Source of the DNA: Haliotis rubra
Taxonomy: Eukaryota
Assembly (NCBI RefSeq): GCF_003918875.1
Contig: NW_025767455.1
Location: 310,001 to 374,000 of the forward strand
Direction: 5' to 3'
Length of the DNA stretch: 64,000 bases
Shown here: positions 1 to 64,000 of the stretch, one piece after another
Layout: every line of letters starts with the position of its first letter
Numbering within the stretch: the stretch's first letter is position 1
The notes under the pieces: generated by a model
Databases searched by the model: none
Told to the model about the DNA's origin: nothing
The model's input: only the letters and a program-made list of their open reading frames with translations
Program-made: the position numbers and the translations under genes

Positions 1-62
1 TCAGCAATACTAAAATGTCAGCAGTTATTTGGTCCGCTATTATGGAATATGGTTCCATGTTG

Positions 63-3000
63 TCAGTCTGCGTCAGGAAGACCGCTGCCGGTGCTGATAG
101 ATGGATATAACGCAGGTCGGTAGGTTCCATCCTCGTGCATGTCTTTATGAATTGTCACATCATGTTCCCCGTATGTTGGATTCTGAAACGTAGCATCCTG
201 TTCGACATCCAGATCCACAAAGCGGGCGCTGTGGCGCTGTTTGTACTTCTCCACCACTGGCTCACGGGAGCTTCGAAAGGGGTCCGCCTGAAGGCCAACC
301 ATTGTGAAGTAACGTAAACAATATATTTTACATCTTCAGTCTTGTTCCATTTTGATTTCATTTATTCGTATTCAAAAACCCAGATAAAAATATTACAATT
401 GTCGAATGGTGATACGTTGGCCGCTGTAATCAGTATGCGCCGATGTACCCACAATATGAACGTTGTGGGTAGGTAGACGGCATGTGGGTATTGTACCCAT
501 ACAGATGTTGTACCCGACTTGTAGTCATTGTACACGCCACGCTGACATTGTACCCAACATGGCGGTTGTACCAGCACGTGTATATGCTCCTCGACATTCA
601 AAATACAAAACGTTCACAGGTTTCTAAATATGTCATGTCCACAAACACATTCACTCCACCTACCTTCTGTACCAAATAAAAGCAGCGACGACTACAACGA
701 CGACAAGAACTCCAACTACAATGCCAACTATTAGGCCAACTGGAGTCGCCGACTTGGGCTGGAAGACAGACATACACGAAAGGTTAGTATAACAAAACAC
801 CTCCTACATCGTCCGTTTGGGAACACGTTTTGCGATTTACAACTACAGCTATGTTACACCGTTAGAATTATGTGTGCCAAAAGAGGTACAAAGTGAGACC
901 ATAAATCTAAGTCATACATGATCGCAACCAAGCTGAAACAACGAGGATCTGCCTGACAAACCAATAATCATTATCAATGTACATCAAGGATTCGAACCCA
1001 CGATTATAGGATCATGGGTCGCCAAAGGGACACAATTCTGAACAACACCTGGCCATCTTTACCACATAACCGGGTTACATTAGTTACAAGCATTCATAAT
1101 AGTAGAACTCCTGAAGATGCGGGTTAGAATTGATCTTCAGTACTGACTGACTGAGTTTGGTTTTAGGTCGCTTTTAGCAATATTCCAGCAACATCACGGC
1201 GGGTGATCTTCAGTAATCCATGCTTGTTGTAAGAGGCGACTAACGGGATCGGGTGGTCAAACTTGGTTGACACATGTGACAGTTGCGTTGATCGATGCTC
1301 ATGACGTTGATCACTGGATTGTCTGGTCGAGACTCTATTTATTTACTGACCGCCACCATATAGCTGGAATATTGCGGAGTGCGGCGTAAAACTAAATTCA
1401 CTCACAATAGAAGACAACATCGGACACATACCTCAGGTTTTGACATCCTCAGTTCCTCTACCGATCCTTTGTATACATTGTATGGCATTGAATGTTCCAG
1501 GTAGTCTTTGGACACGGAGAAGGTTGAAGCTGGTGGTGATGTCAATCGCATTGTCACCTCAGTGATCTCCTCTCTGTAAACGAAAACCAGATCAATCTTC
1601 CAGGAAATCTTCTATACCTCAATACCTCATGCTCTGAGGTAGCCATGTATACACTTAAAAATGTATTTAACCAAAAACGTACAAACGCTATCACAACGTT
1701 ACTAGGCTGAAAGGGGCGGTAGGGTTGCCTTGTGGTTCAAGCCTTTGCTCGTCACGCCAAAGCCCTGTTCGATTCCCCAAATGGGTACAAGTTGCGATCC
1801 CCACTTCTGGTGTCAATATAGTGCTGTAATATTGCTAAAAGCAGCGTACAACAATTCTTATTCACACTATACTGCAAACGTATGATACCAATCAACTTAT
1901 TAGAAAAACGAGTGAGTGAGTTTTACGCCGCACTCAGCAATATTCCAGCTATGTGGCGGCGGTTTGTAAATAAACGAGTCTGGACCAGACCATCCAGTGA
2001 TCAACAGCATGAACATCGATCTGCGCAATTGGAAATCGATGACATGTGTCAACCAAGTCAGCGAGCCTGACCACCCAATCCCGTTAGTCGCCTCTTACGA
2101 CAAGCATGGGTTACTGAAGATCAATATTCTAACCCGGATCTTCACGGGTTTCAAAAAACGAGGTTTCACAAAACAATTATACGTTTCTCAAAAGAAGAAT
2201 ATTTCACCTACCCTGCACTGTCATATAGTTGTTTCAGGCTGATAAAAATCTGTATACTTGAAGGATTTACGTTCTGTAGCCTTGAAGCAATATCTGACTG
2301 AAGAGTTGATTTGAGATCAGGAATTATGATCTTCTTGTAGGATACCTTCACGTACACTGTCACGGTTTCTCCTAAAGAGGTAAATAAAATATTTTTATAG
2401 ACATTGTATATAATTATTAATATCTAATTAATTTATTGAACATATTTTATGGTTTTGAGATGTTAATACCATTGAATATACTTTATTACAACCTAACTTT
2501 CTTATTCATGTCAGTGGATACAGGGCGCATTGGATCGTATACAATTATACTGTACACCATTTTCAAGAAAACATGGGATAAAAGATGTGGACAAAGGCTA
2601 AAACTAATGTGTCTAAATAATAATGTGTTTAACATACGCCTTGGAATACCATTAAGCTTCAGTTAAATAGGTTACATAGATCAGACCATTTATAGAGACT
2701 TTGTGTTCTTGTTTTGTCCCAAGAAGTTTTCAACCAGATGAATGTTCTTTAGAGATTAGTTTCGGTTCTTTATTAAAAACTGAAATGTAGAATATTTTTC
2801 ATTTGAAATTAAAATGAGTTAAAATAAGTTTTTGTCGTTGATGCCCATAGGACCTAGTGTCCATGATTTGATTTCAAATGGCAAACTATAATTGATATTG
2901 TTCTCCAGGCGTGTTCATAAAGATTTCACATGATGGCTTCAAGATAAACATGCATAACAGATTCTGGTTAATTTTCACAAATGTTATCACCAGCAATATT

Positions 3001-6000
3001 CACTACAAAAGATTCTGTTTTGGTACAGATAATAATGTAAAATAATCTACACTATAAATAGTATTTTCCACCAAGAGATAGTAGTAGTAGTGAGTAGTAG
3101 TAATGTGCTGCCGTTTATGAAAACTACGTTTAAGTGTTTCATAGTAGAGCCTAATATTTACCATTCTATTATATTAAAAATACCCTTTATGCTGCGCATA
3201 GGTTTTAGACAACCCAAAGGAATCTTGCTCTGTGCATTGTAGACATTCTTAATGCTTTTATACCTTTCATGGATATAGGTAAGAACATTAGACCAGTGGC
3301 TTAATAAGAGTGGTTCTGATAAAATATCTTCATTAAGTATAGTTCTCACTACTGTACCTGTTGTAGGATTCCTTGTTGGCGCTTTTGTTGACGTGGAATG
3401 TTCAGATGAAGATTGTGTGTGATGGACAGAGTGAGTAGATTCTCCGGCAGTACCGGACGTCGATGCAGAGGGTGAAGGCCGACTGGGAGATACAGATTCA
3501 CCTGCACCTGGACTTGTGGACACAATTGAAGTAGATGACCCTCTTGATGTCGTTCTACCAGGTTGGATGCTTGTTGGTGTACGGCTGCTTGTTTGGGGGC
3601 TCATGGGTGTTCCTGAAGACTGCGTTGTAGGAGACGGCTCTCCTGATGTCGCGCTACTATGCTGGGGACTTGTTGCTGTGCGGCTGCTTGTTTGGGGTCT
3701 CATGGGTGTTCCTGATGTTGTGCTTCTATGGAGAGGGTTTGTTGCTGTAGGTCTGCTGGTTTTGGAGGTCATTGGTGTTCCTGAAGATTGCTTTGAAGTG
3801 GATGGCTTGAAGGATGTTGATGTGTGCGAGGTCAGTGAGACAAATGTTGATAACGTTGGCGTTGGTGTCTGAAATGAAAGATCAATTGTTGTTAAAACTT
3901 CGATGTTGTATATTGTTTTTTTTTTTTCACTCAGCACGTGTCCAGCTCAATGACAGCGGTTTGTAAATAGGCGAGTCTGGACCAGACATAACAGTGATTG
4001 GCATCATCGATCTTCAAAATTGGGATGCGATGATCAACCGAATCTGATCACACGATCCCATTAGTCGCCTCTTACGACGATCTAATCTGGAGGTTAATGA
4101 CAATGTGATTGCAGCAGACCGGGATGAAATTACGTATACCTACCTTCTTAGATGTTGAAGTTATCTTTGGTGAGGTTTCGGTGCTTCTTGGCCTTTGGGA
4201 TGTGGTTCCTTTTGTTGATGGAATCGATTTTGGTGTTGTCTTTGCTGAGGTTTCGGTGCTTCTTGGCCTTTGGGATGTGGTTCTTTTGTTGATGAAATCG
4301 ATTTTGGTGTTGTCTTTGTTGAGGTTTCGGTGCTTCTTGGCCTTTTGGGTGTGGTTCTTTTTGTTGATGAAATCGACTTTGGTGTTGTCTTTGTTGAGGT
4401 TTCGGTGCTTTTTGGCCTTTTGGGTGTGGTTCTTTTTGTTGATGAAATCGACTTTGGTGTTGTCTTTGTTGCGGCTTCGGTGCTTCTTGGCCTTTTGGGT
4501 GTGGTTCTTTTTGTTGATGAAATCGACTTTGGTGTTGTCTTTGTTGCGGCTTCGGTGCTTTTTGGCCTTTTGGGTGTGGTTCTTTTTGTTGATGAAATCG
4601 ACTTTGGTGTTGTCTTTGTTGAGGTTTCGGTGCTTTTTGGCCTTTTGGGTGTGGTTCTTTTTGTTGATGAAATCGACTTTGGTGTTGTCTTTGTTGCGGC
4701 TTCGGTGCTTTTCAATTTTTGGGACGTGGTTCGTCTTGTAGATAGTATTATTGGAGATGATATATTAACAGAATGCGCTGTTCCACGAGTGGCCCCAGGC
4801 GTTGTCTTCTGGCCATTAGTGGTTGTGGACTTTACAGTTGTTTGGGCCTTCTTGACTGTTGTTGGTTTCACTGATAATGTCTTCGGCTTATTAGGCGTTA
4901 TCGAAGATGTCTTTGCTGTCGTCGATGTCACAGTGGATGGTTTTTGTGTTGATGTTGATATTCTTTGTTTTGTCGTACCTAAAGAATATAATCCATACAG
5001 CTTCATGACAATACTTGAGAATAAAGTAGAACACACTGCAGCAAATGAAATGCATACACATAATAATAAAATAAATGAGCTAAACTATAGCCATTCACAC
5101 TTGATGTTACGAATCACACAATGGTGTAAGTATCAGGGAATCAAATTTGCAAATTTCAAACAGTATATTCTGATTTTGTATATTTTTACCGTGAATAAAG
5201 AACATTAAATCTGGTTAATTCTCACTTATTAATCTAGTCGATGTAGCGGCTGACGTTGAGGTAGTTGCCTTGATTGTCGACGTTGATAGGAGTAATATTT
5301 CACAGCGTGAACCTGCAATAGTAGAACAGGAATGTAGAAAGCATTATGATGGTAACAGATCAATAGAATTCAGCCAATAACCACTTGAACAGTTCACCGT
5401 TAATAAAGAAAATACCAGACCGATCTGGTGATGGTACAGTACGGTTTTGTATTTTGATATTTCTTTGCTATAGACGTTCGACTCAAAATAAGATTGTCAG
5501 GTAGGAGTTTCAGGAAAGTGAATTGAAATCCACATGGAATGCCTACCCTTAAATCCAGATGTACAGGAACAGGTGACCATTGATCCAGTAAAATGGCATG
5601 TTCCTTGATTCAGACAAGGGTTCTTTGTACATGGGGTGGTCTCACAATGTGTACCATTAAATCCAGATTTACAGGAACAGGTGGCTTTCGATCCAACAAC
5701 ATGACACGTTCCTTGATTCAGACATGGAATCTTAAATGTACAGGTGGGTGCAAGTTCTCACAATGTGTGTTCCGTTAAATCCAGATTTACAGGAACAGGT
5801 GACCTTTGTTCCAGTAAAACGGCACGTTCCTTGATTCTGACATGGATTCTTTGTACACGGGGTGGTCTCACAATGTGTACCGTTATATCCAGATTTACAG
5901 GAACAGGTGGCTATCGATCCAACAACATGACACGTTCCTTGATTCAGACATGGATTCTTTGTACAGGGAGTGGTCTCACAATGTGTACCGTTATATCCAG

Positions 6001-9000
6001 ATTTACAGGAACAGGTGGCTATCGATCCAACAACATGACACGTTCCTTGATTCTGACATGGATTCTTTGTACATGGACTGGTCTCACAATGTGGTCCGTT
6101 AAATCCAGATTTACAGGAACAGGTGACCTTTGTTCCAGTAAAACTGCAAGTTCCATTGTTCTGACATGGATTCTTTGTACAAGGGTTTTTCTCACAATGT
6201 GGTCCGTTAAATCCAGATTTACAGGAGCATGTGACATTTGTTCCAGTAAAACTGCAAGTTCCATGATTCTGACATGGATTCTTTGTACATGGGTGGTCTC
6301 ACAATGTGGTCCGTTAAATCCAGATTTACAGGAACAGGTGACCTTTGATCCAGTAAAACGGCACGTTCCTTGATTCTGACATGGATTCTTTGTACATGGA
6401 GTGGTCTCACAATGTGTACCGTTATATCCAGATTTACAGGAACAGGTGGCTATCGATCCAACAACATGACACGTTCCCTGATTCTGACATGGATTCTTTG
6501 TACAGGGGGTGGTCTCACAATGTGTACCGTTATATCCAGATTTACAGGAACAGGTGGCTATCGATCCAACAACATGACACGTTCCTTCGTTCCGACATGG
6601 ATTCTTTGTACATGGACTGGTCTCACAATGTGTTCCGTTAAATCCAGATTTACAGGAACAGGTGACCTTTGTTCCAGTAAAACTGCAAGTTCCATTGTTC
6701 TGACATGGATTCTTTGTACAAGGGTTTTTCTCACAATGTGTTCCGTTAAATCCAGATTTACAGGAGCATGTGACATTTGTTCCAGTAAAACTGCAAGTTC
6801 CATTGATTCTGACATGGATTCTTTGTACAGGGGGTGGTCTCACAATGTGTACCGTTAAAACCAGATTTACAGGAACAGGTGGTGACCTTTGTTCCTGATT
6901 CTGACATGGATTCTTTGTAATGGGGTGGTCTCACAATGTGGTCCAATCCGTTCCTTGATTCTGACATGGATTCTTTGTACACGGGGTGGCCTCACAATGT
7001 GTACCGTTAAATCCAGATTTACAGGAACATGTTGCTTTCGACCCTACAATATGACATGTTCCTTGATTCTGACATGGAAACTTGGTACAGGGGGCGGTCT
7101 CACAATGTGGTCCGTTAAATCCAGATTTACAGGAACAGGTGACCTTTGATCCAGTAAAACGGCACGTTCCTTGATTCTGACATGGATTCTTTGTACATGG
7201 AGTGGTCTCACAATGTGTACCGTTATATCCAGATTTACAGGAACAGGTGGCTATCGATCCAACAACATGACACGTTCCTTGGTTCTGACATGGATTCTTT
7301 GTACAGGGGGTGGTCTCACAATGTGTACCTTTATATCCAGATTTACAGGAACAGGTGGCTATCGATCCAACAACATGACACGTTCCTTCGTTCCGACATG
7401 GATTCTTTGTACATGGACTGGTCTCACAATGTGGTCCGTTAAATCCAGATTTACAGGAACAGGTGACCTTTGTTCCAGTAAAACTGCAAGTTCCATTGTT
7501 CTGACATGGATTCTTTGTACAAGGGTTTTTCTCACAATATGGTCCGTTAAATCCAGATTTACAGGAGCATGTGACCTTTGTTCCAGTAAAACTGCAAGTT
7601 CCATGGTTCTGACATGGATTCTTTGTACAGGGGGTGGTCTCACAATGTGTACCATTAAAACCAGATTTACAGGAACAGGTGACCTTTGTTCCAGTAAAAC
7701 TGCACGTTCCTTGATTCTGACATGGATTCTTTGTACACGGGGTGGCCTCACAATGTGTACCGTTAAATCCAGATTTACAGGAACAGGTGACCTTTGATCC
7801 AGTAAAACGGCACGTTCCTTGATTCTGACATGGATTCTTTGTACATGGAGTGGTCTCACAATGTGTACCATTAAATCCAGATTTACAGGAGCATGTTGCT
7901 TTCGACCCTACAATATGACATGTTCCTTGATTCTGACATGGATTCTTGATACAGAGGGTGGTGTCACAATGTACACCACTAAATCCAGATGGACAGGAAC
8001 AATTGAATGTTGACCCTACTACGACACACTTTCCTCCGTTGTGGCAGGCAACGTTGTGACACGGTGTTTGTTGGCAGGAACTTCCGGTATAACCTGACAA
8101 ATACATGAAAAGCATGCAGTTCAAGAATATGTCTTGAAAACTTAAATAATGGAAAAATAACGATTTTAACATGCGAGTAGATTTATAGAATTAAACAAAA
8201 TAAGTTCATAGATAGTGTAATGGCTTGTAAAATTATATCTAGTTTTTTCAGTATGTTTTTAAAGGCAAAGACGGAAAGACACTGACAATGCACTATCAAA
8301 CACTCACAGCATTGTACTGGTTTAAAGTCCGGCTTAATGGCAGTAAATATTAAATTCCTAATCTGTAGAAGTTTAATTGTGATGTCACTTCCGGTTCCGA
8401 TGAATCTGCCAATAATCATCATCACGAACCTTTACATTATGTAAGTGGTATTCAACAGTTTGGTTCAGAAGCTTTGTTTTTGATTTGCTAAATGATGCCA
8501 TCACTTCCAGATCTGGATTAGGTTCACTGAGGGCTGGATGATGCCATCGAAGCACAGTATTACAAACACATGTCATGTCGAGCTACGCAATATATTTGTA
8601 CTCAGGTTGCACAGCTTTCCTTAAATTGTCTCATATTTATTTGTATCTATCTATCTATCTATCTATCGTGCAGTTCCAGTGGACAAGCGGTAATACGGTG
8701 ATAAGGTGGAGGAGATGATGATGGTTCTGTTTCATAGACTTCTAAGATTACATTCCGTACAATAACATTGGTTACAGTTTGCGCAGCTCTTAGATCGATT
8801 TGTGGCACAAAGTCTTGTCGAAGGGGAAGCAGCGTGAGATCATGGGAAACACGGATGAGAATGACGTTTGTGAATATTAAATATTTGTCATGGAAGGACT
8901 CTGAAGTATTAATTTACAAATCTCACAATAAAATAAACCTTTAACCTAAACATATAGGGAGACAGGCTTTTAAAGTACAGTTAGTAGTAGGCCATGCACC

Positions 9001-11399
9001 ACAACCAAAAAACAAGTCATGTCTACATTGCTCGGAACAAGATTAGGAGGAGGTTAAAAAAATTGGGTTTAACTTCGCTTTCAAGATTATTGCACTTTCG
9101 TATTGACGTATTTCGTATCCCAATTTATACCTGTGTCACAGTACTAGCCCAAGTCCCACTTCATTATCTGTATCCAACTGAAGCAAATTATGTTGACTCT
9201 GGGACAACCAATAATTATTTTACCCTCAAAACCGACCGTAGGCTGGGTAATAACAAATACCACGTTTAACGTCTTTTATTGTGACGTGGCCGGGATTCGA
9301 ACCACCAACCTTCAGCTCTCAAGGCTGACACTGTATCTGCCAGACCATGGAGATGATGGATGTACAGTAGGACTCATAGATAGTTAACTATAGGGTTAAC
9401 GATGGGAGCAAAATGTTTAGCGCTAAGTAGCCTTACAGTCTGTCTATTGTACCAAACAAATATCACATTTTCACGTTAACAGGCTACACGCGCGTTTCAA
9501 ACTCCGTGAAAGAGATTCCCGGATATAAAACTACACTATCAATCAGGTGTTCAAGAAGTGAGAGGTTTTCTCAATGTTCAACGCAATCAATCAGGATCAA
9601 GTACTGCGTTACTGAGAAACCTTAATGTCGATGGCATATTCAGGACATTAAGTATATCTTCAGTTGGCATGTCTGTCTTTAGTTCAGGTGTAACTTGACT
9701 ATGTGTAACATACCTTTAATGCAGTGTTTTGACCCATCCGGGCCACATGTGTAGTGGTCAGCTGAGCCTGGGTTACACAGGACAGAACAGTTCGGTCCAT
9801 AGTAGTGGGGGTCACAGGTCACAGTGATGGTCAGTGTTAATCTGAAATGTGGAGTCACCCATATTGACATTGCTTGTAGTGGCAGATATTGCATGTACAG
9901 GGTATAAGTCGTTCCTGAACATGTATATCATGATAATTCAAACATAATAGCAAGAGAATATATAGTTCCGATTACTAGTATCTGCCAAAAGAGATTCTAT
10001 CGGGTGTAAAAAGCAAACTAACGAAGAAAATGTTTTGAGTGGATAACATAAAGTTAAAATCCGTGTGAGATGGACCTATTTATATAGATATAGTGTGGGA
10101 TACAGAGCGAGACGAGAACACTCTTAGAGAAAATATTGCTGTAGTCACGCACCTTGCATGGCTGTCGGTAAGCGTGACGTTAGCACCATTGTGAGACGAC
10201 GGTAGAGGGGTCTTCAAGTCATCCAGAGGAAGAGGTGTTGATGACAACCAGTAATCATCACCCACTTTGACCTCAACCTCCGCACCTGTCTGAACAAATA
10301 CAGTTTCTGTTTGATTACGGAGTTCACTGATACACAAGTATAAAGCAGTTTCAACTCGATCACCTTACGTTCCCGTTCTGCTTGTCTTAGTGTAAGTGAG
10401 TAGTATTTTATGCCATTTATATACCCTTGATATCACGGCAGTGGGACACCATAAATATGCTTCACACCTAGGCTTCAGTATGTGCATAAATAAATAAATT
10501 CACTCTTGTCAATATTTAAGTGTTACCTTGTTTCTATCAGAAAAAGTGTTCAAGTTGAGTATTTAAGTTTCATTCGTGGACCACCTTTTTTGTACACTGT
10601 TTACTGTTACTGAGAAAGAATGCATAACATGGTATACTTTAGCTGTAGGTGTAAACGTCATGGGCTAAATAGCTTCAGTATTGACTTTCAGGCGGCACGA
10701 CTAGATCGCTAAATTTACCTGTAACGCAGTAAACGACTTGACGATGGGATTGGCTATCCCGCCGTTAATGCTCGTCCCAAATTTGGCATCCCTCGTGCCC
10801 TTGTACTGGTCACTCGTCTTTGTACAGGAACTGTGACAAAATAATGAGACACCTTCACACTCTCAAAATACGATCGGTTGTTGTCGGTCATAATTGGGAA
10901 GTCGTACATTTACAATTGTCTGTACCTCACGAGAAACGCCTCTTTCTACCATCTTCAGCAACGTCAGTGTATATAGTAAAATATGCGTTAGATGACTTTT
11001 CCTAATGATTGTAGACAATGGCCTAGTAGAACTTCAAGGTTGTTTACCTTCAGATTAGACTTTGATGTGTGGTAAAACAACTTACTCTTTGCCGGACAAC
11101 CCCTTGAAACAGACGGTGAACAGTAGGTCACAGGGATGAGATGAGAACAAGCTTCCTTTGCATCCTGCATCTGATGACCTGTGATACTCCAGCAGATGTA
11201 CAGACACTCTCCCGCTGCCGGTACTGGGCTGTCGGGGAGAGACGTCGACACATGAGACAGCAACACCCAAATTTGCAATTATTGCATGTTTACAAACATG
11301 TTTCTGAAATGAACCTTAACGGCTAAATGGAATCTTGTCACGTACCTCAAAGCAGTTAGCAAACATAAAAACGACCAAAAGGTAGTTCCACTTCCACAT
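63..11399 (-). CDS. Gene 1: membrane-bound Delta-like/mucin hybrid (SP-MNNL/C2-DSL-~24 EGF-mucin-SEA-like?-TM-NPxY tail), ~1700 aa
   Basis: GT-AG exons: 11346-11399 (MWKWNYLLVVFMFANCFE), 11086-11228, 10719-10830, 10153-10289 (MNNL/C2-like), 9714-9841 (DSL), 5547-8093 (EGF array), 5226-5312, 4144-4978, 3358-3868 (mucin), 2212-2371, 1432-1573, 664-758 (TM GLIVGIVVGVLVVVVVVAAFIW), 63-287 (tail). Phases are consistent except for indels in the EGF array, a 1-nt homopolymer loss at ~4284 and a 1-nt discrepancy near 279-282. Confidence 0.85.
664..758 (-). CDS. Gene 1 transmembrane exon
   Basis: ttccag|PKSATPVGLIVGIVVGVLVVVVVVAAFIWYRR|gtaggt: hydrophobic helix followed by basic stop-transfer residues. 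Confidence 0.85.
1110..1405 (+). mobile_element. SINE-like family B copy (CATGCTTGTCGTAAGAGGCGACTAA core)
   Basis: Same sequence recurs at ~1912-2149(-), ~3930-4085(-), ~13660-13895, ~18555-18657(-), ~30995-31168, ~35065-35300 and ~53335-53508. Simple-repeat tail. Confidence 0.75.
1710..1865 (+). mobile_element. tRNA-derived SINE family A, degenerate copy
   Basis: Similar to the full copy at 34796-34965; B-box-like GTTCGATTCC. Confidence 0.7.
1912..2149 (-). mobile_element. SINE-like family B copy
   Basis: Reverse complement of the family at 1110-1405. Confidence 0.75.
4160..4715 (-). repeat. Coding 75-bp mucin VNTR (~7 copies, TKTTPKSISSTKRTTPKRPKSTETS)
   Basis: Units recur at 4232, 4306, 4381, 4456, 4531, 4606 and 4681, inside exon 4144-4978. 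Confidence 0.95.
5547..8093 (-). repeat. Coding tandem array of ~24 EGF-like repeats (108 bp / 36 aa) in one exon
   Basis: Unit TPCTKNPCQNQGTCxxxGSKVTCSCKSGFNGTHCET. Frameshifted or garbled near 5730-5770, ~6290, ~6805 and 6870-6950. Confidence 0.95.
9714..11228 (-). CDS. Gene 1 exons 2-5: Notch-ligand N-terminal (MNNL/C2-like) and DSL domains
   Basis: SGRVSVHLLEY..GC..PCDLLFTVCFK and NPIVKSF match the MNNL pattern. CDPHYYGPNCSVLCNPGSADHYTCGPDGSKHCIKGYTGSSC has DSL cysteine spacing. Confidence 0.85.
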
Positions 11400-13049
11400 G
11401 GTGTGTTTATACACAGACACACGTCCCTTTCTTGGTCGTTGTTCAGAAGGTGTCCGTCTCTCCACCTGTTCTATTAAACGGATGCTTGAAACACGCCTCC
11501 TTATTGTTGTTCCACCACACCTTAACGGTACATGTACAAGCGGGTTATGAATCCTCTGATACAGCCGGAATGTGTGTTGGTGCTATCAGCATTAGTTGCC
11601 CTGATTGTACAGTTCACTATCAGTGTCACAGTTGTCGCTATCTTCATACAGTGTACATGTAATTATATTGTATTATATTACTTTGTATGCACTGTATGCT
11701 ACTGGGTGTACTGTAGTTAGTTGTCTCAAGTGCCCAAAGTCTTTTGATTAGCAAGTCGTCTTCAAATAAACATCTTTCAGGCAACATATCTGTGTTTCTA
11801 GCTGAACACGTATCACTGAAGATAAAGAAATAAATATTGATGTTTCATTATCAAATGTTTTCATTTTTTATCATCAATTATGTTATTTCGGTTTGTTGAA
11901 ACCCATGGCTAAACTATACAGAATATAAGGGATATGATTTTGTCTCACAAGTATGAAACCATAACAAAGGAGAAAGATCTTGTCCTTTTTGCTGAAAAAG
12001 GGAGAAAGTATATCTCACAAGGATATAACTATTACTAAAGGCGAAAGGACTTCTTGGAGTGGCATTTACATATTGGTGTGATGTACAAGTGGGATAGCTC
12101 TATGGATATACAACTTCTCTGTTACAACATATGCGAGGTTTCGGCGTATATGCTAGCGCGTTGTTTTATATCCATGGAGCCATATCCACCCATAGCCATT
12201 GCTATATAAATTGTGTCTCACATGGCTAAACCTAAACCTTGTCTTACATGCAATTCTCGCTTCCGATATGATTTCAACGTAAGGATGCGAAATAGATATC
12301 GAATGCAAATCTCAAAACGTTTTCAAAGTCATAATTGATACATTGATACATACTATTAAACTCAGCATACAACTTACATTGTTTCTTTTTCTAAACACAG
12401 ATATTTTTCCTTCATACACATTGTGACTCAATGTTTTCATTACTTCTTTTAAATCCATTAACACAGTAGGAATCGAATCTAAATCTTTTTGCTGGCAAAA
12501 TCCACCGTTATATTGAAGAGTTATCTAATTGTGTGAAATCATAATTAGCTAACGTCATGTAAATGAAGTGTAAGGGCAAGAATCATGGTTAAACGTAGAC
12601 TGAATAGAATGGTGAGTACTGTGCCCTGGGCACCACTTGAATCGGGATGGAGGTTTGCGTGTGCGTGCGTGCGTGTTGATAATTAATTGTCTTTGATTAG
12701 CATGGGCAAGAAGCACTTGAAGTTTGCATTTTTGTTCCATTCGATAATTATCAAAGAATGCGTAAATGTGTAATTATTAAAGAATGTGTAAATCGAAATA
12801 TGTTTTATCCATAATTTCTGTTGTTGCCATAGGCGCTATATTCATTAGATACGCCGCAGTCACATTGTTTTAGTTATATCATGGCTGCATGTAGCAAGCA
12901 TGTAGCCCTATCAGGCAGTCAGGTAACATTGACACTAACGCCTGACGCTTCCACTCATATGACAAGCAATTTTATTCTGGAGATTCTCTAAACTTGATTT
13001 GATCAAGACTCAGTCTGGGTATTCGTTTGCACTCGCTAACTCACTCACT

Positions 13050-13350
13050 GACTGGTGGTGTGTGGTTCTGTGCATAGAGCTCAGGTCACAATTCAGTTGA
13101 AGTTAAGCAACGTTGAGAGCGGAGACCATTTGGATGGGTGACCATGTTCGGCAGCTTGCCTCCTGAGAGTTTCTAGGACTTCAGTCCTGTTCCACAACGA
13201 AGCATATGTGATACCTTAGGCAATTGAGTTTGTTCAAAATTGTCTCTGTTCACCCAGCAGAAAATGGGTACCCAGAGGGATAAGTCATTTGACTATTAAC
13301 CTTCTAGCGTCTCACAGGCAGCTTGGATTATCCGGGGTAATAATAATAAT
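13050..13350 (+). mobile_element. 5S rRNA-related SINE-like element with CORE-like domain
   Basis: GAAGTTAAGCAACGTTGAG...TTGGATGGGTGACC (13099-13143) matches 5S box A/box C. Downstream GTGATACCTTAGGCAA...CACCCAGCAGAAAATGGGTACC resembles invertebrate CORE. Second copy ~34290-34590. Confidence 0.55.
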
Positions 13351-14219
13351 CACCCTCTGTATTGATAGGTACATGTCAGCGAGGGCTCTGTCCAGATGCC
13401 ATCCATATCAATTTCCGAAACATTAATTCTCTTATTCTGAAAAGCAGTTGACTAAATTCAGAAATAAGATTCCCTTTTTTAAAGTCAAAATGTTTGTGAT
13501 GAACTATAAAAACCGACCACTGCGAAAAAAATACAACTAACTATGTATATACATTTTCTCTTCTTGATAAGATGTTTTACTTAGCATATTTTAGCAATAT
13601 TTCCAGGTCATATTTTCAGTGCATTCAAATTTTCACGGCCTTTGCTTTTATTGGATATTAACTGAAAATCTGGGTTAGAACTGGTCTTCAGCAACCCATG
13701 CATGTCGTAAGGGGCGACTAACAGGGTGGTGTACGCAGGCTATCTGACTTGGTTGATATAATTATATCATCGTGTGAAGATTGCGTAAATCGATGCTTAC
13801 GTTGCCTATGAATGGATTGTCTGGTCCAGACTCGTTTATATACAGACCGTTGTCTTATCGCTGGAGTATTGCTGAGTGCGGTGTTAAACAATAAACATAC
13901 AAAAAGACACCCACATTGACTGTCCTAGTCATATAATAGTGACAAATGCGTCCATAAAATATTACTAGCAACATGCCCTCTCCTTTGGCAAGGCCAAACG
14001 GTCCGAATCTGGTGGAGCTTTGGACAAACACATACGCACAATTAGGTACTTGTTTCGAATCGAACCCGGATCTTCGGAGTGAGGAGCAAATGCTTTAACC
14101 ACTAGGCTACCCCACCGCCCCTATGGTACTTAGAAACCTAAGTCAACATAGACAAATGAAATGAACGATGCGATCCGATCCGATCCGATGCATACTGTTT
14201 AGACTTATATTACATGTCC

Positions 14220-15090
14220 CAGTGTGTTTAGGTGAATTATTGACCTGCGTTTGCATGACTTGTGTCTGTGACAGGTTCCACAGATGTACTGACCAGACCA
14301 TTACATGATGCACATCTGATGATCATAACCTTTTCTCAGCAGCACGAGAAGAACCGTCAAAGTACTAACATCACTATTTTTATGTTCTTAAACAAATAGA
14401 ATGTAAAGTATCCAGAGTTATCAATTGTGGATATGGTGATACCATGTTTTATTGATCAAAGGTATCCCATAGATGTTCAATGGGGGGCTAACACCTGAAC
14501 ATTGTTTTGCTGGAGGAAGTCCTGTCAAAACACGTGCAACGCGAGGTCGAGCATTAACCGTTGATGTTGATGAAGGGGACGACGTGACGTTGAACTGGTT
14601 TTCTCGCAAACAGTCTGGCTTCCCATAGCCAATTGCGCACTGTCTGGTCGGAGATTCGGCGCAGTCCAGGGATTTGGATTGTTGTGGATGATGCAGCCGT
14701 GGTGTTTGAATGAAGATGTCTCAACCGGATGTAGCGATCCTGTGCGGCGGTGGTAACTCTAGGTCGACCTGACCTGGGTCTGTCATTAACACTCCCAGTA
14801 TTGTTGTATCGGGTCCATATGTTTGAGATGGTCTGTCTGGACACGCTGAAGTACCTTGCCACCTCATGCTGCGATGCCCGTTCTTGTAAACGGCCGATGC
14901 CGCTGTGTCGTTGAGCTTCTGTCAGTCTGTTCATTCTCTTGTTGTCTATAGTGGCTTAAAGCAATGCATGTGGAGTTCCATTGATGTGTCTTTTTAAAGC
15001 CTACAGTCATAGGCTTCAGCTCAGGGTGTTACACAATTTCATGATTCACGTGCATTTCATGTAGGGTGCGTTTGAGCGATCCACTGCAGA
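14220..15090 (-). mobile_element. Tc1-like transposon remnant
   Basis: ORF 14554-14934 has the paired HTH, RPRSGRPRVTT and TVRN motifs. Duplicate at ~35620-36520. Boundaries approximate. Confidence 0.8.
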
Positions 15091-15204
15091 CGTTGTATGT
15101 TTGTGTGTGTGTGTGTGCGTGTGTGTGTATTTATGTGACTTAAAATCTTAACTCACTAACTCACATTTCGTATCTATGTGTTATAGAAGATAACATACAT
15201 TATA

Positions 15205-16227
15205 TACTGAACAACAAAAGAAAAGTTTTTAAATATAATACAACCAAAATTATGTCTAATGATTTATTCTATAGAAAATACTGTCACTTTAACAGCTGAC
15301 AGTGACTGTTGACATTGAATTGCAATAATTTCAAATTGATCACAGTCCGTCAAATGGAGATACCCCTGAACGCGAAAAGTGACAGTCTCTTTAGTAGCGC
15401 GTATAGCCATCTTGAGCTTGCACACAGGCCGTGCAACATCGCCTCATTGAGTTCACTAGAGTCTGAAAGAATGCCTGAGGGAAGTGGTTCCACTCAAACA
15501 CCGATCTCTGTTCCAACTGTACAAGTGAGAGTGGCTGTCTACCTGCAGCAATCATACGTCCAATGTCGTCCCAGAATGTTCAATGGGAGCCCTATCCGGG
15601 GAAAGAGACGGTCATGGAAGAACGTTAATGTTGCTCTGAGCCAGATAATCCATCGACACCCTTGCTGTGTGAGGGTTGTAGACGTCGCTGGACTTGTAGA
15701 TGTGTCAAAATTGGCCCCACATATGGCCGTCGGCAGTGGATTCCAGCAGCCCGTAGACGACGCCTAATCGTATCGCTGGACACTGCTCCCATTGACCCAT
15801 GAACTAAGGCTGCTGTTACTGTTGCTGCTTGAGTTCGGTACCATAGATGAGTGACCCGGATGAACCGATCTTGTGCATGAGTTGTCACTCGTGGTCTTCC
15901 GGTACGGGGACGATCAGCAGCAACCCCGGTTTGCTGATGACGTTGAGCAAGTCGTGTAATGGTGGTAAGATGATAGCCCTATTGCCTAGCTACAGCGGTT
16001 TGATGAGCTACCTCTGTGCAACTTTCCAATGACCATTCCCCTCTGCTCAGTCGTTAGTCTAGACCTCGTTTTGCTGTGTGCGAATGTTTCGTATGGACGT
16101 CAAATCGCATGACATCATCTCATCTGGGATCATTACGTCACTTTACTATAAACGTTCCGTAAACATGAACACCTTTCTTTATCAGATTTATTTTTTTCTA
16201 AACTTGCGTTTCTTTTGCTGTTCAGTA
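15205..16227 (-). mobile_element. Tc1-like element, internally deleted
   Basis: TIRs TACTGAACA(A/G)CAAAAGAAA, TA TSD, transposase fragments (QDRFIRVTHL, DTIRRRLRAAG). Duplicate at 36678-37692. Confidence 0.85.
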
Positions 16228-17384
16228 TATATGTTAGTGTGCAAAATTAATAACCTTTTAAGACACCTAGGCATTTTTGCTAACACTAACATGAATAATG
16301 ATTATTCTCTGATAACTTTAGCACAACCTTGTCTTTATGCGCTTGATACATTACAAACTCTGGTTATTGTAGCAACACTCTATATGGAATGCATGTATAT
16401 ATACTGTACACGAGCCTCTGGCCTTTATATTGTGAAAAAACACTATCTTAACTATCAATTATCAGTATGGTTATAACACTACAGACAGACTACACTGTAT
16501 ATGGTACAAAGTCGCATATGTGATAGATGGGAACCTACAAACCTCGAAACCTCGAGCTGATTACTAACACAGGTAATCATTTAGTGACGGTTGTCAAGGA
16601 CTGATAATCAGTACTATGTGCTGATGTCTTATCTGTTTAGTTGATAGTGACAACCAACAGTGACAACCCTGTTTGGGTCGAACTAGAAATCAGTCATTGT
16701 TTCAAACATGGAAGTGAAAATATGAAAACAACACACTAAATTTGCAAAAAAATTATTAATAGAAATAGGAAAGATGCATTTACAAATTATTACGATTGCG
16801 AGTGATATATATCTCATTTTCGTAACACTCTTTTTGTGTTCTGATAATGCTAAATCTAAAAGGTAGTACTTTAGCCACACTCAGATGGTTCTGCCGTTAC
16901 GCAGCGTACCCGACTATCTGTCTAATTACTATGACAGACACCCAAACAGTCACAAATTTATTGATCTACTGAGTGCGTACAATTCTTTAACTCTACGAAA
17001 TGTATCAGCATTTATATTCAATGCATTAAACTATAGAAAGACTGTCATGTCTTAACTGATTTATGTAAAATCCACGTTAATGATTGCTTATATTCTACCA
17101 TATGCATATTGTAAATGTACTACAGGTCTGTGGCCTCTTTAGTACTGAATAAACAGATTGGAGTGGATTGGACAAAGGGACGTAATTTATTTAAATAGTA
17201 ACTGGATTTCATGGCTTTTCACAACTCATATGTTTGTTGATCTTGTCTAACAGAACAATGCACTTTCAACAATTAATCAATATGTCCCTTTACTTCGTTT
17301 GTTTCAAATAAACACGTGTACAGTTCTTTGAAACTTGGGTCGTTGTGTCAATATTACTATTGCGACTGATGAAGGGGGAACAAT

Positions 17385-17870
17385 TATTGCGACAGCGATA
17401 GTCTATTGCAACATACTATTGCGACAGCGATAGTCTATTGCAACATACTATTGCGACAGCGATAGTCTATTGCAACATACTATTGCGACAGCGATAGTCT
17501 ATTGCAACATACTATTGCGACAGCGATAGTCTATTGCAACATACTATTGCGACAGCGATAGTCTATTGATACATACTATTGCGACAGCGATAGTCTATTG
17601 CAACATACTGTTGCGACAGCGATAGTCTATTGCAACATACTATTGCGACAGCGATAGTCTATTGCAACATACTATTGCGACAGCGATAGTCTATTGCAAC
17701 ATACTATTGCGACAGCGATAGTTTATTGCAACATACTATTGCGACAGCGATAGTCTATTGCAACATACTATTGCGACAGCGATAGTCTATTGCAACATAC
17801 TATTGCGACAGCGATAGTCTATTGCAACATACTATTGCGACAGCGATAGTCTATTGCGAACAAGTATTGC
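17385..17870. repeat. 32-bp satellite (TATTGCGACAGCGATAGTCTATTGCAACATAC), ~15 units
   Basis: Head-to-tail near-identical units without spacers. Confidence 0.95.
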
Positions 17871-18942
17871 AATAGGTTTTTTCTCCTTGAATTATCTCAT
17901 TTGAAGTCATTTCCCAAATGAATGCATAGGTTATATGAAATAAAAGCAAGTTGAAATAGTTTAAGTCTATTTTGATAACTGACAAGAAACTTGAAACCAG
18001 ATCAAGTAAACAGTTGAAACATAAACTCAATAAAGCTGCAAGTCTGCGTCCAAACATCCTGGGTTTTTTTGCGTTGCACATTTATCAACGGAAGTCAACT
18101 ACTAAACTATCGATAGCCACACATACTATCGATGCATTGACAATTTTTCGTTTCTACCATCGACTAATTGCCATTGCATCGATAGTTCGATGCATCGTTA
18201 CAGCCCTAATTACTGATACATAAATTAGAAGTTGGTTTCCTTATCCGGGATAGTGAGGGGCAGTCTAAAATGGATACACAGGGTACTTCATAATGATACA
18301 GGCAAGTGTTTTGGGGAAGGAGGAAGGCACAAAGATACCCTAACACAACCGCCAACTATCAAATATCTACATTCACCCATCTACCATAACGTTCATGTCT
18401 TTACCAAGGAACCTAAGTTAACATTGAGGATAACTTCCCAAATGGTAGTGTTTCTTTATAGAGTGATCAATCTCAGATCCCACAGTACTGTTCGGTTTGG
18501 TAGCGCTAGATAGTACCATGTGTGATTGATATTGCTTAATGATCATATCATTTCGTGAGTGAGTGAGTTTAGTTTTACGTCGCAGTCAGCAACATTCCAG
18601 CTATATGACGTTACTGAAGTTACTGAAGATCACTTCTAACCCGGATCTACACGGGTTCATTTCGTGAAGGCTAGTTAATAAATTCACCCGCGAATCACAA
18701 CATGAATAATTCCATTATCTTAAGTGTTTTCATGTTCATCTGATGTTGCTTGCTTGGTCCACAGGAACATCAGTAGCTGCGTCATGGCATTAAATGGCTG
18801 AAGTTTTGGATAAGTAAGAATTAGTTAGAGGAAGACGATTTGGATAAGTAAGAATAAGTTAGAGGACGAAGATTTGGATAAGTAAGAATAAGTTGGATTG
18901 TCCACCCAAGCTATCCGCTTTGAGGAGGAGGCATCTCTTCTG

Positions 18943-19582
18943 GGTGCCGTTCCACTAACCGATCTTAGCCCTACTCCAATCGTAAAGTTAAGATCCAGAG
19001 TCTAAGTTGCTCATGACCAACTTAGGATCGACAAAATCAATCGTAAAGAAACCAAAATGGCGGCTTTCATTATTCTATGTGAAGAAGAAGAGCGAGCATT
19101 ACACTGTGAGCGTGTTTTTCGAGACCGCTCACAGATTCTAGATGCATTATCAGATGATGTGATTTGGGCAAGGTACAGGATGCATCGTCACGCCTTGTTT
19201 ATGCTGATCGATAAGGTTCAGCCACATGGGTATGCCAAATACCCAGCGTTCACGCACACTTGCCCCTGAAACCAAAATGCTCTCTACCGTAAAACTGCTC
19301 TTTTTCGCTCGAGGTTTCTTCTCTTCATTTACACATGGTTCCAAAACTGCCTCCATCATCTGCTAGACTATGCAAAGGGAGATAACTCATGCCTTGCATT
19401 TTTCTATCTCTCGCACGAAAGAATCTCGATCTTAGCTACAATCGGATCGTAAGATCGGGATCGGCTACGATCGGCCTAAGATCGGTTAGTGGAACGGGCG
19501 TAACTTTTAGCAAAGACAATTGTAAAATTGGCGTTACTTGCTAAGATTGATCTTAGATAAGATCGGCTAGTGCAACGGCACC
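18943..19582 (+). mobile_element. Non-autonomous PIF/Harbinger element
   Basis: TIRs GGTGCCGTT(C/G)CACTA.CCGATCTTA and 3-bp CTG TSD. ORF 19057-19269 resembles the HARBI1-type transposase N-terminus (ERVFRDR..L..LSDD.I..RYR). Copies at ~40790-41402 and ~56039-56850. Confidence 0.8.
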
Positions 19583-19680
19583 CTGGTGACGTAGTAGGTG
19601 GGAACCAGGATTCTATCGTCAAGCTTGTTAGAACTTGCTAATTACTGTAATCTACATGCAACTGTTGTGACATACACACT

Positions 19681-20062
19681 GATATCTATGGAATACTGTA
19701 GGGACATTGTCGCGATCTCGCATTCTTGCGGTCTCGACCTTTGGAAACAAGCTAAAAATGCCCAAAGTGCGAGAATGCGAGATTGCGAGATTTGACTGAC
19801 TGACTGACTGAGTTTAGTTTTACGCCGCTTTTAGCAATATTCCAGCAATATCACGGCGGGGGACACCAGAAATGGGCTTAACACAGTGTGCCCATGTGGG
19901 GAATCGAACCCGGGTCTTCGGCGTGACGAGCCAAGCGAGATTTGACAGCATGTGCAAATGTCGCATTCTCGCGTTGTCGACTTTTGACAAAAAGTGCTAT
20001 GTACCAAAAAACACGAGAATGCGAGATCGCGAGAATGTCCCTTACAGTATTCCATTGATATC
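19681..20062. mobile_element. MITE with ~45-bp inverted termini, carrying a nested family A SINE
   Basis: GATATC.ATGGAATACTGTA(A)GGGACATT.TCGCGATCTCGCATTCT at both ends. SINE at 19798-19934(-) flanked by GCGAGATTTGAC TSD. Duplicate at 41501-41882. Confidence 0.8.
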
Positions 20063-20310
20063 TCAGGGTTATCTCATACTGTACTGAACCAAGTGATAAT
20101 GACACTCAACGATAACATCAATTGTTGATAGATGCAGAAGTAGAAGACAAACCTATTGTGTTGTACCTTTGGTGTTAATTTAAAACGAGTGGGGGGAAAA
20201 ATAAGGAGGTGCATATATGTTATCCATTTAGGTGGGCAAACCAGTATTACATTTCTGGACATCAGCAAACAGAGGAGGGGGTATCCAGCTGTCTACAACC
20301 CAAAAGCATC

Positions 20311-23300
20311 ATGTGGAGTTTGAGCTACATGCTTGTTGTGATTTTCTTGTTTGTTTATTTGTTTAAGGTAAGTAAATAGGTAACATTTTTCTGTTCGGTA
20401 TCAATGTCGAATGCTGTTTTTAATTTTTTAAATTGTGTACATCTAATTCTGCATCTAATCATATGCAAACCTCACTCCGCGACAGCCCAGTACCAGCAGC
20501 GGGCGTGCGGCTGTACATCTGCTGGAGTATCACAGGTCATCAGATACAGGATGCAAAGGAAGCTTGTTGTCATCTAATGTCTGTGACCTACTGTTCACCA
20601 TCTGTTTCCAAGGGTTGTCCGGCAAAGAGTAAGTCGTTTTACCACACATCAAAGTCTACTCTGAAGGCGAACAACTTTGACGTTCGATTAAATCCATTGT
20701 CTACAACCATTGAAAGAACATTTATGTTTAATGCATATAAACTATATAATTTAACACTGGTGAAGATGTACAATGGTGCAAAATAGAAGCTTTTCTTGTT
20801 AGGTACGGATTGAACATGTACCACTTTCGAGTTAAGATATGCCGCGCACAGGTCTCAGGTACATCATCATTCAGGCATTTCATCACATCACATGGAATCA
20901 GCACAGATCGTATATGATCCTCTATACATTTGAAGAGTGTGTTAGTTTCATGATTTTATCACAGTTCCTGCACAAAGACGAGTGACATGTACAAAGCAAC
21001 GAGGGATGTCAAATTTGGGACAAGCATTAATGGCGGGATAGCCAATCCCATCCTCAAGTCGTTCACTGCCTTACAGGTACATTTAATTAACTGGTCGTGT
21101 CGCTTAAAAGTCAGTAGTGAAGCTATTTAACTCGTGACATCTCATTTACACCTAAGATATTACCATGTTATGCATGTTACATTCTATGCATGTTTTAGCA
21201 TTAATGATTGGCTACAATACACAGTGTGTAAATTCAAACAACGAATCAAACTTAAATATGGTGTTCAGCAATCTGATTTTTCTTTGATGTTTAACGCCGC
21301 ACTCAGCAATATTCCAGCTATAGTTCTTAGAGAACCAAGATGATTCGTAAATATTGTCAAGAGTGAACCTATCTTGTCAGGCTCACACTGAACAGGCTGC
21401 AGTAGCCCCAGGGCAAATGTCGTATTTAGTTATTCATAATACCAAGGTTTGATTCCTTAAACGGATGTACCGTGTGATGCCTTTTGATGATGCCCTTCCG
21501 CCGTGATATCACTAGTGTATTTGTTACAGTGAATGTGTGAAACCAGGGATTTCACATAATCCCTAAAAGAGTCAGTGATTTCGTTAAATCCTTGTTACTC
21601 CCAGGGATTTCATGTATTCCCCAACATTTCAGGGATTTCATGAAATTCCTGAAATATTATCTCAGGGATTTCATGAAATCCCGGTAAGCCTTTATTGAAA
21701 TAGAGAACACCAAATTTATAATGCGAGTACAGAGTATATGCTGATGAAATTCATTTGTTTGGACACGATAGACTGTTATCATACAAGCTATTACACTTCA
21801 GTATCACTTTAAAACATTTACAACGTATCGATTTACATTGGTTAGGACCACAGTAACATTTCTGGAAACCCTGACCACCACAATTCTACTCGAAAAATCA
21901 CAGCTGTGTGGAGGAACAGTTCTTTGTCCATTGTCACATCATTCGTAGAGAGAAGACGCTGAGGACAAACATGAAATAAGTGCTTTGAAAAATACCTTTT
22001 CCTTCCCAATGGCCTAATCTGTTTATACTTAAACGTAATGGTGACTGGTCTTGATGTTTCACCAATATAGGATTCGCTGCAGTCGCATTCTGTCTGGTAG
22101 ACGACACCTGCAGGATCTGGCTTCTTTGCCGGGTGGGTCTGCCTGTGGCAAAGAAGCCAGATCCATTAGGATCAAAGAACACCAGGCCTCTGTAAGAAAA
22201 ACAGACTCTAAATCCTCCATAACCGACCACCTTAAAGCCAAGCCAACCCAAACCACAACATCAGTTGGAACACCACCACAGGCACCGAGAGGAACCAGCC
22301 TGATTTAAAAAACCCGAAAACTACTTGAAGCTGTCCACATAAAGAAGATTTGTCCATATGTCCAGCCATCAACAGAGATGAAGTATCTTTCATCTCCAAG
22401 GCCTATAATCACCTGCTCAATTAATTTCATGTAACCCTACTCAACCATTGTACAATATCCATTGTGTTACACTGTACATTATCCATTGTGTAAACATCAC
22501 TTCACTACTGGCTTCCCAACAGTCCCTTTATCACTTATGTAAACAACCTATGTATATCATTCCCTACTGGCTGCCCATCAACATCCTTAATCTCTTATGT
22601 ATACAACCATGTGCATGTTCTTTACTGGCTTCCTATCAACCTACTTAATCCTGTGTTATCAACCTCCCCTATTGTATAAACAACTCATTTTCGCCTCAGC
22701 CCTCATCTATTGTACAAAAATCTCATGTATATATATCACCCAAATTACTTCCCATGTAACGTCCAAACGTTAAACATCCAATTTCGTCGTCGTCGTCCCA
22801 TGTACCACTTGCTTGACAACGACATTAGAATCTATGTCGAAACGTCGCCTATATAGAATAAAGAAGTTGTATATCCCTAAAAACAGTCCTCATTCTTCAT
22901 CTACCCAACTTCTACAATGCCAATCAAAGAAAGATGTATACAAATTTGCAGTACGCTTTTTAGGAATATGAAGGCAGGTTTTGGCGGATAAAAACGATAC
23001 ACCTGGACAAGTTTACGCGAAATCCCTGGTTTCACACATTCCTTGTAACATATTAACGGCAAAAAATACCTACTCATGCACATTAAGACATGCAAAACGA
23101 GGATGATCGAGTGGAAACTACATCATACTGGTTAACAAAGTAATTAAACAGAAATTGTATTTGTTCAGACAGGTGCGGAGGTTGAGGTCAAAGTGGGTGA
23201 TGATTACTGGTTGTCATCAACACCTCTTCCTCTGGATGACTTGAAGATCCCTCTACCGCCGTCTCACAATGGTGCTACCGTCACGCTTACCAACAGCCAT

Positions 23301-26300
23301 GCAAGGTGCGTGACTACAGCAATATTTGCTCTAAGAGTGTTCTCGTCTCGCTCTGTATCCCACTCTACATCTATATAAAGAGGTCTATCTTACACAGATT
23401 TTAACATTATGTTTTATCCATTCAAAACATTTTCTTCTTAAGTCTGCCTTTAACGTCCGACTGAAACTCTTAGAGCAGATACTATATATTCTTTTGCCAT
23501 GACATTTTGAATTGTCATGTGTAAACATGTTCAGGAACGACTTATACCTTGTACATCAATATCTGCCACTACAAGAAATGTCAATATGGGTGACTCCACA
23601 TTACAGATTAACACTGACCATCACTGTGACCTGTGACCCCCACTACTATGGACCGAACTGTTCTGTCCTGTGTAACCCAGGGTCAGCTGACCACTACACG
23701 TGTGGCCCGGACGGGTTAAAACACTGCATTAAAGGTATGTTACATAAGCTCAAGTCACACCTGAACTAAAGACAGGCATGCCGACAACTGAACATGCCTT
23801 CGACATTAACGTTTCTTAAAAACGAAGTTCTTACCTCAGATGTATTGTACTAGACACTGAGAAAGCCTCGCACTTCTTTAACACTTAATTAAAATATGTA
23901 AGGCTATCCAGGGATGTCTTTCACGTAATTTGAATCGCGCGTATAGCATGTTATCGTGAAAATGTTATATTTGTTTGGTACAACATGCATAGACTGCCAG
24001 GCTACATAGCGCTACACATTTTGCTCCCATCGTTAACCCTCTTGTCAGTGTCTAAGGGTTGCACTGTACAGCCACCGTCTCAGTGCTCTAGGGGATAGAG
24101 TGTCTGCTTGGAGAGCGAATGGCTTCGTTTCGATATATATGTTCACTATGAAAGGCTTTCAAACGTGGTATGTGTTGTTACCTTGCCATGTTCTCATTAT
24201 TGAGGGTAAAACAGATATTGCTTGTCCCAAAGTCAGCATTATTTGCCTCAGATGGATACAGAAGTGTAAACATCACTATGACACAGGCATAGTGCAAACT
24301 CCGCACGCACACACACACGCAAGCACGTCAATACGAAAGTGCAATGTCTCGAAATCGAAGTTAAACCTCATATTTTCCTCACTGAATCTTTGGTGCACGA
24401 CAAGGTAGACTTGACTTGGTTGCTGGGCATGGTCTATAGCCAAGTACTAACTATGGTTTAAAAGTCTGTCTCTATATATTTAACTAAAGGGGCTTAAGGG
24501 TCCTTCTCTGGCATATATTTAAAAAAACTACAAGGGTGTTTCCATCTTCCCTGTTTCCGATGGAAGTAAAATCTTCCGTAGTTTCGTCTTCGACAAGATC
24601 TGCACATATCTAAATCAATGTTAATGTACAGGATGTGAACCCATCTTAGAGATTGTCTAGGTGGTAGAGCACATACCTGCCATCTTCTTCACCTTATGTC
24701 TATATCATCTCCAGTCCATTCATCCCTCAGTGAACTTAATACTGACTGGAAAGTAATGGCATAAGTTAGGACATCTAAGGAACAAATTAAAACAAGGCTT
24801 TCTACAACACGTTAGTGGCACCATAATGATTATTTACAAGGATTATTCAGGACGTAAAGTGACACCACAATTAATCTTCTAGAGATTGGGGATTTAGCAT
24901 CTACAGTCATTATGTCAGACTTTAAACTAGTACAATGTTGTCAGTGTTCGATAACGCATAGTCGGTCTCTTTCATTGTTTACCTTTACAAGCATAGTGAA
25001 AAAGCTAGATATATTTAAAGTAAGTCATCACATCGCATGTATGTACGATGCATGCATATACATGTATTTTGTTTAACTCTATAAATCTACTCACATGTTA
25101 AAATCTTAATGATTTAAGTTATGCAAATGGAATATGCTTGAATCTAGATGCTTTCTCTGTAATTTTCAGGCTATACCGGAAGTGCTTGCCAACAAACACC
25201 GTGCCACAACGTTGCCTGCCATAACGGAGGAATGTGTGTTGTAGTAGGGTCAACATTCAACTGTTCCTGTCCATCTGGATTTAGTGGTGTACATTGTGAG
25301 ACCACACCTTGTACAAATAATTCATGTCAGAACCAAGGAACGTGTCATGTTGTTGGATCGATAGCCACCTGTTCTTGTAAATCTGGATTTAATGGTACAC
25401 ATTGTGAGACCAACCCCTGTACAAAGAACCCATGTCAGAATCAAGGAACGTGCCGTTTTACTGGATCAAAGGTCACCTGTTCCTGTAAAACTGGATTTAA
25501 TGGTACACATTGTGAGACCACACCCTGTACAAAGAATCCATGTCAGAATCAGGGAACGTGTCATGTTGTTGGGTCGAAAGCTACCTGTTCCTGTAGGTCT
25601 GGATTTAATGGTACACATTGTGAGACCACCCCCTGTACAAAGAATCCATGTCAGAATCAAGGAACGTGCCGTTTTACTGGATCAAAGGTCACCTGTTCCT
25701 GTAAATCTGGATTTAACGGTACACATTGTGAGACCACACCTTGTACAAAGAATCCATGCCAGAATCAAGGAACGTGCCGTTTTACTGGATCAAAGGTCAC
25801 CTGTTCCTGTAAATCTGGATTTAACGGTACACATTGTGAGACCACACCTTGTACAAAGAATCCATGCCAGAATCAAGGAACGTGCCGTTTTACTGGATCA
25901 AAGGTTACCTGTTCTTGCAAGTCTGGATTTAACGGACCACTTTGTGAGACCACCCCGTGTACAAAGAATCCATGTCAGAATCAAGGAACGTGCAGTTTTA
26001 CTGAATCAAAGGTCACCTGTTCTTGCAAATCTGGATTTAACGGTACACATTGTGAGACCACCCCCTGTACAAAGAATCCATGTCAGAATCAAGGAACGTG
26101 TCTTGTTGCTGGATCGGAAGTCACATGTTCCTGCAAATCTGGATTTAATGGTACACATTGTGAAACCACCCCCTGTACAAAGAATCCATGTCAGAATCAA
26201 GGAACGTGCCGTTTTACTGGATCAAAGGTCACCTGTTCTTGCAAATCTGGATTTAACGATACACATTGTGAGACCACCCCCTGTACAAAGAATCCATGTC

Positions 26301-29300
26301 AGAACCAGGGAACATGTCATGTTGTTGGGTCGAAAGCTACCTGTTCCTGTAAATCTGGTTTTAATGGTACACATTGTGAGACCACACCCTGTACAAAGAA
26401 CCCATGTCAGAATCAAGGAACGTGCATGTTTACTGGATCAAAGGTCACCTGTTTCTGCAGGTCTGGATTTAACGGTACACATTGTGAGACCACCCCCTGT
26501 ACAAAGAATCCATGTCAGAATCAAGGAACGTGTCATGTTGCTGGATCGGAAGTCACATGTTCCTGCAAATCTGGATTTAACGGTACACATTGTGAAACCA
26601 CCCCCTGTACAAAGAATCCATGTCAGAATCAAGGAACGTGTCATTTTACTGTTTCAATGGTCACCTGCTCTTGTCGTCCTGGATATAAAGGTACGCAATA
26701 GGCATGTGACCACGATATACCTTTGATAATATGTCAGATAAGATGGTTTCAAAGTAAATATCAAAGATGGTTTCAAATAAAAATCCTTATCAAGAGATAG
26801 CATCAACTTTGTAGATATCAGCGATGTCTTTACGTTCTTACGCCAGTTATTACGCTGTATTAATTGCTCTTTGTGTTTTGGGTTTCTTTAATACCATTAA
26901 GTAATTATTCTGTTATTCAGGAATGTACTGTGATGTTCTGTCAAACACAAAGGAAGTCACTCCATCAATGGCAGCATCATCAACAGACCGGACTCTTCCA
27001 CATCTTCCTACTCCAACAGGTATCAGTTTAAACAAGTAAACTTTAAATTTACCTGTCAAGGTGGAAATGATAACTGACAAAGTTGAACCTTCATAGGATC
27101 AAGTTTCCAGGCCATTACTTAAAATAGGCTAGACCCAAGTAGGTTCCAGGCGCGTGATTATATAATGATTGAATATAAAATCATGGCTTCTATATGTACT
27201 AATAAATCTGTGAAAAGTAACATCATGATGGCAATTACAACCTCAATCATATACTGTAGTGTGTGTATATCACACAGGTCACAGCCGCCCACAAACCACA
27301 GCCAGATTAATTTTGCCACACAGCGTCTTACAGGGAGCATACTACCACTCGTGAAATACTAGTTCCGCTTGTAAACATTATTGCCATATTTGTCAATGTT
27401 GTGTGAATGTGTGTAAAATATGGCCCCCATAAATGAACTATTTGGGACACTGTTATAATGGAACTGTGGCAGTCAGAAGTGTGTCTCGTATATTCACTTT
27501 CAAAAAGGTAAAATCTCGAAAGTTATAATTTCAGAGAAAAACAAGCTGAAGATTGACCAAACCATTTGCACGATACAATTTATCCTCATCATAACGGGGA
27601 AAGACCTGAAAAAAAGACCGGAGACTAATGTCCCTTTATGTTTTGCTTCTGTATTTGCAGGTTGTCCCCACAACATCAGTAACTGTGAGTTAGCGGAGTG
27701 TCCAGATCTGACCTCTGTCCGATGTGTCCGGTGTCGGGCTGGTTACACACAGGTTGAGGGACGCTGCATGAGTAAGTTCAAAATATAATTGAAAACAAAA
27801 TGCAATTTAGAAATAATACAGTTTTCAATGCTAATATCGCCTAATTGGGTGATAATTCATTGTGGATAGTTGTGCACAGTATCTATTAGACTCAGCCGGC
27901 CATTGGTTCGAAACCTCGATTCCTTTCGATTGCGATCATGGTTATGCATGGCTTCCTTCAAATAAAGACTACAGTTCTCGATGTAACTGAGATAATGTTA
28001 TGAACATATAAAGCCACCTAACGTGTGTTGTATTACTTTGCGGAGCCTACAAAATCTCAGTTCTTGAGAAGACGACTTTTCAATCAAACCCGGAGTGACT
28101 ATGAGTACTGATGAATTATGTTTCAGCGTGTCCAACCCGCACCCCTATCCTGCATTGTGAGGAGGAACAATCAGTCGACTGTCTCTTCAGATGGTGCAAC
28201 AGGTGCGAGCAGGGATTCTACCGGGAAGCTGCTGCTTGTGAGGGTGAGGCTTCCTTATAACTCGCATTCTTCTAAATACACCATCTAACTTTCTTCAATG
28301 TATACAGATGTCTCAGGAAAAACATGTCAACAGGCGTTTAATGATACGATTGACAATATGTCTTGACATCCAACACAGTGTGTCCCCGTCTACACGCCGG
28401 ATGTCGTGATCACGTCTGCTCCTCCGCTGATGACGTCAGGTGTGTTAGATGTCAACCGGGTTTCTTCCTGACCGGGAACACCTGTAAAGGTAAACTATAT
28501 GTTCAACTACCTTTTGTGTTTATGTTTGTGGAATAAATATACCACGGAGGCCAAATACCTTAACACATCAATTCCATATGTGCTCTTCCAGAATGTCCTT
28601 CCCCAAACCCAATGTGCAACGAATTCACCTGTAGTGACTCCACTGACGTCACATGCACCAAGTGCAAAGATGGATTCCTGGAAGTAGACGGCCAGTGTCT
28701 TCGTGAGTTATTTCAGCTGAAACACAACGTTATGCTTACAAGCCTGTTCTGACAACAACTAATACTGAGAGTATGCTATATAGATAGTGTGAGAGAGGGG
28801 TGGTTTAACTCAGATTTGAACAGAAGTCCAGTTATGTGAAGGTGTGTTAGCATACTTTGGGACGAAAGAAACACACGACTCCCCCATCTACCATTTCGGT
28901 GAATATCATCGATATGGTGCTGACAAACCGAGAATCATAATCGCAGCGGACGGGATCTGCACAGCGATGAGAATACGTTGCATCGGGTAACCAAAACAAT
29001 TTCGCATCATCAGCAAGCACTTGTAGCAATGGTAACGTTTTCAGATGTTCCTTTTAAAACTTATTATCAGAATGATAACGAACTTCTCTTTGGCGCAAGG
29101 GTGCCACGACCACAATGCCTTCTGTTGTCTGATTTCTTTTGCTGCAGTGTGTCCATCCACGGGCCTGATCCCTGACTGCGTAGACGTTGCCAGAGACGGC
29201 TGCTTTAAAAACTGGTGCAGGAAGTGTGCTCCCGGCTTCTTCATCAGCGGGACAGCTTGTGATGGTAAAACAGTTATCCTTTCGACCTGTAAATGGTACA

Positions 29301-31447
29301 ATGCCCCGAAAGCTGACGTTTAATGGTTCTTAGAATCTTTTTCCACTTCGTTGTTGCTTAGCATTATAAAAGGTCCATGCCAGAAACGTAGGAGTGTCCG
29401 AAACGAAAACCCGTACACAAAAAGCCAACACAATGATCCAAACTCCACCCGGAAACTAAACGCAGAGCAGTATCTATTGAACAATGCATAGATGTCTTCC
29501 AGTAATGATTATGAAGCTTCACGTTGATTATCCGATCTGCGCGAGCCTGCCCCTTCAAACTCTTCAGAATATAGAAATACCTGAAAATGCCACCCACTGC
29601 TCTTTATATACTAAGCAGCAAAAGAAACGTCAGTTTGGAATTTTCCGTCGCAGAAACGGATAACTGTAAACTCATTTAATGTTTGTTTTGTATATTTTTG
29701 ACAACATCTCCAACTTTACCTGAGCAAAGACATTCCTTCCCAAACTCAGAATGGAACCCAGGAAATGGTCTCAAAAACGCAACCTGATCTCGGAGATGGT
29801 ACCGTGTTCTCCATGTTTTTCATGCAACTCATGCTAAATGTGCTGTTCACAAGGACCAGCCCTATAAAATGCACTCCAAACCTGGCTGAAACATTCACAT
29901 TATCAACGTCAGCAGAATGCCGCGACACACGACAGCTGAGAAGAACCAGGCGCTAGGAAGACTTGGCCACACTGCACAAGCCGTTGCCAATCACTTAGCA
30001 GGTCAACGTTAGGACCATATACAGGCTGCATATGACGACGTGGCCAGCGTTACTCAGACCAATGTGTTATGGAAAGAGACTAATGGGGAGGTGCAAGCAT
30101 CATGGTATAGGGTGGAATAGGCCTGAACCAGAGAGTGGGTCATGTGGTGTTCCAGAACCTTGGACCAGGGAGAGGAGGCGGCATCACAGCGATGCGCTAC
30201 ATCGACCAAGCTCTCAGACCCCACGTCATACCACAGTTCGCACGTCACCGGAACAACATTTTCCAGCATGATAACGCCCGGGCCCATACTGCCAGAGCTA
30301 CACGGGACTTCCCACAGCAGACTGGTGTCAACATTATGCAGTGGCCAGCCCTTAGTCCTGATTTAAACCCAATTGAACATCTTTGGGATAAAATTCAGAG
30401 GAGACTAAATAATGTCATACCAAGGCCGAACACAGCCGATTTATTGCGCTAGGCCTTTCTCAGAGTCTTGAAATTGTCTTGAGTTATTCATTGATGTGTC
30501 AAGATATTGTACACAAAAAATGTTTTTGATCCGCTTATTATGTCCATTTCTGTAATGATTTGATTACAATGCCTATCTAAGTTTGAATTCGTACTTACGT
30601 TTTTTTTTGCTGCTGAGTATATTATGACGTTAAAAAGTACATTAGCTCTTCCGACGCACACCTAGTGTCATCATTTTCAGTGATCGATCCATATACTTTT
30701 CATTACTATAACACCCCTTACACAAAAGAGAAATCTGTTCTAAGGATAGTCAAGGCTGAGTATTCTTTGGCGTTTCAGAAATATGCCAAAGCCTCACCTG
30801 CCGAAATTATATCAATTAACATACTTTTCCACTTTATTCTTTTCAAAGAGTCCATTTTTCAGTCTGCCCCCCACCTGGTGTAGGCTGTCAACTTGCTGAA
30901 TGTAATTCTACCCAAGACTCGCGCTGTGTCACATGTTTCCATGGCTACGACTTAAAGGGTGGAATCTGCAGTGAGTAGTTGTTATTCCATAGTTCGACTA
31001 ACGGGGATCGGGTGGTCAGTCTCGCTGACTTGGATGACACATGTCATCGTATCCCAATTGCATAGATCGATGCTCATATTGTTGATCACTGGATTGTCTG
31101 ATCATGACTAGATTATCATCATACCGCCTCAATATAGCTGGAATATTGCTTAGAGCTGCGTTAAACAAACTATACCACTTGCATATTAAAACAGTTTATT
31201 AAAATCGTGAGTTTCACATTTCTTGTGTAGATTGTAATGATACAAGCACACTTGTTTTCCAGCACATTCCCATGGCAACGAATCAGTTACTTCCTCTACT
31301 CAGTGCGTGGACAACCCACACGTCGACTGTGCTTCTCTACACGCATCTCTCAACGTCTGCTCAGAACCGACTACGGCCTGTGAATACTGCCCTCGATACT
31401 GCCACATGTGCAACACGTGCACTCAGGGTGTGCCTATCATTGGCTGA
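20311..31447 (+). CDS. Gene 2: secreted Delta-like protein (SP-MNNL/C2-DSL-14 EGF-6 furin-like Cys-rich-ShKT), 1018 aa
   Basis: 14 GT-AG exons, all in phase, total 3057 nt: 20311-20367, 20486-20628, 20965-21076, 23169-23305, 23607-23734, 25170-26690, 26921-27019, 27661-27771, 28127-28243, 28379-28489, 28592-28702, 29148-29264, 30863-30970, 31263-31447. No TM segment. AATAAA at 31754. Confidence 0.9.
22000..22900 (+). mobile_element. Penelope-like element fragment (GIY-YIG) nested in the Ginger-like element
   Basis: GVVYQTECDCSESYIGET on the minus strand and RIKEHQASVRK..S.I.DHL on the plus strand; PLE-type 3' region. Copy at ~44190-45780. Confidence 0.75.
22811..22848 (+). ncRNA. Candidate minimal hammerhead ribozyme (Penelope-associated)
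   Basis: TTGACAA core (U3-A8 variant), stem II GACAT/ATGTC, GAAAC-GTC. Second copy at 45684-45721. Confidence 0.5.
25170..26690 (+). repeat. Gene 2 EGF exon: 14 EGF-like repeats, 108-bp period
   Basis: Uninterrupted ORF 25232-26701; exon 1521 nt; last Cys supplied by the next exon. Confidence 0.95.
27661..30970 (+). CDS. Gene 2 exons 8-13: six furin-like / growth-factor-receptor-type Cys-rich modules
   Basis: Each phase 1-1 exon (108-117 nt) encodes CP-x-C-x-C-x-CxxCxxG(F/Y)x5-C, e.g. CPRLHAGCRDHVCSSADDVRCVRCQPGFFLTGNTC. Confidence 0.8.
29609..30619 (+). mobile_element. Tc1-like element in gene 2 intron 12
   Basis: TIRs TACT(A/C)AGCAGCAAAA, TA TSD, FQHDNARAH and WPALSPDLNPIEHLW motifs. Empty site in gene 3 at ~52933. 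Confidence 0.9.
31263..31447 (+). CDS. Gene 2 last exon: ShKT-like domain
   Basis: CVDNPHVDCASLHASLNVCSEPTTACEYCPRYCHMC fits ShKT spacing (CxD..C..C..CPxxCxxC); ends NTCTQGVPIIG*. Confidence 0.8.
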
Positions 31448-33789
31448 TGAAGCAGAATGAATGAGATCTGTTTCAGGCTGTTTTGCACAGTATTTCAGTC
31501 ACACCGGGTGAGCCGCTGCTGAAACCCCGACGAGATGACTGTGCAAATGTTCGCCATTTACGCGTCTTACAAGTATGATTCTCTCAAATTGAAAAACGTA
31601 ATCAGCTTGATCATCGGATTTGAACCCGTAGTTATATAAGTGGTGCAGCTCTGCATAATGCAATGCAACTTAAAACCATAAAAATGTTATTATGTGTAAT
31701 GTATATGGGTTTGTTTACAAAGATGTTGTAATTGTTGGGATAATTATATGTATAATAAATTGATATATTGTAAAAAAACATGTATGCATTAAGTTATTGT
31801 GTTTGGAATATATTTGTGCAATCATTTATTCGATGTGATAATGTTATAACATGTTAATGCTGTACAATCACTTCTTTTTGTTTTGTTTTGTTTTGTATTT
31901 TTATTTGGTTTAAAAACATGTACAAATATTCCAGCTGTATGAAGCCCGTGATTTGTAATATGAGCATCGATCAACACAAATGGGATTCCACAACATAAAC
32001 CAAATTACCCAGTCGGACAGGACCAGTGGTTTCCAGACACAGAGTCAAAGTCCTGTAGACTCTGAGTACGGTATGTCCTCGGTTGTGTGTCAATAAACTA
32101 CAATGATTCCAGAAGAATCGGTTTCAGAAATCGCTCATGAACATTGTATTTTGTCCATTAATGTGATTTCCGTAAATGTGCCATCAACTTAACTGATATA
32201 ATCTGTGCAAGATATTTTGTGATGCCCTCCCATACAATTGTCGCATGCATGTGAAGCCCGACCTTGCATGCTAAAAAATGATTTAACTTTAACCAATGGC
32301 AAGAAGATAGCGTAAACTATTAAATAATTACACACACGCACACACGTGCATAGACACACATAAACTTACGCATGTATGTACGTACGTACATACACAGATG
32401 TCTCTGCATTATTTACTATATGTTATGATATTATGTATATTTTGACCACAACATATACTATTTAACTGCAGCTGATTGAATGGTACATGCTCATGATATA
32501 GTTACAATTGTACAATCGACTCTGCTTTTAGCAGACGTTTCTTATGAATTTGGAAAGGATTTTATCGCTTTTGAATACTGGGCTCTGAAAACAGACTGAC
32601 TTACTGAGCAGTGTCGCACCTACATCCACATACACACCATTGCAACAACGGATACACTAGTGTACCATTGAAATGTCAAAACTTTTGCTAGTTTATCGTT
32701 TTAAAGGGACATATGACTGATATTTACATCCATGGCAGATGACCATAGATTTTATTTAGATGATTAGTCAGAGCACCCAATTGTCCATCACGTCATTTGC
32801 CATGAAAGGTCAGACTCGTGTACGTCCAGGGGGTTGTGAGAATAGTACTGCCCAGTAGCACGATCAGTTCCATATCTGGTGAAAAGCTTGCCCTATCCTG
32901 TCCTGACCACGTCACCTTGTAATGAAGAGAGGGATCGAGTAAGCCTATGTGAGTATAGAACCTAGTGTTGAGTTATTCCTTGTAATGCCAGAGTGCCAGT
33001 ACATGAATGTAATGTTGTAGTTAGGAGTCTCGGTCGTCAGACCTCTCACTCCTAAACGTAGAAGCCCCGGACGGACCAAGCGAGTATGTAACCTGAGCTT
33101 ACATCACCCCTGACAATGCGGAACGGCCATCTTAATAGGTAACTGGTAGTAGGGTTTACTAACACCCAAATCCCGGTTACGACACTAGCGTTGTTTTATA
33201 TCCATAGAGCCATATCCATCCATAGCCATTGCTATATAAATTGTGTCTCACATGGCTAAACCTAAACCTTGTCTTACATGCAATTCTCGCTTCCGATATC
33301 TGCAATTGTACCTTTGTTTCAATATGTACCACAGGCATTAACAGCCGCATGATTGCAACTTAAGGATGCGAAATAGATATCGAATGCAAATCTCAAAACG
33401 TTTTTAAAGACATAATTGATACATTGATACATACTATTGAACTCACCATGCAACATACAATGATTCTTTTTCTAAACACAGATATTATTCCTTCATACAC
33501 ATTGTGACTCAATGTTTTTTATCACTTCCTTAAAATCCGTTAATATTACTTAATATCCTTCTTATCACAGTAGGAATCGAATCTAAATCTTTTGCTGGCA
33601 AAATCCACCGTTATATTGAAGAGTTATCTAATTGTGAGAAATCATAATTAGCTAACGTCATGTTAATGAAGTGTAAGGCCAAGAATCATGGTTAAGCGTA
33701 GACTGAATATTTGGATCTTAGATCAACCACTTTTGTAAGCAGGTATGGTGAGTATTGTGCCCTGGGCACCACTTGAATGGGGATGGAGG

Positions 33790-33821
<32 letters not shown>

Positions 33822-34795
33822 TGTGAGCGCCACTGAGCACTCTCTATTAAAGTCAGATAAGCTATTCCCCGAATAATGGAAAAATCATTTTACCCGTACA
33901 ATTGATAATTAATTGTCTTTGATTAGCATGGGCAAGAAGCACTTGAAGATTGCATTGTTGTTCCATTCGATAATTATCAAAGAATGCGTAAATGTGTAAT
34001 TATTAAAGAATGTGTAAATCGAAATATGTTTTATCCATAATTTCTGTTGTTGCCATAGGCGCTATATTCCTTAGATACGCCGCAGTCACATTGTTTTAGT
34101 TATATCATGTCTGCATGTAGCAAGCATGTAGCCCTATCAGGCAGTCAGGTTACATTGACACTAACGCCTGACGCTTCCACTCATATGACAAGCAATTTTA
34201 TGCTGGATATCCTCTAAACTTGATTTGATCAAGACTCAGTCTGGGTATTCGTTTGCACTCACTAACTCACTAACTCACTCACTCACTCACTGGTGGTGTG
34301 TGGTTCTGTGCATAGAGCTCAGGTCACAATTCAGTTTAAGTTTATCAACGTTGAGAGCGGAGAGCATTTGGATGGGTGACCATGTTCGGCAGCTTGCCTC
34401 CTGAGAGTTTCTAGGACTTCAGTCCTACCCCACAACGAAGCATATGTGATACCTTAGGCAATTGAATTTGTTCAAAATTGTCTCTGTTCACCCAGCAGAA
34501 AGTGGGTACCCAGTGGGATAAGTCATGTGACTATTAACCTTCTAGTGTCTCACAGGCAGCTTGGATTATCCGGGGTAATAATAATCACCCTCTGTATTGA
34601 TAGGTACATGTCAGTGAGGGCTCTGTCCAGATGCCATCAATTTCCGAAACATTAATTCTCTTAATCTGAAAAGCAGTTTACTAAATTCAGAAATAAGACT
34701 CCCTTTTTAAAGTCAAAATGTTTGTGATGAACTGTAAAAACTGACCACTACGAAATCAATACAACTAACTATGTATATTTCTCTTCTTGATAAGA

Positions 34796-34965
34796 GGGGC
34801 GGTGGGGTAGCCTAGTGGTTAAAGCGTTCGCTCGCCACGCCGAAGACCCGGGTTCGATTCCCCACATGGGCACAATGTGTGGAGCCCATTTCTGGTGTCC
34901 CCCGCCGTGATATTGCTGGAATATTGCTAAAAGCGGCGTAAAACTAAACACACTCACTCACTCAC
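34796..34965 (+). mobile_element. Full-length tRNA-derived SINE family A
   Basis: A box TAGCCTAGTGG, B box GGTTCGATTCC, (CACT)n tail, TSD TCTTGATAAGA. Empty site at ~13562. Other copies at ~14050-14122(-), ~41615-41750(-), ~50714-50881 and 56490-56579(-). Confidence 0.9.
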
Positions 34966-35619
34966 TCTTGATAAGATGTTTTACTTAGCATATTTTAGCA
35001 ATATTTACAGGTCATATTTTCAGTGCATTCAAATTTTCACGGCCTTAGCATTTATTGGTTATTAACTGAAAATCTGGGTTAGAATGGTCTTCAGCAACCC
35101 ATGCATGTCGTAAGGGGCGACTAACGGGGTGGTGTGCGCAGGCTATCTGACTTGGTTGATATAATTATATCATCGTGTGAAGATTGCGTAAATCGATGCT
35201 TACGGTACCTATGAATGGATTGTCTGATCCAGACTCGTTTATTTACAGACCGTTGTCTTATCGCTGGAGTATTGCTCAGTGCGGCGTTTAACAATAAACA
35301 TACAAAAAGCCACCCACATTGACTGTCCTAGTCATAGAATAGTGACAAATGCGTCCATAAAATATTACTAGTAACATGCCCTCTCCTTTGGCAAGGCCAA
35401 ACGGTCCGCATCTGGTGGAGCTTTGGACAAACACATACGCACAATTAGGTACTTGTTTCGAATCGAACCCGGATCTTCGGCGTGAGGAGCAAATGCTTTA
35501 AACCACTAGGCTACCCCACCGCCCCTATGGTACTTGGAAACCTAAGTCAACATAGACAAATATAATGATCCGATCCGATCCGATCCGATGCATACTGTTT
35601 AGACTTATACTACATGTCC

Positions 35620-36520
35620 CAGTGTTTTTAGGTGAATTATTGACCTGCGTTTGCATGACTTTTTGTCTGTGACAGGTTCCACAGATGAGGCAGGATGTAC
35701 TGACCAGTCCATATAAAATGTGCAGTGCGCATTACATGATGCACATCTGATGATCATAACCTTTTCTCAGCAGCACGAGAAGAATCGTCAAAATACTAAG
35801 ATAACTATTTTTATGTTCTTAAACAAATAGAATGTAAAGTATCCAGTGTTATAAAGTGTGGATATGGTGATACCATGTTGTATCGATCAAAAGTATCCCA
35901 TAGATGTTCAATGGGGGGCAAATCGGGTGATCGAGAAGCTAACACCTGAACATTGTTTTGCTGGAGGGAGTCCTGTCAAAACACGTGCAACGCGAGGTCG
36001 AGCATTAACCGTTGATGTTGATGAAGGGAACGACGTGACGTTGAACTGGTTTTCTCGCAAACAGTCTGGCTTCCCATAGCCAATTGCGCACTGTCTGGTC
36101 GGAGATTCGGCGCAGTCCAGGGATTTGGATTGTTGTGGATGATGCAGCCGTGGTGTTTGAATGAAGATGTCTCAACCGGATGTAGCGATCCTGTGCGGCG
36201 GTGGTAACTCTAGGTCGACCTGACCTGGGTCTGTCATTAACACTCCCAGTATTGTTGTATCGGGTCCATATGTTTGACATGGTCTGTCTGGACACGCTGA
36301 AGTGCCTTGCCACCTCATGCTGCGATGCCCGTTCTTGTAAACGGCCGATTCCGCTGTGTCGTTTGGCTTCTGTCAGTCTGTTCATTCTCTCGTCGTCTAT
36401 AGTGGCTTAAAGCAATGCATGTGGAGTACCATTGATGTGGCTTTTTAAAGCCTACAGTCATAGACTTCAGCTCAGGGAGTTACACAATTTCATGATTCAC
36501 GTGCATTTCATGCAGGGTGC
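35620..36520 (-). mobile_element. Tc1-like remnant (duplicate of 14220-15090)
   Basis: ORF 36005-36385 is nearly identical to 14554-14934. Confidence 0.8.
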
Positions 36521-36548
36521 GTTTGAGCGATCCACTGAAGACGTTGTA

Positions 36549-36552
<4 letters not shown>

Positions 36553-36601
<49 letters not shown>
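36553..36601. repeat. (TG)n microsatellite
   Basis: Perfect TG run, longer than at the paralogous site ~15103-15128. Confidence 0.95.
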
Positions 36602-36603
<2 letters not shown>

Positions 36604-36677
36604 TTATGTGACTTAAAATCTTAACTCACTCACTCACATTTCGTATCTATGTGTTATAGAAGATAACATACATTATA

Positions 36678-37692
36678 TACTGAACAACAAAAGAAAAGTT
36701 TTTAAATATAAGACAACCAAAATTATGTCTAATGATTTATTCTATAGAAAATACTGTCAATTTAACAGCTGACAGTGACTGTTGACATTGAATTGCAATA
36801 ATTTCAAATTGATCACAGTCCGTCAAATGGAGATACCCCTGAACGCGAAAAGTGACAGTCTCTTTAGTAGCGCGTAAAGCCACCTTGAGCTTGCACACAG
36901 GCCGTGCAACATCGCCTCATTGAGTTCACTAGAGTCTGAAAGAATGCCTGAGGCAAGTGGTTCCACTCAAACACCAATCTCTGTTCCAACTGTGCAAGTG
37001 TGAGTGGCTGTACACCTGCAGCAATCCTACGTCCAATGTCGTCCCAGACATGTTCAATGGGAGCCCTATCCGGGGAAAGAGACGGTCATTGAAGAACGTT
37101 AATGTTGTTCTGAGCCAGATAATCCATCGACACCCTTGCTGTGTGAGGGTTGTAGACTTGTAGATGTGTCAAAATTGGCCCCACATATGGCCGTCGGCAG
37201 TGGATTCCAGCAGCCCGTAGACGACGCCTAATCGTATCGCTGGACACTGCTCCCCTTGACCCATGAACTAAGGCTGCTGTTACTGTTGCTGCTTGAGTTC
37301 GGTACCTTAGATGAGTGACCCGGATGAACCGATCTTGTGCATGAGTTGTCGCTCGTGGTCGTCCTGTACGGGGACGATCAGACAGCAACCCCGGTTTGCT
37401 GATGACGTTGAGCAAGTCGTGTAATGGTGGTAAGATGATAGCCCTATTGCCTAGCTACAGCGGTTTGATGAGCTACCTCCGTGCAACTTTCCAATGACCA
37501 TTCCCCTCCGCTCAGTCGTTAGTCTAGGCATCGTTTTGCTGTGTGCGAATGTTTCGTATGGACGTCAAATCGCATGACATCATCTCATCTGGGATCATTA
37601 CGTCACTTTACTATAAACGTTCCGTAAACATGAACACCTTTCTTTATCAGATTTATTTTTTTCGAAACTTGCGTTTCTTTTGCTGTTCAGTA
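36678..37692 (-). mobile_element. Tc1-like element (duplicate of 15205-16227)
   Basis: Same TIRs and TA TSD; ORF 37086-37415 contains RPRTGRPRATT. Confidence 0.85.
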
Positions 37693-38849
37693 TATATGTT
37701 AGTGTGCAAAATTAATAACCTTTTAAGACACCTAGGCATTTTTGCTAACACTAACATGAATAATGATTATTCTCTGATAACTTTAGCACAACCTTGTCTT
37801 TATGCGCTTGATACATTACAAACTCTGGTTATTGTAGCAACACTCTATATAGAATGCATGTATATATACTGTACACGAGCCTCTGGCCTTTATATTGTGA
37901 AAAAACACTATCTTAACTATCAATTATCAGTATGGTTATAACACTACAGACAGACTACACTGTATATGGTACAAAGTCGCATATGTGATAGATGGGAACC
38001 TACAAACCTCGAAACCTCGAGCTGATTACTAACACAGGTAATCATTTAGTGACGGTTGTCAAGGACTGATAATCAGTACTATGTGCTGATGTCTTATCTG
38101 TTTAGTTGATAGTGACAACCAACAGTGACAACCCTGTTTGGGTCGAACTAGAAATCAGTCATTGTTTCAAACATGGAAGTGAAAATATGAAAACAACACA
38201 CTAAATTTGCAAAAAAATTATTAATAGAAATAGGAAAGATGCTTTTACAAATTATTGCGATTGCGAGTAATATATATCTCATTTTCGTAACACTCTTTTT
38301 GTGTTCTGACAATGCTAAATCTAAAAGGTAGTACTTTAGCCACACTCAGATGGTTCTGCCGTTACGCAGCGTATCCGACTATCTGTCTAATTACTATGAC
38401 AGACACCCAAACAGTCACAAATTTATTGATCTACTGAGTGCGTACAATTCTTTAACTCTACGAAATGTATCAGCATTTATATTCAATGCATTAAACTATA
38501 GAAAGACTGTCATGTCTTAGCTGATTTATGTAAAATCCACGTTAATGATTGCTTATATTCTACCGTATGCATATTGTAAATGTACTACAGGTCTGTGGCC
38601 TCTTTAGTACTGAATAAACAGATTGGAGTGGATTGGACAAAGGGATGTAATTTATTTAAATAGTAACTGGATTTCATGGCTTTTCACAACTCATATGTTT
38701 GTAGATCTTGTCTAACAGAACAATGCACTTTCAACAATTAATCAATGTGTCCCTTTACTTCGTTTGTTTCAAATAAACACGTGTACAGTTCTTTGAAACT
38801 TGGGTCGTTGTGTCAATATTACTATTGCGACTGATGAAGGGGGAACAAT

Positions 38850-39680
38850 TATTGCGACAGCGATAGTCTATTGCAACATACTATTGCGACAGCGATAGTC
38901 TATTGCAACATTCTATTGCGACAGCGATAGTCTATTGCAACATACTATTGCGACAGCGATAGTCTATTGCAACATACTATTGCGACAGCGATAGTCTATT
39001 GCAACATACTATTGCGACAGCGATAGTTTATTGCAACATACTGTTGCAACAGCGATAGTCTATTGCAACATACTATTGCGACAGCGATAGTCTATTGCAA
39101 CATACTATTGCGACAGCGATAGTCTATTGCAACATACTATTGCGACAGCGATAGTTTATTGCAACATACTATTGCGACAGCGATAGTCTATTGCAACATA
39201 CTATTGCGACAGCGATAGTCTATTGCAACATACTATTGCGACAGCGATAGTTTATTGCAACATACTGTTGCGACAGCGATAGTCTATTGCAACATACTAT
39301 TGCGACAGCGATAGTCTATTGCAACATACTATTGCGACAGCGATAGTCTATTGCAACATACTATTGCGACAGCGATAGTTTATTGCAACATACTATTGCG
39401 ACAGCGACAGCATTGCGACTAGCGATAGTCTATTGCAACATACTATTGCGACAGCGATAGTCTATTGCAACATACTATTGCGAAAGCGATAGTCTATTGC
39501 AACATACTATTGCGACAGCGATAGTCTATTGCAACATACTATTGCGACAGCGATAGTCTATTGCAACATACTATTGCGACAGCGATAGTCTATTGCAACA
39601 TACTATTATTGCGACAGCGATAGTCTATTGCAACATACTATTGCGATAGCGATATTCTCTATTGCAACAAGTATTGCAAT
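38850..39680. repeat. 32-bp satellite, ~25 units
   Basis: Same unit as 17385-17870, longer array. Confidence 0.95.
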
Positions 39681-42600
39681 AGTTTTTCTCTCCTTGAATT
39701 GTCTCATTTGAAGTCATTTCCCAAATGAATGCATAGGTTATATGAAATAAAAGCAAGTTGAAATAGTTTAAGTCTATTTTAATAACTGACAAGAAACTTG
39801 AAACCCAGATCAAGTAAACAATTAAAACATAAACTCAACGAAGCTGCCAGTCTGCGTCCAAAAATCCTATATTTTGCGCTGCGCATTTATCAACGGAAGT
39901 CAATTACTAAACTATCGATAGTCACACATACTATCGATGCATCGACAATTTTTCGTTTCTACCATCGACTAATTGCCATTGCTTCGATAGTTCGATCCAT
40001 CGTTACAGCCCTAATTACTGATACATACATTAGAAGTTGGTTTCCTTATCCGGGATAGTGAGTGGCAGTGTAAAATGGATACACAGGGTACTTCATAATG
40101 ATACAGGCAAGTGTTTTGGGGAAGGAGGAAGGCACAAAGATACCCTGACACAACCGCCAACTATCAAATATCTACATTCACCCATCTACCATAACGTTCA
40201 TGTCTTTACCAAGGAACCTAAGTTAACATTGAGGATAACTTCCCAAATGGTAGTGTTTCTTTATAGAGTGATCAATCTCAGATCCCACAGTACTGTTCGG
40301 TTTGGTAGCGCTAGATAGTACCATGTGTGATTGATATTGCTTAATGATCATATCATTTCGTGAGTGAGTGAGTTTAGTTTTACGTCGCAGTCAGCAACAT
40401 TCCAGCTATATGGCGTTACTGAAGTTACTGAAGATCACTTCTAACCCGGATCTACACGGGTTCATTTCGTGAAGGCTAGTTAATAAATTCACCCAGCGAA
40501 TCACAACATGAATAATTCCATTATCTTAAGTGTTTTCATGTTCATCTGATGTTGCTTGCTCGGTCCACAGGAACATCAGTAGCTGCGTCATGGCATTAAA
40601 TGGCTGTGTTAGAGGAAGAAGTTTTGGATAAGTAAGAATAAGTTAGAGGAAGAAGATTTGGATAAGTAAGAATAAGTTGGATTGTCCACCCAAGCTATCC
40701 GCGAAGATTTGGATAAGTAAGAATAACCGATGGATTGCCCCACGCCAAGCGCAAACCGCTAAAATTGAGGAGGCGTGCATCTCTTCGATCGGCATACCGT
40801 TCCACTAACCGATCTTACCCTAAGTCAATCGTAAAGTTAAGATCCAGAGTCTAAGTTGACCAACTTAGGATCGCCAAAATCAATCGTAAAGAAACCAAAA
40901 CATTATTCTATGTGAAGAAGAAGAGCGAGCATTACACTGTGAGCGTGTTTTTCGAGACCGCTCATAGATTCTAGATACATTATCAGATGATGTGATTTTG
41001 GCGAGGTCCAGGATGCATCGTCACGCCTTGTTTATGCTGATCGATAAGGTTCAGCCACATGGGTATGCCAAATACCCAGCGTTCACGCGCACTTGCCCCT
41101 GAAACCAAAATGCTCTCTACCGTAAAACTGCTCTTTTTCGCTCGAGGTTTCTTCTCTTCCTTTACACATGGTTCCAAAACTGCTAGACTATGCAAAGGGA
41201 AATAACTCGTGCCTCGCATTTTTCTATCTCTCGCACGAAAGAATCTCGATCTTAGCTACAATCGGATCGTAAGATCGGGATCGGCTACGATCGGCCTAAG
41301 ATCGGTTAGTGGAACGGGCGTAACTTTTAGCAAAGACAATTGTAAAATTGGCGTAACTTGCTAAGATTGATCTTAGATAAGATCGGCTAGTGGAACAGCA
41401 CCCTGGTGACGTAGCAAGTGGGAACCAGGATTCTATCGTCAAGCTTGTTAGAACTTGCTAATTACTGTAATCTACATGCAACTGTTGTGACATACACACT
41501 GATATCTGTGGAATACTGTAAGGGACATTCTCGCGATCTCGCATTCTTGCGGTCTCGACCTTTGGAAACAAGCTAAAAATGCCCAAAGTGCGAGAATGCG
41601 AGATTGCGAGATTTGACTGACTGACTGACTGAGTTTAGTTTTACGCCGCTTTTAGCAATATTCCAGCAATATCACGGCGGGGGACACCAGAAATGGGCTT
41701 AACACAGTGTGCCCATGTGGGGAATCGAACCCGGGTCTTCGGCGTGACGAGCCAAGCGAGATTTGACAGCATGTGCAAATGTCGCATTCTCGCGTTGTCG
41801 ACTTTTGACAAAAAGTGCTATGTACCAAAAACACGAGAATGCGAGATCGCGAGAATGTCCCTTACAGTATTCCATTGATATCTCAGGGTTATCTCATACT
41901 GTACTGAACCAAGTGATAATGACACTCAACGATAACATCAATTGTTGATAGATGCAGAAGTAGAAGACAAACCTATTGTGTTGTACCTTTGGTGTTAATT
42001 TAAAACGAGTGGGGGGAAAAATAAGGAGGTGCATATATGTTATCCATTTAGGTGGGCAAACCAGTATTACATTTCTGGACATCAGCAAACAGAGGAGGGG
42101 GTATCCAGTTGTCTACAACCCAAAAGCATCATGTGGAGTTTGAGCTACATGCTTGTTGTGATTTTCTTGTTTGTTTATTTGTTTAAGGTAAGTAAATAGG
42201 TAACATTTTTCTGTTCGGTATCAATGTCGAATGCTGTTTTTAATTTTTTAAATTGTGTACATCTAATTCTGCATCTAATCATATGCAAACCTCACTCCCC
42301 GACAGCCCAGTACCAGCAGCGGGCGTGTCTCTGTACATCTGCTGGAGTATCACAGGTCATCAGATACAGGATGCAATGGAAGCTTGTTCTCATCTAATCC
42401 CTGTGACCTAATGTTCACCGTCTGTTTCAAGGGGTTGTCCGGCAAAGAGTAAGTGGTTTTACTACACATCAAAGTCTAATCTGAACTTGGTAAACAACCT
42501 TGAAGTTCTACTAGCCATTGTCTACAATCATTAGGAAAAAGTCATCTAACGCATATTTTACTATATACACTGACGTTGCTGAAGATGGTAAAAAGAGGCG

Positions 42601-44890
42601 CTTTTCGTCAGGTACAGACTATTGTAAATGTACGACTTCCCAATTATGACCGACAACAACCGATCGTATTTTGAGAGTGTGAAGGTGTCTCATGATTTTG
42701 TCACAGTTCCTGTACAAAGACGAGTGACCAGTACAAGGGCACGAGGGATGTCAAATTTGGGACGAGCATTAATGGCGGGATAACCAACCCCATCGTCAAG
42801 TCGTTAACCGCGTTCCAGGTAAATTTAGCGATCTTTGTGTTGCTGAAAATTCAGTACTGAAGCTATTTAAGCCATTACGTTTACATCTACACTTGAAATA
42901 GTACTATGTTATGCATGTTACATTCTATGCATTCTCCATCGGTAACCATAAACAGTGTACAAAAAAGGTGGTCCACGGATGAAACTTAAATTTACGTCCT
43001 TTTCTGACAGAAACAAGGTGACTCTTACATATTGACAAGAGTGAATTTATTTATGCACATACTGAAGCCAAGGTGTGAAGCATATTTCAAAGGATGCAAA
43101 GAAAGCCTTTTTGAATCTGCTCATCCCTGTAGCCTAATGTTCACCGTCTGTTTCAAGGGGTTGTCCGGCAAAGAGTAAGTGGTTTTACCACACATCAAAG
43201 TCTACTCTGAAGGCGAACAAGTTTGACGTTCGATTAAATCCATTGTCTACAATCATTGAAAGACTATTTATGGTTAATGCATATTAACTATATAATTTAA
43301 CACTGGTGAAGATGTACAATGGTGCAAAATAGAGGTTGTTCTTATGAGGTATAGATTGAACATGTACCACTTTCGAATTAAGATATGCCGCGCACAGGTC
43401 TCAGGTACATCATAATTCAGGTATTTCATCACATCAGATGGAATCAGCACAAATCGTATATTATCCTATATGCACGGGAAGGGTGTGACAGAGCCTCATG
43501 ATTATATAACAGTTCCTGCACAAAGACGAGTGACCAGTACAAGGGCACGAGGGACGTCGCATTTGGGACGAACATTAATGGCGGGATAGCCAATCCCATT
43601 CTCAAGTCGTTCACTACCTTACAGGTACATTTAACTAACTGGTCATGTCGCTTAAAAGTCAGTAGTGAAGCTATTTAACTAGTGACATCGTTACAGGGAA
43701 TGTGTGAAACCAGGGATTTCACATAAACCCTAAATCCAGAGTCAGTGATTTTATGAAATCCCTGTTATTCCTAGGGATTTCATGTATTCCCTAAAATTTC
43801 CAGGGATTTCATGAAGTTACTGAAATATTAGCTCAGGGATTTCATGAAATCCCTGTAAGGCTTTATTGAAATAGAGAACACCAAATTTATAATGCGAGTA
43901 CAGAGTATATGCTGATAAAATTCATTTGTTTGGACAAGATAGGCTGTTGTCATACAAGTTATTACACTTCAGTAGCACTTTACAACATTTACAACGTATC
44001 GATTTACATTGGTTAGGACCACAGTTACATTTCTGGAAACCCTGACCACCACAATTCGACTCGAAAATCACAGCTGTGTGGAGGAACAGTTCTTTGTCCA
44101 TTGTCACATCATTCGTAGAGAGAAGACGCTGAGGACAAACATGAAATATGTGCTTTGAAAAATACCCTTTCCTTCCCAATGGCCTAATCTGTTTATGCTT
44201 AAAAGTAATGGTGACTTGATGTTTCACCAATATAGGATTCGCTGCAGTCGCATTCTGTCTGGTAGACGACACCTGCAGGATCTGGCTTCTTTGCCGGGGT
44301 GGGTCTGCCTGTGGCAAAGAAGCCAGATCCATTAGGATCAAAGAACACCAGGCCTCTGTAAGAAACAGACTCTAACTCCGCCATAACCGACCACCTTAAA
44401 GCCAACCCAAACCACAACATCAGTTGGAACACCACCAAAGTCATCGAGAGGACCAGCCTGATTTAAAAACCCGAAAACTACTTGAAGCTGTCCACATAAA
44501 GAAGATTTGTCCATTTGTTCAGCCATCAACAGAGATGAAGGATATTTCATCCCCAAGGCCTATCATCACTTGCTCAATTAATCTAATGTAACCCCACTCA
44601 ACCATTGTACAATATCCATTGTGTAACACTGTACATTATCCATTGTGTAAACATCACTTCACTACTGGCTTCCCAAGAGTCCTTATATCACTTATGTAAA
44701 CAACCTATGGACATCATTCCCTGTTGGCTGCCCATCAACATCCTTAATCTCTTATGTATACAACCATGTACATGTTCTTTACTGGCTTCCTTTCAACCTA
44801 CTTAATCCTGTGTTATCAACCTCTCCTATTGTATAAACAACTCATTTTCGCCTCATCCCTCATCTATTGTACAAACATCCCATGCATATA

Positions 44891-45650
44891 TACTGGCCAC
44901 ATAAAGAAACAGTGCACACAGAAAATAGAAATATAGGCACACAGCGTATTTATACATAAATTATACATTTGTGAACACAGCAAGTACTGGAGACAATCAA
45001 ACGCTCATGCACGTGCCAGGCGACGTGACGTCATTGGCGGTGTCCTGAGGCCTTGCAATTTGTTACAGCACGTGCATCCCGTACAGATGCACACAAAATG
45101 TGAAACTCTGAAATTGCTGTCACTGTCGAAAGCTTGATCTTTGGTCATTCAAACGTTCACCAATTCACATGAGAAGATACTTGCACATCATGCCAAGATT
45201 AACATGTGCTCAACGTCATTAAACCATTGGAATGGTTCGAGCAGGAATGAGCCAACAACAGGTGGCAGCACATTTCCAATGCCATCGTAACACGATATCT
45301 GCATTGGTCAGGCGTTATCGAAACAGTAATGACGTCGCCGACCACCCACGTTCAGGGCGTTCCCGACGTAACGACGCCAAGACAGGACAGATGGAATCGG
45401 GTGACTCATCTCAGATACAGGTTCCAGACAGCAGTGACCACGTCCCAGACCATTCCTCAGTCCTTCAATGCTCATTTGCTAGCCTTTGAACTTCTGACGT
45501 CATCGTTACGGATATTGTTCATGTTCTTTTGACATTTTCTTTGGTCAGATACTTCAGCTTATAACGTGTCTACATCATTTCGTCTTTGCTGTGTTGTATT
45601 TCAATTATGAAGGCATTTTCTGTGTGCACAGTTTTTTTATGTGGCTAGTA
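44891..45650 (+). mobile_element. Tc1-like deletion derivative inserted in the Penelope fragment
   Basis: TIRs TACT(G/A)GCCACATAAA..AAC.GTGCACACAGAAAAT, TA TSD, HTH fragment (ORF 45232). Empty site at ~22730. Confidence 0.85.
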
Positions 45651-48600
45651 TATATCACCCAAATTACTTCCCATGTAACACTTGCTTGACAACGACATTA
45701 GAGTCTATGTCGAAACGTCGCCTATATAGACTAAAGAAGTTGTATATCCATAAAAATAGTCCTCATTCTTCATCTACCCAACTTCTACAATGCCAATCAA
45801 AGAAAGTTGTATACAAATTTGCCGCTTTTTAGGAATATTAAGGCAGGTTTTAGCGGTTAAAAACGATACACCTGGACAAGTTTACGCGAAATCCCTGGTT
45901 TCACACATTCCTTGTAACATATTAACGGCAAAAATACCTACTCATGCACATTAGAACATGCAAAACGAGGATGATCGAGTTGAAACTACATCATACTGGT
46001 TAACAAAGTAATCAAACAGAAATTGTATTTGTTCAGACAGGTGCGGAGGTTGAGGTCAAAGTGGATGATGATTACTGGTTGTCATCAACACCTCTTCCTC
46101 TGGATGACTTGAAGACCCCTCTACCGCCGTTTCACAATGGTGGCACCGTCAACCTTACCGACAGCAATGCAAGGTGCGTGACTACAGCAATATTTGCCCT
46201 AAGAGTGTTCTCGTCTCGCTCTGTATCCCACTCTACATCTATATAAAGAGGTCTATCTTACACAGATTTTAACATTATGTTTTATCCATTCAAAACATTT
46301 TCTTCTTAAGTCTGCCTTTAACGTCCGACTGAAACTCTTAGAGCAGATACTATATATTCTTTTGCCATGACATTTTGAATTGTCATGTGTAAACATGTTC
46401 AGGAACGACTTATACCTTGTACATCAATATCTGCCACTACAAGAAATGTCAATATGGGTGACTCCACATTGCAGATTGACACTGACCATCACTGTGACCT
46501 GTGACCCCCACTACTATGGACCGAACTGTTCTGTCCTGTGTAACCCAGGGTCAGCTGACCACTACACATGTGACCCGGACGGGTTAAAACACTGCATTAA
46601 AGGTATGTTACACAAAGTCAAGTTACACCTGAACTAAAGACAGGCATGCAGACAACTGAACATGCCATCGACATTAACGTTTCTTAAAAACGAAGTTCTT
46701 ACCTCAGATGTATTGTACTAGACACTGAGAAAGCCTCGCACTTCTTTAACACTTAATTAAAATATGTAAGGCTATCCAGGGATGTCTTTCACGTACTTTG
46801 AATCGCGCGTATAGCATGTTATCGTGAAAATGTGATATTTGTTTGGTACAACAGGCATAGATAGCGCTACACATTTTGATCCCTTCGTTAATCCTTTTGT
46901 CAGTGTCTAAGGGTTGCACTGTACAGCCACCGTCTCAGTGCTCTAGGGGATAGATCTGCACATATCTAAATCAATGTTAATGTACAAGATGTGAACCCAT
47001 CTTAGAGATTGTCTAGGAAGTAGAGCACACACCTGCCATCTTCTTCACCTTATGTCCATATCATCTCCAGTCCACAGAAGCTGCGATATGTTTTAATGAA
47101 AACTAAAATCAGACAATGTATGTAAAACTTAGCAACCGGAAACGACCATGATTGCTATATTTTGTACGAATATATTGCGTATCTCGACATATCACGTGTT
47201 TGTAAAACCGTGCATCAATGGGCGTCATTCATCCCTCAGTGAACTTAATACTAACTGGAAAGTGATGGCATCACTTAGGACATCTAAGAAACAAATTGAA
47301 ACAAGGCTTTCTACAACATGATTATTTACAAAGATTATTCAGGACGTAAAGTGACACCACAATTAATCTTCTAGAGACTGGGGATTTAGAATCTACAGTC
47401 ATTATGTCAGACTTTAAACTAGTACAATGTTGTCAGTGTTCAATAACGCATAGTCGGTCTCTTTTATTGTTTACCTTTACAAGCATAGTGGAAAAGCTAG
47501 ATATATTTAAAGTAAGTCATCACATCACATGTGTGTACGATGCATGCATATATTTTGTTTAACTCTATAAATCTACTCACATGTTAAAATCTTAATTATT
47601 TAAGTTATGCAAATGGAATATGCTAGCAACTAGATGCTATCTCTGTAATTTTCAGGCTATACCGGAAGTGCTTGCCAACAAACACCGTGCCACAACGTTG
47701 CCTGCCACAACGGAGGAATGTGTGTTCTAGTAGGGTCAACATTCAACTGTTCCTGTCCATCTGGATTTAGTGGTGTACATTGTGAGACCACACCTTGTAC
47801 AAAGAATCCATGTCAGAACCAAGGAACGTGTCATGTTGTTGGATCGATAGCCACCTGTTCCTGTAAAGCTGGATCTCATGGTATACGTTGTGAGACCAAT
47901 CCCTGTACAAAGAATCCATGTCAGAATCAAGGAACGTGTCATGTTGTTGGATCGATAGCCACCTGTTCCTGTAAAGCTGGATCTCATGGTATACGTTGTG
48001 AGACCACTCCCTGTACAAAGAACCCATGTCAGAATCAAGGAACGTGCCGTTTTACTGGATCAAAGGTCACCTGTTCCTGTAAAGCTGGATTTAATGGTAC
48101 ACATTGCGAGACCAATCCCTGTACAAAGAACCCATGTCAGAATCAAGGAACGTGCCGTTTTACATCAATGTTTTTACGTTCTTACGCCAGTTGTGACGTT
48201 ATATTAATTGCTCTTTGTGTTTTGGGTTTTGTTAATACCATTAAGTAAATATTCTGTTATTCAGGAATGTACTGTGATGTTCTGTCAAACACAAATGAAG
48301 TCACTCCATCAATGGCAGCATCATCAACAGACCGGACTCTTCCACATCTTCCGACTCCAACAGGTATCAGTTTAAACAAGTAAAACTTAAATTTACCTGT
48401 CAAGGTGGAAATGATAACTGACAAAGTTGAACCTTCATAGGATCAGGTTTCCAGGCCTTTACTTAAAATAGGCTAGACCCAAGTAGCTTCCAGGCGCGTA
48501 ATCATATAATGATTGAATATAGAATCATGGCTTCTATATGTACTAATAAATCTGTGAAAAGTAACATCATGATGGCAATTACAACCTCAATCATATACTG

Positions 48601-50333
48601 CAGTGTGTGTATATCACGCAGGTCACAGCCGCCCACAAACCACAGCCAGATTAATTTTGCCACACAGCGTCTTACAGGAAGCATACTACCACTCGTAAAA
48701 TACTAGTTCCGCTTGTAAACATTATTGCCATATATGTCAATGTTGTGTGAATGTGTGAGTAAAATATGGCCCCCATAAATGAACTATTTGGGACACTGTT
48801 ATAATGGAACTATGGCAGTCAGAAGTGTGTCTCGTATTGTCTCGTATATTTACTTTCAAAAAGGTAAAATCTCGAAAGTTATAATTTAAGAGAAAAACAA
48901 GCTGAAGATTGACCTAACCATTTGCACGATACAATTTATCCTCATCATAACGGGGAAAGAACTGAAAAAAGACCGGAGACTAATGTCCCTTTATGTTTTG
49001 CTTCTGTATTTGCAGGTTGTGCCCACAACATCAGTAACTGTGAGTTAGCGGAGTGTCCAGATCTGACCTCTGTCCGATGTGTCCGGTGTCGGGCTAGTTA
49101 CACAGAGGTTGAGGGACGCTGCATGAGTAAGTTCAAAATATAATTGAAAACAAAATGCAATTTAGAAATAATACAGTTTTCAATGCTAATATCGCCTAGT
49201 TGGGTGATAATTCATTGTGGATAGTTGTGCACAGTATCTATTAGACTCAGCCGGCCATTGGTTCGAAACCTCGATTCCTTTCCGGAGCCTACAAAATCTC
49301 AGTTTTTAAGAAGACGACTTTTCAATCAAACCCGGAGTGACTATGAGAACTGATGAATTATGTTTCAGCGTGTCCAACCCGCACCCCTATCCTGCATTGT
49401 GAGGAGGAGCAATCAGTCGGCTGTCTCTTCAGATGGTGCAGCAGGTGCGAGCAGGGATTCTACCGGGAAGCTTCTGCTTGTGAGGGTGAGGCTTCCTTAT
49501 AACTCGCATTCTTCCAAATACACCACCTAACTTTCTTCAATGTATACAGAAATCTCATAAGAAATCATGTCAAAAGCTTTTGATGATACGATTGACAATA
49601 TGTCTTAACATCCAACACAGTGTGTCCCCGTCTCCACGCCGGATGTCGTGATCACGTCTGCTCCTCCGCTGATGACGTCAGGTGTGTTAGATGTCAGCCG
49701 GGTTTCTTCCTGGCTGGAACCACCTGCAAAGGTAAACAATAAGTTTAACGTTCATCTTGTGCTTATGTTTAATCTTATGGAATGAATGTACCACTGAGGC
49801 CAAATACCTTGACATATCAATTCCATATGTGCTCTTCCAGAATGTCCTTCCCCAAACCCAATGTGCGACGAATTCACCTGTAGGGACTCCAATGACGTCA
49901 CATGCACCAAGTGCAAAGATGGATTCCTGGAAGTAGACGGCCAGTGTCTCTGTGAGTTATTTTAGTTGAAACACAACGTTATACTTACAAGTCTTTTCAT
50001 CAACTTACTATACAGATAAGAGAGCGATGGGTGTGGTTTGAGCAGTAGTCCAGTTATATCAGGGTGTTGTAGTATGCTGTGGGAAGAAGGCACTTTGGTG
50101 AACCCCATGAGTTTGGTGCTGAAACCACGAATAATAAAGGGACACAACTCTGCAAAGAGATTTGAGACGTCTTATTAGACAGGGCAACTAATGGCCCGCT
50201 CGCGTGAGAATACATTTCATCGTGTAACCAAAAACAATTTCGGCAAGCAAGCATTTGTAGCTCTTTGAAATGGTAACTTTCTTAGATGTTCCTTCTTGAA
50301 AATGAATATCAGAAATATCACAATGGTAACTAC

Positions 50334-50694
50334 ATGGTGAGGTGAGGTGAAATTGGGGTTTAAAGTCGTGCTTGAGAATATATCGCTCATATGACGACGT
50401 GCATGCGTGTGTATGTGTTTGTGCGGCTGCTTGTACTAGCCCAGACTGAAGCTGGTTTTATAGTGCTAGCCCACTGGGATACCATGCCGCAGTGAAGCAT
50501 GAATACCCCACTCAGACACATTATACTGACTCCGAGCCGACCAGTCTTTGTTGTACCCATTAATGCCGAGCGCCAGGCAGAGACCAACAAGTACCATATT
50601 GTAACGTCATTTGGTATGACTCGGTCTGGGATCGAACCCGCGACCTTCCGCTCTCCGGGCGGACGCTCTAACCACTACACCACGGAGGCGGTCC
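50334..50694 (-). mobile_element. tRNA-derived SINE family C
   Basis: tRNA-like head with GGTTCGATCCC, (CACCT)n tail, near-perfect TSD TGGTAAC(T/C)ACA. Degenerate relatives at ~9140-9355 and ~24080-24290. Confidence 0.8.
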
Positions 50695-50890
50695 TGGTAA
50701 CCACAAACTATTTAGGGGCGGTGGGGTAGACTAGTGGTTAAAGCGTTGGCTTGTCACGCCGAAGACGCGGGTTCGAATCCCCACATGGGTACAATGTGTG
50801 AAGCCCATTTCTGGTGTCCCCCGCCGTGATATTGCTAAAAGCGGCGTAAAACTAAACTCAGTCAGTCAGTCAGTCAGTCAGTATAAACTA

Positions 50891-52418
50891 AACTCTGTCA
50901 AAAAAGAAACGCAACCCCTGTATTTTAGAGATTTTGATCTGAAGTTTTTAGACGACACAGCATTTTTATTATTTAAGACAGAAGTCTGAAATTTGGCAGA
51001 ATAATAACCAAGATGGGCATGTTTAAAATTGTCATTTCAAAAGTCATCTCACAGACACCAGTTTGTCACCAGGGGGGCGTCTTTCTCAGTATCTCGCATG
51101 AGCACCACGATCTGCAATCACTGCACGGCATCTCCTTGGACAAGAACGGATAAGACGCCGGATTCTTTCCTGGGGAATGGCTCTCCACTCCTCCTGCAGT
51201 GCAACGCCGAGCTGTTGCAGCGTCTGTGGCGGCGGCTGACGTTGACGTACGCGTCGACCCAGAGTATCCACAGGTGTTCAATAGGGTTGAGGTCTGGTGA
51301 TTTAGAGGGCTATGGCAAGACATTGACGTTGGAATTCTGCAGAAAGTTCATTGTTGCACGTGCAGTATGAGGCCGGGCGTTGTCTGGTTGAAAAATCTGT
51401 GTCTGTTGGTCAATAATCGGGAGAAGGTGAGGCTGTAATACGTGGTTGATGTAACGTTGGGCTGTCAGGTTCCTTCAACGATCACCAAGTCTGATTTCTG
51501 GTTGTATGAGATGGATCCCCAAACCATAACGCTTTCTCCGCCAAATCTGTCCCCCTGTCGGACGCAGATGGGCGCAAAACGTTCATGACGTCTCCTATAC
51601 ACACGTTTTCTTCCGTCGTGATGTTGCAAAAGAAAACGGGATTCATCAGAAAACCAGATGCGCCTCCAGTTTTGTAAAGTCCATATCCTTACGTTGTTGC
51701 ACCACCTGAGTCGTCGGCGGAGATGTAGGGGGCGTAGTACAGGTCCAACAACTGGTCTACAGGCACGTAAACCCGCTTCTTTCAGACGGTTCTAATCGTT
51801 TGAGCTGACACTCTCCTCAAACCTGGTATTTGTGTGGCAGTCACGGTTGGTAGGGCATGCCGATTACGCAGGTGATGGACCCGGATGTACCGATCTTGAA
51901 GGGGGGTCGTGATTCTTGGCCTTCCACTTCTCGGGCGATCGTTGGTCAAATTGAAGTTGTTGTAGCGGCTCCAAAGTCGGGATATCGTTGTTTTGTGAAC
52001 ATTTAGGTGCCGTGCAACAGTTCCAAAACTTTCTCCGGCTTGAACACGACCAATGGCGATATTTCGGTCGGCAGCACTCAATCGTGGCATTTTTCACACA
52101 GCTTTTCATGCGACAAATGAATGAATATAATACGAAAGCACATGGGCTTTTATACACCCCTACATTAACTGCCATTTTCATGATTTGCATGTGGTTTTTT
52201 TGTGCGAAGTCACCATGAGGGTCATTTCATGCGTTGTGACGGAATAAGCAATAAAATACACTTATGCGTACAAATGCAGTTGTTTGGATGGTAATCTTCA
52301 TTAATTACGTGTATAATTTCAATACATTCGAATAACATTTAGTTTGGAAGCAATAACTTCATTCAAACGAATTTTTCATATCTGAGGACAGGGGTTGCGT
52401 TTCTTTTTTGACAGAGTT
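50891..52418 (-). mobile_element. Near full-length Tc1 transposon (frameshifted transposase)
   Basis: 31-bp TIRs AACTCTGTCAAAAAAGAAACGCAACCCCTGT, TA TSD. ORF pieces from ATG 52090 carry HTH, FSDESRF, QPDNARPH and SPDLNPIEHLW. Confidence 0.92.
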
Positions 52419-54374
52419 TATTTAGCGCAATTGTGCAAAGATCGTCCATGACCTGATTTCATTTGGCTGCAGTATGTCCGTCCACGAGCCTGATTCCTGA
52501 CTGTGTAGACGTTGCCAGAGACGGCTGCTTTAAAAAACTGGTGCAGGAAGTGTGCTCCAGGCTTCTTCATCAGCGGAACAGCTTGTGATGGTAAATAAAG
52601 TTAGCCTTTCGGCCTGTAAACGGTACGCTGCCCCGAAAGCCGATGTTTAATTATTCTCATAATCTTTTTCCACTTTGTTTTGCTTAGCGTCATAAAAGGT
52701 CAATGCCAGAAAAATAGGAGTGACCGAAACAGAAACCCGTACACAAAAAGCCAAAACAATGATCAAAACTCCACACGGAAACTAAACGCAGATCAGTATC
52801 TATGGAACAATGAATAGATGTCTTCCAGAAATGATCATGAAGCTTCTCGTTGATTGCCCGATCTGCGAGGTCTGCCTCTTCAAACTCTTTAGAATATAAA
52901 TTAGAATTGTCTGAATATGCCACCCACTGTTCTATATTTTAGGACGTTAAAAGTGCATTAGCTCTTCCAATGTATCACTGGCCAATATACATTCGAGCAC
53001 ACCTCGTGTCATCATTTTCAGTGATGATCCATATACTTTTCATACACCCCTTACACAGAACAGAAATCTGTTCTAAGGATAGTCAAGGCTGGGTATTCAT
53101 TGGTAATGACGTTTCAGAAATATGTCATATCATCACCTGCCGAAAATGTATTAATTAACATACTTTTCCACGTTATTATTTTCAAAGTGTCCATTTTTCA
53201 GTCTGTCCCCACCTGGTGTAGGCTGTCAACTTGCTGAATGTAATTCTACCCAAGACTCGCGCTGTGTCACATGTTTCCATGGCTACGACTTAAAGGGTGG
53301 AATCTGCAGTAAGTAGTTGTTATTCCATAGTTCGGGATCGGGTGGTCAGTCTCGCTGACATGTTTGACACATGTTTGACACATGTCAGCGTATCCCAATT
53401 GCGTAGACCGATGCTCACATTGTGATCACTGGATTGTCTCATCCAGACTCGATTATCAACATTCCGCCTCCATATAGCAGGAATATTGCTGAGAGCTGCG
53501 TTAAACAAACCATACCACTTGCTTATTAAAACAGTTTATTAAAGTCGTGTGTTTCACATTTCTTGTGTAGATTGTAATGATACAAGCACACTTGTTTTGT
53601 TTTCAGCACATTCCCATGGCAACGAATCAACTACTACCTTAACCCAATGCGTGGACAACCCACACGTCGATTGTGCTTCCCTTCACTCATCTCTCAACGT
53701 CTGCTCAGAACCGACTACGGCCTGTGAATACTGCCCTCGTTACTGCCACATGTGCAACACGTGCACCCAGGGTGTGCCTATCATTGGCTGATGAAGCAGA
53801 ATGAATGAGATCTGTTTCAGGCTGTTTTGCACAGTATTTCAGTCACATCGGGTGTGCCGCTGCTGAAACCCCGACGAGATGACTGTGCAAATGTTTGTCA
53901 TTTACGCGTCTTGCGGGTATGATGCTCTCAAAAGGAAAATGTAATCAGCCTGATCAAGTGTTAGGACCCATAGTTATATATTTCTGGCACGACGAAGGGA
54001 CGCAACTCTGCTCAATACCAATGGGACTTAGAAGCTGTCATTGTTGAGATAAGTATACGTATAGTATTATGAAACAAATCCTGTAAGTTTGTTTTGTTGG
54101 GAATATATTTGTGCAATCATTTTATCGATATGATAACGCTATAATCTGCAAATGCTGTACAGTCACTTCTTGTTGTGTTTGTTTATTTGTTTAACGCCAA
54201 ACTCAGACAGATACTTCAGATACATGACGACCGTATGTAAATCATGTCTTGAAGTGATTCGTAATTTGACATCGATCAACGCAAATGCGATTCCATGTAT
54301 AAACCAAGTCGCCCAGCTTGACCACCCGAAGTACCAGCCGTATATGGACACGGAGTCAAAGTCATGTAGACTCT

Positions 54375-54865
54375 CAGTAGGAAGGCGTTTCCTATTCTCG
54401 CGGTACTTACGGATATCGGCTGAAAAAATAACACAAACAATTCTTATCGTATTAATGCTTGTTGTTTTTAAATGATGGGCCTTCTCCTCTAACATCTGCA
54501 TCTATCAGCTGCCAGATCCATCAGGTGAATTACCACTCGTGAGCCCGGTGATAAACAATGCCATCCGCCATTGACGAAACCAGGCTTCTCCGATTCTCGC
54601 GGTATTACCAGGAATTAACGTTATTGAGTGTATGTAAGAGCAATCCTGCCGGAAAGGGCGGGAAAAAGTAATGATATGTCCAAGTTGGTATAAACTCGCC
54701 AATATTCGTGATACTGCAAGATTTTGATCATTCACCGACTTGGTCCACTTCCTAGTTACCAGTCGGTGATGTAAACAACCGCTAAGTGTCGCGCATCGGC
54801 GATTTCGGCAGAAAACGTGTTTACCGCGAGAATAGGAAACCCGCGAGAATAGGAGACGGACCTAT
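54375..54865. mobile_element. MITE-like element
   Basis: Inverted repeats GTTTCCTATTCTCGCGGTA / TACCGCGAGAATAGGAAAC; absent from the paralogous region near 32050. Confidence 0.6.
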
Positions 54866-55494
54866 ACAACATGTGCTCAGTTGTGTGTCAAAGAACTACG
54901 ACGGTTTCAGATGAATCAGTTTCTGTTATCGCGCATGAGCATTGTATTTTCTCAATGTGGTTTCCTCAAATGTGTCAACAACCGAACAGATACAGATAAG
55001 TCCAAGATATTTTGTAATCACCTTCAGTATCCAGGTAAATCCCGCATGTGTGTTCGGGCGTGCAAGAGAGAGTGATTTGAGCCAGTGGTTGTGCCCGTGT
55101 GTAAGAGTGTGTGCGCACGTGTGTAAATACAAAGTGTACAATGTTGCATCTACATCCACGTACACACCATTACAACAACATATACAGCAATGTTTATCTT
55201 TAATGGGATTCTGGTTTAACTGGTTCCACACTATACGTATGAGAAACACATGTTAAAACAGTTGGTTGTAGTGCCAATGTATTTCCTTTAAGGCCATATA
55301 CGGGCATGAATACTTAATCAAACCCAGGGAAATATAGTAGAAATATATGGACATTTAATTAATTTTATATCAAGAACAAGAGTTGCTGAAGAGCAATTCT
55401 GACCCAGAATGTCTTAGTCAGCAGTCTGACTTATCGTCTGTACTGTTACGTCATCCGGGTGACAGCTGGTTTGATGGACGATGGACGTGAATTT

Positions 55495-56850
55495 GAAGGC
55501 ACAAAGATACCCTAACACAACCACCAACTATCAAATATCTACATTCAACCATCTACCACAACGTTCATGTCTTTACCAAGGAACCTAAGTTAACATTGAG
55601 GATTACTTCCCAAATGGTAGTGTTTCTCTATAGAGTGAGCAATCTCAGACCCTACAGTACTGTTCGGTTTGGTAGCGCTAGATAGTACCATGTGTGATTG
55701 ATATTGCTTAATGATCATATCATTTCGTGAGTGAGTGAGTTTAGTTTTACGTCGCACTCAGCATTATTCCAGCTATACTGAAGTTACTGAAGATCACTTC
55801 TAACCCGGATCTACACGGATTCATTTCGTGAAGTCTAGTTAATAAATTCACCCAGCGAATCACAACATGAATAATTCCATTATCTTAAGTGTTTTCATGT
55901 TCCTCTGATGTTGCTTGCTCGGTCCACAGGAACATCAGCAGCTGCGTCATGGCATTAAATGGCTGTGTTAGAGGAAGAAGTTTTGGATAAGTAAGAATAA
56001 GTTGGATGGTCCACCCAAGCTATCCGGCATCTCTTCTGGGTGCCGTTCCACTAACCGATCTTAGCCCTACGCCAATTGTAAACCCCTAAAATCCCAATCT
56101 TAGCGTGACGTTATGATCGGCATACCGTTCCACTAACAGATCTTACCCAAGTCAATCGTAAAGTTAAGATCCAGAGTCTAAGTTGCTCATGACCATCTTA
56201 GGATCACCAAAATCAATCGTAAAGAAACCAAAATGGCGGCTTTCATTATTCTATGTGAAGAAGAAGAGCGAGCATTACACTGTGAGCCTGTTTTTCGAGA
56301 CCGCTCATAGATTCTAGATACATTATCAGATGATGTGATTTTGGCGAGGTACAGGGTGCATCGTCACGCCTTGTTTATGCTGATCAATAAGGTTCAGCCA
56401 CATGGGTATGCCAAATACCCAGCGTTCACGCGCACTTGCCCCTGAACCAAAATGCTCTCTACCGTAAAACTGCTCTTTTTCGCTCGAGGCCTGACTGACT
56501 GACTGAGTTTAGTTTTACGCCGCTTTTAGCAATATTCCAGCAATATCACGGCGGGGGACACCACAAATGGGCTTAACACTCGCTCGAGGTTTCTCTCCAC
56601 GTTTACATATGGTTCCAAAACTACCTCCATCATCTGCTAGACTATGCAAAGGGACTCGTGCCTCGCATTTTTCTACCTCTCGCACGAAAGAATCTCGATC
56701 TTAGCTACAATCGGATCGTAAGATCGGGATCGGCTACGATCGGCCTCAGATCGGTAAGTGGAACGGGCGCAACCTTTAGCAAAGACGATTGTAAACTTGG
56801 CGTAACTTGCTAAGATTGATCTTAGATAGGATCGACTAGTGGAACGGCAT
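55495..56850 (+). repeat. Third partial copy of the 18325-19582 segment (includes Harbinger element)
   Basis: Direct match from GAAGGCACAAAGATACCCT onward. Carries a private truncated SINE with TSD TCGCTCGAGG. Confidence 0.85.
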
Positions 56851-56900
56851 TCTAGTGGAGGATGCATTCGTCGGTGGACTCTAACGCTTTATAAATATCC

Positions 56901-58480
56901 CTATTATTATTATTATGTTTTACAGATTAAAGATAATATGCAGCAGAGAGGGTTCGGTTGATCCTGGCACATTTAGGCTGGTAAGGCTCATCATCAGCTC
57001 AGGGTCCTTGCCCCCTCTACACGCAGCCCAGACAGCGAATGGGACTTCTCCCAGGAAACGCTGCCTAGTCGAACCCACCAAGAACTTTCCGAAAATATGA
57101 AGGCTCCCCAACACTGCAGCCTTCTGCATTACCCAGAGTGTCAGAAGACCTGTACTCCCGGTGGAGAACCCGGGCACTCTCCTGATCTGCGCCAAAAGAT
57201 CAGGAGGTACCAAACCAAGGGCACCGAGAACAATGGGGAGCCTGACGACAGTGTACTTGGGATGCAAGCGAGACATTTCAAAGGCGAGGTCCGCATATTT
57301 ATCATGCTTTTCCTTGATCTTGTCAATCACATTCCTGTTAAAAGGGACAGAAAATTCAATGATATATATAAATTCATTGGCTTTATCAAAAAGGACAAGA
57401 TCAGGTTTGTTGGCTGGAATTCTTCTGAGGCTGTACATGGGCCTATTCCACAGAAGTTTGAAAGCATCATTTTCCATGACGCCCTGGACATGTTCAGGGT
57501 CGTACCATGGATGGACCTCGGAGTCAAAGCCACAGGCATGTCGGAGACGGTAGTAAAAGCAGCGAGCCATGCCATCATGTCGTTTAAGATATGCTGTTTG
57601 TGCCAAGGAAGGGCATCCACTGACAAGGTGTTGGACAGTCTCTGTGAATTCATTGCAAAGTCGACATTTCATGTTAATATTCTCTTTAAGAATCACATTT
57701 AGGCGATTACGAGTGGGAAGTGACTGGTCCTGAGCAGCAAAAAGGAAGCCCTCAGTTTCACATTTAAGACCAGCCGACTTCATCCAGGCGAAGGAGTCGG
57801 AGGGATTGCTATTCTGTTCCACACACTGCATGTACACACGATGCAATGGCTTCTCAGAAAGCTTCTCCACAAAAGACCGACTCTGGGCAGACTTGGTGAA
57901 GGACTTCACCTGGTTTACTCCCATCGCTGTACCGTCCAGCAGTACATCGCCATCAGCAAAGTCAACCTCAAATTTCAGATTCTGTCCAACAACCTTGGCA
58001 CGCTTAAAATAGCTGTGGAATTCCTTGCTTTCATCATGAGTCTTCACATGCATCACCAGAGGATCATCCGATAAATAAATATGTGCAAAAGTACACAATA
58101 AAATTCTGTCATGAAGAGCCTCCACATTAATCAAACCCTGACCTCCAGAATTGATTGGCATGTATAAACGGCTACGAGAGGAACGAGGGTGGTGGGCTCT
58201 GTTGTCAGACATGATCCTTCTGGTCAGACGGTCAAGACTCTGGATGTCTTGTTTTGTCCAATCAACTACTCCAAAGGAATAGGAAAGGACTGGCACAGCA
58301 AAAGTATTGGTGGCTTTGACCTTGTTTCGAGCATTTAGCTCTGAACTCCAGATTTTCTTTAAACGAGATTTGTACTCGGCCCGAAGTTTGTCTTGAATCT
58401 GGGCATTCTGGAGCTTGTCTCGAACTTGCATTCCAAGATAGGTGTTGAGCTTTTCAATGATGTCTGGGATAACGCTGTGC
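56901..58480 (-). mobile_element. 5'-truncated R4/Dong-type non-LTR retrotransposon (RT C-terminus, CCHC knuckle, restriction-like endonuclease)
   Basis: Within ORF 56920-58809: YLG, CRLC..ETVQHLVSGC, RHD, KPDL..IIE, EKHDKY; (TAA)n tail. Confidence 0.9.
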
Positions 58481-60388
58481 TTTTGACTTGGGAAGATGCT
58501 TGAAGTGAAGAGTCTCACGTTGACGAGGTGTCTGGATACGGTGCTGTCCATTCCATTCCTGGCTTTCTCGGTGCAGGATATTATATGATGGTACAAACCG
58601 TTGATATTTGTGGGCTCGCATGATAAAGATGTAAGTTCCTTGTGAATATGGTGTCTGTATTGTTCAAAATGTACATTGTTGCATTTATGCCAAGCAAGGT
58701 GCTTTCTACTGATGTTGGATTGACTGAATGTCAGAGTCTCGGGTGGAAGGAGGATTATCATTTTAATGAGAAGATGATCTGAGACGCAATTCCAGTTTTC
58801 GGGTTCCATATATTGTCTATCCTTTGAATGTGATTTGGGGAGTAGTCTGTCACGAATAAGTAGTTGAGTAATGTCTGTCCCGGTTGAAATGAGAAGTGAG
58901 GCCCTGTGCAGAATGGTTGAGCATTCAGACAGGAGAGGTTGTTATGCGTTACAACCTTGTTAATTGAGTTAAAATGTAACGTCACCTCGGCAATATTTCA
59001 GCCAGAGTGTCGAAAAGGGTTTTACATACACAATAAGTAAAAGTTGTTAAATATTCAGTCATCGAAGGACTGTAAAATAACTAGCGTATCACAGTTGGTG
59101 TCTAAAACTAGCCTGTAAATGTAAAACTATTTTATTTACAAAACAATTAGCCGAAATTTAAAATAACAAAAATATTACGTTTAATAACCGGTAAGTTTAA
59201 GTTTACTTTGAAAGTTTTGCGACTTACGTACCCTCTCAGGAGGACAACAATGTTACGATACTTCAACCCCCTTTGAGGATACAGCCACTAACAATCACTG
59301 TTACTAATCTATACTACCATCTTTATAATACCATTTATCTATTTACAAAACATATTATCAAAAATTTATCTTATGATTCTATTTCCTTTAAAAATCAATT
59401 ATTAAATCATAATTAACACTATAACGAAATCCTTAACTGTTTTAACATTGAAATATTTACCCCTTGTGATGGAAAAATCAATGCAGTCAAGCAGGACATG
59501 CTTGACCTTTATTCAAGCTCGTTAAGAAGTTTGGATCTTGAACATGAAGGATTTTACAGTTCAGCATCCATGTCGTATGGCATATCATCACTCTGTCTTG
59601 TAAGTTGTGGACGTCAAGGAGACCCTGCAGATCTGAGAGACACGTCTCGTAAGAGTCAATGCCATATTTATCTATAGGCATGTACCAACGAAGTAGAAAC
59701 AGAGGCTGTGAACTGAGTCTGGTAAGCACAACGAACTCGTAAAGTAGTATCCAGAGATGAATCTGCTTTTGCAACTGAGATGTATTGTGTATTGATAGAG
59801 TCCAGGTAGCAGAGGCTGTCAGTTCGTGTTCTGTTACACAGGCAACATCAGTATCGTGGATGTCGAGTATCTCTCCCAAGGAAACAGCTGATGCTGTTAT
59901 CTACGAATGTATGAAATCTCATTATGATACTTCTTTACTGGAACGTAAATTAGGAACAAAGCACAGTAATATTTTAATCAAATTTTAAACCGCCAACCAT
60001 AAATTACCTATTGAAACAGGTCGCTGGGAAAATATTCCCTCAAATAAACGATTCTGTCCGTCATGTCCCTCCCAACTCGGAGATGAGTTTCATTATTTAT
60101 TTCAGTGTAATAAATTTACTGCTTCCAGAAATATGTATTTAAAGAATGATTATGTAAACAACCCTAACTATTATAAAATGTCAGCCCTATTTCAAACTCA
60201 TAATATGAAGCAATTAAGAAATCTATGTAAATTTATTTCCATTATAATGTCTGTCAACATGACATGATTAGTTTACCTGTACATAATTGCTGGATTTGTT
60301 TCAAGCCATAGCCTAAAAGTGATATATTTTTAAAAAATACCCCCCATGATGCTTTGCATGTATTTGTAAACTTATGGTAATAAAAAGG

Positions 60389-60425
<37 letters not shown>

Positions 60426-60600
60426 GATATAGCACCTCTAACATTCCAGTTCAATACATTCAAAGCTTGTGTTTCTGACATCTGAGGAGTTGAGAGTTAA
60501 TGAATTGACAATAGTTAGCGCACCGTGGATTTGGTTCACGTGAATCGCTATCTTCATCACACGATGAACGTCAACAATAAAAAGTCAGTCCTCAAATGTT
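58480..60600 (-). mobile_element. Decayed APE-endonuclease LINE, interrupted by later insertions
   Basis: LNVLNWNVRG (60481), DVACVTEH and YMP (ORF 59487-59879), SDHL (~58780). Confidence 0.7.
59895..60421 (+). mobile_element. 3' fragment of an RTE-X/CR1-like LINE
   Basis: NHKLPIETGRW..RFCPSC..LGDEFHYLFQC, followed by AATAAA and a (GATT)n tail. Confidence 0.8.
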
Positions 60601-61821
60601 GACAGACCTCGTCCAGATGAACACTACCAAGCCGGCTGTCGTCAACTGTGTTGTTTCAAAAGACATTATAAAGCACCACCTGTGATCAGCAGAGCGTTAA
60701 ATGCATTAAATGTTCTGCTGACCCAGATCCATATATATATATTTTCCAAAATACGAATACTAATATTACTGGGAATATCTCCTTATAAGAACCACATTCG
60801 CCCTGGGACCTTAGACATCCCAATAATTTGTCTTATACTCCAAACATTCCGCCCAACCCCTTCTTGCAATGCAATAGTCCAGACTCCCACTGGTGCTGAA
60901 TCTCCGAGCTCACTGAGGCTAATTCAGTATATACTGAGTTATCTATTTCTATCAACATTTCCTATTTTCAGTGACTTAGCGCTTTGTAAAGCGTGTCACG
61001 ATACTGTAATCATTGATCGAAACATGCCCCTGATATGCTTATTGGTTTTTCCAGACGATACCTATACATGTATTTCTGATGTTCTCCCACATTAGACAAC
61101 TGTTGAAAAATCCAATATTCAACTTGTACGCTTTGTAGCCTTTTTGTGGTATTTCTGCGTTGGTTCCCAAATATTATCACCACAAAAGGAATATCCTATA
61201 TTTTGTTTGAATAGTGAACAAATGACCTGCACTAATGCCACACCATTATGTAGTGTAACTGATCTCCTGGAATATGTCAGGTCAAGAATTGCTACTACGT
61301 TTCACTTTCACTATGTTAATACTCTTATTTTCACAATGAATCAAAATACAATACCATATACAATTATACCAAAAAATTGAAGTTACTTAATGTAATCAAT
61401 TTCATGCTTTTGCATCTATCTGTCGTGTGATGTCTGCATACTTTTTGCCGACTAAATACTCAGTGTTTACTAAGCGTGAAATCATGGCGTGACATCGCGA
61501 TATGCTGACACATTCGCCAGTCGTGGTAAAGCGAAACTTCGTGTGCCACTGTGCCCCGATGTACGTTGGTAAGTACGCGATCATTTTCAGGAGGTTCCGT
61601 ATGTTTGGAATACAAAGTCCGGCATAACACTGCAAACTAGTCAGTCCTACGCTGTAAGCTTAAATCTTAAAGAAGGCTACGCTGGTATGGGCGTTGATTT
61701 ATAGTAAATTACATTTATAACGAACTCGAAACACAACTAATTTGAGTTATAACCGTAACGCATTTCGACTAAACAATAGCTAACGGACTGGACAAATATG
61801 TTCGGTTTATCAGTTCTTTGT

Positions 61822-62400
61822 AAGCAGACAGACAGACAGATTATTTATTAAAGTCTCACCCCTGTTATACATATATACAAACTAATTAAACATATATTTA
61901 CATAAGGGCCATTCCATACGGAATTATGAGAGACTAAAATTCTTTAAAAATTGCATGTACATGTATTATGAGTAACAATAATTAAAAGTTATATAATACG
62001 GATTTTCTCCTTTCTAAAATAACATGGCAGGTTTTGGCAGCTATAAAACAGATATTGCTATTGGACAGGATAAAAGCAGTTTTTTGTATATCAGTAAGAT
62101 TACTAAAATTCTGACATAGGCTATCACAAGTATTTAAAAGACTAAAACGTTCATCACTATAAACCGGACAATTAATTAAAACATGAACTTCGTCTTCAAC
62201 ACAGTGTTTTAAAACATTTTCTGTCAATAAAACATTTTTGCAGTGCCGCATCTTTATATGCATGGGATATTGTTATATCCTACCATAAAAGCATGTTGGT
62301 CAACGTTATTAATGATGTATAGCACTGCCGCATCTGAACTTAGTCATATGCATGATGGATTAGAAATTAACGGACGTATAATCATTGTAAGCGCGTATAA
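61822..62400 (-). mobile_element. 3' fragment of a second RTE-X/CR1-like LINE
   Basis: VEDEVHVLINCPVY motif, AATAAA and a (TCTG)n tail. Confidence 0.7.
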
Positions 62401-62900
62401 ACATCCTTAAATAGTATACCGTTTATAACGAAAGCGTAAAGACAAATATGTTGGTAAGCGTAAACGTCGGGCTTAAAGAAGGCTACGCTGATATGGGCTT
62501 GAAACGTTTATAAAGGCTAACGGACTGATATGTTCGGGATTCTTTGTAAGCATGTTGGTCGTAAGTACGTTGATGCGTTGATGTATAGTATACTACGTTA
62601 ACGAAATAACGAAACTCAAATAGACACAACTAACGGACTGGACAAATATGTACTCGGTTTTATCAGTTCTTTGTAAGCATGTTGGTCGTACGTTCGGGCT
62701 TAAAGAAGTCTGATATGGGCGTTGATGTATAGGGCGTTTATAACGAAAGAAGGCAACGCTGATAAGGGCGTTGATGTATAGTATACTACGTTTATAACGA
62801 AATCGAAGGGACAGCTAATTTGAGCACGTGATAACCGTATTTCGTTCTACATTTCGACTAACAAATAGCAAACGGACTGGAAAAATATGTATCAGTTGTT
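62380..62900. repeat. Irregular tandem repeat (one more unit at ~61665-61825)
   Basis: Recurrent TTAAAGAAGGCTACGCTGATATGGGC, TTATAACGAAA and AACGGACTGGACAAATATG blocks; looks like a low-quality consensus. Confidence 0.6.
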
Positions 62901-64000
62901 CTTTGTAAACATGTTCGTTATATACGTAGTTTTCTTTATTTGAAAGGGTGTGTAACAGCATATGGTAAACATACAAGCGACAAAAGAAAATACAACCCTT
63001 AAGCATAAGATATCTCAGTAAGCGTTACGATTAAGATGATATCATTATCACATGTCATTGAACCTTGTGTCGTGCAAAGGTGAGCGTATACTGACCCACA
63101 TATGACACAGTTATGACAGCGATGATGATCAAGTAGCATTATGCCGCGACACGACTAGATAACATGCAGAATGTATGCACGTGTAGGCTTGATATGCTGT
63201 TCTAAGTCTAATTAACCAAATTCAGCCGCCCCATCACGGGTTTCCTAAACAAACCAAGATAAACTAAACCAAAACGATTGTTTTAATGCATTTGAAAGTT
63301 GAAAGGACCGTTGTTAAAATTGGTGTCTTTCACATCACTTACTCCGTAAAAGGTACTCTGCGGTTGCCTAATTTGCCAAGTAAAGAGCTTTATGATTACT
63401 TCAATAAGGAATGAATTAACAGCCATAATCCCCAAATTTTGGAACTTTGTGCTGAAAGGAAACATTGATTTCTAAAGGCAGTTGCGTATTAAGCAAAATG
63501 TGTAGTTTAAACATAAAGGTTTTAAATCAAATTATATATTAGAAACTAAAACAATGTAGCACAGAGTGAGTATTGATGAATGAGATGATAAGCATCAATA
63601 CCAGATTCGAATGGCGCGTCATCCTTGGTTTTTCATTCATCCACACCTGATCTGGAGGTCAGATGACTACACAAGCGGTTATTACATGTTATTCTGTTAT
63701 TACATGTTACAAACCTACAGAAGGTGTATTCTATTTCTTTGACTTCCTTTAACTATGGAAGAGACTGTTTCAAAGTTATGTCATGCAATCCTTTAGAATT
63801 ATGGAAACATATGCCTTTGGTATTAAAATAGCTGCATTGAGAGGTTGTAAATGTCATGCATGTACATGTATATACCACAAAACATACTCTACATGTATAT
63901 TGTATTTCTGAAACAGGCTATAACTATTTACTGTCGAATTGTATGCGTCTGTGTTGTCAAAGCTGTCCTATAAAATTCATATAACAAGGAATAATCAATG

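Follow-up and report, generated by a model that had tools for sequence, protein, structure and literature searches.

The analysed window, 64,000 nucleotides of the Haliotis rubra (blacklip abalone) contig QXJH01000738.1:310,001-374,000, contains a cluster of divergent genes of the Delta-like type that is specific to Haliotis. Three paralogues of one head, with the common order of signal peptide, C2, DSL and EGF array, are located between positions 63 and 53791, i.e. from the stop codon of gene 1 (minus strand) to that of gene 3; genes 2 and 3 are on the plus strand. The cluster is modular in construction, and its only intact member, gene 2, is predicted to be secreted and is judged to be probably a matrix, mucus or adhesion glycoprotein and not a Notch ligand. 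The original prediction for this DNA was a family of repurposed Notch-ligand heads, in which one membrane mucin-receptor is accompanied by two secreted partners. The structural part of that interpretation is supported at the level of sequence; the receptor/decoy part is unsupported.

Gene 2 consists of 13 exons with GT-AG sites and a single uninterrupted ORF of 2,958 nt, encoding 985 aa. The product starts with a signal peptide, which is followed by C2, DSL and 14 EGFs; six Cys-rich repeats of the furin-like class come next, and a ShK-like C-terminal knot with eight Cys forms the end. The exons of gene 2 are the following:

20311..20367, plus strand: exon 1, ATG and a hydrophobic signal-peptide-like segment, 19 aa, donor AAG/GTAAGT
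20486-20628, 20965-21076, 23169-23305, plus strand: exons 2-4, C2 (MNNL-type), assigned by GT-AG sites, phases and fold search
23607..23734, plus strand: exon 5, DSL, Pfam PF01414, E 1.5e-9, 38.4 bits vs the cut-off of 24.2
25170..26690, plus strand: exon 6, 14 EGF repeats, 13 of them 108-nt tandem units, phase-1 donor AAG/GTACGC
27661-27771, 28127-28243, 28379-28489, 28592-28702, 29148-29264, 30863-30970, plus strand: exons 7-12, six Cys-rich repeats
31263..31447, plus strand: exon 13, linker and 8-Cys ShK-like C-terminal module, ending ...PIIG and then stop

Each of exons 7-12 encodes one repeat of 35-38 aa with six Cys in the pattern CP..C..C..CxxC..G[FY]..C, and all are of phase 1-1. The final EGF of exon 6 is without its sixth Cys, which is provided at the right spacing by exon 7. 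Beyond the N-terminal segment, no strongly hydrophobic window of 19 residues was found in the 985-aa product, and neither a transmembrane segment nor the cytoplasmic tail of DSL ligands is present; the ...PIIG-stop C-terminus was kept in all the relatives compared. Due to the lack of a membrane anchor the product is predicted to be secreted. The join of head and tail is supported by gene models of H. rufescens and H. cracherodii, which are themselves RefSeq predictions. Four isoform models of H. rufescens (XP_048248175-178) have C2-DSL-EGF and the same tail as gene 2, with matching residues at the exon junctions and a tail identity of 80% over 285 aa without gaps. A 900-aa gene of H. cracherodii terminates in the same type of tail.

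The tail of genes 2 and 3, i.e. six Cys-rich one-repeat exons and a C-terminal 8-Cys exon, was originally described as furin-like repeats and ShKT; the exons were recovered as such, and the domain names were met with values below significance. The Cys-rich repeats had no furin-like match in Pfam, and their profile found nothing in the PDB at E below 0.29. They were modelled as beta-hairpin repeats with pLDDT of 56-85, and their best Foldseek matches, the EGFs of NELL, were not significant (E 3e-3 to 5e-3). The match with R-spondin FU1-FU2 was not significant either (E 7.8e-3 or worse, probability 0.7-0.93, TMt 0.3-0.38), the CxxC..G[FY] hairpins being a weak fold match there. One tail-bearing paralogue is named 'PCSK5-like' by RefSeq. 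The ShK profile PF01549 gave 16.1-17.1 bits with the last exon (E 0.0085-0.017), below the cut-off of 20.9, while all positions 1-37 of the profile were covered. This match was restricted to the two H. rubra copies among seven relatives. The terminal module has eight Cys vs six in the ShK pattern, its profile search against the PDB resulted in no match, and its AF2 model had a pLDDT of about 30.

The same tail cassette was also detected at the end of secreted proteins with cadherin repeats, annotated as 'cadherin-related family member 1-like' in H. rubra, H. rufescens, H. asinina and H. cracherodii (predicted proteins XP_046560029/30, XP_046549961/2, XP_048248170-174 and XP_071107173). The identity between the gene 2 type and the cadherin type was 68% over about 280 aa, and 92-95% in exon 11. 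The one-repeat-per-exon layout is common to both contexts, and the introns are not alignable. The H. rubra contig itself carries a cadherin-type copy at a distance of about 125 kb, and in H. cracherodii the DSL-type and cadherin-type genes are 6 kb apart. The Haliotis 'cadherin-related family member 1-like' and 'PCSK5-like' proteins share with gene 2 the six-repeat and ShK-like cassette, the exon layout and the neighbourhood; the head of the cadherin type, in contrast, is a run of cadherin repeats in place of C2-DSL-EGF.

The DSL domain exceeded the cut-off of Pfam PF01414 in all three copies (38-45 bits vs 24.2, E 5e-10 to 1e-11) and also in the proteins P0006 and P0001. With phmmer, the best PDB match of the head was DLL1 (E 5e-20), and head residues 52-253 were aligned to DLL4 C2-EGF3. 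In the case of the gene 3 head, modelled with AF2 at a pLDDT of 72.9, the top 24 Foldseek matches were all C2-DSL-EGF regions of Notch ligands (DLL4, DLL1, JAG1, JAG2, fly Delta and Serrate; E 7e-13 to 2e-9, 236-300 columns), followed by generic C2 domains with TMt of 0.6-0.75; the AF2 alignment included canonical Deltas, which could bias the model towards the Delta fold. No match to the predicted MNNL (Pfam PF07657) was obtained with either the exons or the complete head, and the N-terminal C2 before DSL is indicated by fold and phmmer instead. EGF repeats follow the DSL directly, as 14 Pfam EGF stretches in exon 6 of gene 2. Retention of the C2-DSL-EGF fold is confirmed in terms of the predicted structures.

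The conserved Notch-binding face of DSL has been described for human JAG1 as F199, R201, R203 and F207 (PMC3415683). In the HMMER alignment to DLL1, CSVFCRPRDDAFGHF was paired with CSVLCNPG--SADHY, and the equivalents of the four JAG1 residues resulted to be L, N, G and A, accompanied by a deletion of two residues. When Deltas from fly, sea spider and mite were aligned together with the head, the same replacement pattern was observed. By these four aligned residues, the conserved face is absent from the head, which, together with the kept fold, makes 'repurposed' a plausible description (PMC3415683). Each EGF unit contains a C2-X4-T-C3 site of the O-fucose type. Such a spacing is the O-fucose consensus of EGF repeats.

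Taken together, a DSL that seems to have kept its fold and lost the Notch face, an EGF array whose copy number appears to be freely variable, and a tail shared with an adhesion-type (cadherin) head would therefore most likely belong to a secreted glycoprotein of the extracellular matrix, of mucus or of adhesion, and not to a Notch ligand. In such a protein the N-terminal C2-DSL tip would do the binding, with the O-fucosylatable EGF rod as a spacer, and the conserved Cys-rich/ShK-like tail might dock or cross-link to a partner that it has in common with the cadherin-type paralogues. The assignment away from Notch is based on the four aligned residues and the architecture. Secreted DSL proteins can signal, e.g. 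C. elegans DSL-1, and the secreted DSL proteins of C. elegans as well as engineered secreted Delta and Serrate, the latter reportedly from the work of Sun and Artavanis-Tsakonas in 1997 (cited in PMC8166818), act on Notch receptors. Gene 2 resembles these proteins in bearing a DSL without a membrane anchor and differs from them in that its DSL binding face is not conserved. It is unlikely that gene 2 and its relatives are soluble Notch agonists or antagonists in the manner of secreted Delta/Serrate, DSL-1 or mollusc Delta2. Such a role is consistent with the wholly kept ligand fold, the predicted secretion, the O-fucose-type site in each EGF unit and the occurrence of TM-less Delta2 in molluscs, including H. 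discus hannai (PMC8166818). However, four residues of the conserved Notch-binding face are replaced and two are deleted in the same loop (PMC3415683), the EGFs after the DSL form a homogenised lineage-specific array and not the conserved EGF1-3 of the ligands, the pN/pS among the heads, 0.5-0.7, is high for a core developmental ligand, and the tail is common to cadherin-type proteins.

In comparison with the canonical DSL ligands (Delta/DLL1/DLL4 and Serrate/Jagged), gene 2 has the same N-terminal order of signal peptide, C2, DSL and EGF, whereas it is without a TM or cytoplasmic part and a Pfam MNNL match, its Notch-face residues are replaced and its EGFs form a tandem array of homogenised 108-nt units. 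The canonical ligands are not known to have C-terminal tails of the Cys-rich/ShK-like or mucin type. A study of the lophotrochozoan DSL family, with a count of 138 genes, some of which carry other domains as well, has reported expansion of the family and a TM-less Delta2 in molluscs, including abalone; the origin of Delta2 was attributed to early termination, without addition of a tail (PMC8166818). Like gene 2, Delta2 is a lineage-specific Delta-type duplicate without a TM domain; by its description it differs from the Haliotis genes, which carry the six-repeat and ShK-like cassette or a mucin/TM tail. Multi-DSL proteins were also returned by the protein library search. Judged from sequence, the locus is probably a variant of the known mollusc DSL-family expansion.

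Gene 1 was expected to continue from the head into a mucin, TM and NPxY tail. The exons in question were found on the minus strand:

11346-11399 (E1), 11086-11228 (E2), 10719-10830 (E3), 10153-10289 (E4), 9714-9841 (E5, DSL), minus strand: head of gene 1, all exons intact, splice sites conserved
5547..8093, minus strand: exon 6, array with about 23.6 EGF units, phase-1 donor AAGG/GTAGGC
4144-4978, minus strand: mucin repeat exon of 75-nt units with a phase-1 acceptor, frame shifted near 4284
3358-3868, minus strand: S/T/P-rich exon
2271-2371, minus strand: short exon
664-758, minus strand: TM exon, 23-residue hydrophobic segment at 672-740
about 270-66, minus strand: cytoplasmic exon, NPTY at 171-182, stop at 63-65

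The DSL of gene 1 was recognised with a Pfam E of 5e-10, and 10 Pfam EGF stretches were detected in the intact part of the array. The EGF exon contains indels of -43, -4, -1, -19, +3, +1, -1, +2, +4, +1 and +3 nt, with clusters at 6949-6801, 6293 and 5769-5733, and as a result five in-frame stops (6933, 6021, 5946, 5913 and 5760), for which no convincing bypassing intron was found. Of the features of a membrane-tethered mucin, the tail has 7.4 tandem copies of a 75-nt unit, a further S/T/P-rich exon and a TM segment. These features do not lie in one ORF, since the frame breaks near 4284, and no SEA domain, often a part of such mucins, was detected. No Pfam family was obtained for any piece of the tail, and no continuous ORF connects the TM exon to the head.

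A working membrane mucin-receptor encoded by gene 1, sharing its head with the soluble products of genes 2 and 3 as a receptor/decoy or receptor/effector set, is therefore improbable on the evidence of this window. The phases do agree with it: the EGF-exon donor at 5547 and the acceptor at 4978, 568 nt downstream, are both of phase 1, and the tail introns are compatible in series (1, 0, 1, 0, 2) up to the TM segment and NPTY. The non-tandem S/T/P ORF of 262 codons in the tail is improbable by chance, the head exons are better conserved than the intron (gene 1 vs gene 2: 97% identity in exons 4 and 5, 89% in intron 4), and the mucin-exon lesion is a single 1-nt homopolymer-length difference in a Nanopore-based assembly (PMC6774278). 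However, indels reaching 43 nt in size gave rise to the five stops, and among the database proteins of 455-1449 aa none combines the C2-DSL-EGF head with a mucin/TM tail. The proposed paired receptor and soluble partner with shared specificity in mucosal defence was thus not borne out. Moreover, about 11% of the residues are different among the heads, and most of these changes fall in the C2 exons; 'near-identical' was a somewhat generous label for three heads with 88-90% protein identity over E2-E5. All three copies have kept E1-E5 intact, together with the splice sites.

The predicted head-to-head arrangement of genes 1 and 2 was reproduced, with the ATGs at 11399 (minus strand) and 20311 (plus strand), 8,912 bp apart. 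This divergent arrangement also counts against a receptor/decoy pair, since it is simply accounted for as a by-product of inverted duplication and the spacer is filled with TE remnants and a minisatellite, not being a compact shared promoter:

11400..20310, no strand: 8.9-kb spacer between the divergent ATGs of genes 1 and 2
14554-14934 and 15625-15888: Tc1/mariner remnants within the spacer
17385-17870: 32-nt minisatellite within the spacer
12158-32068 / 33188-54379: tandem segmental duplication, to which the spacer belongs

In self-BLAST, the nucleotide identity of gene 1 with genes 2 and 3 was 79-81%, and that of gene 2 with gene 3 was 91-96%. Two duplications built the cluster: an inverted one, the older event, separates gene 1 from genes 2/3, and a tandem segmental one, the younger event, separates gene 2 from gene 3. 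Between genes 2 and 3 the tail exons differ by 4.7% and the introns by 10-15%; the higher conservation of exons in both comparisons, genes 1/2 and 2/3, may be counted as a sign of constraint.

Gene 3, predicted as the second secreted partner, turned out to be a damaged recent copy, and the secreted form is therefore represented by the intact, TM-less gene 2:

42131-42187 (E1), 42306-42448 (E2), 42707-42818 (E3a), 43513-43624 (E3b), 46037-46173 (E4), 46475-46602 (E5), from 47656 (E6), plus strand: head of gene 3
49016-49126 (E7), 49369-49485 (E8), 49621-49731 (E9), 49841-49951 (E10), 52473-52590 (E11), 53202-53308 (E12), 53607-53791 (E13), plus strand: tail of gene 3, splice sites all intact

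E6 contains about 4.5 EGF units, and the homologue of the gene 2 exon end with its donor is missing past 48163 (loss junction 48163/48168). E11 is one base longer than in gene 2 (A run) and E12 one base shorter (C run), which gives two 1-nt frameshifts. RefSeq divides gene 3 into a head gene, XP_046549956.1 (287 aa, 'delta-like protein 4', with E3b used), and a separate 205-aa tail gene at 48312-52588, which begins at an ATG exon (48312-48363) inside intron 6; the tail rebuilt with the frameshifted E11 is exactly 205 aa. That heads and tails are separate adjoining genes and the fused models prediction artefacts is very improbable: this split and the lack of a full gene 2 model in the H. rubra annotation (last EGFs searched at 282-896 aa, head at 455-1449 aa) speak for it, but the split is expected where the exon-6 donor was lost, all 13 exons of gene 2 join in frame with consensus sites, 4/4 H. 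rufescens isoform models retain the EGF-to-Cys-repeat junction, and exon 7 supplies the Cys needed by the last EGF of gene 2.

Neither gene 1 nor gene 3 is open in this assembly; either the copies are decaying or truncated, or they were mis-assembled, or both apply. The assembly of H. rubra is Nanopore-based (PMC6774278), and the lesions may partly be assembly errors, in which case the family could be more intact than the sequence reads.

The stop of homology after the EGF exon at a phase-1 junction was confirmed: the similarity between genes 1 and 2 ends at 5538/26697, 7-9 nt past the phase-1 donors (last exon bases 5547 and 26690). In gene 2, phase 1 is common to all introns that follow the DSL exon (E5), and the exons from the EGF array onward are therefore symmetric 1-1 modules. 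Since the head continues at one and the same phase-1 junction into either of two unrelated tails, and since the tail cassette is found on cadherin-repeat proteins, head and tail are independently shuffled modules. The predicted construction by exon shuffling is thus upheld, and the reuse of the tail on cadherin-repeat proteins is the new point.

While a secreted matrix, mucus or adhesion glycoprotein is preferred for gene 2, a broader and quite speculative possibility is a combinatorial abalone locus, in which recognition heads (C2-DSL-EGF or cadherin repeats) would be recombined by phase-1 exon shuffling with fate-determining tails, one being the secreted Cys-rich/ShK-like cassette and the other the membrane mucin/NPxY anchor. 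A phase-1 GT occurs in almost every 108-nt EGF unit and might render the EGF number tunable, and the recognition system would be unrelated to Notch. Should genes 1 and 3 prove intact in the true genome, one head would occur both tethered to the membrane and as a soluble form, which would mean lineage-specific cell-surface recognition in the mucosa, in gametes or between self and non-self.

Gene 2 (forward strand), one of three paralogues in the window with a Delta-like head, was modelled as 13 exons. All the introns are of GT-AG type with good consensus, and the joined exons resulted in a single ORF of 2,958 nt coding for 985 aa. The exons (E1-E13) encode the following parts.

E1: hydrophobic start resembling a signal peptide
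E2-E4: region aligning to the N-terminal domain of Delta proteins
E5: DSL domain (Pfam E 1.5e-9)
E6: 14 EGF repeats, including 13 tandem units of 108 nt
E7-E12: one six-Cys repeat of 35-38 residues per exon
E13: linker and 8-Cys module, ending ...PIIG-stop

All the introns from E5 to E13 are in phase 1. The sole hydrophobic 19-residue window of the protein is located at the N-terminus, which indicates that the gene 2 product should be secreted.

The fusion of head and tail was supported by other abalones. The order of the parts and the exon-junction residues of gene 2 were found also in four isoform models of H. rufescens (RefSeq XP_048248175-178), with 80% identity over the ungapped 285-aa tail and 78% over the E3-E5 head region. 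A 900-aa gene of H. cracherodii, located 6 kb upstream of a cadherin-type gene (Haliotis 'cadherin-related family member 1-like'), has a gene 2-type tail at its end. A fused H. rubra model was not found within the searched protein length ranges. The homology searches covered proteins of 0.55-1.75x the query length, so that gene 1-type proteins were covered up to 1,449 aa and short transcript fragments lay below the range. At the locus, the reading frames are disrupted by tandem EGF arrays and Nanopore indels, so that the H. rubra models are either split or absent, which calls for caution in annotation.

The head was examined with Pfam, PDB and structure tests in the form of P0006, the 287-aa gene 3 head, which in RefSeq is 'delta-like protein 4' of Haliotis rubra (XP_046549956.1). 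MNNL was not recognised by Pfam in single exons or in the entire 287-aa head, and the exon-level scans for MNNL, furin-like and other families resulted in nothing but DSL, EGF and a sub-threshold ShK. With phmmer against PDB sequences, DLL1 was matched with an E value of 5e-20, DLL4 was aligned across residues 52-253, and Jagged-1/2 were also matched. The 24 best Foldseek matches of the AlphaFold2 head model (mean pLDDT 72.9) were Notch-ligand C2-DSL-EGF structures with E values of 7e-13 to 2e-9, followed by generic C2 domains with TM 0.6-0.75. According to these matches, the MNNL/C2-DSL-EGF head of the original prediction was right at the level of fold, but its MNNL part went unrecognised by Pfam.

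The conserved Notch-binding face of the DSL domain in human Jagged-1 consists of F199, R201, R203 and F207 (PMC3415683). The corresponding residues of the head DSL are L, N, G and A, and the loop is short by two residues. Judged by this alignment, the Notch-binding face is not conserved in the head; the gene 2 protein has kept the ligand fold but probably not the Notch binding. In the protein library, the 42-aa DSL exon gave as top matches P0006 itself, an Ig-rich protein of low complexity and a large number of multi-DSL proteins; no further members of the architecture were obtained in this search. Three library proteins (P0016, P0021, P0029) carry 3-6 tandem DSL domains with few or no EGFs and match the bivalve DSL tandem-repeat genes of PMC8166818. 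Non-canonical DSL proteins of molluscs, a TM-less Delta2 among them, are already documented (PMC8166818). No paper joining DSL with ShKT was found in the literature search.

In the EGF array of gene 2 (25286-26690), a phase-1 GT is present in 12 of the 14 EGF units at the site homologous to the terminal donor of the array (e.g. TTAACG|GTACAC). Gene 3 has such a GT at four positions, 47772, 47880, 47988 and 48096, and the RefSeq model of its head appears to use one internal phase-1 GT. In-frame splicing from the internal sites to the next exon could produce isoforms differing in EGF number. The consensus for O-fucosylation is C2-X4-(S/T)-C3; each EGF unit (e.g. 25300-26690) has C-QNQG-T-C between the second and third Cys, which fits it. 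The consensus motifs for O-glucose and Ca-binding are absent from the EGF units. The last EGF of genes 2 and 1 stops short of the sixth Cys (26650-26690, ...CSCTSGFKG|, and 5547-5590, ...CSCRPGYKG|, respectively). The next exon of gene 2 opens with a Cys and that of gene 1 lacks any Cys; if translated, gene 1 would be left with an unpaired Cys in its last EGF.

The six tail repeats share the pattern CP..C..C..CxxC..G[FY]..C. No family was assigned to them by Pfam, and nothing significant was obtained with the repeat profile or with the profile of the ShK-like end against PDB sequences. The tail was modelled as beta-hairpin repeats with pLDDT 56-85, and the fold search gave weak matches only, to NELL EGFs, TNFR and R-spondin FU1-FU2 (probability up to 0.93, E 8e-3 or worse). 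The last module covers the whole ShK profile at 16-17 bits, below the cut-off of 20.9; the structure model is unreliable there, and among seven relatives just two H. rubra copies are matched by the profile. The labels 'furin-like' and 'ShKT' are thus reasonable by pattern, but the memberships were not established.

The search with the tail of the H. rufescens protein retrieved cadherin-type proteins of H. rubra, H. rufescens and H. asinina, and of H. cracherodii via its cluster. These consist of a signal peptide and cadherin repeats, then six repeats and a ShK-like end as in gene 2. Their tail is 68% identical to that of gene 2, with 92-95% in exon 11. The H. rubra cadherin-type tail exons encode one repeat each, as in gene 2, and the introns are not alignable. 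One cadherin-type copy is located on the same contig, ~125 kb from the window, and in H. rufescens the accessions of the DSL-type and cadherin-type genes run consecutively. As judged from these sequences, the Cys-rich/ShK-like tail has also been shuffled as a module. In both H. rubra and H. asinina, the cadherin-type gene is followed by a sodium:solute symporter (SSF) gene in opposite orientation (27225-33492 of locus L003, 43186-49571 of locus L004), so the neighbourhood is syntenic. Fragments resembling tail repeats (2287-3862) precede the cadherin-type gene in L004.

The window is eukaryotic, with GT-AG introns and many transposable elements. It encodes XP_046549956.1, whose locus is identical to 32,131-58,082, and could on this basis be assigned to GCA_003918875.1, contig QXJH01000738.1:310,001-374,000. 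Self-comparison of the window revealed a tandem segmental duplication, 12,158-32,068 vs 33,188-54,379 (80-96% identity), and an inverted one, 5,538-11,245 (-) vs 20,469-26,697 and 42,289-48,163 (+) (79-89% identity). The repeated elements were located as follows.

17385-17870 (15 copies) and 38850-39677 (~26 copies): 32-nt minisatellite, 92-97% matches, in the duplicated spacer upstream of genes 2 and 3
14554-15888, 36005-37415, 29999-30452, 45232-45489, 51782-52090: Tc1/mariner-type transposase remnants (HTH_Tnp_Tc3_2, HTH_38/28, DDE_3)
18323-19314: repeat with further copies at 40128-41147 and 55495-56489
56920-58809 (-): 629-aa ORF with zf-RVT domain, a retroelement fragment downstream of gene 3

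The Tc1/mariner remnants occupy parts of the intergenic spacer and of gene 2 and gene 3 introns; a related element was detected also in introns of a cadherin-type gene on another contig.

The head of gene 3 (forward strand) is intact, with an extra partial copy of E2/E3 and a gene 1-like segment. Upstream, 42289-43087 resembles gene 1 (88.7% to 10453-11245). From 43091 to 43689, there follow a second, gene 2-like partial exon 2 and a complete second exon 3 (43513-43624), the one used by the RefSeq model. E6 has ~4.5 units and extends into what was formerly intron; a counterpart of gene 2 25,677-26,824, donor included, is missing. In both E11 and E12, the frame is shifted by a single-base difference from gene 2 in a homopolymer run, and the tail splice sites are all intact. 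The locus is annotated as two genes, a 287-aa head and a 205-aa tail. The latter length was reproduced when the frameshifted E11 was combined with an ATG exon (48,312-48,363). This first exon of the annotated tail gene is a short ORF, MAASSTDRTLPHLPTPT, within intron 6, with the phase-1 donor CAG|GTATCA; gene 2 has a homologous stretch near 26950. The ORF could serve either as a cassette exon or as an alternative start.

Reading genes 1 and 3 as pseudogenes is tempered by the origin of the assembly, which is Nanopore-based with one round of Pilon polishing (PMC6774278), so that homopolymer errors in duplicated sequence are expected. In the case of gene 3, the lost donor could be substituted, since most EGF units hold a phase-1 GT. 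The tail exons of genes 2 and 3 differ by 4.7% and the introns between them by 10-15%, which speaks for constraint on gene 3 over most of its history. Along the duplication (20200-31447 vs 42020-53791), the divergence is uneven: 0.7% in E1, intron 1 and intron 4 (2/301), and 6.6-7.7% in the C2 exons E2 (11/143) and E4 (9/137), with mostly non-synonymous changes in E4. Such a pattern is suggestive of gene conversion or of a duplication in two steps. Positive selection on the C2 exons is not claimed because gene 3 is a mosaic and the background divergence varies from 0.7% to 15%.

The head of gene 1 (reverse strand) has kept intact exons and splice sites. Identity to gene 2 is 97% in exons 4-5 vs 89% in intron 4, which points to past constraint. 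E6 (8093-5547) contains ~23.6 EGF units and a terminal phase-1 donor homologous to that of gene 2. As predicted, the homology with gene 2 ends past this donor, 9 nt into the intron. The 75-nt S/T/P/K-rich repeats form an exon that begins at a phase-1 acceptor (4978). Downstream of it are another S/T/P-rich exon, a short one, the TM exon and the NPTY-containing cytoplasmic exon, with intron phases that are compatible in series. E6 carries an indel cluster at 6949-6801 (-43, -4, -1, -19, +3, +1), a 1-nt loss at 6293 and +2, +4, +1, +3 at 5769-5733. These indels add up to a multiple of three, yet five in-frame stops are present as assembled. No convincing bypass intron was found for the stops; the search at the first one gave poor pairs with at most 5/8 donor consensus bases and a pyrimidine fraction of 0.41-0.53. 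The frame of the mucin exon shifts at a 1-nt run-length difference near 4284. Read literally, the gene 1 product would end after ~10.5 EGFs.

The pairing of a membrane receptor with a soluble decoy, proposed for these genes, was not supported. The membrane form has no open frame in the assembly, a protein with head and mucin/TM was not found among database proteins in the searched lengths (up to 1,449 aa), and the heads are just ~89% identical. The divergent ATGs of genes 1 and 2 are separated by 8.9 kb of Tc1/mariner remnants and minisatellite, and a bidirectional promoter was rejected for the same reason. In contrast, there is good support, better than could be seen at first, for modular genes having arisen via exon shuffling at phase-1 junctions. 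The best reading of the gene 2 product is a secreted, disulfide-rich glycoprotein of matrix, mucus or adhesion type, a function that we infer. The conserved tail may serve as a docking or cross-linking module common to gene 2 and the cadherin-type paralogues.

If the fused models are real, they represent a clean and recent case of domain shuffling at symmetric phase-1 introns in both directions, with one Notch-ligand head on two tails and one tail on two heads in a single gene neighbourhood. The C2-DSL module would then be reusable outside canonical Notch signalling in molluscs, and abalone biology would gain a set of uncharacterised predicted secreted proteins to be sought in mucus, foot adhesive and shell-matrix proteomes.

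What the first reader, a model, noticed from the sequence alone, without database searches (positions are those of the whole stretch)
9714..9841. DSL domain has lost the canonical Notch-binding face
Jagged1/Delta carry C..FCRPRDDxFGHY.C (Jagged1 F199, R201, R203, D205, F207). All three paralogs have CSVLCNPGSADHYTC: F to L, both Arg lost and a 2-residue deletion, with all six Cys and YYG kept. The fold is conserved but specificity has probably changed, or the protein relies on C2-type lipid binding.
Basis: partly seen in the sequence, partly recalled or inferred. Interest (0 to 1): 0.7.

Follow-up and report, generated by a model that had tools for sequence, protein, structure and literature searches.

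The report
Delta-like trio lacking Notch-binding sites
Three neighbouring abalone genes keep the predicted shape of a Notch ligand's head but lack the sequence motifs that true ligands use to grip Notch, while the animal's ordinary Delta and Jagged genes lie elsewhere, so these are likely not Notch activators but long, probably sugar-coated surface or secreted proteins that would use their tip to bind membranes.

Summary
9714-9841 (minus strand) is exactly one AG..GT exon encoding a DSL domain (Pfam 36.7 bits, cut-off 24.2). Three tandem copies share a 9-residue loop (canonical 11) with 0 of the 5 Jagged1 face residues. Two corrections: F199>L is not diagnostic (human DLL4 and this genome's Delta2-like ligand have L), and this is not the animal's Delta. 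The genome has three canonical ligands and one Notch. Only 4 of 45 DSL matches keep the F207 equivalent.

The C2 loop that binds Notch EGF12 is also shortened, and the DOS motif is missing. Copy A is signal-C2-DSL-about 23 EGF-mucin stalk-TM-NPxY tail, with frameshifts in its repeats. Copy B is an intact 985-aa, predicted-secreted protein ending in Cys-rich repeats and an ShK-like domain. The head is under purifying selection (dN/dS about 0.3) and has relatives in H. rufescens and Gigantopelta.

Best reading: a Notch-independent, C2-tipped glycoprotein rod (0.55). Rival: a DLL3-like Notch modulator (0.2). DSL/Delta-like expansions in lophotrochozoans are published; I did not find the loss of both sites described. 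No binding or expression data.

The parts
9714..9841 (-). Copy A exon 5: last C2 strand and divergent DSL domain (five of six Cys; 9-residue C3-C4 loop). The finding itself.
11346..11399 (-). Copy A exon 1: ATG and hydrophobic N-terminus, a likely signal peptide (judged by eye)
10153..11228 (-). Copy A exons 2-4 (11086-11228, 10719-10830, 10153-10289): C2 (MNNL-like) domain with a shortened beta2-beta3 loop; Asp at both Jagged calcium-ligand positions by alignment
   Evidence: fold from the copy C head:
5547..8093 (-). Copy A exon 6: sixth DSL Cys and an array of about 23 ordinary EGF repeats (108-nt unit), no DOS motif; 5 of 22 spacings are irregular and shift the frame as assembled
3358..5312 (-). 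Copy A Ser/Thr-rich stalk: short exon from 5312 (donor not fixed), 4144-4978 (75-nt repeats, one 1-nt slip in an A run) and 3358-3868 (50% Ser+Thr)
1432..2371 (-). Copy A juxtamembrane domain of about 100 aa (exons 2212-2371, 1432-1573); no Pfam hit; matches Gigantopelta P0055 (E 4e-7 among the session's proteins)
664..758 (-). Copy A transmembrane exon, followed by basic residues
63..287 (-). Likely last exon of copy A: cytoplasmic tail with an FxNPxY motif. Its junction to the TM exon is out of phase as drawn, so a small exon may be missing.
   Evidence: P0055 has FENPIF after its TM
20311..31447 (+). Copy B: intact 13-exon, 985-aa model, all introns GT-AG: signal, C2, divergent DSL (23607-23734), about 14 EGF (25170-26690), six Cys-rich repeats, ShK-like end (31263-31447); no TM seen
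42131..53791 (+). Copy C: B-type gene with divergent DSL (46475-46602), extra partial copies of C2 exons (about 42.7-43.2 kb), an EGF exon cut short near 48163 and a 1-nt slip in an A run near 52530; broken as assembled

Best explanation
These are members of a gastropod Delta-like subfamily that lack the motifs of both known Notch-contact sites and are likely not Notch activators; they would instead act as long, predicted-glycosylated rods whose C2 tip likely binds membrane lipid, probably with calcium, while the DSL domain is likely kept as a structural spacer. Shown by sequence or tools: exon structure; three copies; C2-DSL-EGF architecture; loss of the DSL face, the C2 loop motif and DOS; an intact B; a TM and NPxY motif in A; purifying selection; canonical ligands and one Notch elsewhere. 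Predicted: the C2 fold, secretion of B, and N- and O-glycosylation. Inferred and untested: no Notch activation; calcium and lipid binding; A capturing membranes or particles at a distance and being internalised through NPxY, with B as its soluble counterpart at a mucosal or haemolymph surface.
For: DSL site: 0 of 5 face residues, against 3-4 of 5 in the host's three canonical ligands. F207A alone drops Jagged1-Notch binding to background and R203K reduces it (passages of PMC3888931, and PMC5538765). C2 site: the beta2-beta3 loop that binds Notch EGF12 has 9 residues between the Cys (FKGLSGKDS), against 13 with an [HE][YF]Q motif in all three host ligands and 12 in DLL4. EGF1-2 are ordinary EGFs; the Delta2-like locus has a DOS-type exon. 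One NOD match in the genome; its putative EGF11-12 exon has Notch fragments as best PDB hits, so there is no sign of a second, co-evolved receptor. Fold: Foldseek top hits DLL4, DLL1, Jagged1 (E about 1e-14), then cPLA2, E-Syt and perforin C2; VIA Z 13.8, rmsd 2.2 A over 121 residues to E-Syt1 C2A. Asp aligns with Jagged1 D72, and an Asp pair sits at the D140 position (register within one residue), beside an exposed YWL. Selection: head dN/dS 0.31 (A-B) and 0.33 (A-C), p about 2-4e-5; DSL alone 0.12 (p 0.01) and 0.22 (p 0.06). Tree: trio plus H. rufescens (98/99) join two Gigantopelta proteins (99/98), apart from the canonical clade (99/97). Glycosylation motifs: O-fucose consensus (broad form, recalled) in 18 of 19 complete repeats of A and 11 of 12 of B; N-glycan sequon in 15 of 19 and 11 of 12. 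Precedent: DLK1 binds ACVR2B and not Notch (abstract start only).
Against: No binding, lipid or expression data exist here. DLL3 cannot bind Notch in trans but inhibits it in cis. C. elegans DSL ligands lack DOS and still engage LIN-12. Swapping contact residues between DLL1 and DLL4 changed little in vivo, so contact residues are not the whole story. The DSL is the best-conserved part among the copies (3 of 42 positions vary, against 27 of 139 in C2), which fits a new protein partner as well as a spacer. B-C dN/dS is 0.72 (p 0.45). A and C are frameshifted as assembled. Faster C2 change reached significance in only 1 of 3 non-independent pairs (p 0.009, 0.06, 0.69). Calcium ligands are hard to predict from sequence in this family. 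The junction to A's NPxY exon is unresolved.
Confidence: 0.55

Rival explanations
1. DLL3-like or DSL-only Notch modulator: it cannot activate Notch in trans but dampens or tunes it, in cis (A) or as a soluble competitor (B), possibly through EGF repeats or O-fucose.
For: DLL3 interacts with and inhibits Notch in cis and needs O-fucose in vivo. Nearly every repeat here carries an O-fucose consensus. DOS-less DSL ligands work with partners in C. elegans. The DSL is under purifying selection.
Against: Both known contact sites are altered. A 14-23 EGF rod with a mucin stalk or an ShK-like end is unlike DLL3. At least 41 non-canonical DSL matches face one Notch.
Confidence: 0.2
2. New protein partner: the altered DSL face binds a receptor or ligand other than Notch, and the C2 is secondary.
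For: The new loop is nearly fixed across the copies and H. rufescens (31-33 of 42 DSL residues identical), and the ADHYTC end is shared with Gigantopelta. DLK1-ACVR2B is a precedent (abstract start).
Against: No candidate partner was identified. The loop is small, Pro/Gly-rich and differs across the wider family.
Confidence: 0.12
3. Decaying duplicates with no current function.
For: A has 5 irregular spacings in its EGF array and one slip in the mucin exon; C is truncated and frameshifted. B-C dN/dS does not differ from 1.
Against: B is an intact 985-aa model. A against B or C shows dN/dS about 0.3. The breaks lie in tandem repeats or A runs, where assembly errors are common (inference). Relatives with the same layouts exist in H. 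rufescens (four annotated isoforms) and Gigantopelta.
Confidence: 0.07
4. Ordinary activating Notch ligand despite the divergence.
For: The C2-DSL-EGF-TM layout of A and its predicted fold match Notch ligands. Divergent nematode ligands signal.
Against: The F207 and R203 equivalents are absent, the C2 loop is shortened and DOS is missing. The host has one conventional-looking Notch and three canonical ligands.
Confidence: 0.06

Closest known systems
Canonical Delta/Serrate/Jagged ligands (DLL1, DLL4, Jagged1; molluscan Delta1, Delta2, Jagged of He et al. 2021, PMC8166818)
   Same: Signal-C2-DSL-EGF order, six-Cys DSL, predicted fold; a TM in copy A
   Different: 0 of 5 DSL face residues, 2-residue deletion, short C2 beta2-beta3 loop, no DOS, 14-23 near-identical EGFs, mucin stalk or Cys-rich/ShK-like tail, extra introns in C2 and DSL, separate clade
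Lophotrochozoan 'Delta-like' and 'DSL-like' genes (Gazave et al. 2017, PMC5356439; DSL+EGF group of He et al. 2021, 19 DSL domains counted in H. discus hannai)
   Same: DSL+EGF genes outside the Delta and Jagged clades, lineage-specific expansion. By Gazave's definitions these would be 'DSL-like' (extra domains).
   Different: In the passages and one supplement I read, these papers classify by domains only. I saw no residue-level analysis of the Notch sites and no mucin/NPxY or ShK-like architectures.
Mammalian DLL3
   Same: Divergent DSL-family member lacking DOS, with O-fucose sites
   Different: DLL3 is a short, Golgi-resident, single-copy cis-inhibitor. These are long, tandemly duplicated, and one form is predicted secreted. 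No cis effect has been tested.
Lipid-binding C2 domains (cPLA2, extended synaptotagmin, perforin, Munc13)
   Same: Fold match Z 11.8-13.8, rmsd 2.2-2.5 A; acidic residues in the apex loops
   Different: 9-16% identity; extracellular and fused to DSL-EGF; binding untested

Membership tests
DSL domain superfamily | Pfam DSL above the curated cut-off, with six Cys | tested here: met
   36.7 bits for the exon, 45.4 for P0001, cut-off 24.2; sixth Cys in the next exon
Canonical Delta/Jagged ligand | N-terminal C2 (MNNL) domain | tested here: met
   No Pfam MNNL hit, but a C2 fold by model and fold search and Atlas nearest clusters MNNL+DSL at 0.95
Canonical Delta/Jagged ligand | DSL Notch face F199/R201/R203/D205/F207 on an 11-residue loop | tested here: not met
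   0 of 5 and a 9-residue loop; host ligands keep 3-4 of 5
Canonical Delta/Jagged ligand | Long C2 beta2-beta3 loop for Notch EGF12 | tested here: not met
   9 residues without the [HE][YF]Q motif, against 13 with it in host ligands and 12 in DLL4
Canonical Delta/Jagged ligand | DOS motif (atypical EGF1-2) | tested here: not met
   EGF1-2 are ordinary 36-aa repeats; a DOS-type exon follows L003. DLL3 and LAG-2 also lack DOS.
Canonical Delta/Jagged ligand | Falls in the Delta/Jagged clade | tested here: not met
   Separate starred clades in a 21-row C2-DSL tree; backbone unresolved, midpoint root only
Canonical Delta/Jagged ligand | Binds and activates Notch in trans | not testable with these tools
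   Needs binding and reporter assays
Jagged/Serrate | VWC domain before the TM | tested here: not met
   A has a mucin stalk and a Cys-free juxtamembrane domain; B has no TM
Lophotrochozoan DSL-like genes (Gazave 2017) | DSL protein with at least one additional domain | tested here: met
   Cys-rich repeats and ShK-like end in B; definition read
DLL3-type cis-inhibitor | Cis interaction with and inhibition of Notch; Golgi residence | not testable with these tools
   Cell assays needed
Calcium/lipid-binding C2 | Asp at the calcium-ligand positions (Jagged1 D72, D140) | tested here: inconclusive
   D72 equivalent present in A, B and C; Asp pair at the D140 position with register uncertain by one residue; no binding test
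ShK (ShKT) domain | Pfam ShK above the cut-off | tested here: inconclusive
   16.4 and 15.9 bits, cut-off 20.9, full-length match 1-37

The most novel reading that the evidence does not exclude
The C2-DSL head is not only a Notch-ligand module. In molluscs it has been redeployed as the tip of a large Notch-independent family of membrane-sensing receptors that outnumber true ligands more than ten to one, and this locus holds a membrane/endocytic form and a secreted ShK-tailed form of one such sensor, built by exon shuffling.
Probability: 0.3. Interest if true: 0.7.

Novelty: new variant of a known kind. Interest (0 to 1): 0.36.

Why it matters
Automatic annotation calls these genes 'delta-like protein 4' or 'Notch homolog', which inflates Notch-pathway counts in mollusc genomes; here 41 of 45 DSL matches lack the key Phe. 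If the best reading holds, they are natural versions of the ligand head with Notch binding removed. They would allow a direct test of what C2-lipid binding does on its own, and of whether the C2-DSL module has a life outside Notch signalling.

Tried and rejected
Complex prediction, copy C head against the host's putative Notch EGF11-12 exon: no answer, score 0.00 in both runs. The Notch piece lacked its first and last Cys, the alignment was not used and no controls were folded; not evidence either way.

Expression: no RNA holder listed. Two contig runs of one sample were laid; they do not span the repeat arrays, so the frameshifts in A and C could not be checked.

Homologue searches: the cytoplasmic exon found nothing among 41 candidates. 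The C2-DSL of P0002 found only itself and a fly Delta. The representative search was dominated by EGF hits; only the best 150 of 5,778 were seen, so family sampling is thin. Two of the intended rows (P0099, P0048) dropped out of the tree because the pattern did not match them. The loop regex mis-split 6 of 45 DSL matches (extra Cys, contig C1112); I read these by eye and none has the F207 equivalent. Pfam gave no SEA hit for A's juxtamembrane domain, so I do not call it SEA. Positive selection on C2 is not shown.

Literature: three look-ups for the primary structure papers (Luca 2015, Cordle 2008) were not held; I used PMC3415683, PMC3888931 and PMC5538765 instead. Searches that found no description of this subfamily: (0 papers). 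Subscription papers, and figure S1 of He et al. (a picture), were not seen. Earlier findings: none.

Rejected: chance match, assembly artefact for the deletion, an altered true Delta, and F>L as a sign of loss.

Full report
OBSERVATION. The coordinates mark one minus-strand exon of 128 nt with canonical splice sites. It encodes a DSL domain above Pfam's cut-off (36.7 bits). The same C3-C4 loop occurs in three copies in the window. Against the PDB sequences of Jagged1, Jagged2, DLL1 and DLL4, the loop is two residues short and lacks the R201, R203, D205 and F207 equivalents; those residues are named as the Notch face in passages of PMC3415683. The sixth Cys is in the next exon. F199>L means little: DLL4 has Leu there and Lys at 201.

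ORGANISM AND CONTEXT. The named homologues are Haliotis proteins. P0001 matches my spliced head of copy C by eye, so it may not be independent. P0002-P0005 are four H. rufescens isoforms. The genome gives 45 DSL matches (150 of 395 candidates scored, a lower bound). Three lie downstream of strong MNNL exons on the same contigs and keep the 11-residue loop with FGH and 3-4 of the 5 residues. One is Jagged-like by best PDB hit. This fits the Delta1, Delta2 and Jagged set listed for H. discus hannai by He et al. 2021 (passages and supplement); my Delta1/Delta2 labels rest on that fit and on the tree. A fourth match, 11 kb before the window (L006), keeps R203 and F207. The other 41 lack the F207 equivalent (6 of them read by eye); 24 form one near-identical cluster on four contigs, some perhaps haplotype duplicates. 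There is one NOD match, and its putative EGF11-12 exon matches Notch fragments best. So this is not an altered Delta but one of many non-canonical DSL genes beside an intact pathway.

ANATOMY. Copy A (minus, 63-11399): signal, C2, DSL, about 23 EGF repeats, Ser/Thr-rich stalk, a juxtamembrane domain of about 100 aa, TM, and a likely tail with FxNPxY. The EGF and mucin repeats carry frameshifts as assembled, and the last junction is unresolved. Gigantopelta P0055 has the same layout, and its juxtamembrane region matches A's (E 4e-7; named). Copy B (plus, 20311-31447) splices into an intact 985-aa frame with all GT-AG introns: signal, C2, DSL, about 14 EGF, six Cys-rich repeats and an ShK-like end below the Pfam cut-off, with no TM. 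H. rufescens P0002 ends the same way. Copy C is B-like but broken as assembled.

SECOND SITE. The model of P0001 (pLDDT 74, 8-row alignment) matches DLL4, DLL1 and Jagged1 first and lipid-binding C2 domains next. Notch ligands bind EGF12 through a long disulphide-held beta2-beta3 loop of the C2 domain (passage of PMC5538765). That loop has 13 residues with [HE][YF]Q in the three host ligands and 9 residues without it in the trio. EGF1-2 are not of DOS type. An Asp aligns with Jagged1's calcium ligand D72, and an Asp pair lies at D140 (ligands from PMC3888931). This supports calcium and lipid binding but does not show it.

SELECTION AND AGE. Across 245 codons of the head, dN/dS is 0.31 (A-B) and 0.33 (A-C), p about 2-4e-5; B-C is 0.72, not significant (Nei-Gojobori). 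The DSL varies at 3 of 42 positions and the C2 at 27 of 139; the contrast is significant in 1 of 3 pairs only. In a 21-row tree the trio and P0002 group with two Gigantopelta proteins (99/98), apart from the canonical ligands (99/97); the backbone is open. Relatives with variously degenerate loops occur in other snails, octopus, a bivalve, a flatworm and echinoderms.

MECHANISM. Best reading (0.55): a Notch-independent rod. The signal peptide would send it out of the cell. The EGF array, rich in O-fucose and N-glycan motifs (the broad O-fucose consensus is recalled), and the mucin stalk would hold the head far from the cell. The C2 tip would bind lipid. A would be internalised through NPxY (motif function recalled) and B would act in solution. 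The architecture is shown; the binding steps are inferred. Rivals: DLL3-like modulation (0.2; passages of PMC4391858 and PMC2504490), a new protein partner for the DSL (0.12), decay (0.07), normal ligand (0.06). Passages of PMC6202052 caution that contact residues alone do not fix ligand behaviour.

KNOWN AND NEW. Delta-like and DSL-like genes of lophotrochozoans, and the expansion of DSL domains, are published (passages of PMC5356439 and PMC8166818, and one supplement counting 19 DSL domains in H. discus hannai). In my searches I found no account of the loss of both Notch sites or of the membrane/secreted pair; subscription papers and one picture-only supplement were not seen. All papers were read as passages, except PMC12216052 (abstract start in a listing). 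Verdict: a real feature, a variant of a known class, with function untested. Interest 0.36.

Noticed in passing
G000:C2565:297400-302200 (L006, L043), about 8-12 kb before the window, minus strand: A fourth Delta-like gene with introns placed like the trio's but a near-canonical DSL (R203 and F207 equivalents kept, 11-residue loop). Its place in the tree is weak (long branch).
   Followed up: partly
G000 contigs C2070, C2325, C2247, C1493 (for example L014, L017, L019-L025, L027-L029): At least 24 near-identical DSL exons with a 10-residue His-rich loop: a much larger Delta-like expansion than the trio. Gene structures were not examined.
   Followed up: no
G000:C1112 (L004, L005, L008, L009, L015, L018): DSL domains with an extra Cys in the loop; three of them lie in one 633-aa open frame. 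Tandem-DSL proteins were described by He et al. for bivalves only (DSL without EGF).
   Followed up: no
window 12158-21141 versus 33188-43689, and 21511-32068 versus 43678-54379: Copies B and C lie in a direct segmental duplication of about 21 kb (mostly 87-96% identity); copy A is an older inverted copy (about 79-89%).
   Followed up: partly
window 56920-58941 (-): A 673-aa open frame that looks by eye like the end of a non-LTR retrotransposon reverse transcriptase; not searched.
   Followed up: no
window 14554-14955 (-), 36005-36406 (-), about 29700-30450 (+): Tc1/mariner-like transposase fragments (judged by eye), one inside an intron of copy B.
   Followed up: no
window 17385-17870 and 38850-39677: A minisatellite with a unit of about 32 or 64 nt, present in both halves of the duplication.
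   Followed up: no
L001 (G000:C1668:1655111-1655245) and L039: The host's Jagged-like ligand has His at the R203 position and Lys at the calcium-ligand D72 position, so even the canonical ligands deviate from the vertebrate motif.
   Followed up: partly
P0004 and P0005 (H. rufescens isoforms): Their N-termini begin with a repeated piece of a C2 exon, which suggests partial exon duplications like those in copy C at 42.7-43.2 kb.
   Followed up: no

What the first reader, a model, noticed from the sequence alone, without database searches (positions are those of the whole stretch)
20311..31447. Intact secreted DSL-EGF-furin-ShKT protein
Fourteen exons splice in frame without any correction. The protein has a signal peptide, no TM segment and a C-terminal ShKT. 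I know of no described Notch-ligand-like protein with this layout. ShKT occurs in channel toxins and in mucosal/immune proteins, so the head may target the ShKT module to membranes.
Basis: partly seen in the sequence, partly recalled or inferred. Interest (0 to 1): 0.85.

Follow-up and report, generated by a model that had tools for sequence, protein, structure and literature searches.

The report
Secreted abalone Delta-like protein, ShKT tail
An intact 14-exon abalone (Haliotis rubra) gene encodes a secreted relative of Notch ligands whose membrane anchor has been replaced by a cysteine-repeat plus ShK-toxin-like tail that is also found on secreted cadherin-like proteins; it is a real, genus-conserved but undescribed domain combination whose function is still untested.

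Summary
Fourteen + strand exons (20311-31447), all GT-AG, join into a 3057-nt ORF of exactly 1018 aa. It has one N-terminal hydrophobic signal-like segment and no TM.

Domains:
- MNNL-like head. It aligns to DLL4, and its nearest Atlas clusters are MNNL at 0.92.
- DSL, Pfam 35 bits against a cut-off of 24.
- 14 EGFs.
- Six one-exon cysteine repeats, only loosely furin/VSP-like.
- An 8-Cys ShKT-like end, Pfam 17 bits, below the 20.9 cut-off. Homologous gastropod ShK domains and an AF2 model matching hookworm ShK peptides support it.

The window is Haliotis rubra. RefSeq models in H. asinina and H. rufescens show the same layout under misleading names, so it is unpublished but not unseen.

New here:
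- The same tail ends secreted cadherin-repeat proteins.
- The tail is under purifying selection (dN/dS 0.24, p 5e-5), while the head is not shown to be.
- The Notch-binding DSL face is not conserved.

No RNA data were obtainable. The scan noted this stretch before (s1-327954).

The parts
20311..20367 (+). Exon 1: start codon (A at -3) and hydrophobic signal-like peptide MWSLSYMLVVIFLFVYLFK; ends in phase 0
   Evidence: Identical exon in the tandem copy at 42131-42187. Same N-terminus in RefSeq XP_046549956.1 (P0093).
20486..20628 (+). Exon 2: first part of the MNNL (C2-like) head
   Evidence: P0093 reads through the same junctions. The head aligns to DLL4 5mvx residues 28-239. Atlas nearest clusters are MNNL at 0.92.
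20965..21076 (+). Exon 3: MNNL-like head, middle part
   Evidence: Matches P0093 and P0193.
23169..23305 (+). Exon 4: MNNL-like head, last part
   Evidence: Matches P0093 and P0193.
23607..23734 (+). Exon 5: DSL domain (first five cysteines); the last cysteine lies at the start of exon 6
   Evidence: Pfam DSL 35.1 bits against a cut-off of 24.2. The H. rufescens homologue scores 40.2 bits over profile positions 1-45 of 46.
25170..26690 (+). Exon 6: end of DSL plus 14 EGF units. Thirteen are a 108-bp tandem array, and 13 units carry the O-fucose consensus C2-x4-[ST]-C3. None has the calcium-binding consensus.
   Evidence: TRF finds period 108, 13.1 copies, 87% matches. Pfam EGF E = 1e-18. Motif counts.
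26921..27019 (+). Exon 7: last cysteine of EGF 14 and a Ser/Thr/Pro linker
   Evidence: The homologous E7-E8 junction is used in RefSeq XP_046549954.1 of the tandem copy (P0125).
27661..27771 (+). Exon 8: cysteine repeat R1 (6 Cys, 37 aa)
   Evidence: AF2 models it as beta-hairpins with pLDDT 70-86.
28127..28243 (+). Exon 9: cysteine repeat R2
28379..28489 (+). Exon 10: cysteine repeat R3
28592..28702 (+). Exon 11: cysteine repeat R4
29148..29264 (+). Exon 12: cysteine repeat R5, the most conserved unit. It is 35-36 of 39 residues identical even to the cadherin-type tails.
   Evidence: invariant columns.
30863..30970 (+). Exon 13: cysteine repeat R6
31263..31447 (+). Exon 14: short linker, an 8-cysteine ShKT-like domain (residues 972-1010), the conserved end ...TQGVPIIG, and the stop codon
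   Evidence: Pfam ShK 16.4-17.1 bits against a cut-off of 20.9, aligned over the full profile. 15 of 27 homologous domains hit Pfam ShK. AF2 pLDDT is 82 with three helices, and the best PDB matches are ShK-like Acan1 and AcK1.
31754..31759 (+). First AATAAA after the stop (a second at 32092)

Best explanation
Gene 2 of a three-gene Haliotis rubra cluster encodes a 1018-aa secreted, rod-like, cysteine-rich glycoprotein.

Shown:
- It has a Notch-ligand-type head (MNNL-like plus DSL), 14 non-calcium-binding EGFs, a short Ser/Thr/Pro linker, six one-exon cysteine repeats and an ShKT-like C-terminal cap.
- The head and EGF array are shared, at about 94% nt identity in head exons E2-E5, with the oppositely oriented neighbour gene 1. 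Gene 1 continues instead into a Ser/Thr-rich, mucin-like repeat exon, a TM exon and a cytoplasmic tail.
- The tail is a cassette of phase 1-1 exons. At 67-70% identity it also terminates secreted cadherin-repeat proteins of the same genus. One such cadherin-tail gene lies about 125 kb beyond the window's end on the same contig.
- The layout is conserved in H. asinina and H. rufescens.
- The tail evolves under purifying selection, with repeat R5 almost invariant across both head families.
- The head evolves fast and has lost the conserved Notch-binding face of DSL.

Inferred:
- The gene arose by exon shuffling, which swapped the membrane anchor of a lineage-specific Delta-like surface protein for a 'secreted tail' cassette.
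- The product most likely acts outside the cell as a soluble or matrix/mucus-held counterpart of the membrane paralogue. It would present or compete for the same head-binding partner. The conserved tail (R5 and the ShKT-like cap) would dock it to another extracellular component.
- Canonical force-dependent Notch activation is unlikely.
For: - Gene model: 14 GT-AG exons, 1018 aa, signal-like N-terminus only.
- DSL scores above the Pfam cut-off and the EGFs are strong.
- The head aligns to DLL4, DLL1 and JAG1 structures with E from 2.5e-19 to 7e-12, including the MNNL region of DLL4. Atlas nearest clusters are MNNL.
- ShKT-like cap: the six canonical Cys are invariant across 27 aligned domains, and 15 of the 27 hit Pfam ShK. 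The profile hits H. rufescens 'mucin-5AC-like' with Pfam ShK at 75 bits. The AF2 model has pLDDT 82, and its two closest PDB matches are ShK-like peptides with TM 0.55-0.67 and rmsd about 2 A.
- Same layout in RefSeq XP_067670993.1 (H. asinina) and XP_048248175-8 (H. rufescens). Identity to the H. asinina protein is 82% in the head, 90% in the repeats and 87.5% in the ShKT end.
- Same tail on cadherin-repeat proteins P0121-P0124, and a TM variant P0126.
- A tail at C2565:498-501 kb (-) has a cadherin head at 508-509 kb.
- dN/dS of gene 2 against gene 3: tail 0.24 (22.5 synonymous against 19.5 non-synonymous changes, binomial p 4.7e-5); head 0.68 (p 0.42).
- R5 is 35-36 of 39 residues identical to all cadherin tails.
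- Gene 1 has a TM exon at 663-803 (-), with no homologue in gene 2.
- A second, divergent locus (C2633:3.333-3.342 Mb, -) carries a DSL-like exon, EGFs, R2/R5/R6-like repeats and an ShKT-like end ...LIIG.
Against: - No transcript or peptide evidence from this species: no RNA run was listed, and no transcript-derived fragments were found.
- None of my three length-limited protein searches (together covering 176-1449 aa) returned a protein that joins gene 2's head to its tail. Whether H. rubra's annotation holds such a model I could not establish.
- The supporting RefSeq models are computational. The H. asinina model skips exon 7 and lacks the signal exon.
- The tandem copy (gene 3) is damaged, so the duplication is young and intactness alone is weak evidence of function.
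- ShKT scores below Pfam's cut-off, and the H. rufescens domain gives no Pfam hit at all.
- The functional part (soluble counterpart, docking by the tail) is inference only.
Confidence: 0.7

Rival explanations
1. It is a diffusible Notch ligand or antagonist. The DSL head binds Notch EGF11-12 as canonical ligands do. Lacking a TM anchor and an endocytic tail, it would block signalling, or activate it only when immobilised through its tail. Secreted nematode DSL proteins would be the comparison (from my own knowledge, not checked here).
For: MNNL-like, DSL and EGF order. Best solved-structure relatives are DLL1, DLL4 and JAG1. Pfam DSL is above its cut-off. O-fucose consensus is present in 13 EGFs.
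Against: The conserved DSL face of Jagged1 that is needed for cis and trans interaction (F199, R201, R203, D205, F207; PMC3415683) reads L, N, G, gap, A here, with a two-residue deletion. The atypical EGF1-2 of canonical ligands is replaced by ordinary 36-aa EGFs. The head shows no significant purifying selection among the three paralogues (dN/dS 0.5-0.7). Other DSL-type matches lie elsewhere in the genome.
Confidence: 0.2
2. The 1018-aa model is a prediction artefact that fuses two units. The DSL-EGF head would be one gene ending near exon 6 or 7. The cysteine-repeat/ShKT exons would be the stranded 3' part of a duplicated cadherin-type gene, either silent or separately transcribed.
For: In the tandem copy, RefSeq itself splits head (P0093) and tail (P0125) into two models. 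The same tail belongs to cadherin genes nearby. There is no RNA evidence.
Against: The split in gene 3 is explained by its lesions: deletion of the exon-6 donor, +1 in E12 and -1 in E13. The tail-only model starts at an internal Met of exon 7 and has no signal peptide, which is implausible for a protein with 44 cysteines. All junctions are phase-compatible. Two other species have fused models. The tail shows dN/dS 0.24. A divergent second locus has the same order of parts.
Confidence: 0.1
3. The ShKT end is the effector: a potassium-channel-blocking, toxin-like module that the lipid- or receptor-binding head carries to cell membranes.
For: ShK-like fold. MNNL/C2 domains of Notch ligands are reported to bind lipid (title and abstract of PMC3888931, seen).
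Against: The C3-C4 loop (SEPTTACEY) holds no Lys, so it cannot hold the Lys-Tyr dyad that PMC7333891 describes for ShK toxins. That paper notes mucin-type ShKT domains lacking the dyad are unlikely channel blockers. The nearest relatives of this domain belong to proteins that the sources name mucin-5AC-like, IgGFc-binding-like and cadherin-related. Of these, I checked signal peptide and absence of a TM segment only for the cadherin-related ones.
Confidence: 0.05
4. It is a young, not yet disabled duplicate with no function of its own, so its intactness is a matter of age.
For: dS to gene 3 is only about 0.1, and gene 3 already carries three lesions.
Against: The architecture is conserved in H. 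asinina and H. rufescens. Synonymous changes are in excess in the tail (p 4.7e-5). All 26 splice sites are canonical and there is no stop in 1018 codons.
Confidence: 0.1

Closest known systems
Canonical Delta/Serrate/Jagged Notch ligands (DLL1, DLL4, JAG1)
   Same: N-terminal MNNL-like region, a DSL domain with the six-cysteine pattern, tandem EGFs and O-fucose consensus sites. These are the best solved-structure relatives.
   Different: No TM or cytoplasmic tail. The DSL Notch-binding face residues are not conserved, and there is a two-residue deletion. No atypical EGF1-2. Extra cysteine repeats and an ShKT-like end.
Secreted DSL proteins of Caenorhabditis elegans (e.g. DSL-1)
   Same: DSL-family proteins without a membrane anchor. 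This comparison rests on my own knowledge and was not checked here.
   Different: No sequence relationship beyond the domains. Nematode proteins are short and, as far as I know, do not have this tail. The Haliotis head type was found only in gastropods (Haliotis; Gigantopelta at 38-40% identity).
RefSeq models XP_067670993.1 (H. asinina 'delta-like protein C') and XP_048248175-8 (H. rufescens 'notch homolog 2-like' / 'adhesive plaque matrix protein 2-like')
   Same: Same order of domains and the same tail. 80-90% identity in the tail and 82% in the head for H. asinina.
   Different: Different EGF counts: 6 in H. asinina, and four extra EGFs before the tail in H. rufescens. Incomplete 5' ends. 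Purely automatic names, and no publication found.
Haliotis 'cadherin-related family member 1-like' / 'dachsous-like' secreted proteins (P0121-P0124)
   Same: The same 5-6 cysteine repeats, ShKT-like cap and ...P-I-I-G end at 67-70% identity, with R5 at about 90%. Signal peptide and no TM.
   Different: The head is made of cadherin repeats instead of MNNL-DSL-EGF.
ShKT/SXC domains (Pfam PF01549), as in P0133 (named mucin-5AC-like, H. rufescens) and at the C-terminus of P0174/P0181 (named IgGFc-binding-like, H. asinina and Patella)
   Same: Six-cysteine spacing, conserved Asp residues, helical fold, and C-terminal or inter-mucin position.
   Different: Two extra cysteines, one in the C3-C4 loop and one three residues after C6. 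Score is below Pfam's cut-off. No Lys in the C3-C4 loop.
Furin-like / VSP-type cysteine-rich repeats (R-spondin Fu1-Fu2, PCSK5/6 cysteine-rich region, Giardia VSP)
   Same: Units of about 37 aa with a CxxC...G[FY] core, modelled as paired beta-hairpins. Distant profile hits carry Pfam VSP. The nearest shapes are PCSK6, Furin-like_2 and VSP clusters.
   Different: No Pfam furin-like family is hit. Z is only 3.3 and TM about 0.3. Exactly one repeat per phase 1-1 exon.

Membership tests
DSL (Delta/Serrate/LAG-2) Notch ligands | DSL domain with its six-cysteine signature | tested here: met
   Pfam PF01414 scores 35.1 bits (cut-off 24.2) on exon 5 alone. The H. rufescens homologue scores 40.2 bits over profile positions 1-45 of 46. 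The cysteines are invariant in alignment A3.
DSL (Delta/Serrate/LAG-2) Notch ligands | N-terminal MNNL (C2-like) domain | tested here: inconclusive
   No Pfam MNNL hit. However, phmmer aligns residues 33-233 of the head to DLL4 5mvx residues 28-239 (domain E 6e-10), and the nearest Atlas clusters are MNNL (0.92, 190 shared features).
DSL (Delta/Serrate/LAG-2) Notch ligands | Conserved Notch-binding face of DSL (human Jagged1 F199, R201, R203, D205, F207; PMC3415683) | tested here: not met
   In the alignment to JAG1 4cbz these positions read L, N, G, gap, A. The RPRDDxFGH motif is replaced by NPGSAD--H in all Haliotis sequences.
DSL (Delta/Serrate/LAG-2) Notch ligands | Single-pass TM segment and cytoplasmic tail | tested here: not met
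   No hydrophobic window at or above 1.6 beyond the N-terminus. No TM-exon homologue exists. The paralogue gene 1 does have one, at 663-803 (-).
DSL (Delta/Serrate/LAG-2) Notch ligands | Binding to and activation of Notch | not testable with these tools
   Needs binding and reporter assays.
ShKT / SXC domain (PF01549) | Six cysteines with ShK spacing and a profile match above the curated cut-off | tested here: inconclusive
   The spacing fits, and the alignment covers the whole profile (1-37 of 37), but the score is 16.4-17.1 bits against 20.9. 15 of 27 aligned homologous domains hit PF01549, best E 3e-7.
ShKT / SXC domain (PF01549) | ShK fold (short helices held by three disulfides) | tested here: met
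   The AF2 model has pLDDT 82 and three helices. The only close PDB matches are ShK-like Acan1 6dri (TM 0.57/0.67, rmsd 2.2) and AcK1 2md0 (E-values not significant for a 49-aa query). Atlas matches include ShK-bearing clusters at TM 0.46-0.55.
ShKT / SXC domain (PF01549) | Lys-Tyr dyad of channel-blocking ShK toxins | tested here: inconclusive
   The C3-C4 loop (SEPTTACEY) has no Lys, as the sequence shows directly. The dyad is described in PMC7333891. I made no residue-level alignment to a toxin, so its position is not mapped here. An Arg-Tyr pair sits between C4 and C5.
Furin-like repeats (FU; PF00757, PF15913, PF14843) | Profile match to a furin-like or growth-factor-receptor cysteine-rich family | tested here: not met
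   No Pfam hit for single repeats or for the whole H. rufescens tail; only VSP at E 0.45. The PDB profile search found nothing.
Furin-like repeats (FU; PF00757, PF15913, PF14843) | Fold of paired disulfide-linked beta-hairpins like R-spondin Fu1-Fu2 or the PCSK cysteine-rich region | tested here: inconclusive
   The AF2 repeats have pLDDT 70-86 and are beta-hairpins. The best VIA match is R-spondin at Z 3.3. Foldseek E is at or above 1e-3. Atlas TM is about 0.3 to PCSK6, Furin-like_2 and VSP clusters.

The most novel reading that the evidence does not exclude
The cysteine-repeat plus ShKT-like cassette is a portable 'release-and-dock' tail. In abalone it has independently replaced the membrane anchor of two unrelated families of cell-surface proteins, Delta-like and cadherin-like. 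Juxtacrine molecules thereby become secreted ones, held on a common extracellular partner through the near-invariant repeat R5 and the ShKT-like cap. The fast-evolving DSL heads would then form a lineage-specific recognition system (for example immune, gamete or settlement recognition) rather than acting in Notch signalling.
Probability: 0.2. Interest if true: 0.65.

Novelty: new variant of a known kind. Interest (0 to 1): 0.45.

Why it matters
If the protein is made, it is a clear natural example of exon shuffling, with all cassette exons in phase 1-1. The shuffling converts a membrane-bound, Notch-ligand-type protein into a secreted one, using a tail shared with secreted cadherin-like proteins. 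That gives a testable handle on what MNNL-DSL heads can do outside canonical Notch signalling, and on what non-toxin ShKT domains do at the ends of secreted gastropod proteins. It also shows that public abalone annotations name these genes misleadingly ('furin-like protease 2', 'delta-like protein 4', 'notch homolog 2-like', 'adhesive plaque matrix protein 2-like'). It is confined to one genus as far as the searches reached, and its function is unknown, so the general importance is moderate.

Tried and rejected
- RNA evidence: the look-up of sequencing runs listed no run, so read laying could not be used.
- The look-up of encoding contigs had no record for P0003.
- A search for transcript-derived protein fragments spanning the tail found only RefSeq models.
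- A candidate exon at about 24037-24095 (cysteine-bearing ORF) was rejected. It cannot be spliced in frame without a stop, and all homologous models join exon 5 directly to exon 6.
- TM search: the hydrophobic ORFs after the stop (31674-31995) are AT-rich and not homologous to gene 1's TM exon.
- Pfam on single cysteine repeats and on the spliced H. rufescens tail gave no family.
- PDB sequence-profile searches with the tail (nothing) and the ShKT alignment (nothing significant).
- Foldseek of the tail model against PDB gave nothing at E <= 1e-3.
- In the whole-tail AF2 model the ShKT part had pLDDT about 30. It was usable only when folded alone with a deeper alignment.
- Literature searches for ShKT+DSL+Notch, abalone+ShK, abalone Delta-like expansion and the RefSeq accession numbers found no description.
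- Complex prediction was not used. I make no specific binding claim that it could test.

Full report
**What is there.** The window is eukaryotic DNA with no N runs. Between 20311 and 31447 on the + strand I rebuilt the gene from stop-free stretches and splice motifs. I then joined the pieces. There are 14 exons, every intron is GT...AG, the CDS is 3057 nt, and the product is 1018 aa with one terminal stop. Exons 6 to 13 are all phase 1-1. Each of exons 8-13 encodes one complete cysteine repeat. The only strongly hydrophobic 19-residue window is the N-terminus (Kyte-Doolittle 1.87); the next best is 1.28. The product therefore has a signal-like start and no TM segment. AATAAA signals follow the stop at 31754 and 32092.

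**Which organism, and what annotation exists.**
- A protein search with the large EGF exon found Haliotis proteins. Exact look-ups show that two RefSeq proteins of Haliotis rubra lie on a contig of 535,923 bp, which is the length of the window's contig, C2565.
- These two proteins are XP_046549956.1 'delta-like protein 4' (P0093) and XP_046549954.1 'furin-like protease 2' (P0125). They are the head and the tail of the tandem copy (gene 3, about 42131-53791), not of the gene in question.
- They use the homologous junctions E1-E6 and E7-E12.
- H. asinina XP_067670993.1 ('delta-like protein C', 679 aa) and H. rufescens XP_048248175-8 carry the same full order of domains, including the tail.
- Identity of gene 2 to the H. 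asinina protein is 82% in the head, 90% in the six repeats and 87.5% in the last domain.
- None of my three length-limited searches returned a protein joining gene 2's own head and tail.
- All of these are computational models.

**Domains: the head.**
- Pfam gives DSL at 35.1 bits (cut-off 24.2) on exon 5, and strong EGF hits.
- The head's best solved relatives are DLL1, DLL4 and JAG1. The DLL4 alignment runs through the MNNL region.
- The nearest Atlas clusters for residues 20-152 are MNNL families at 0.92. Pfam's MNNL model is not hit.
- There are 14 EGF units. Thirteen are a 108-bp tandem array, and 13 carry the O-fucose consensus. None has the calcium-binding consensus.

**Domains: the cysteine repeats.**
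- The six repeats (C-P-x4-6-C-x3-5-C-x5-7-C-x2-C-x2-G-[FY]-x6-7-C) hit no Pfam family, singly or as the spliced H. rufescens tail.
- A profile of five tails searched against 1.84 billion representatives gave only 69 hits at E <= 1e-3. Beyond the Haliotis proteins, most of the repeat-matching hits I scanned carry Pfam VSP, and one cluster is labelled PCSK5 by its source.
- AF2 models the repeats as paired beta-hairpins with pLDDT 70-86.
- The best solved match is R-spondin Fu1-Fu2 at Z 3.3. The nearest Atlas shapes are PCSK6, Furin-like_2 and VSP clusters at TM about 0.3.
- 'Furin-like' is therefore a fair description of the shape, but it is not a tested membership.

**Domains: the C-terminal cap.**
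- The last exon scores 16.4-17.1 bits on Pfam ShK, below the 20.9 cut-off, but is aligned over the whole profile.
- The same profile search picked up gastropod proteins whose matched regions are ShK domains. These include H. rufescens 'mucin-5AC-like' (Pfam ShK 75 bits) and two Ser/Thr-rich proteins without a source name. C-terminal domains of IgGFc-binding-like proteins of H. asinina and Patella were also matched.
- In an alignment of 27 such domains the six canonical cysteines are invariant, and 15 members hit Pfam ShK.
- Folded with that alignment, the window's domain has pLDDT 82 and three helices. Its only close PDB matches are the hookworm ShK-like peptides Acan1 and AcK1, with TM 0.55-0.67 and rmsd about 2 A.
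- It has two extra cysteines (8 in all), and all copies in alignment A1 end in a C-terminal Gly...P-I-I-G in four of five...P-V-V-G in one.
- The C3-C4 loop has no Lys, so it cannot hold the Lys-Tyr dyad that PMC7333891 describes for ShK toxins. I did not map the dyad's position by alignment. That paper argues that ShKT domains without the dyad, as in a limpet mucus protein, are unlikely to block channels.

**Surroundings.** The window holds three paralogues.
- Gene 1 (- strand) shares exons 2-6 and has an intact head, about 94% nt identical in exons. It continues into a Ser/Thr-rich repeat exon (4164-5084) and a TM exon (663-803). Gene 2 has no counterpart of that TM exon.
- Gene 3 is a 90-98% identical tandem copy of gene 2 with three lesions. 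The 3' end of the EGF exon with its donor is deleted (about 48163). There is a +1 insertion in E12 and a -1 deletion in E13. This explains why RefSeq split it.
- In the whole genome this head type occurs only in these three genes.

**The tail is a shared cassette.**
- The same tail, at 67-70% identity, ends secreted cadherin-repeat proteins of H. rubra, H. rufescens and H. asinina.
- A related H. rubra protein has cadherin, three repeats and then a TM segment.
- Tail copies lie twice in the window, once at C2565:498-501 kb (-) with a cadherin head at 508-509 kb, three times on C464, and in divergent form on C2633 and C2478.
- Repeat R5 is 35-36 of 39 residues identical between gene 2 and every cadherin-type tail. 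R1 and R4 are only 30-49% identical.
- The C2633 locus carries, on one strand and in order, a DSL-like exon (BLASTP E 3e-6 to the window's DSL, but no Pfam hit), an EGF array, R2-, R5- and R6-like repeats, and an ShKT-like end ...LIIG. This suggests that the DSL-EGF-tail order is older than the window's duplication. I did not model that gene fully.

**Selection.**
- Between gene 2 and gene 3 the tail exons show dS 0.112 and dN 0.027, ratio 0.24. There are 22.5 synonymous against 19.5 non-synonymous changes, where neutrality predicts about 1 to 3.4 (binomial p 4.7e-5).
- The head shows a ratio of 0.68 (p 0.42).
- Head ratios among all three paralogues are 0.5-0.7 and not significant.
- The tail is therefore constrained coding sequence. 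The head evolves fast or under weak constraint.

**Is it a Notch ligand?** Homology of the head to Notch ligands is clear. However, the residues that form the conserved Notch-binding face of DSL (human Jagged1 F199, R201, R203, D205, F207; PMC3415683) read L, N, G, gap, A in the alignment to JAG1. The RPRDDxFGH motif is replaced by NPGSAD--H in all Haliotis members. There is no TM or endocytic tail. I therefore do not file it as a functional Notch ligand. It is a divergent, gastropod-restricted DSL-family protein, whose nearest head relatives outside Haliotis are Gigantopelta at 38-40% identity.

**Most likely origin and role.**
- Shown: a secreted architecture, a head shared with a membrane paralogue, a constrained tail shared with secreted cadherin-like proteins, and conservation within the genus.
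- Inferred: exon shuffling replaced the anchor of a Delta-like surface protein with a secreted-tail cassette. The product then works outside the cell as a soluble or matrix/mucus-held counterpart of gene 1, with R5 and the ShKT-like cap docking it to another extracellular component.
- Rivals: a diffusible Notch ligand or antagonist, a fused-model artefact, a toxin-like channel effector, and a functionless young duplicate. Each is weighed in its own section.

**Novelty.** No paper was found, but automatic annotations of two other Haliotis species already contain the layout. Secreted DSL proteins and proteins combining EGF and ShK domains are known kinds (the first from my own knowledge; for the second, P0091). 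I rate it a new variant of a known kind and of moderate interest. The most interesting element is the tail cassette shared by Delta-like and cadherin-like proteins.

Noticed in passing
window 42131-53791 (+), gene 3: A tandem copy of the gene, 90-98% identical, with three lesions: the 3' end and donor of the EGF exon are deleted near 48163, there is a +1 insertion in the E12 homologue (about 52540), and a -1 deletion in the E13 homologue (about 53216). It has only about 5 EGF units. RefSeq splits it into XP_046549956.1 (head) and XP_046549954.1 (tail, frameshifted end). The two single-base indels lie in homopolymer runs, so they could be assembly errors.
   Followed up: partly
window 42296-42458 / 43091-43184 and 42697-42827 / 43505-43634: Gene 3 carries a local duplication of the exon 2 and exon 3 region. 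Two copies of each are found by blastn.
   Followed up: no
window 663-803 (-) and 4164-5084 (-), gene 1: The oppositely oriented paralogue has the same head and EGF array. It then has a 307-aa open frame of Ser/Thr/Lys/Pro-rich tandem repeats (mucin-like) and a strong TM exon (KD 3.4).
   Followed up: partly
window 25257-26674: Each 108-bp EGF unit contains AATG|GTACAC, a phase-1 GT that is compatible with the phase-1 acceptor of exon 7. In gene 3, which lost the normal donor, such a site could restore an intact last EGF. The scan also noted this as s1-328067.
   Followed up: partly
window 30135-30449 (+), intron 12: A fragment of a DDE_3 (Tc1/mariner-type) transposase, Pfam 48.6 bits, inside the 1.6-kb intron between repeats R5 and R6.
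   Followed up: yes
G000:C2633:3332986-3342315 (-) (loci L013, L015): A divergent locus with a DSL-like exon, alternating EGF types, R2-, R5- and R6-like cysteine repeats, and an ShKT-like end ...LIIG. It may be an older member of the same architecture. A transposase-like ORF also lies in it.
   Followed up: partly
G000:C2565:498386-509045 (-); G000:C464 (three copies): Cadherin-repeat genes ending in the same cysteine-repeat/ShKT-like tail. One lies about 125 kb beyond the window's end on the same contig.
   Followed up: partly
window 22494-22650: A 58-bp tandem repeat (2.7 copies) in intron 3. A similar tract lies in gene 3 at about 44587-44802.
   Followed up: no
window 1018-aa model, last residue; alignment A1: Every tail in alignment A1, from both head families and three species, ends in a C-terminal Gly (...P-I-I-G or ...P-V-V-G). 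The Gly is invariant in A1. A terminal Gly is the usual substrate for peptide amidation (my own knowledge). This is untested.
   Followed up: no
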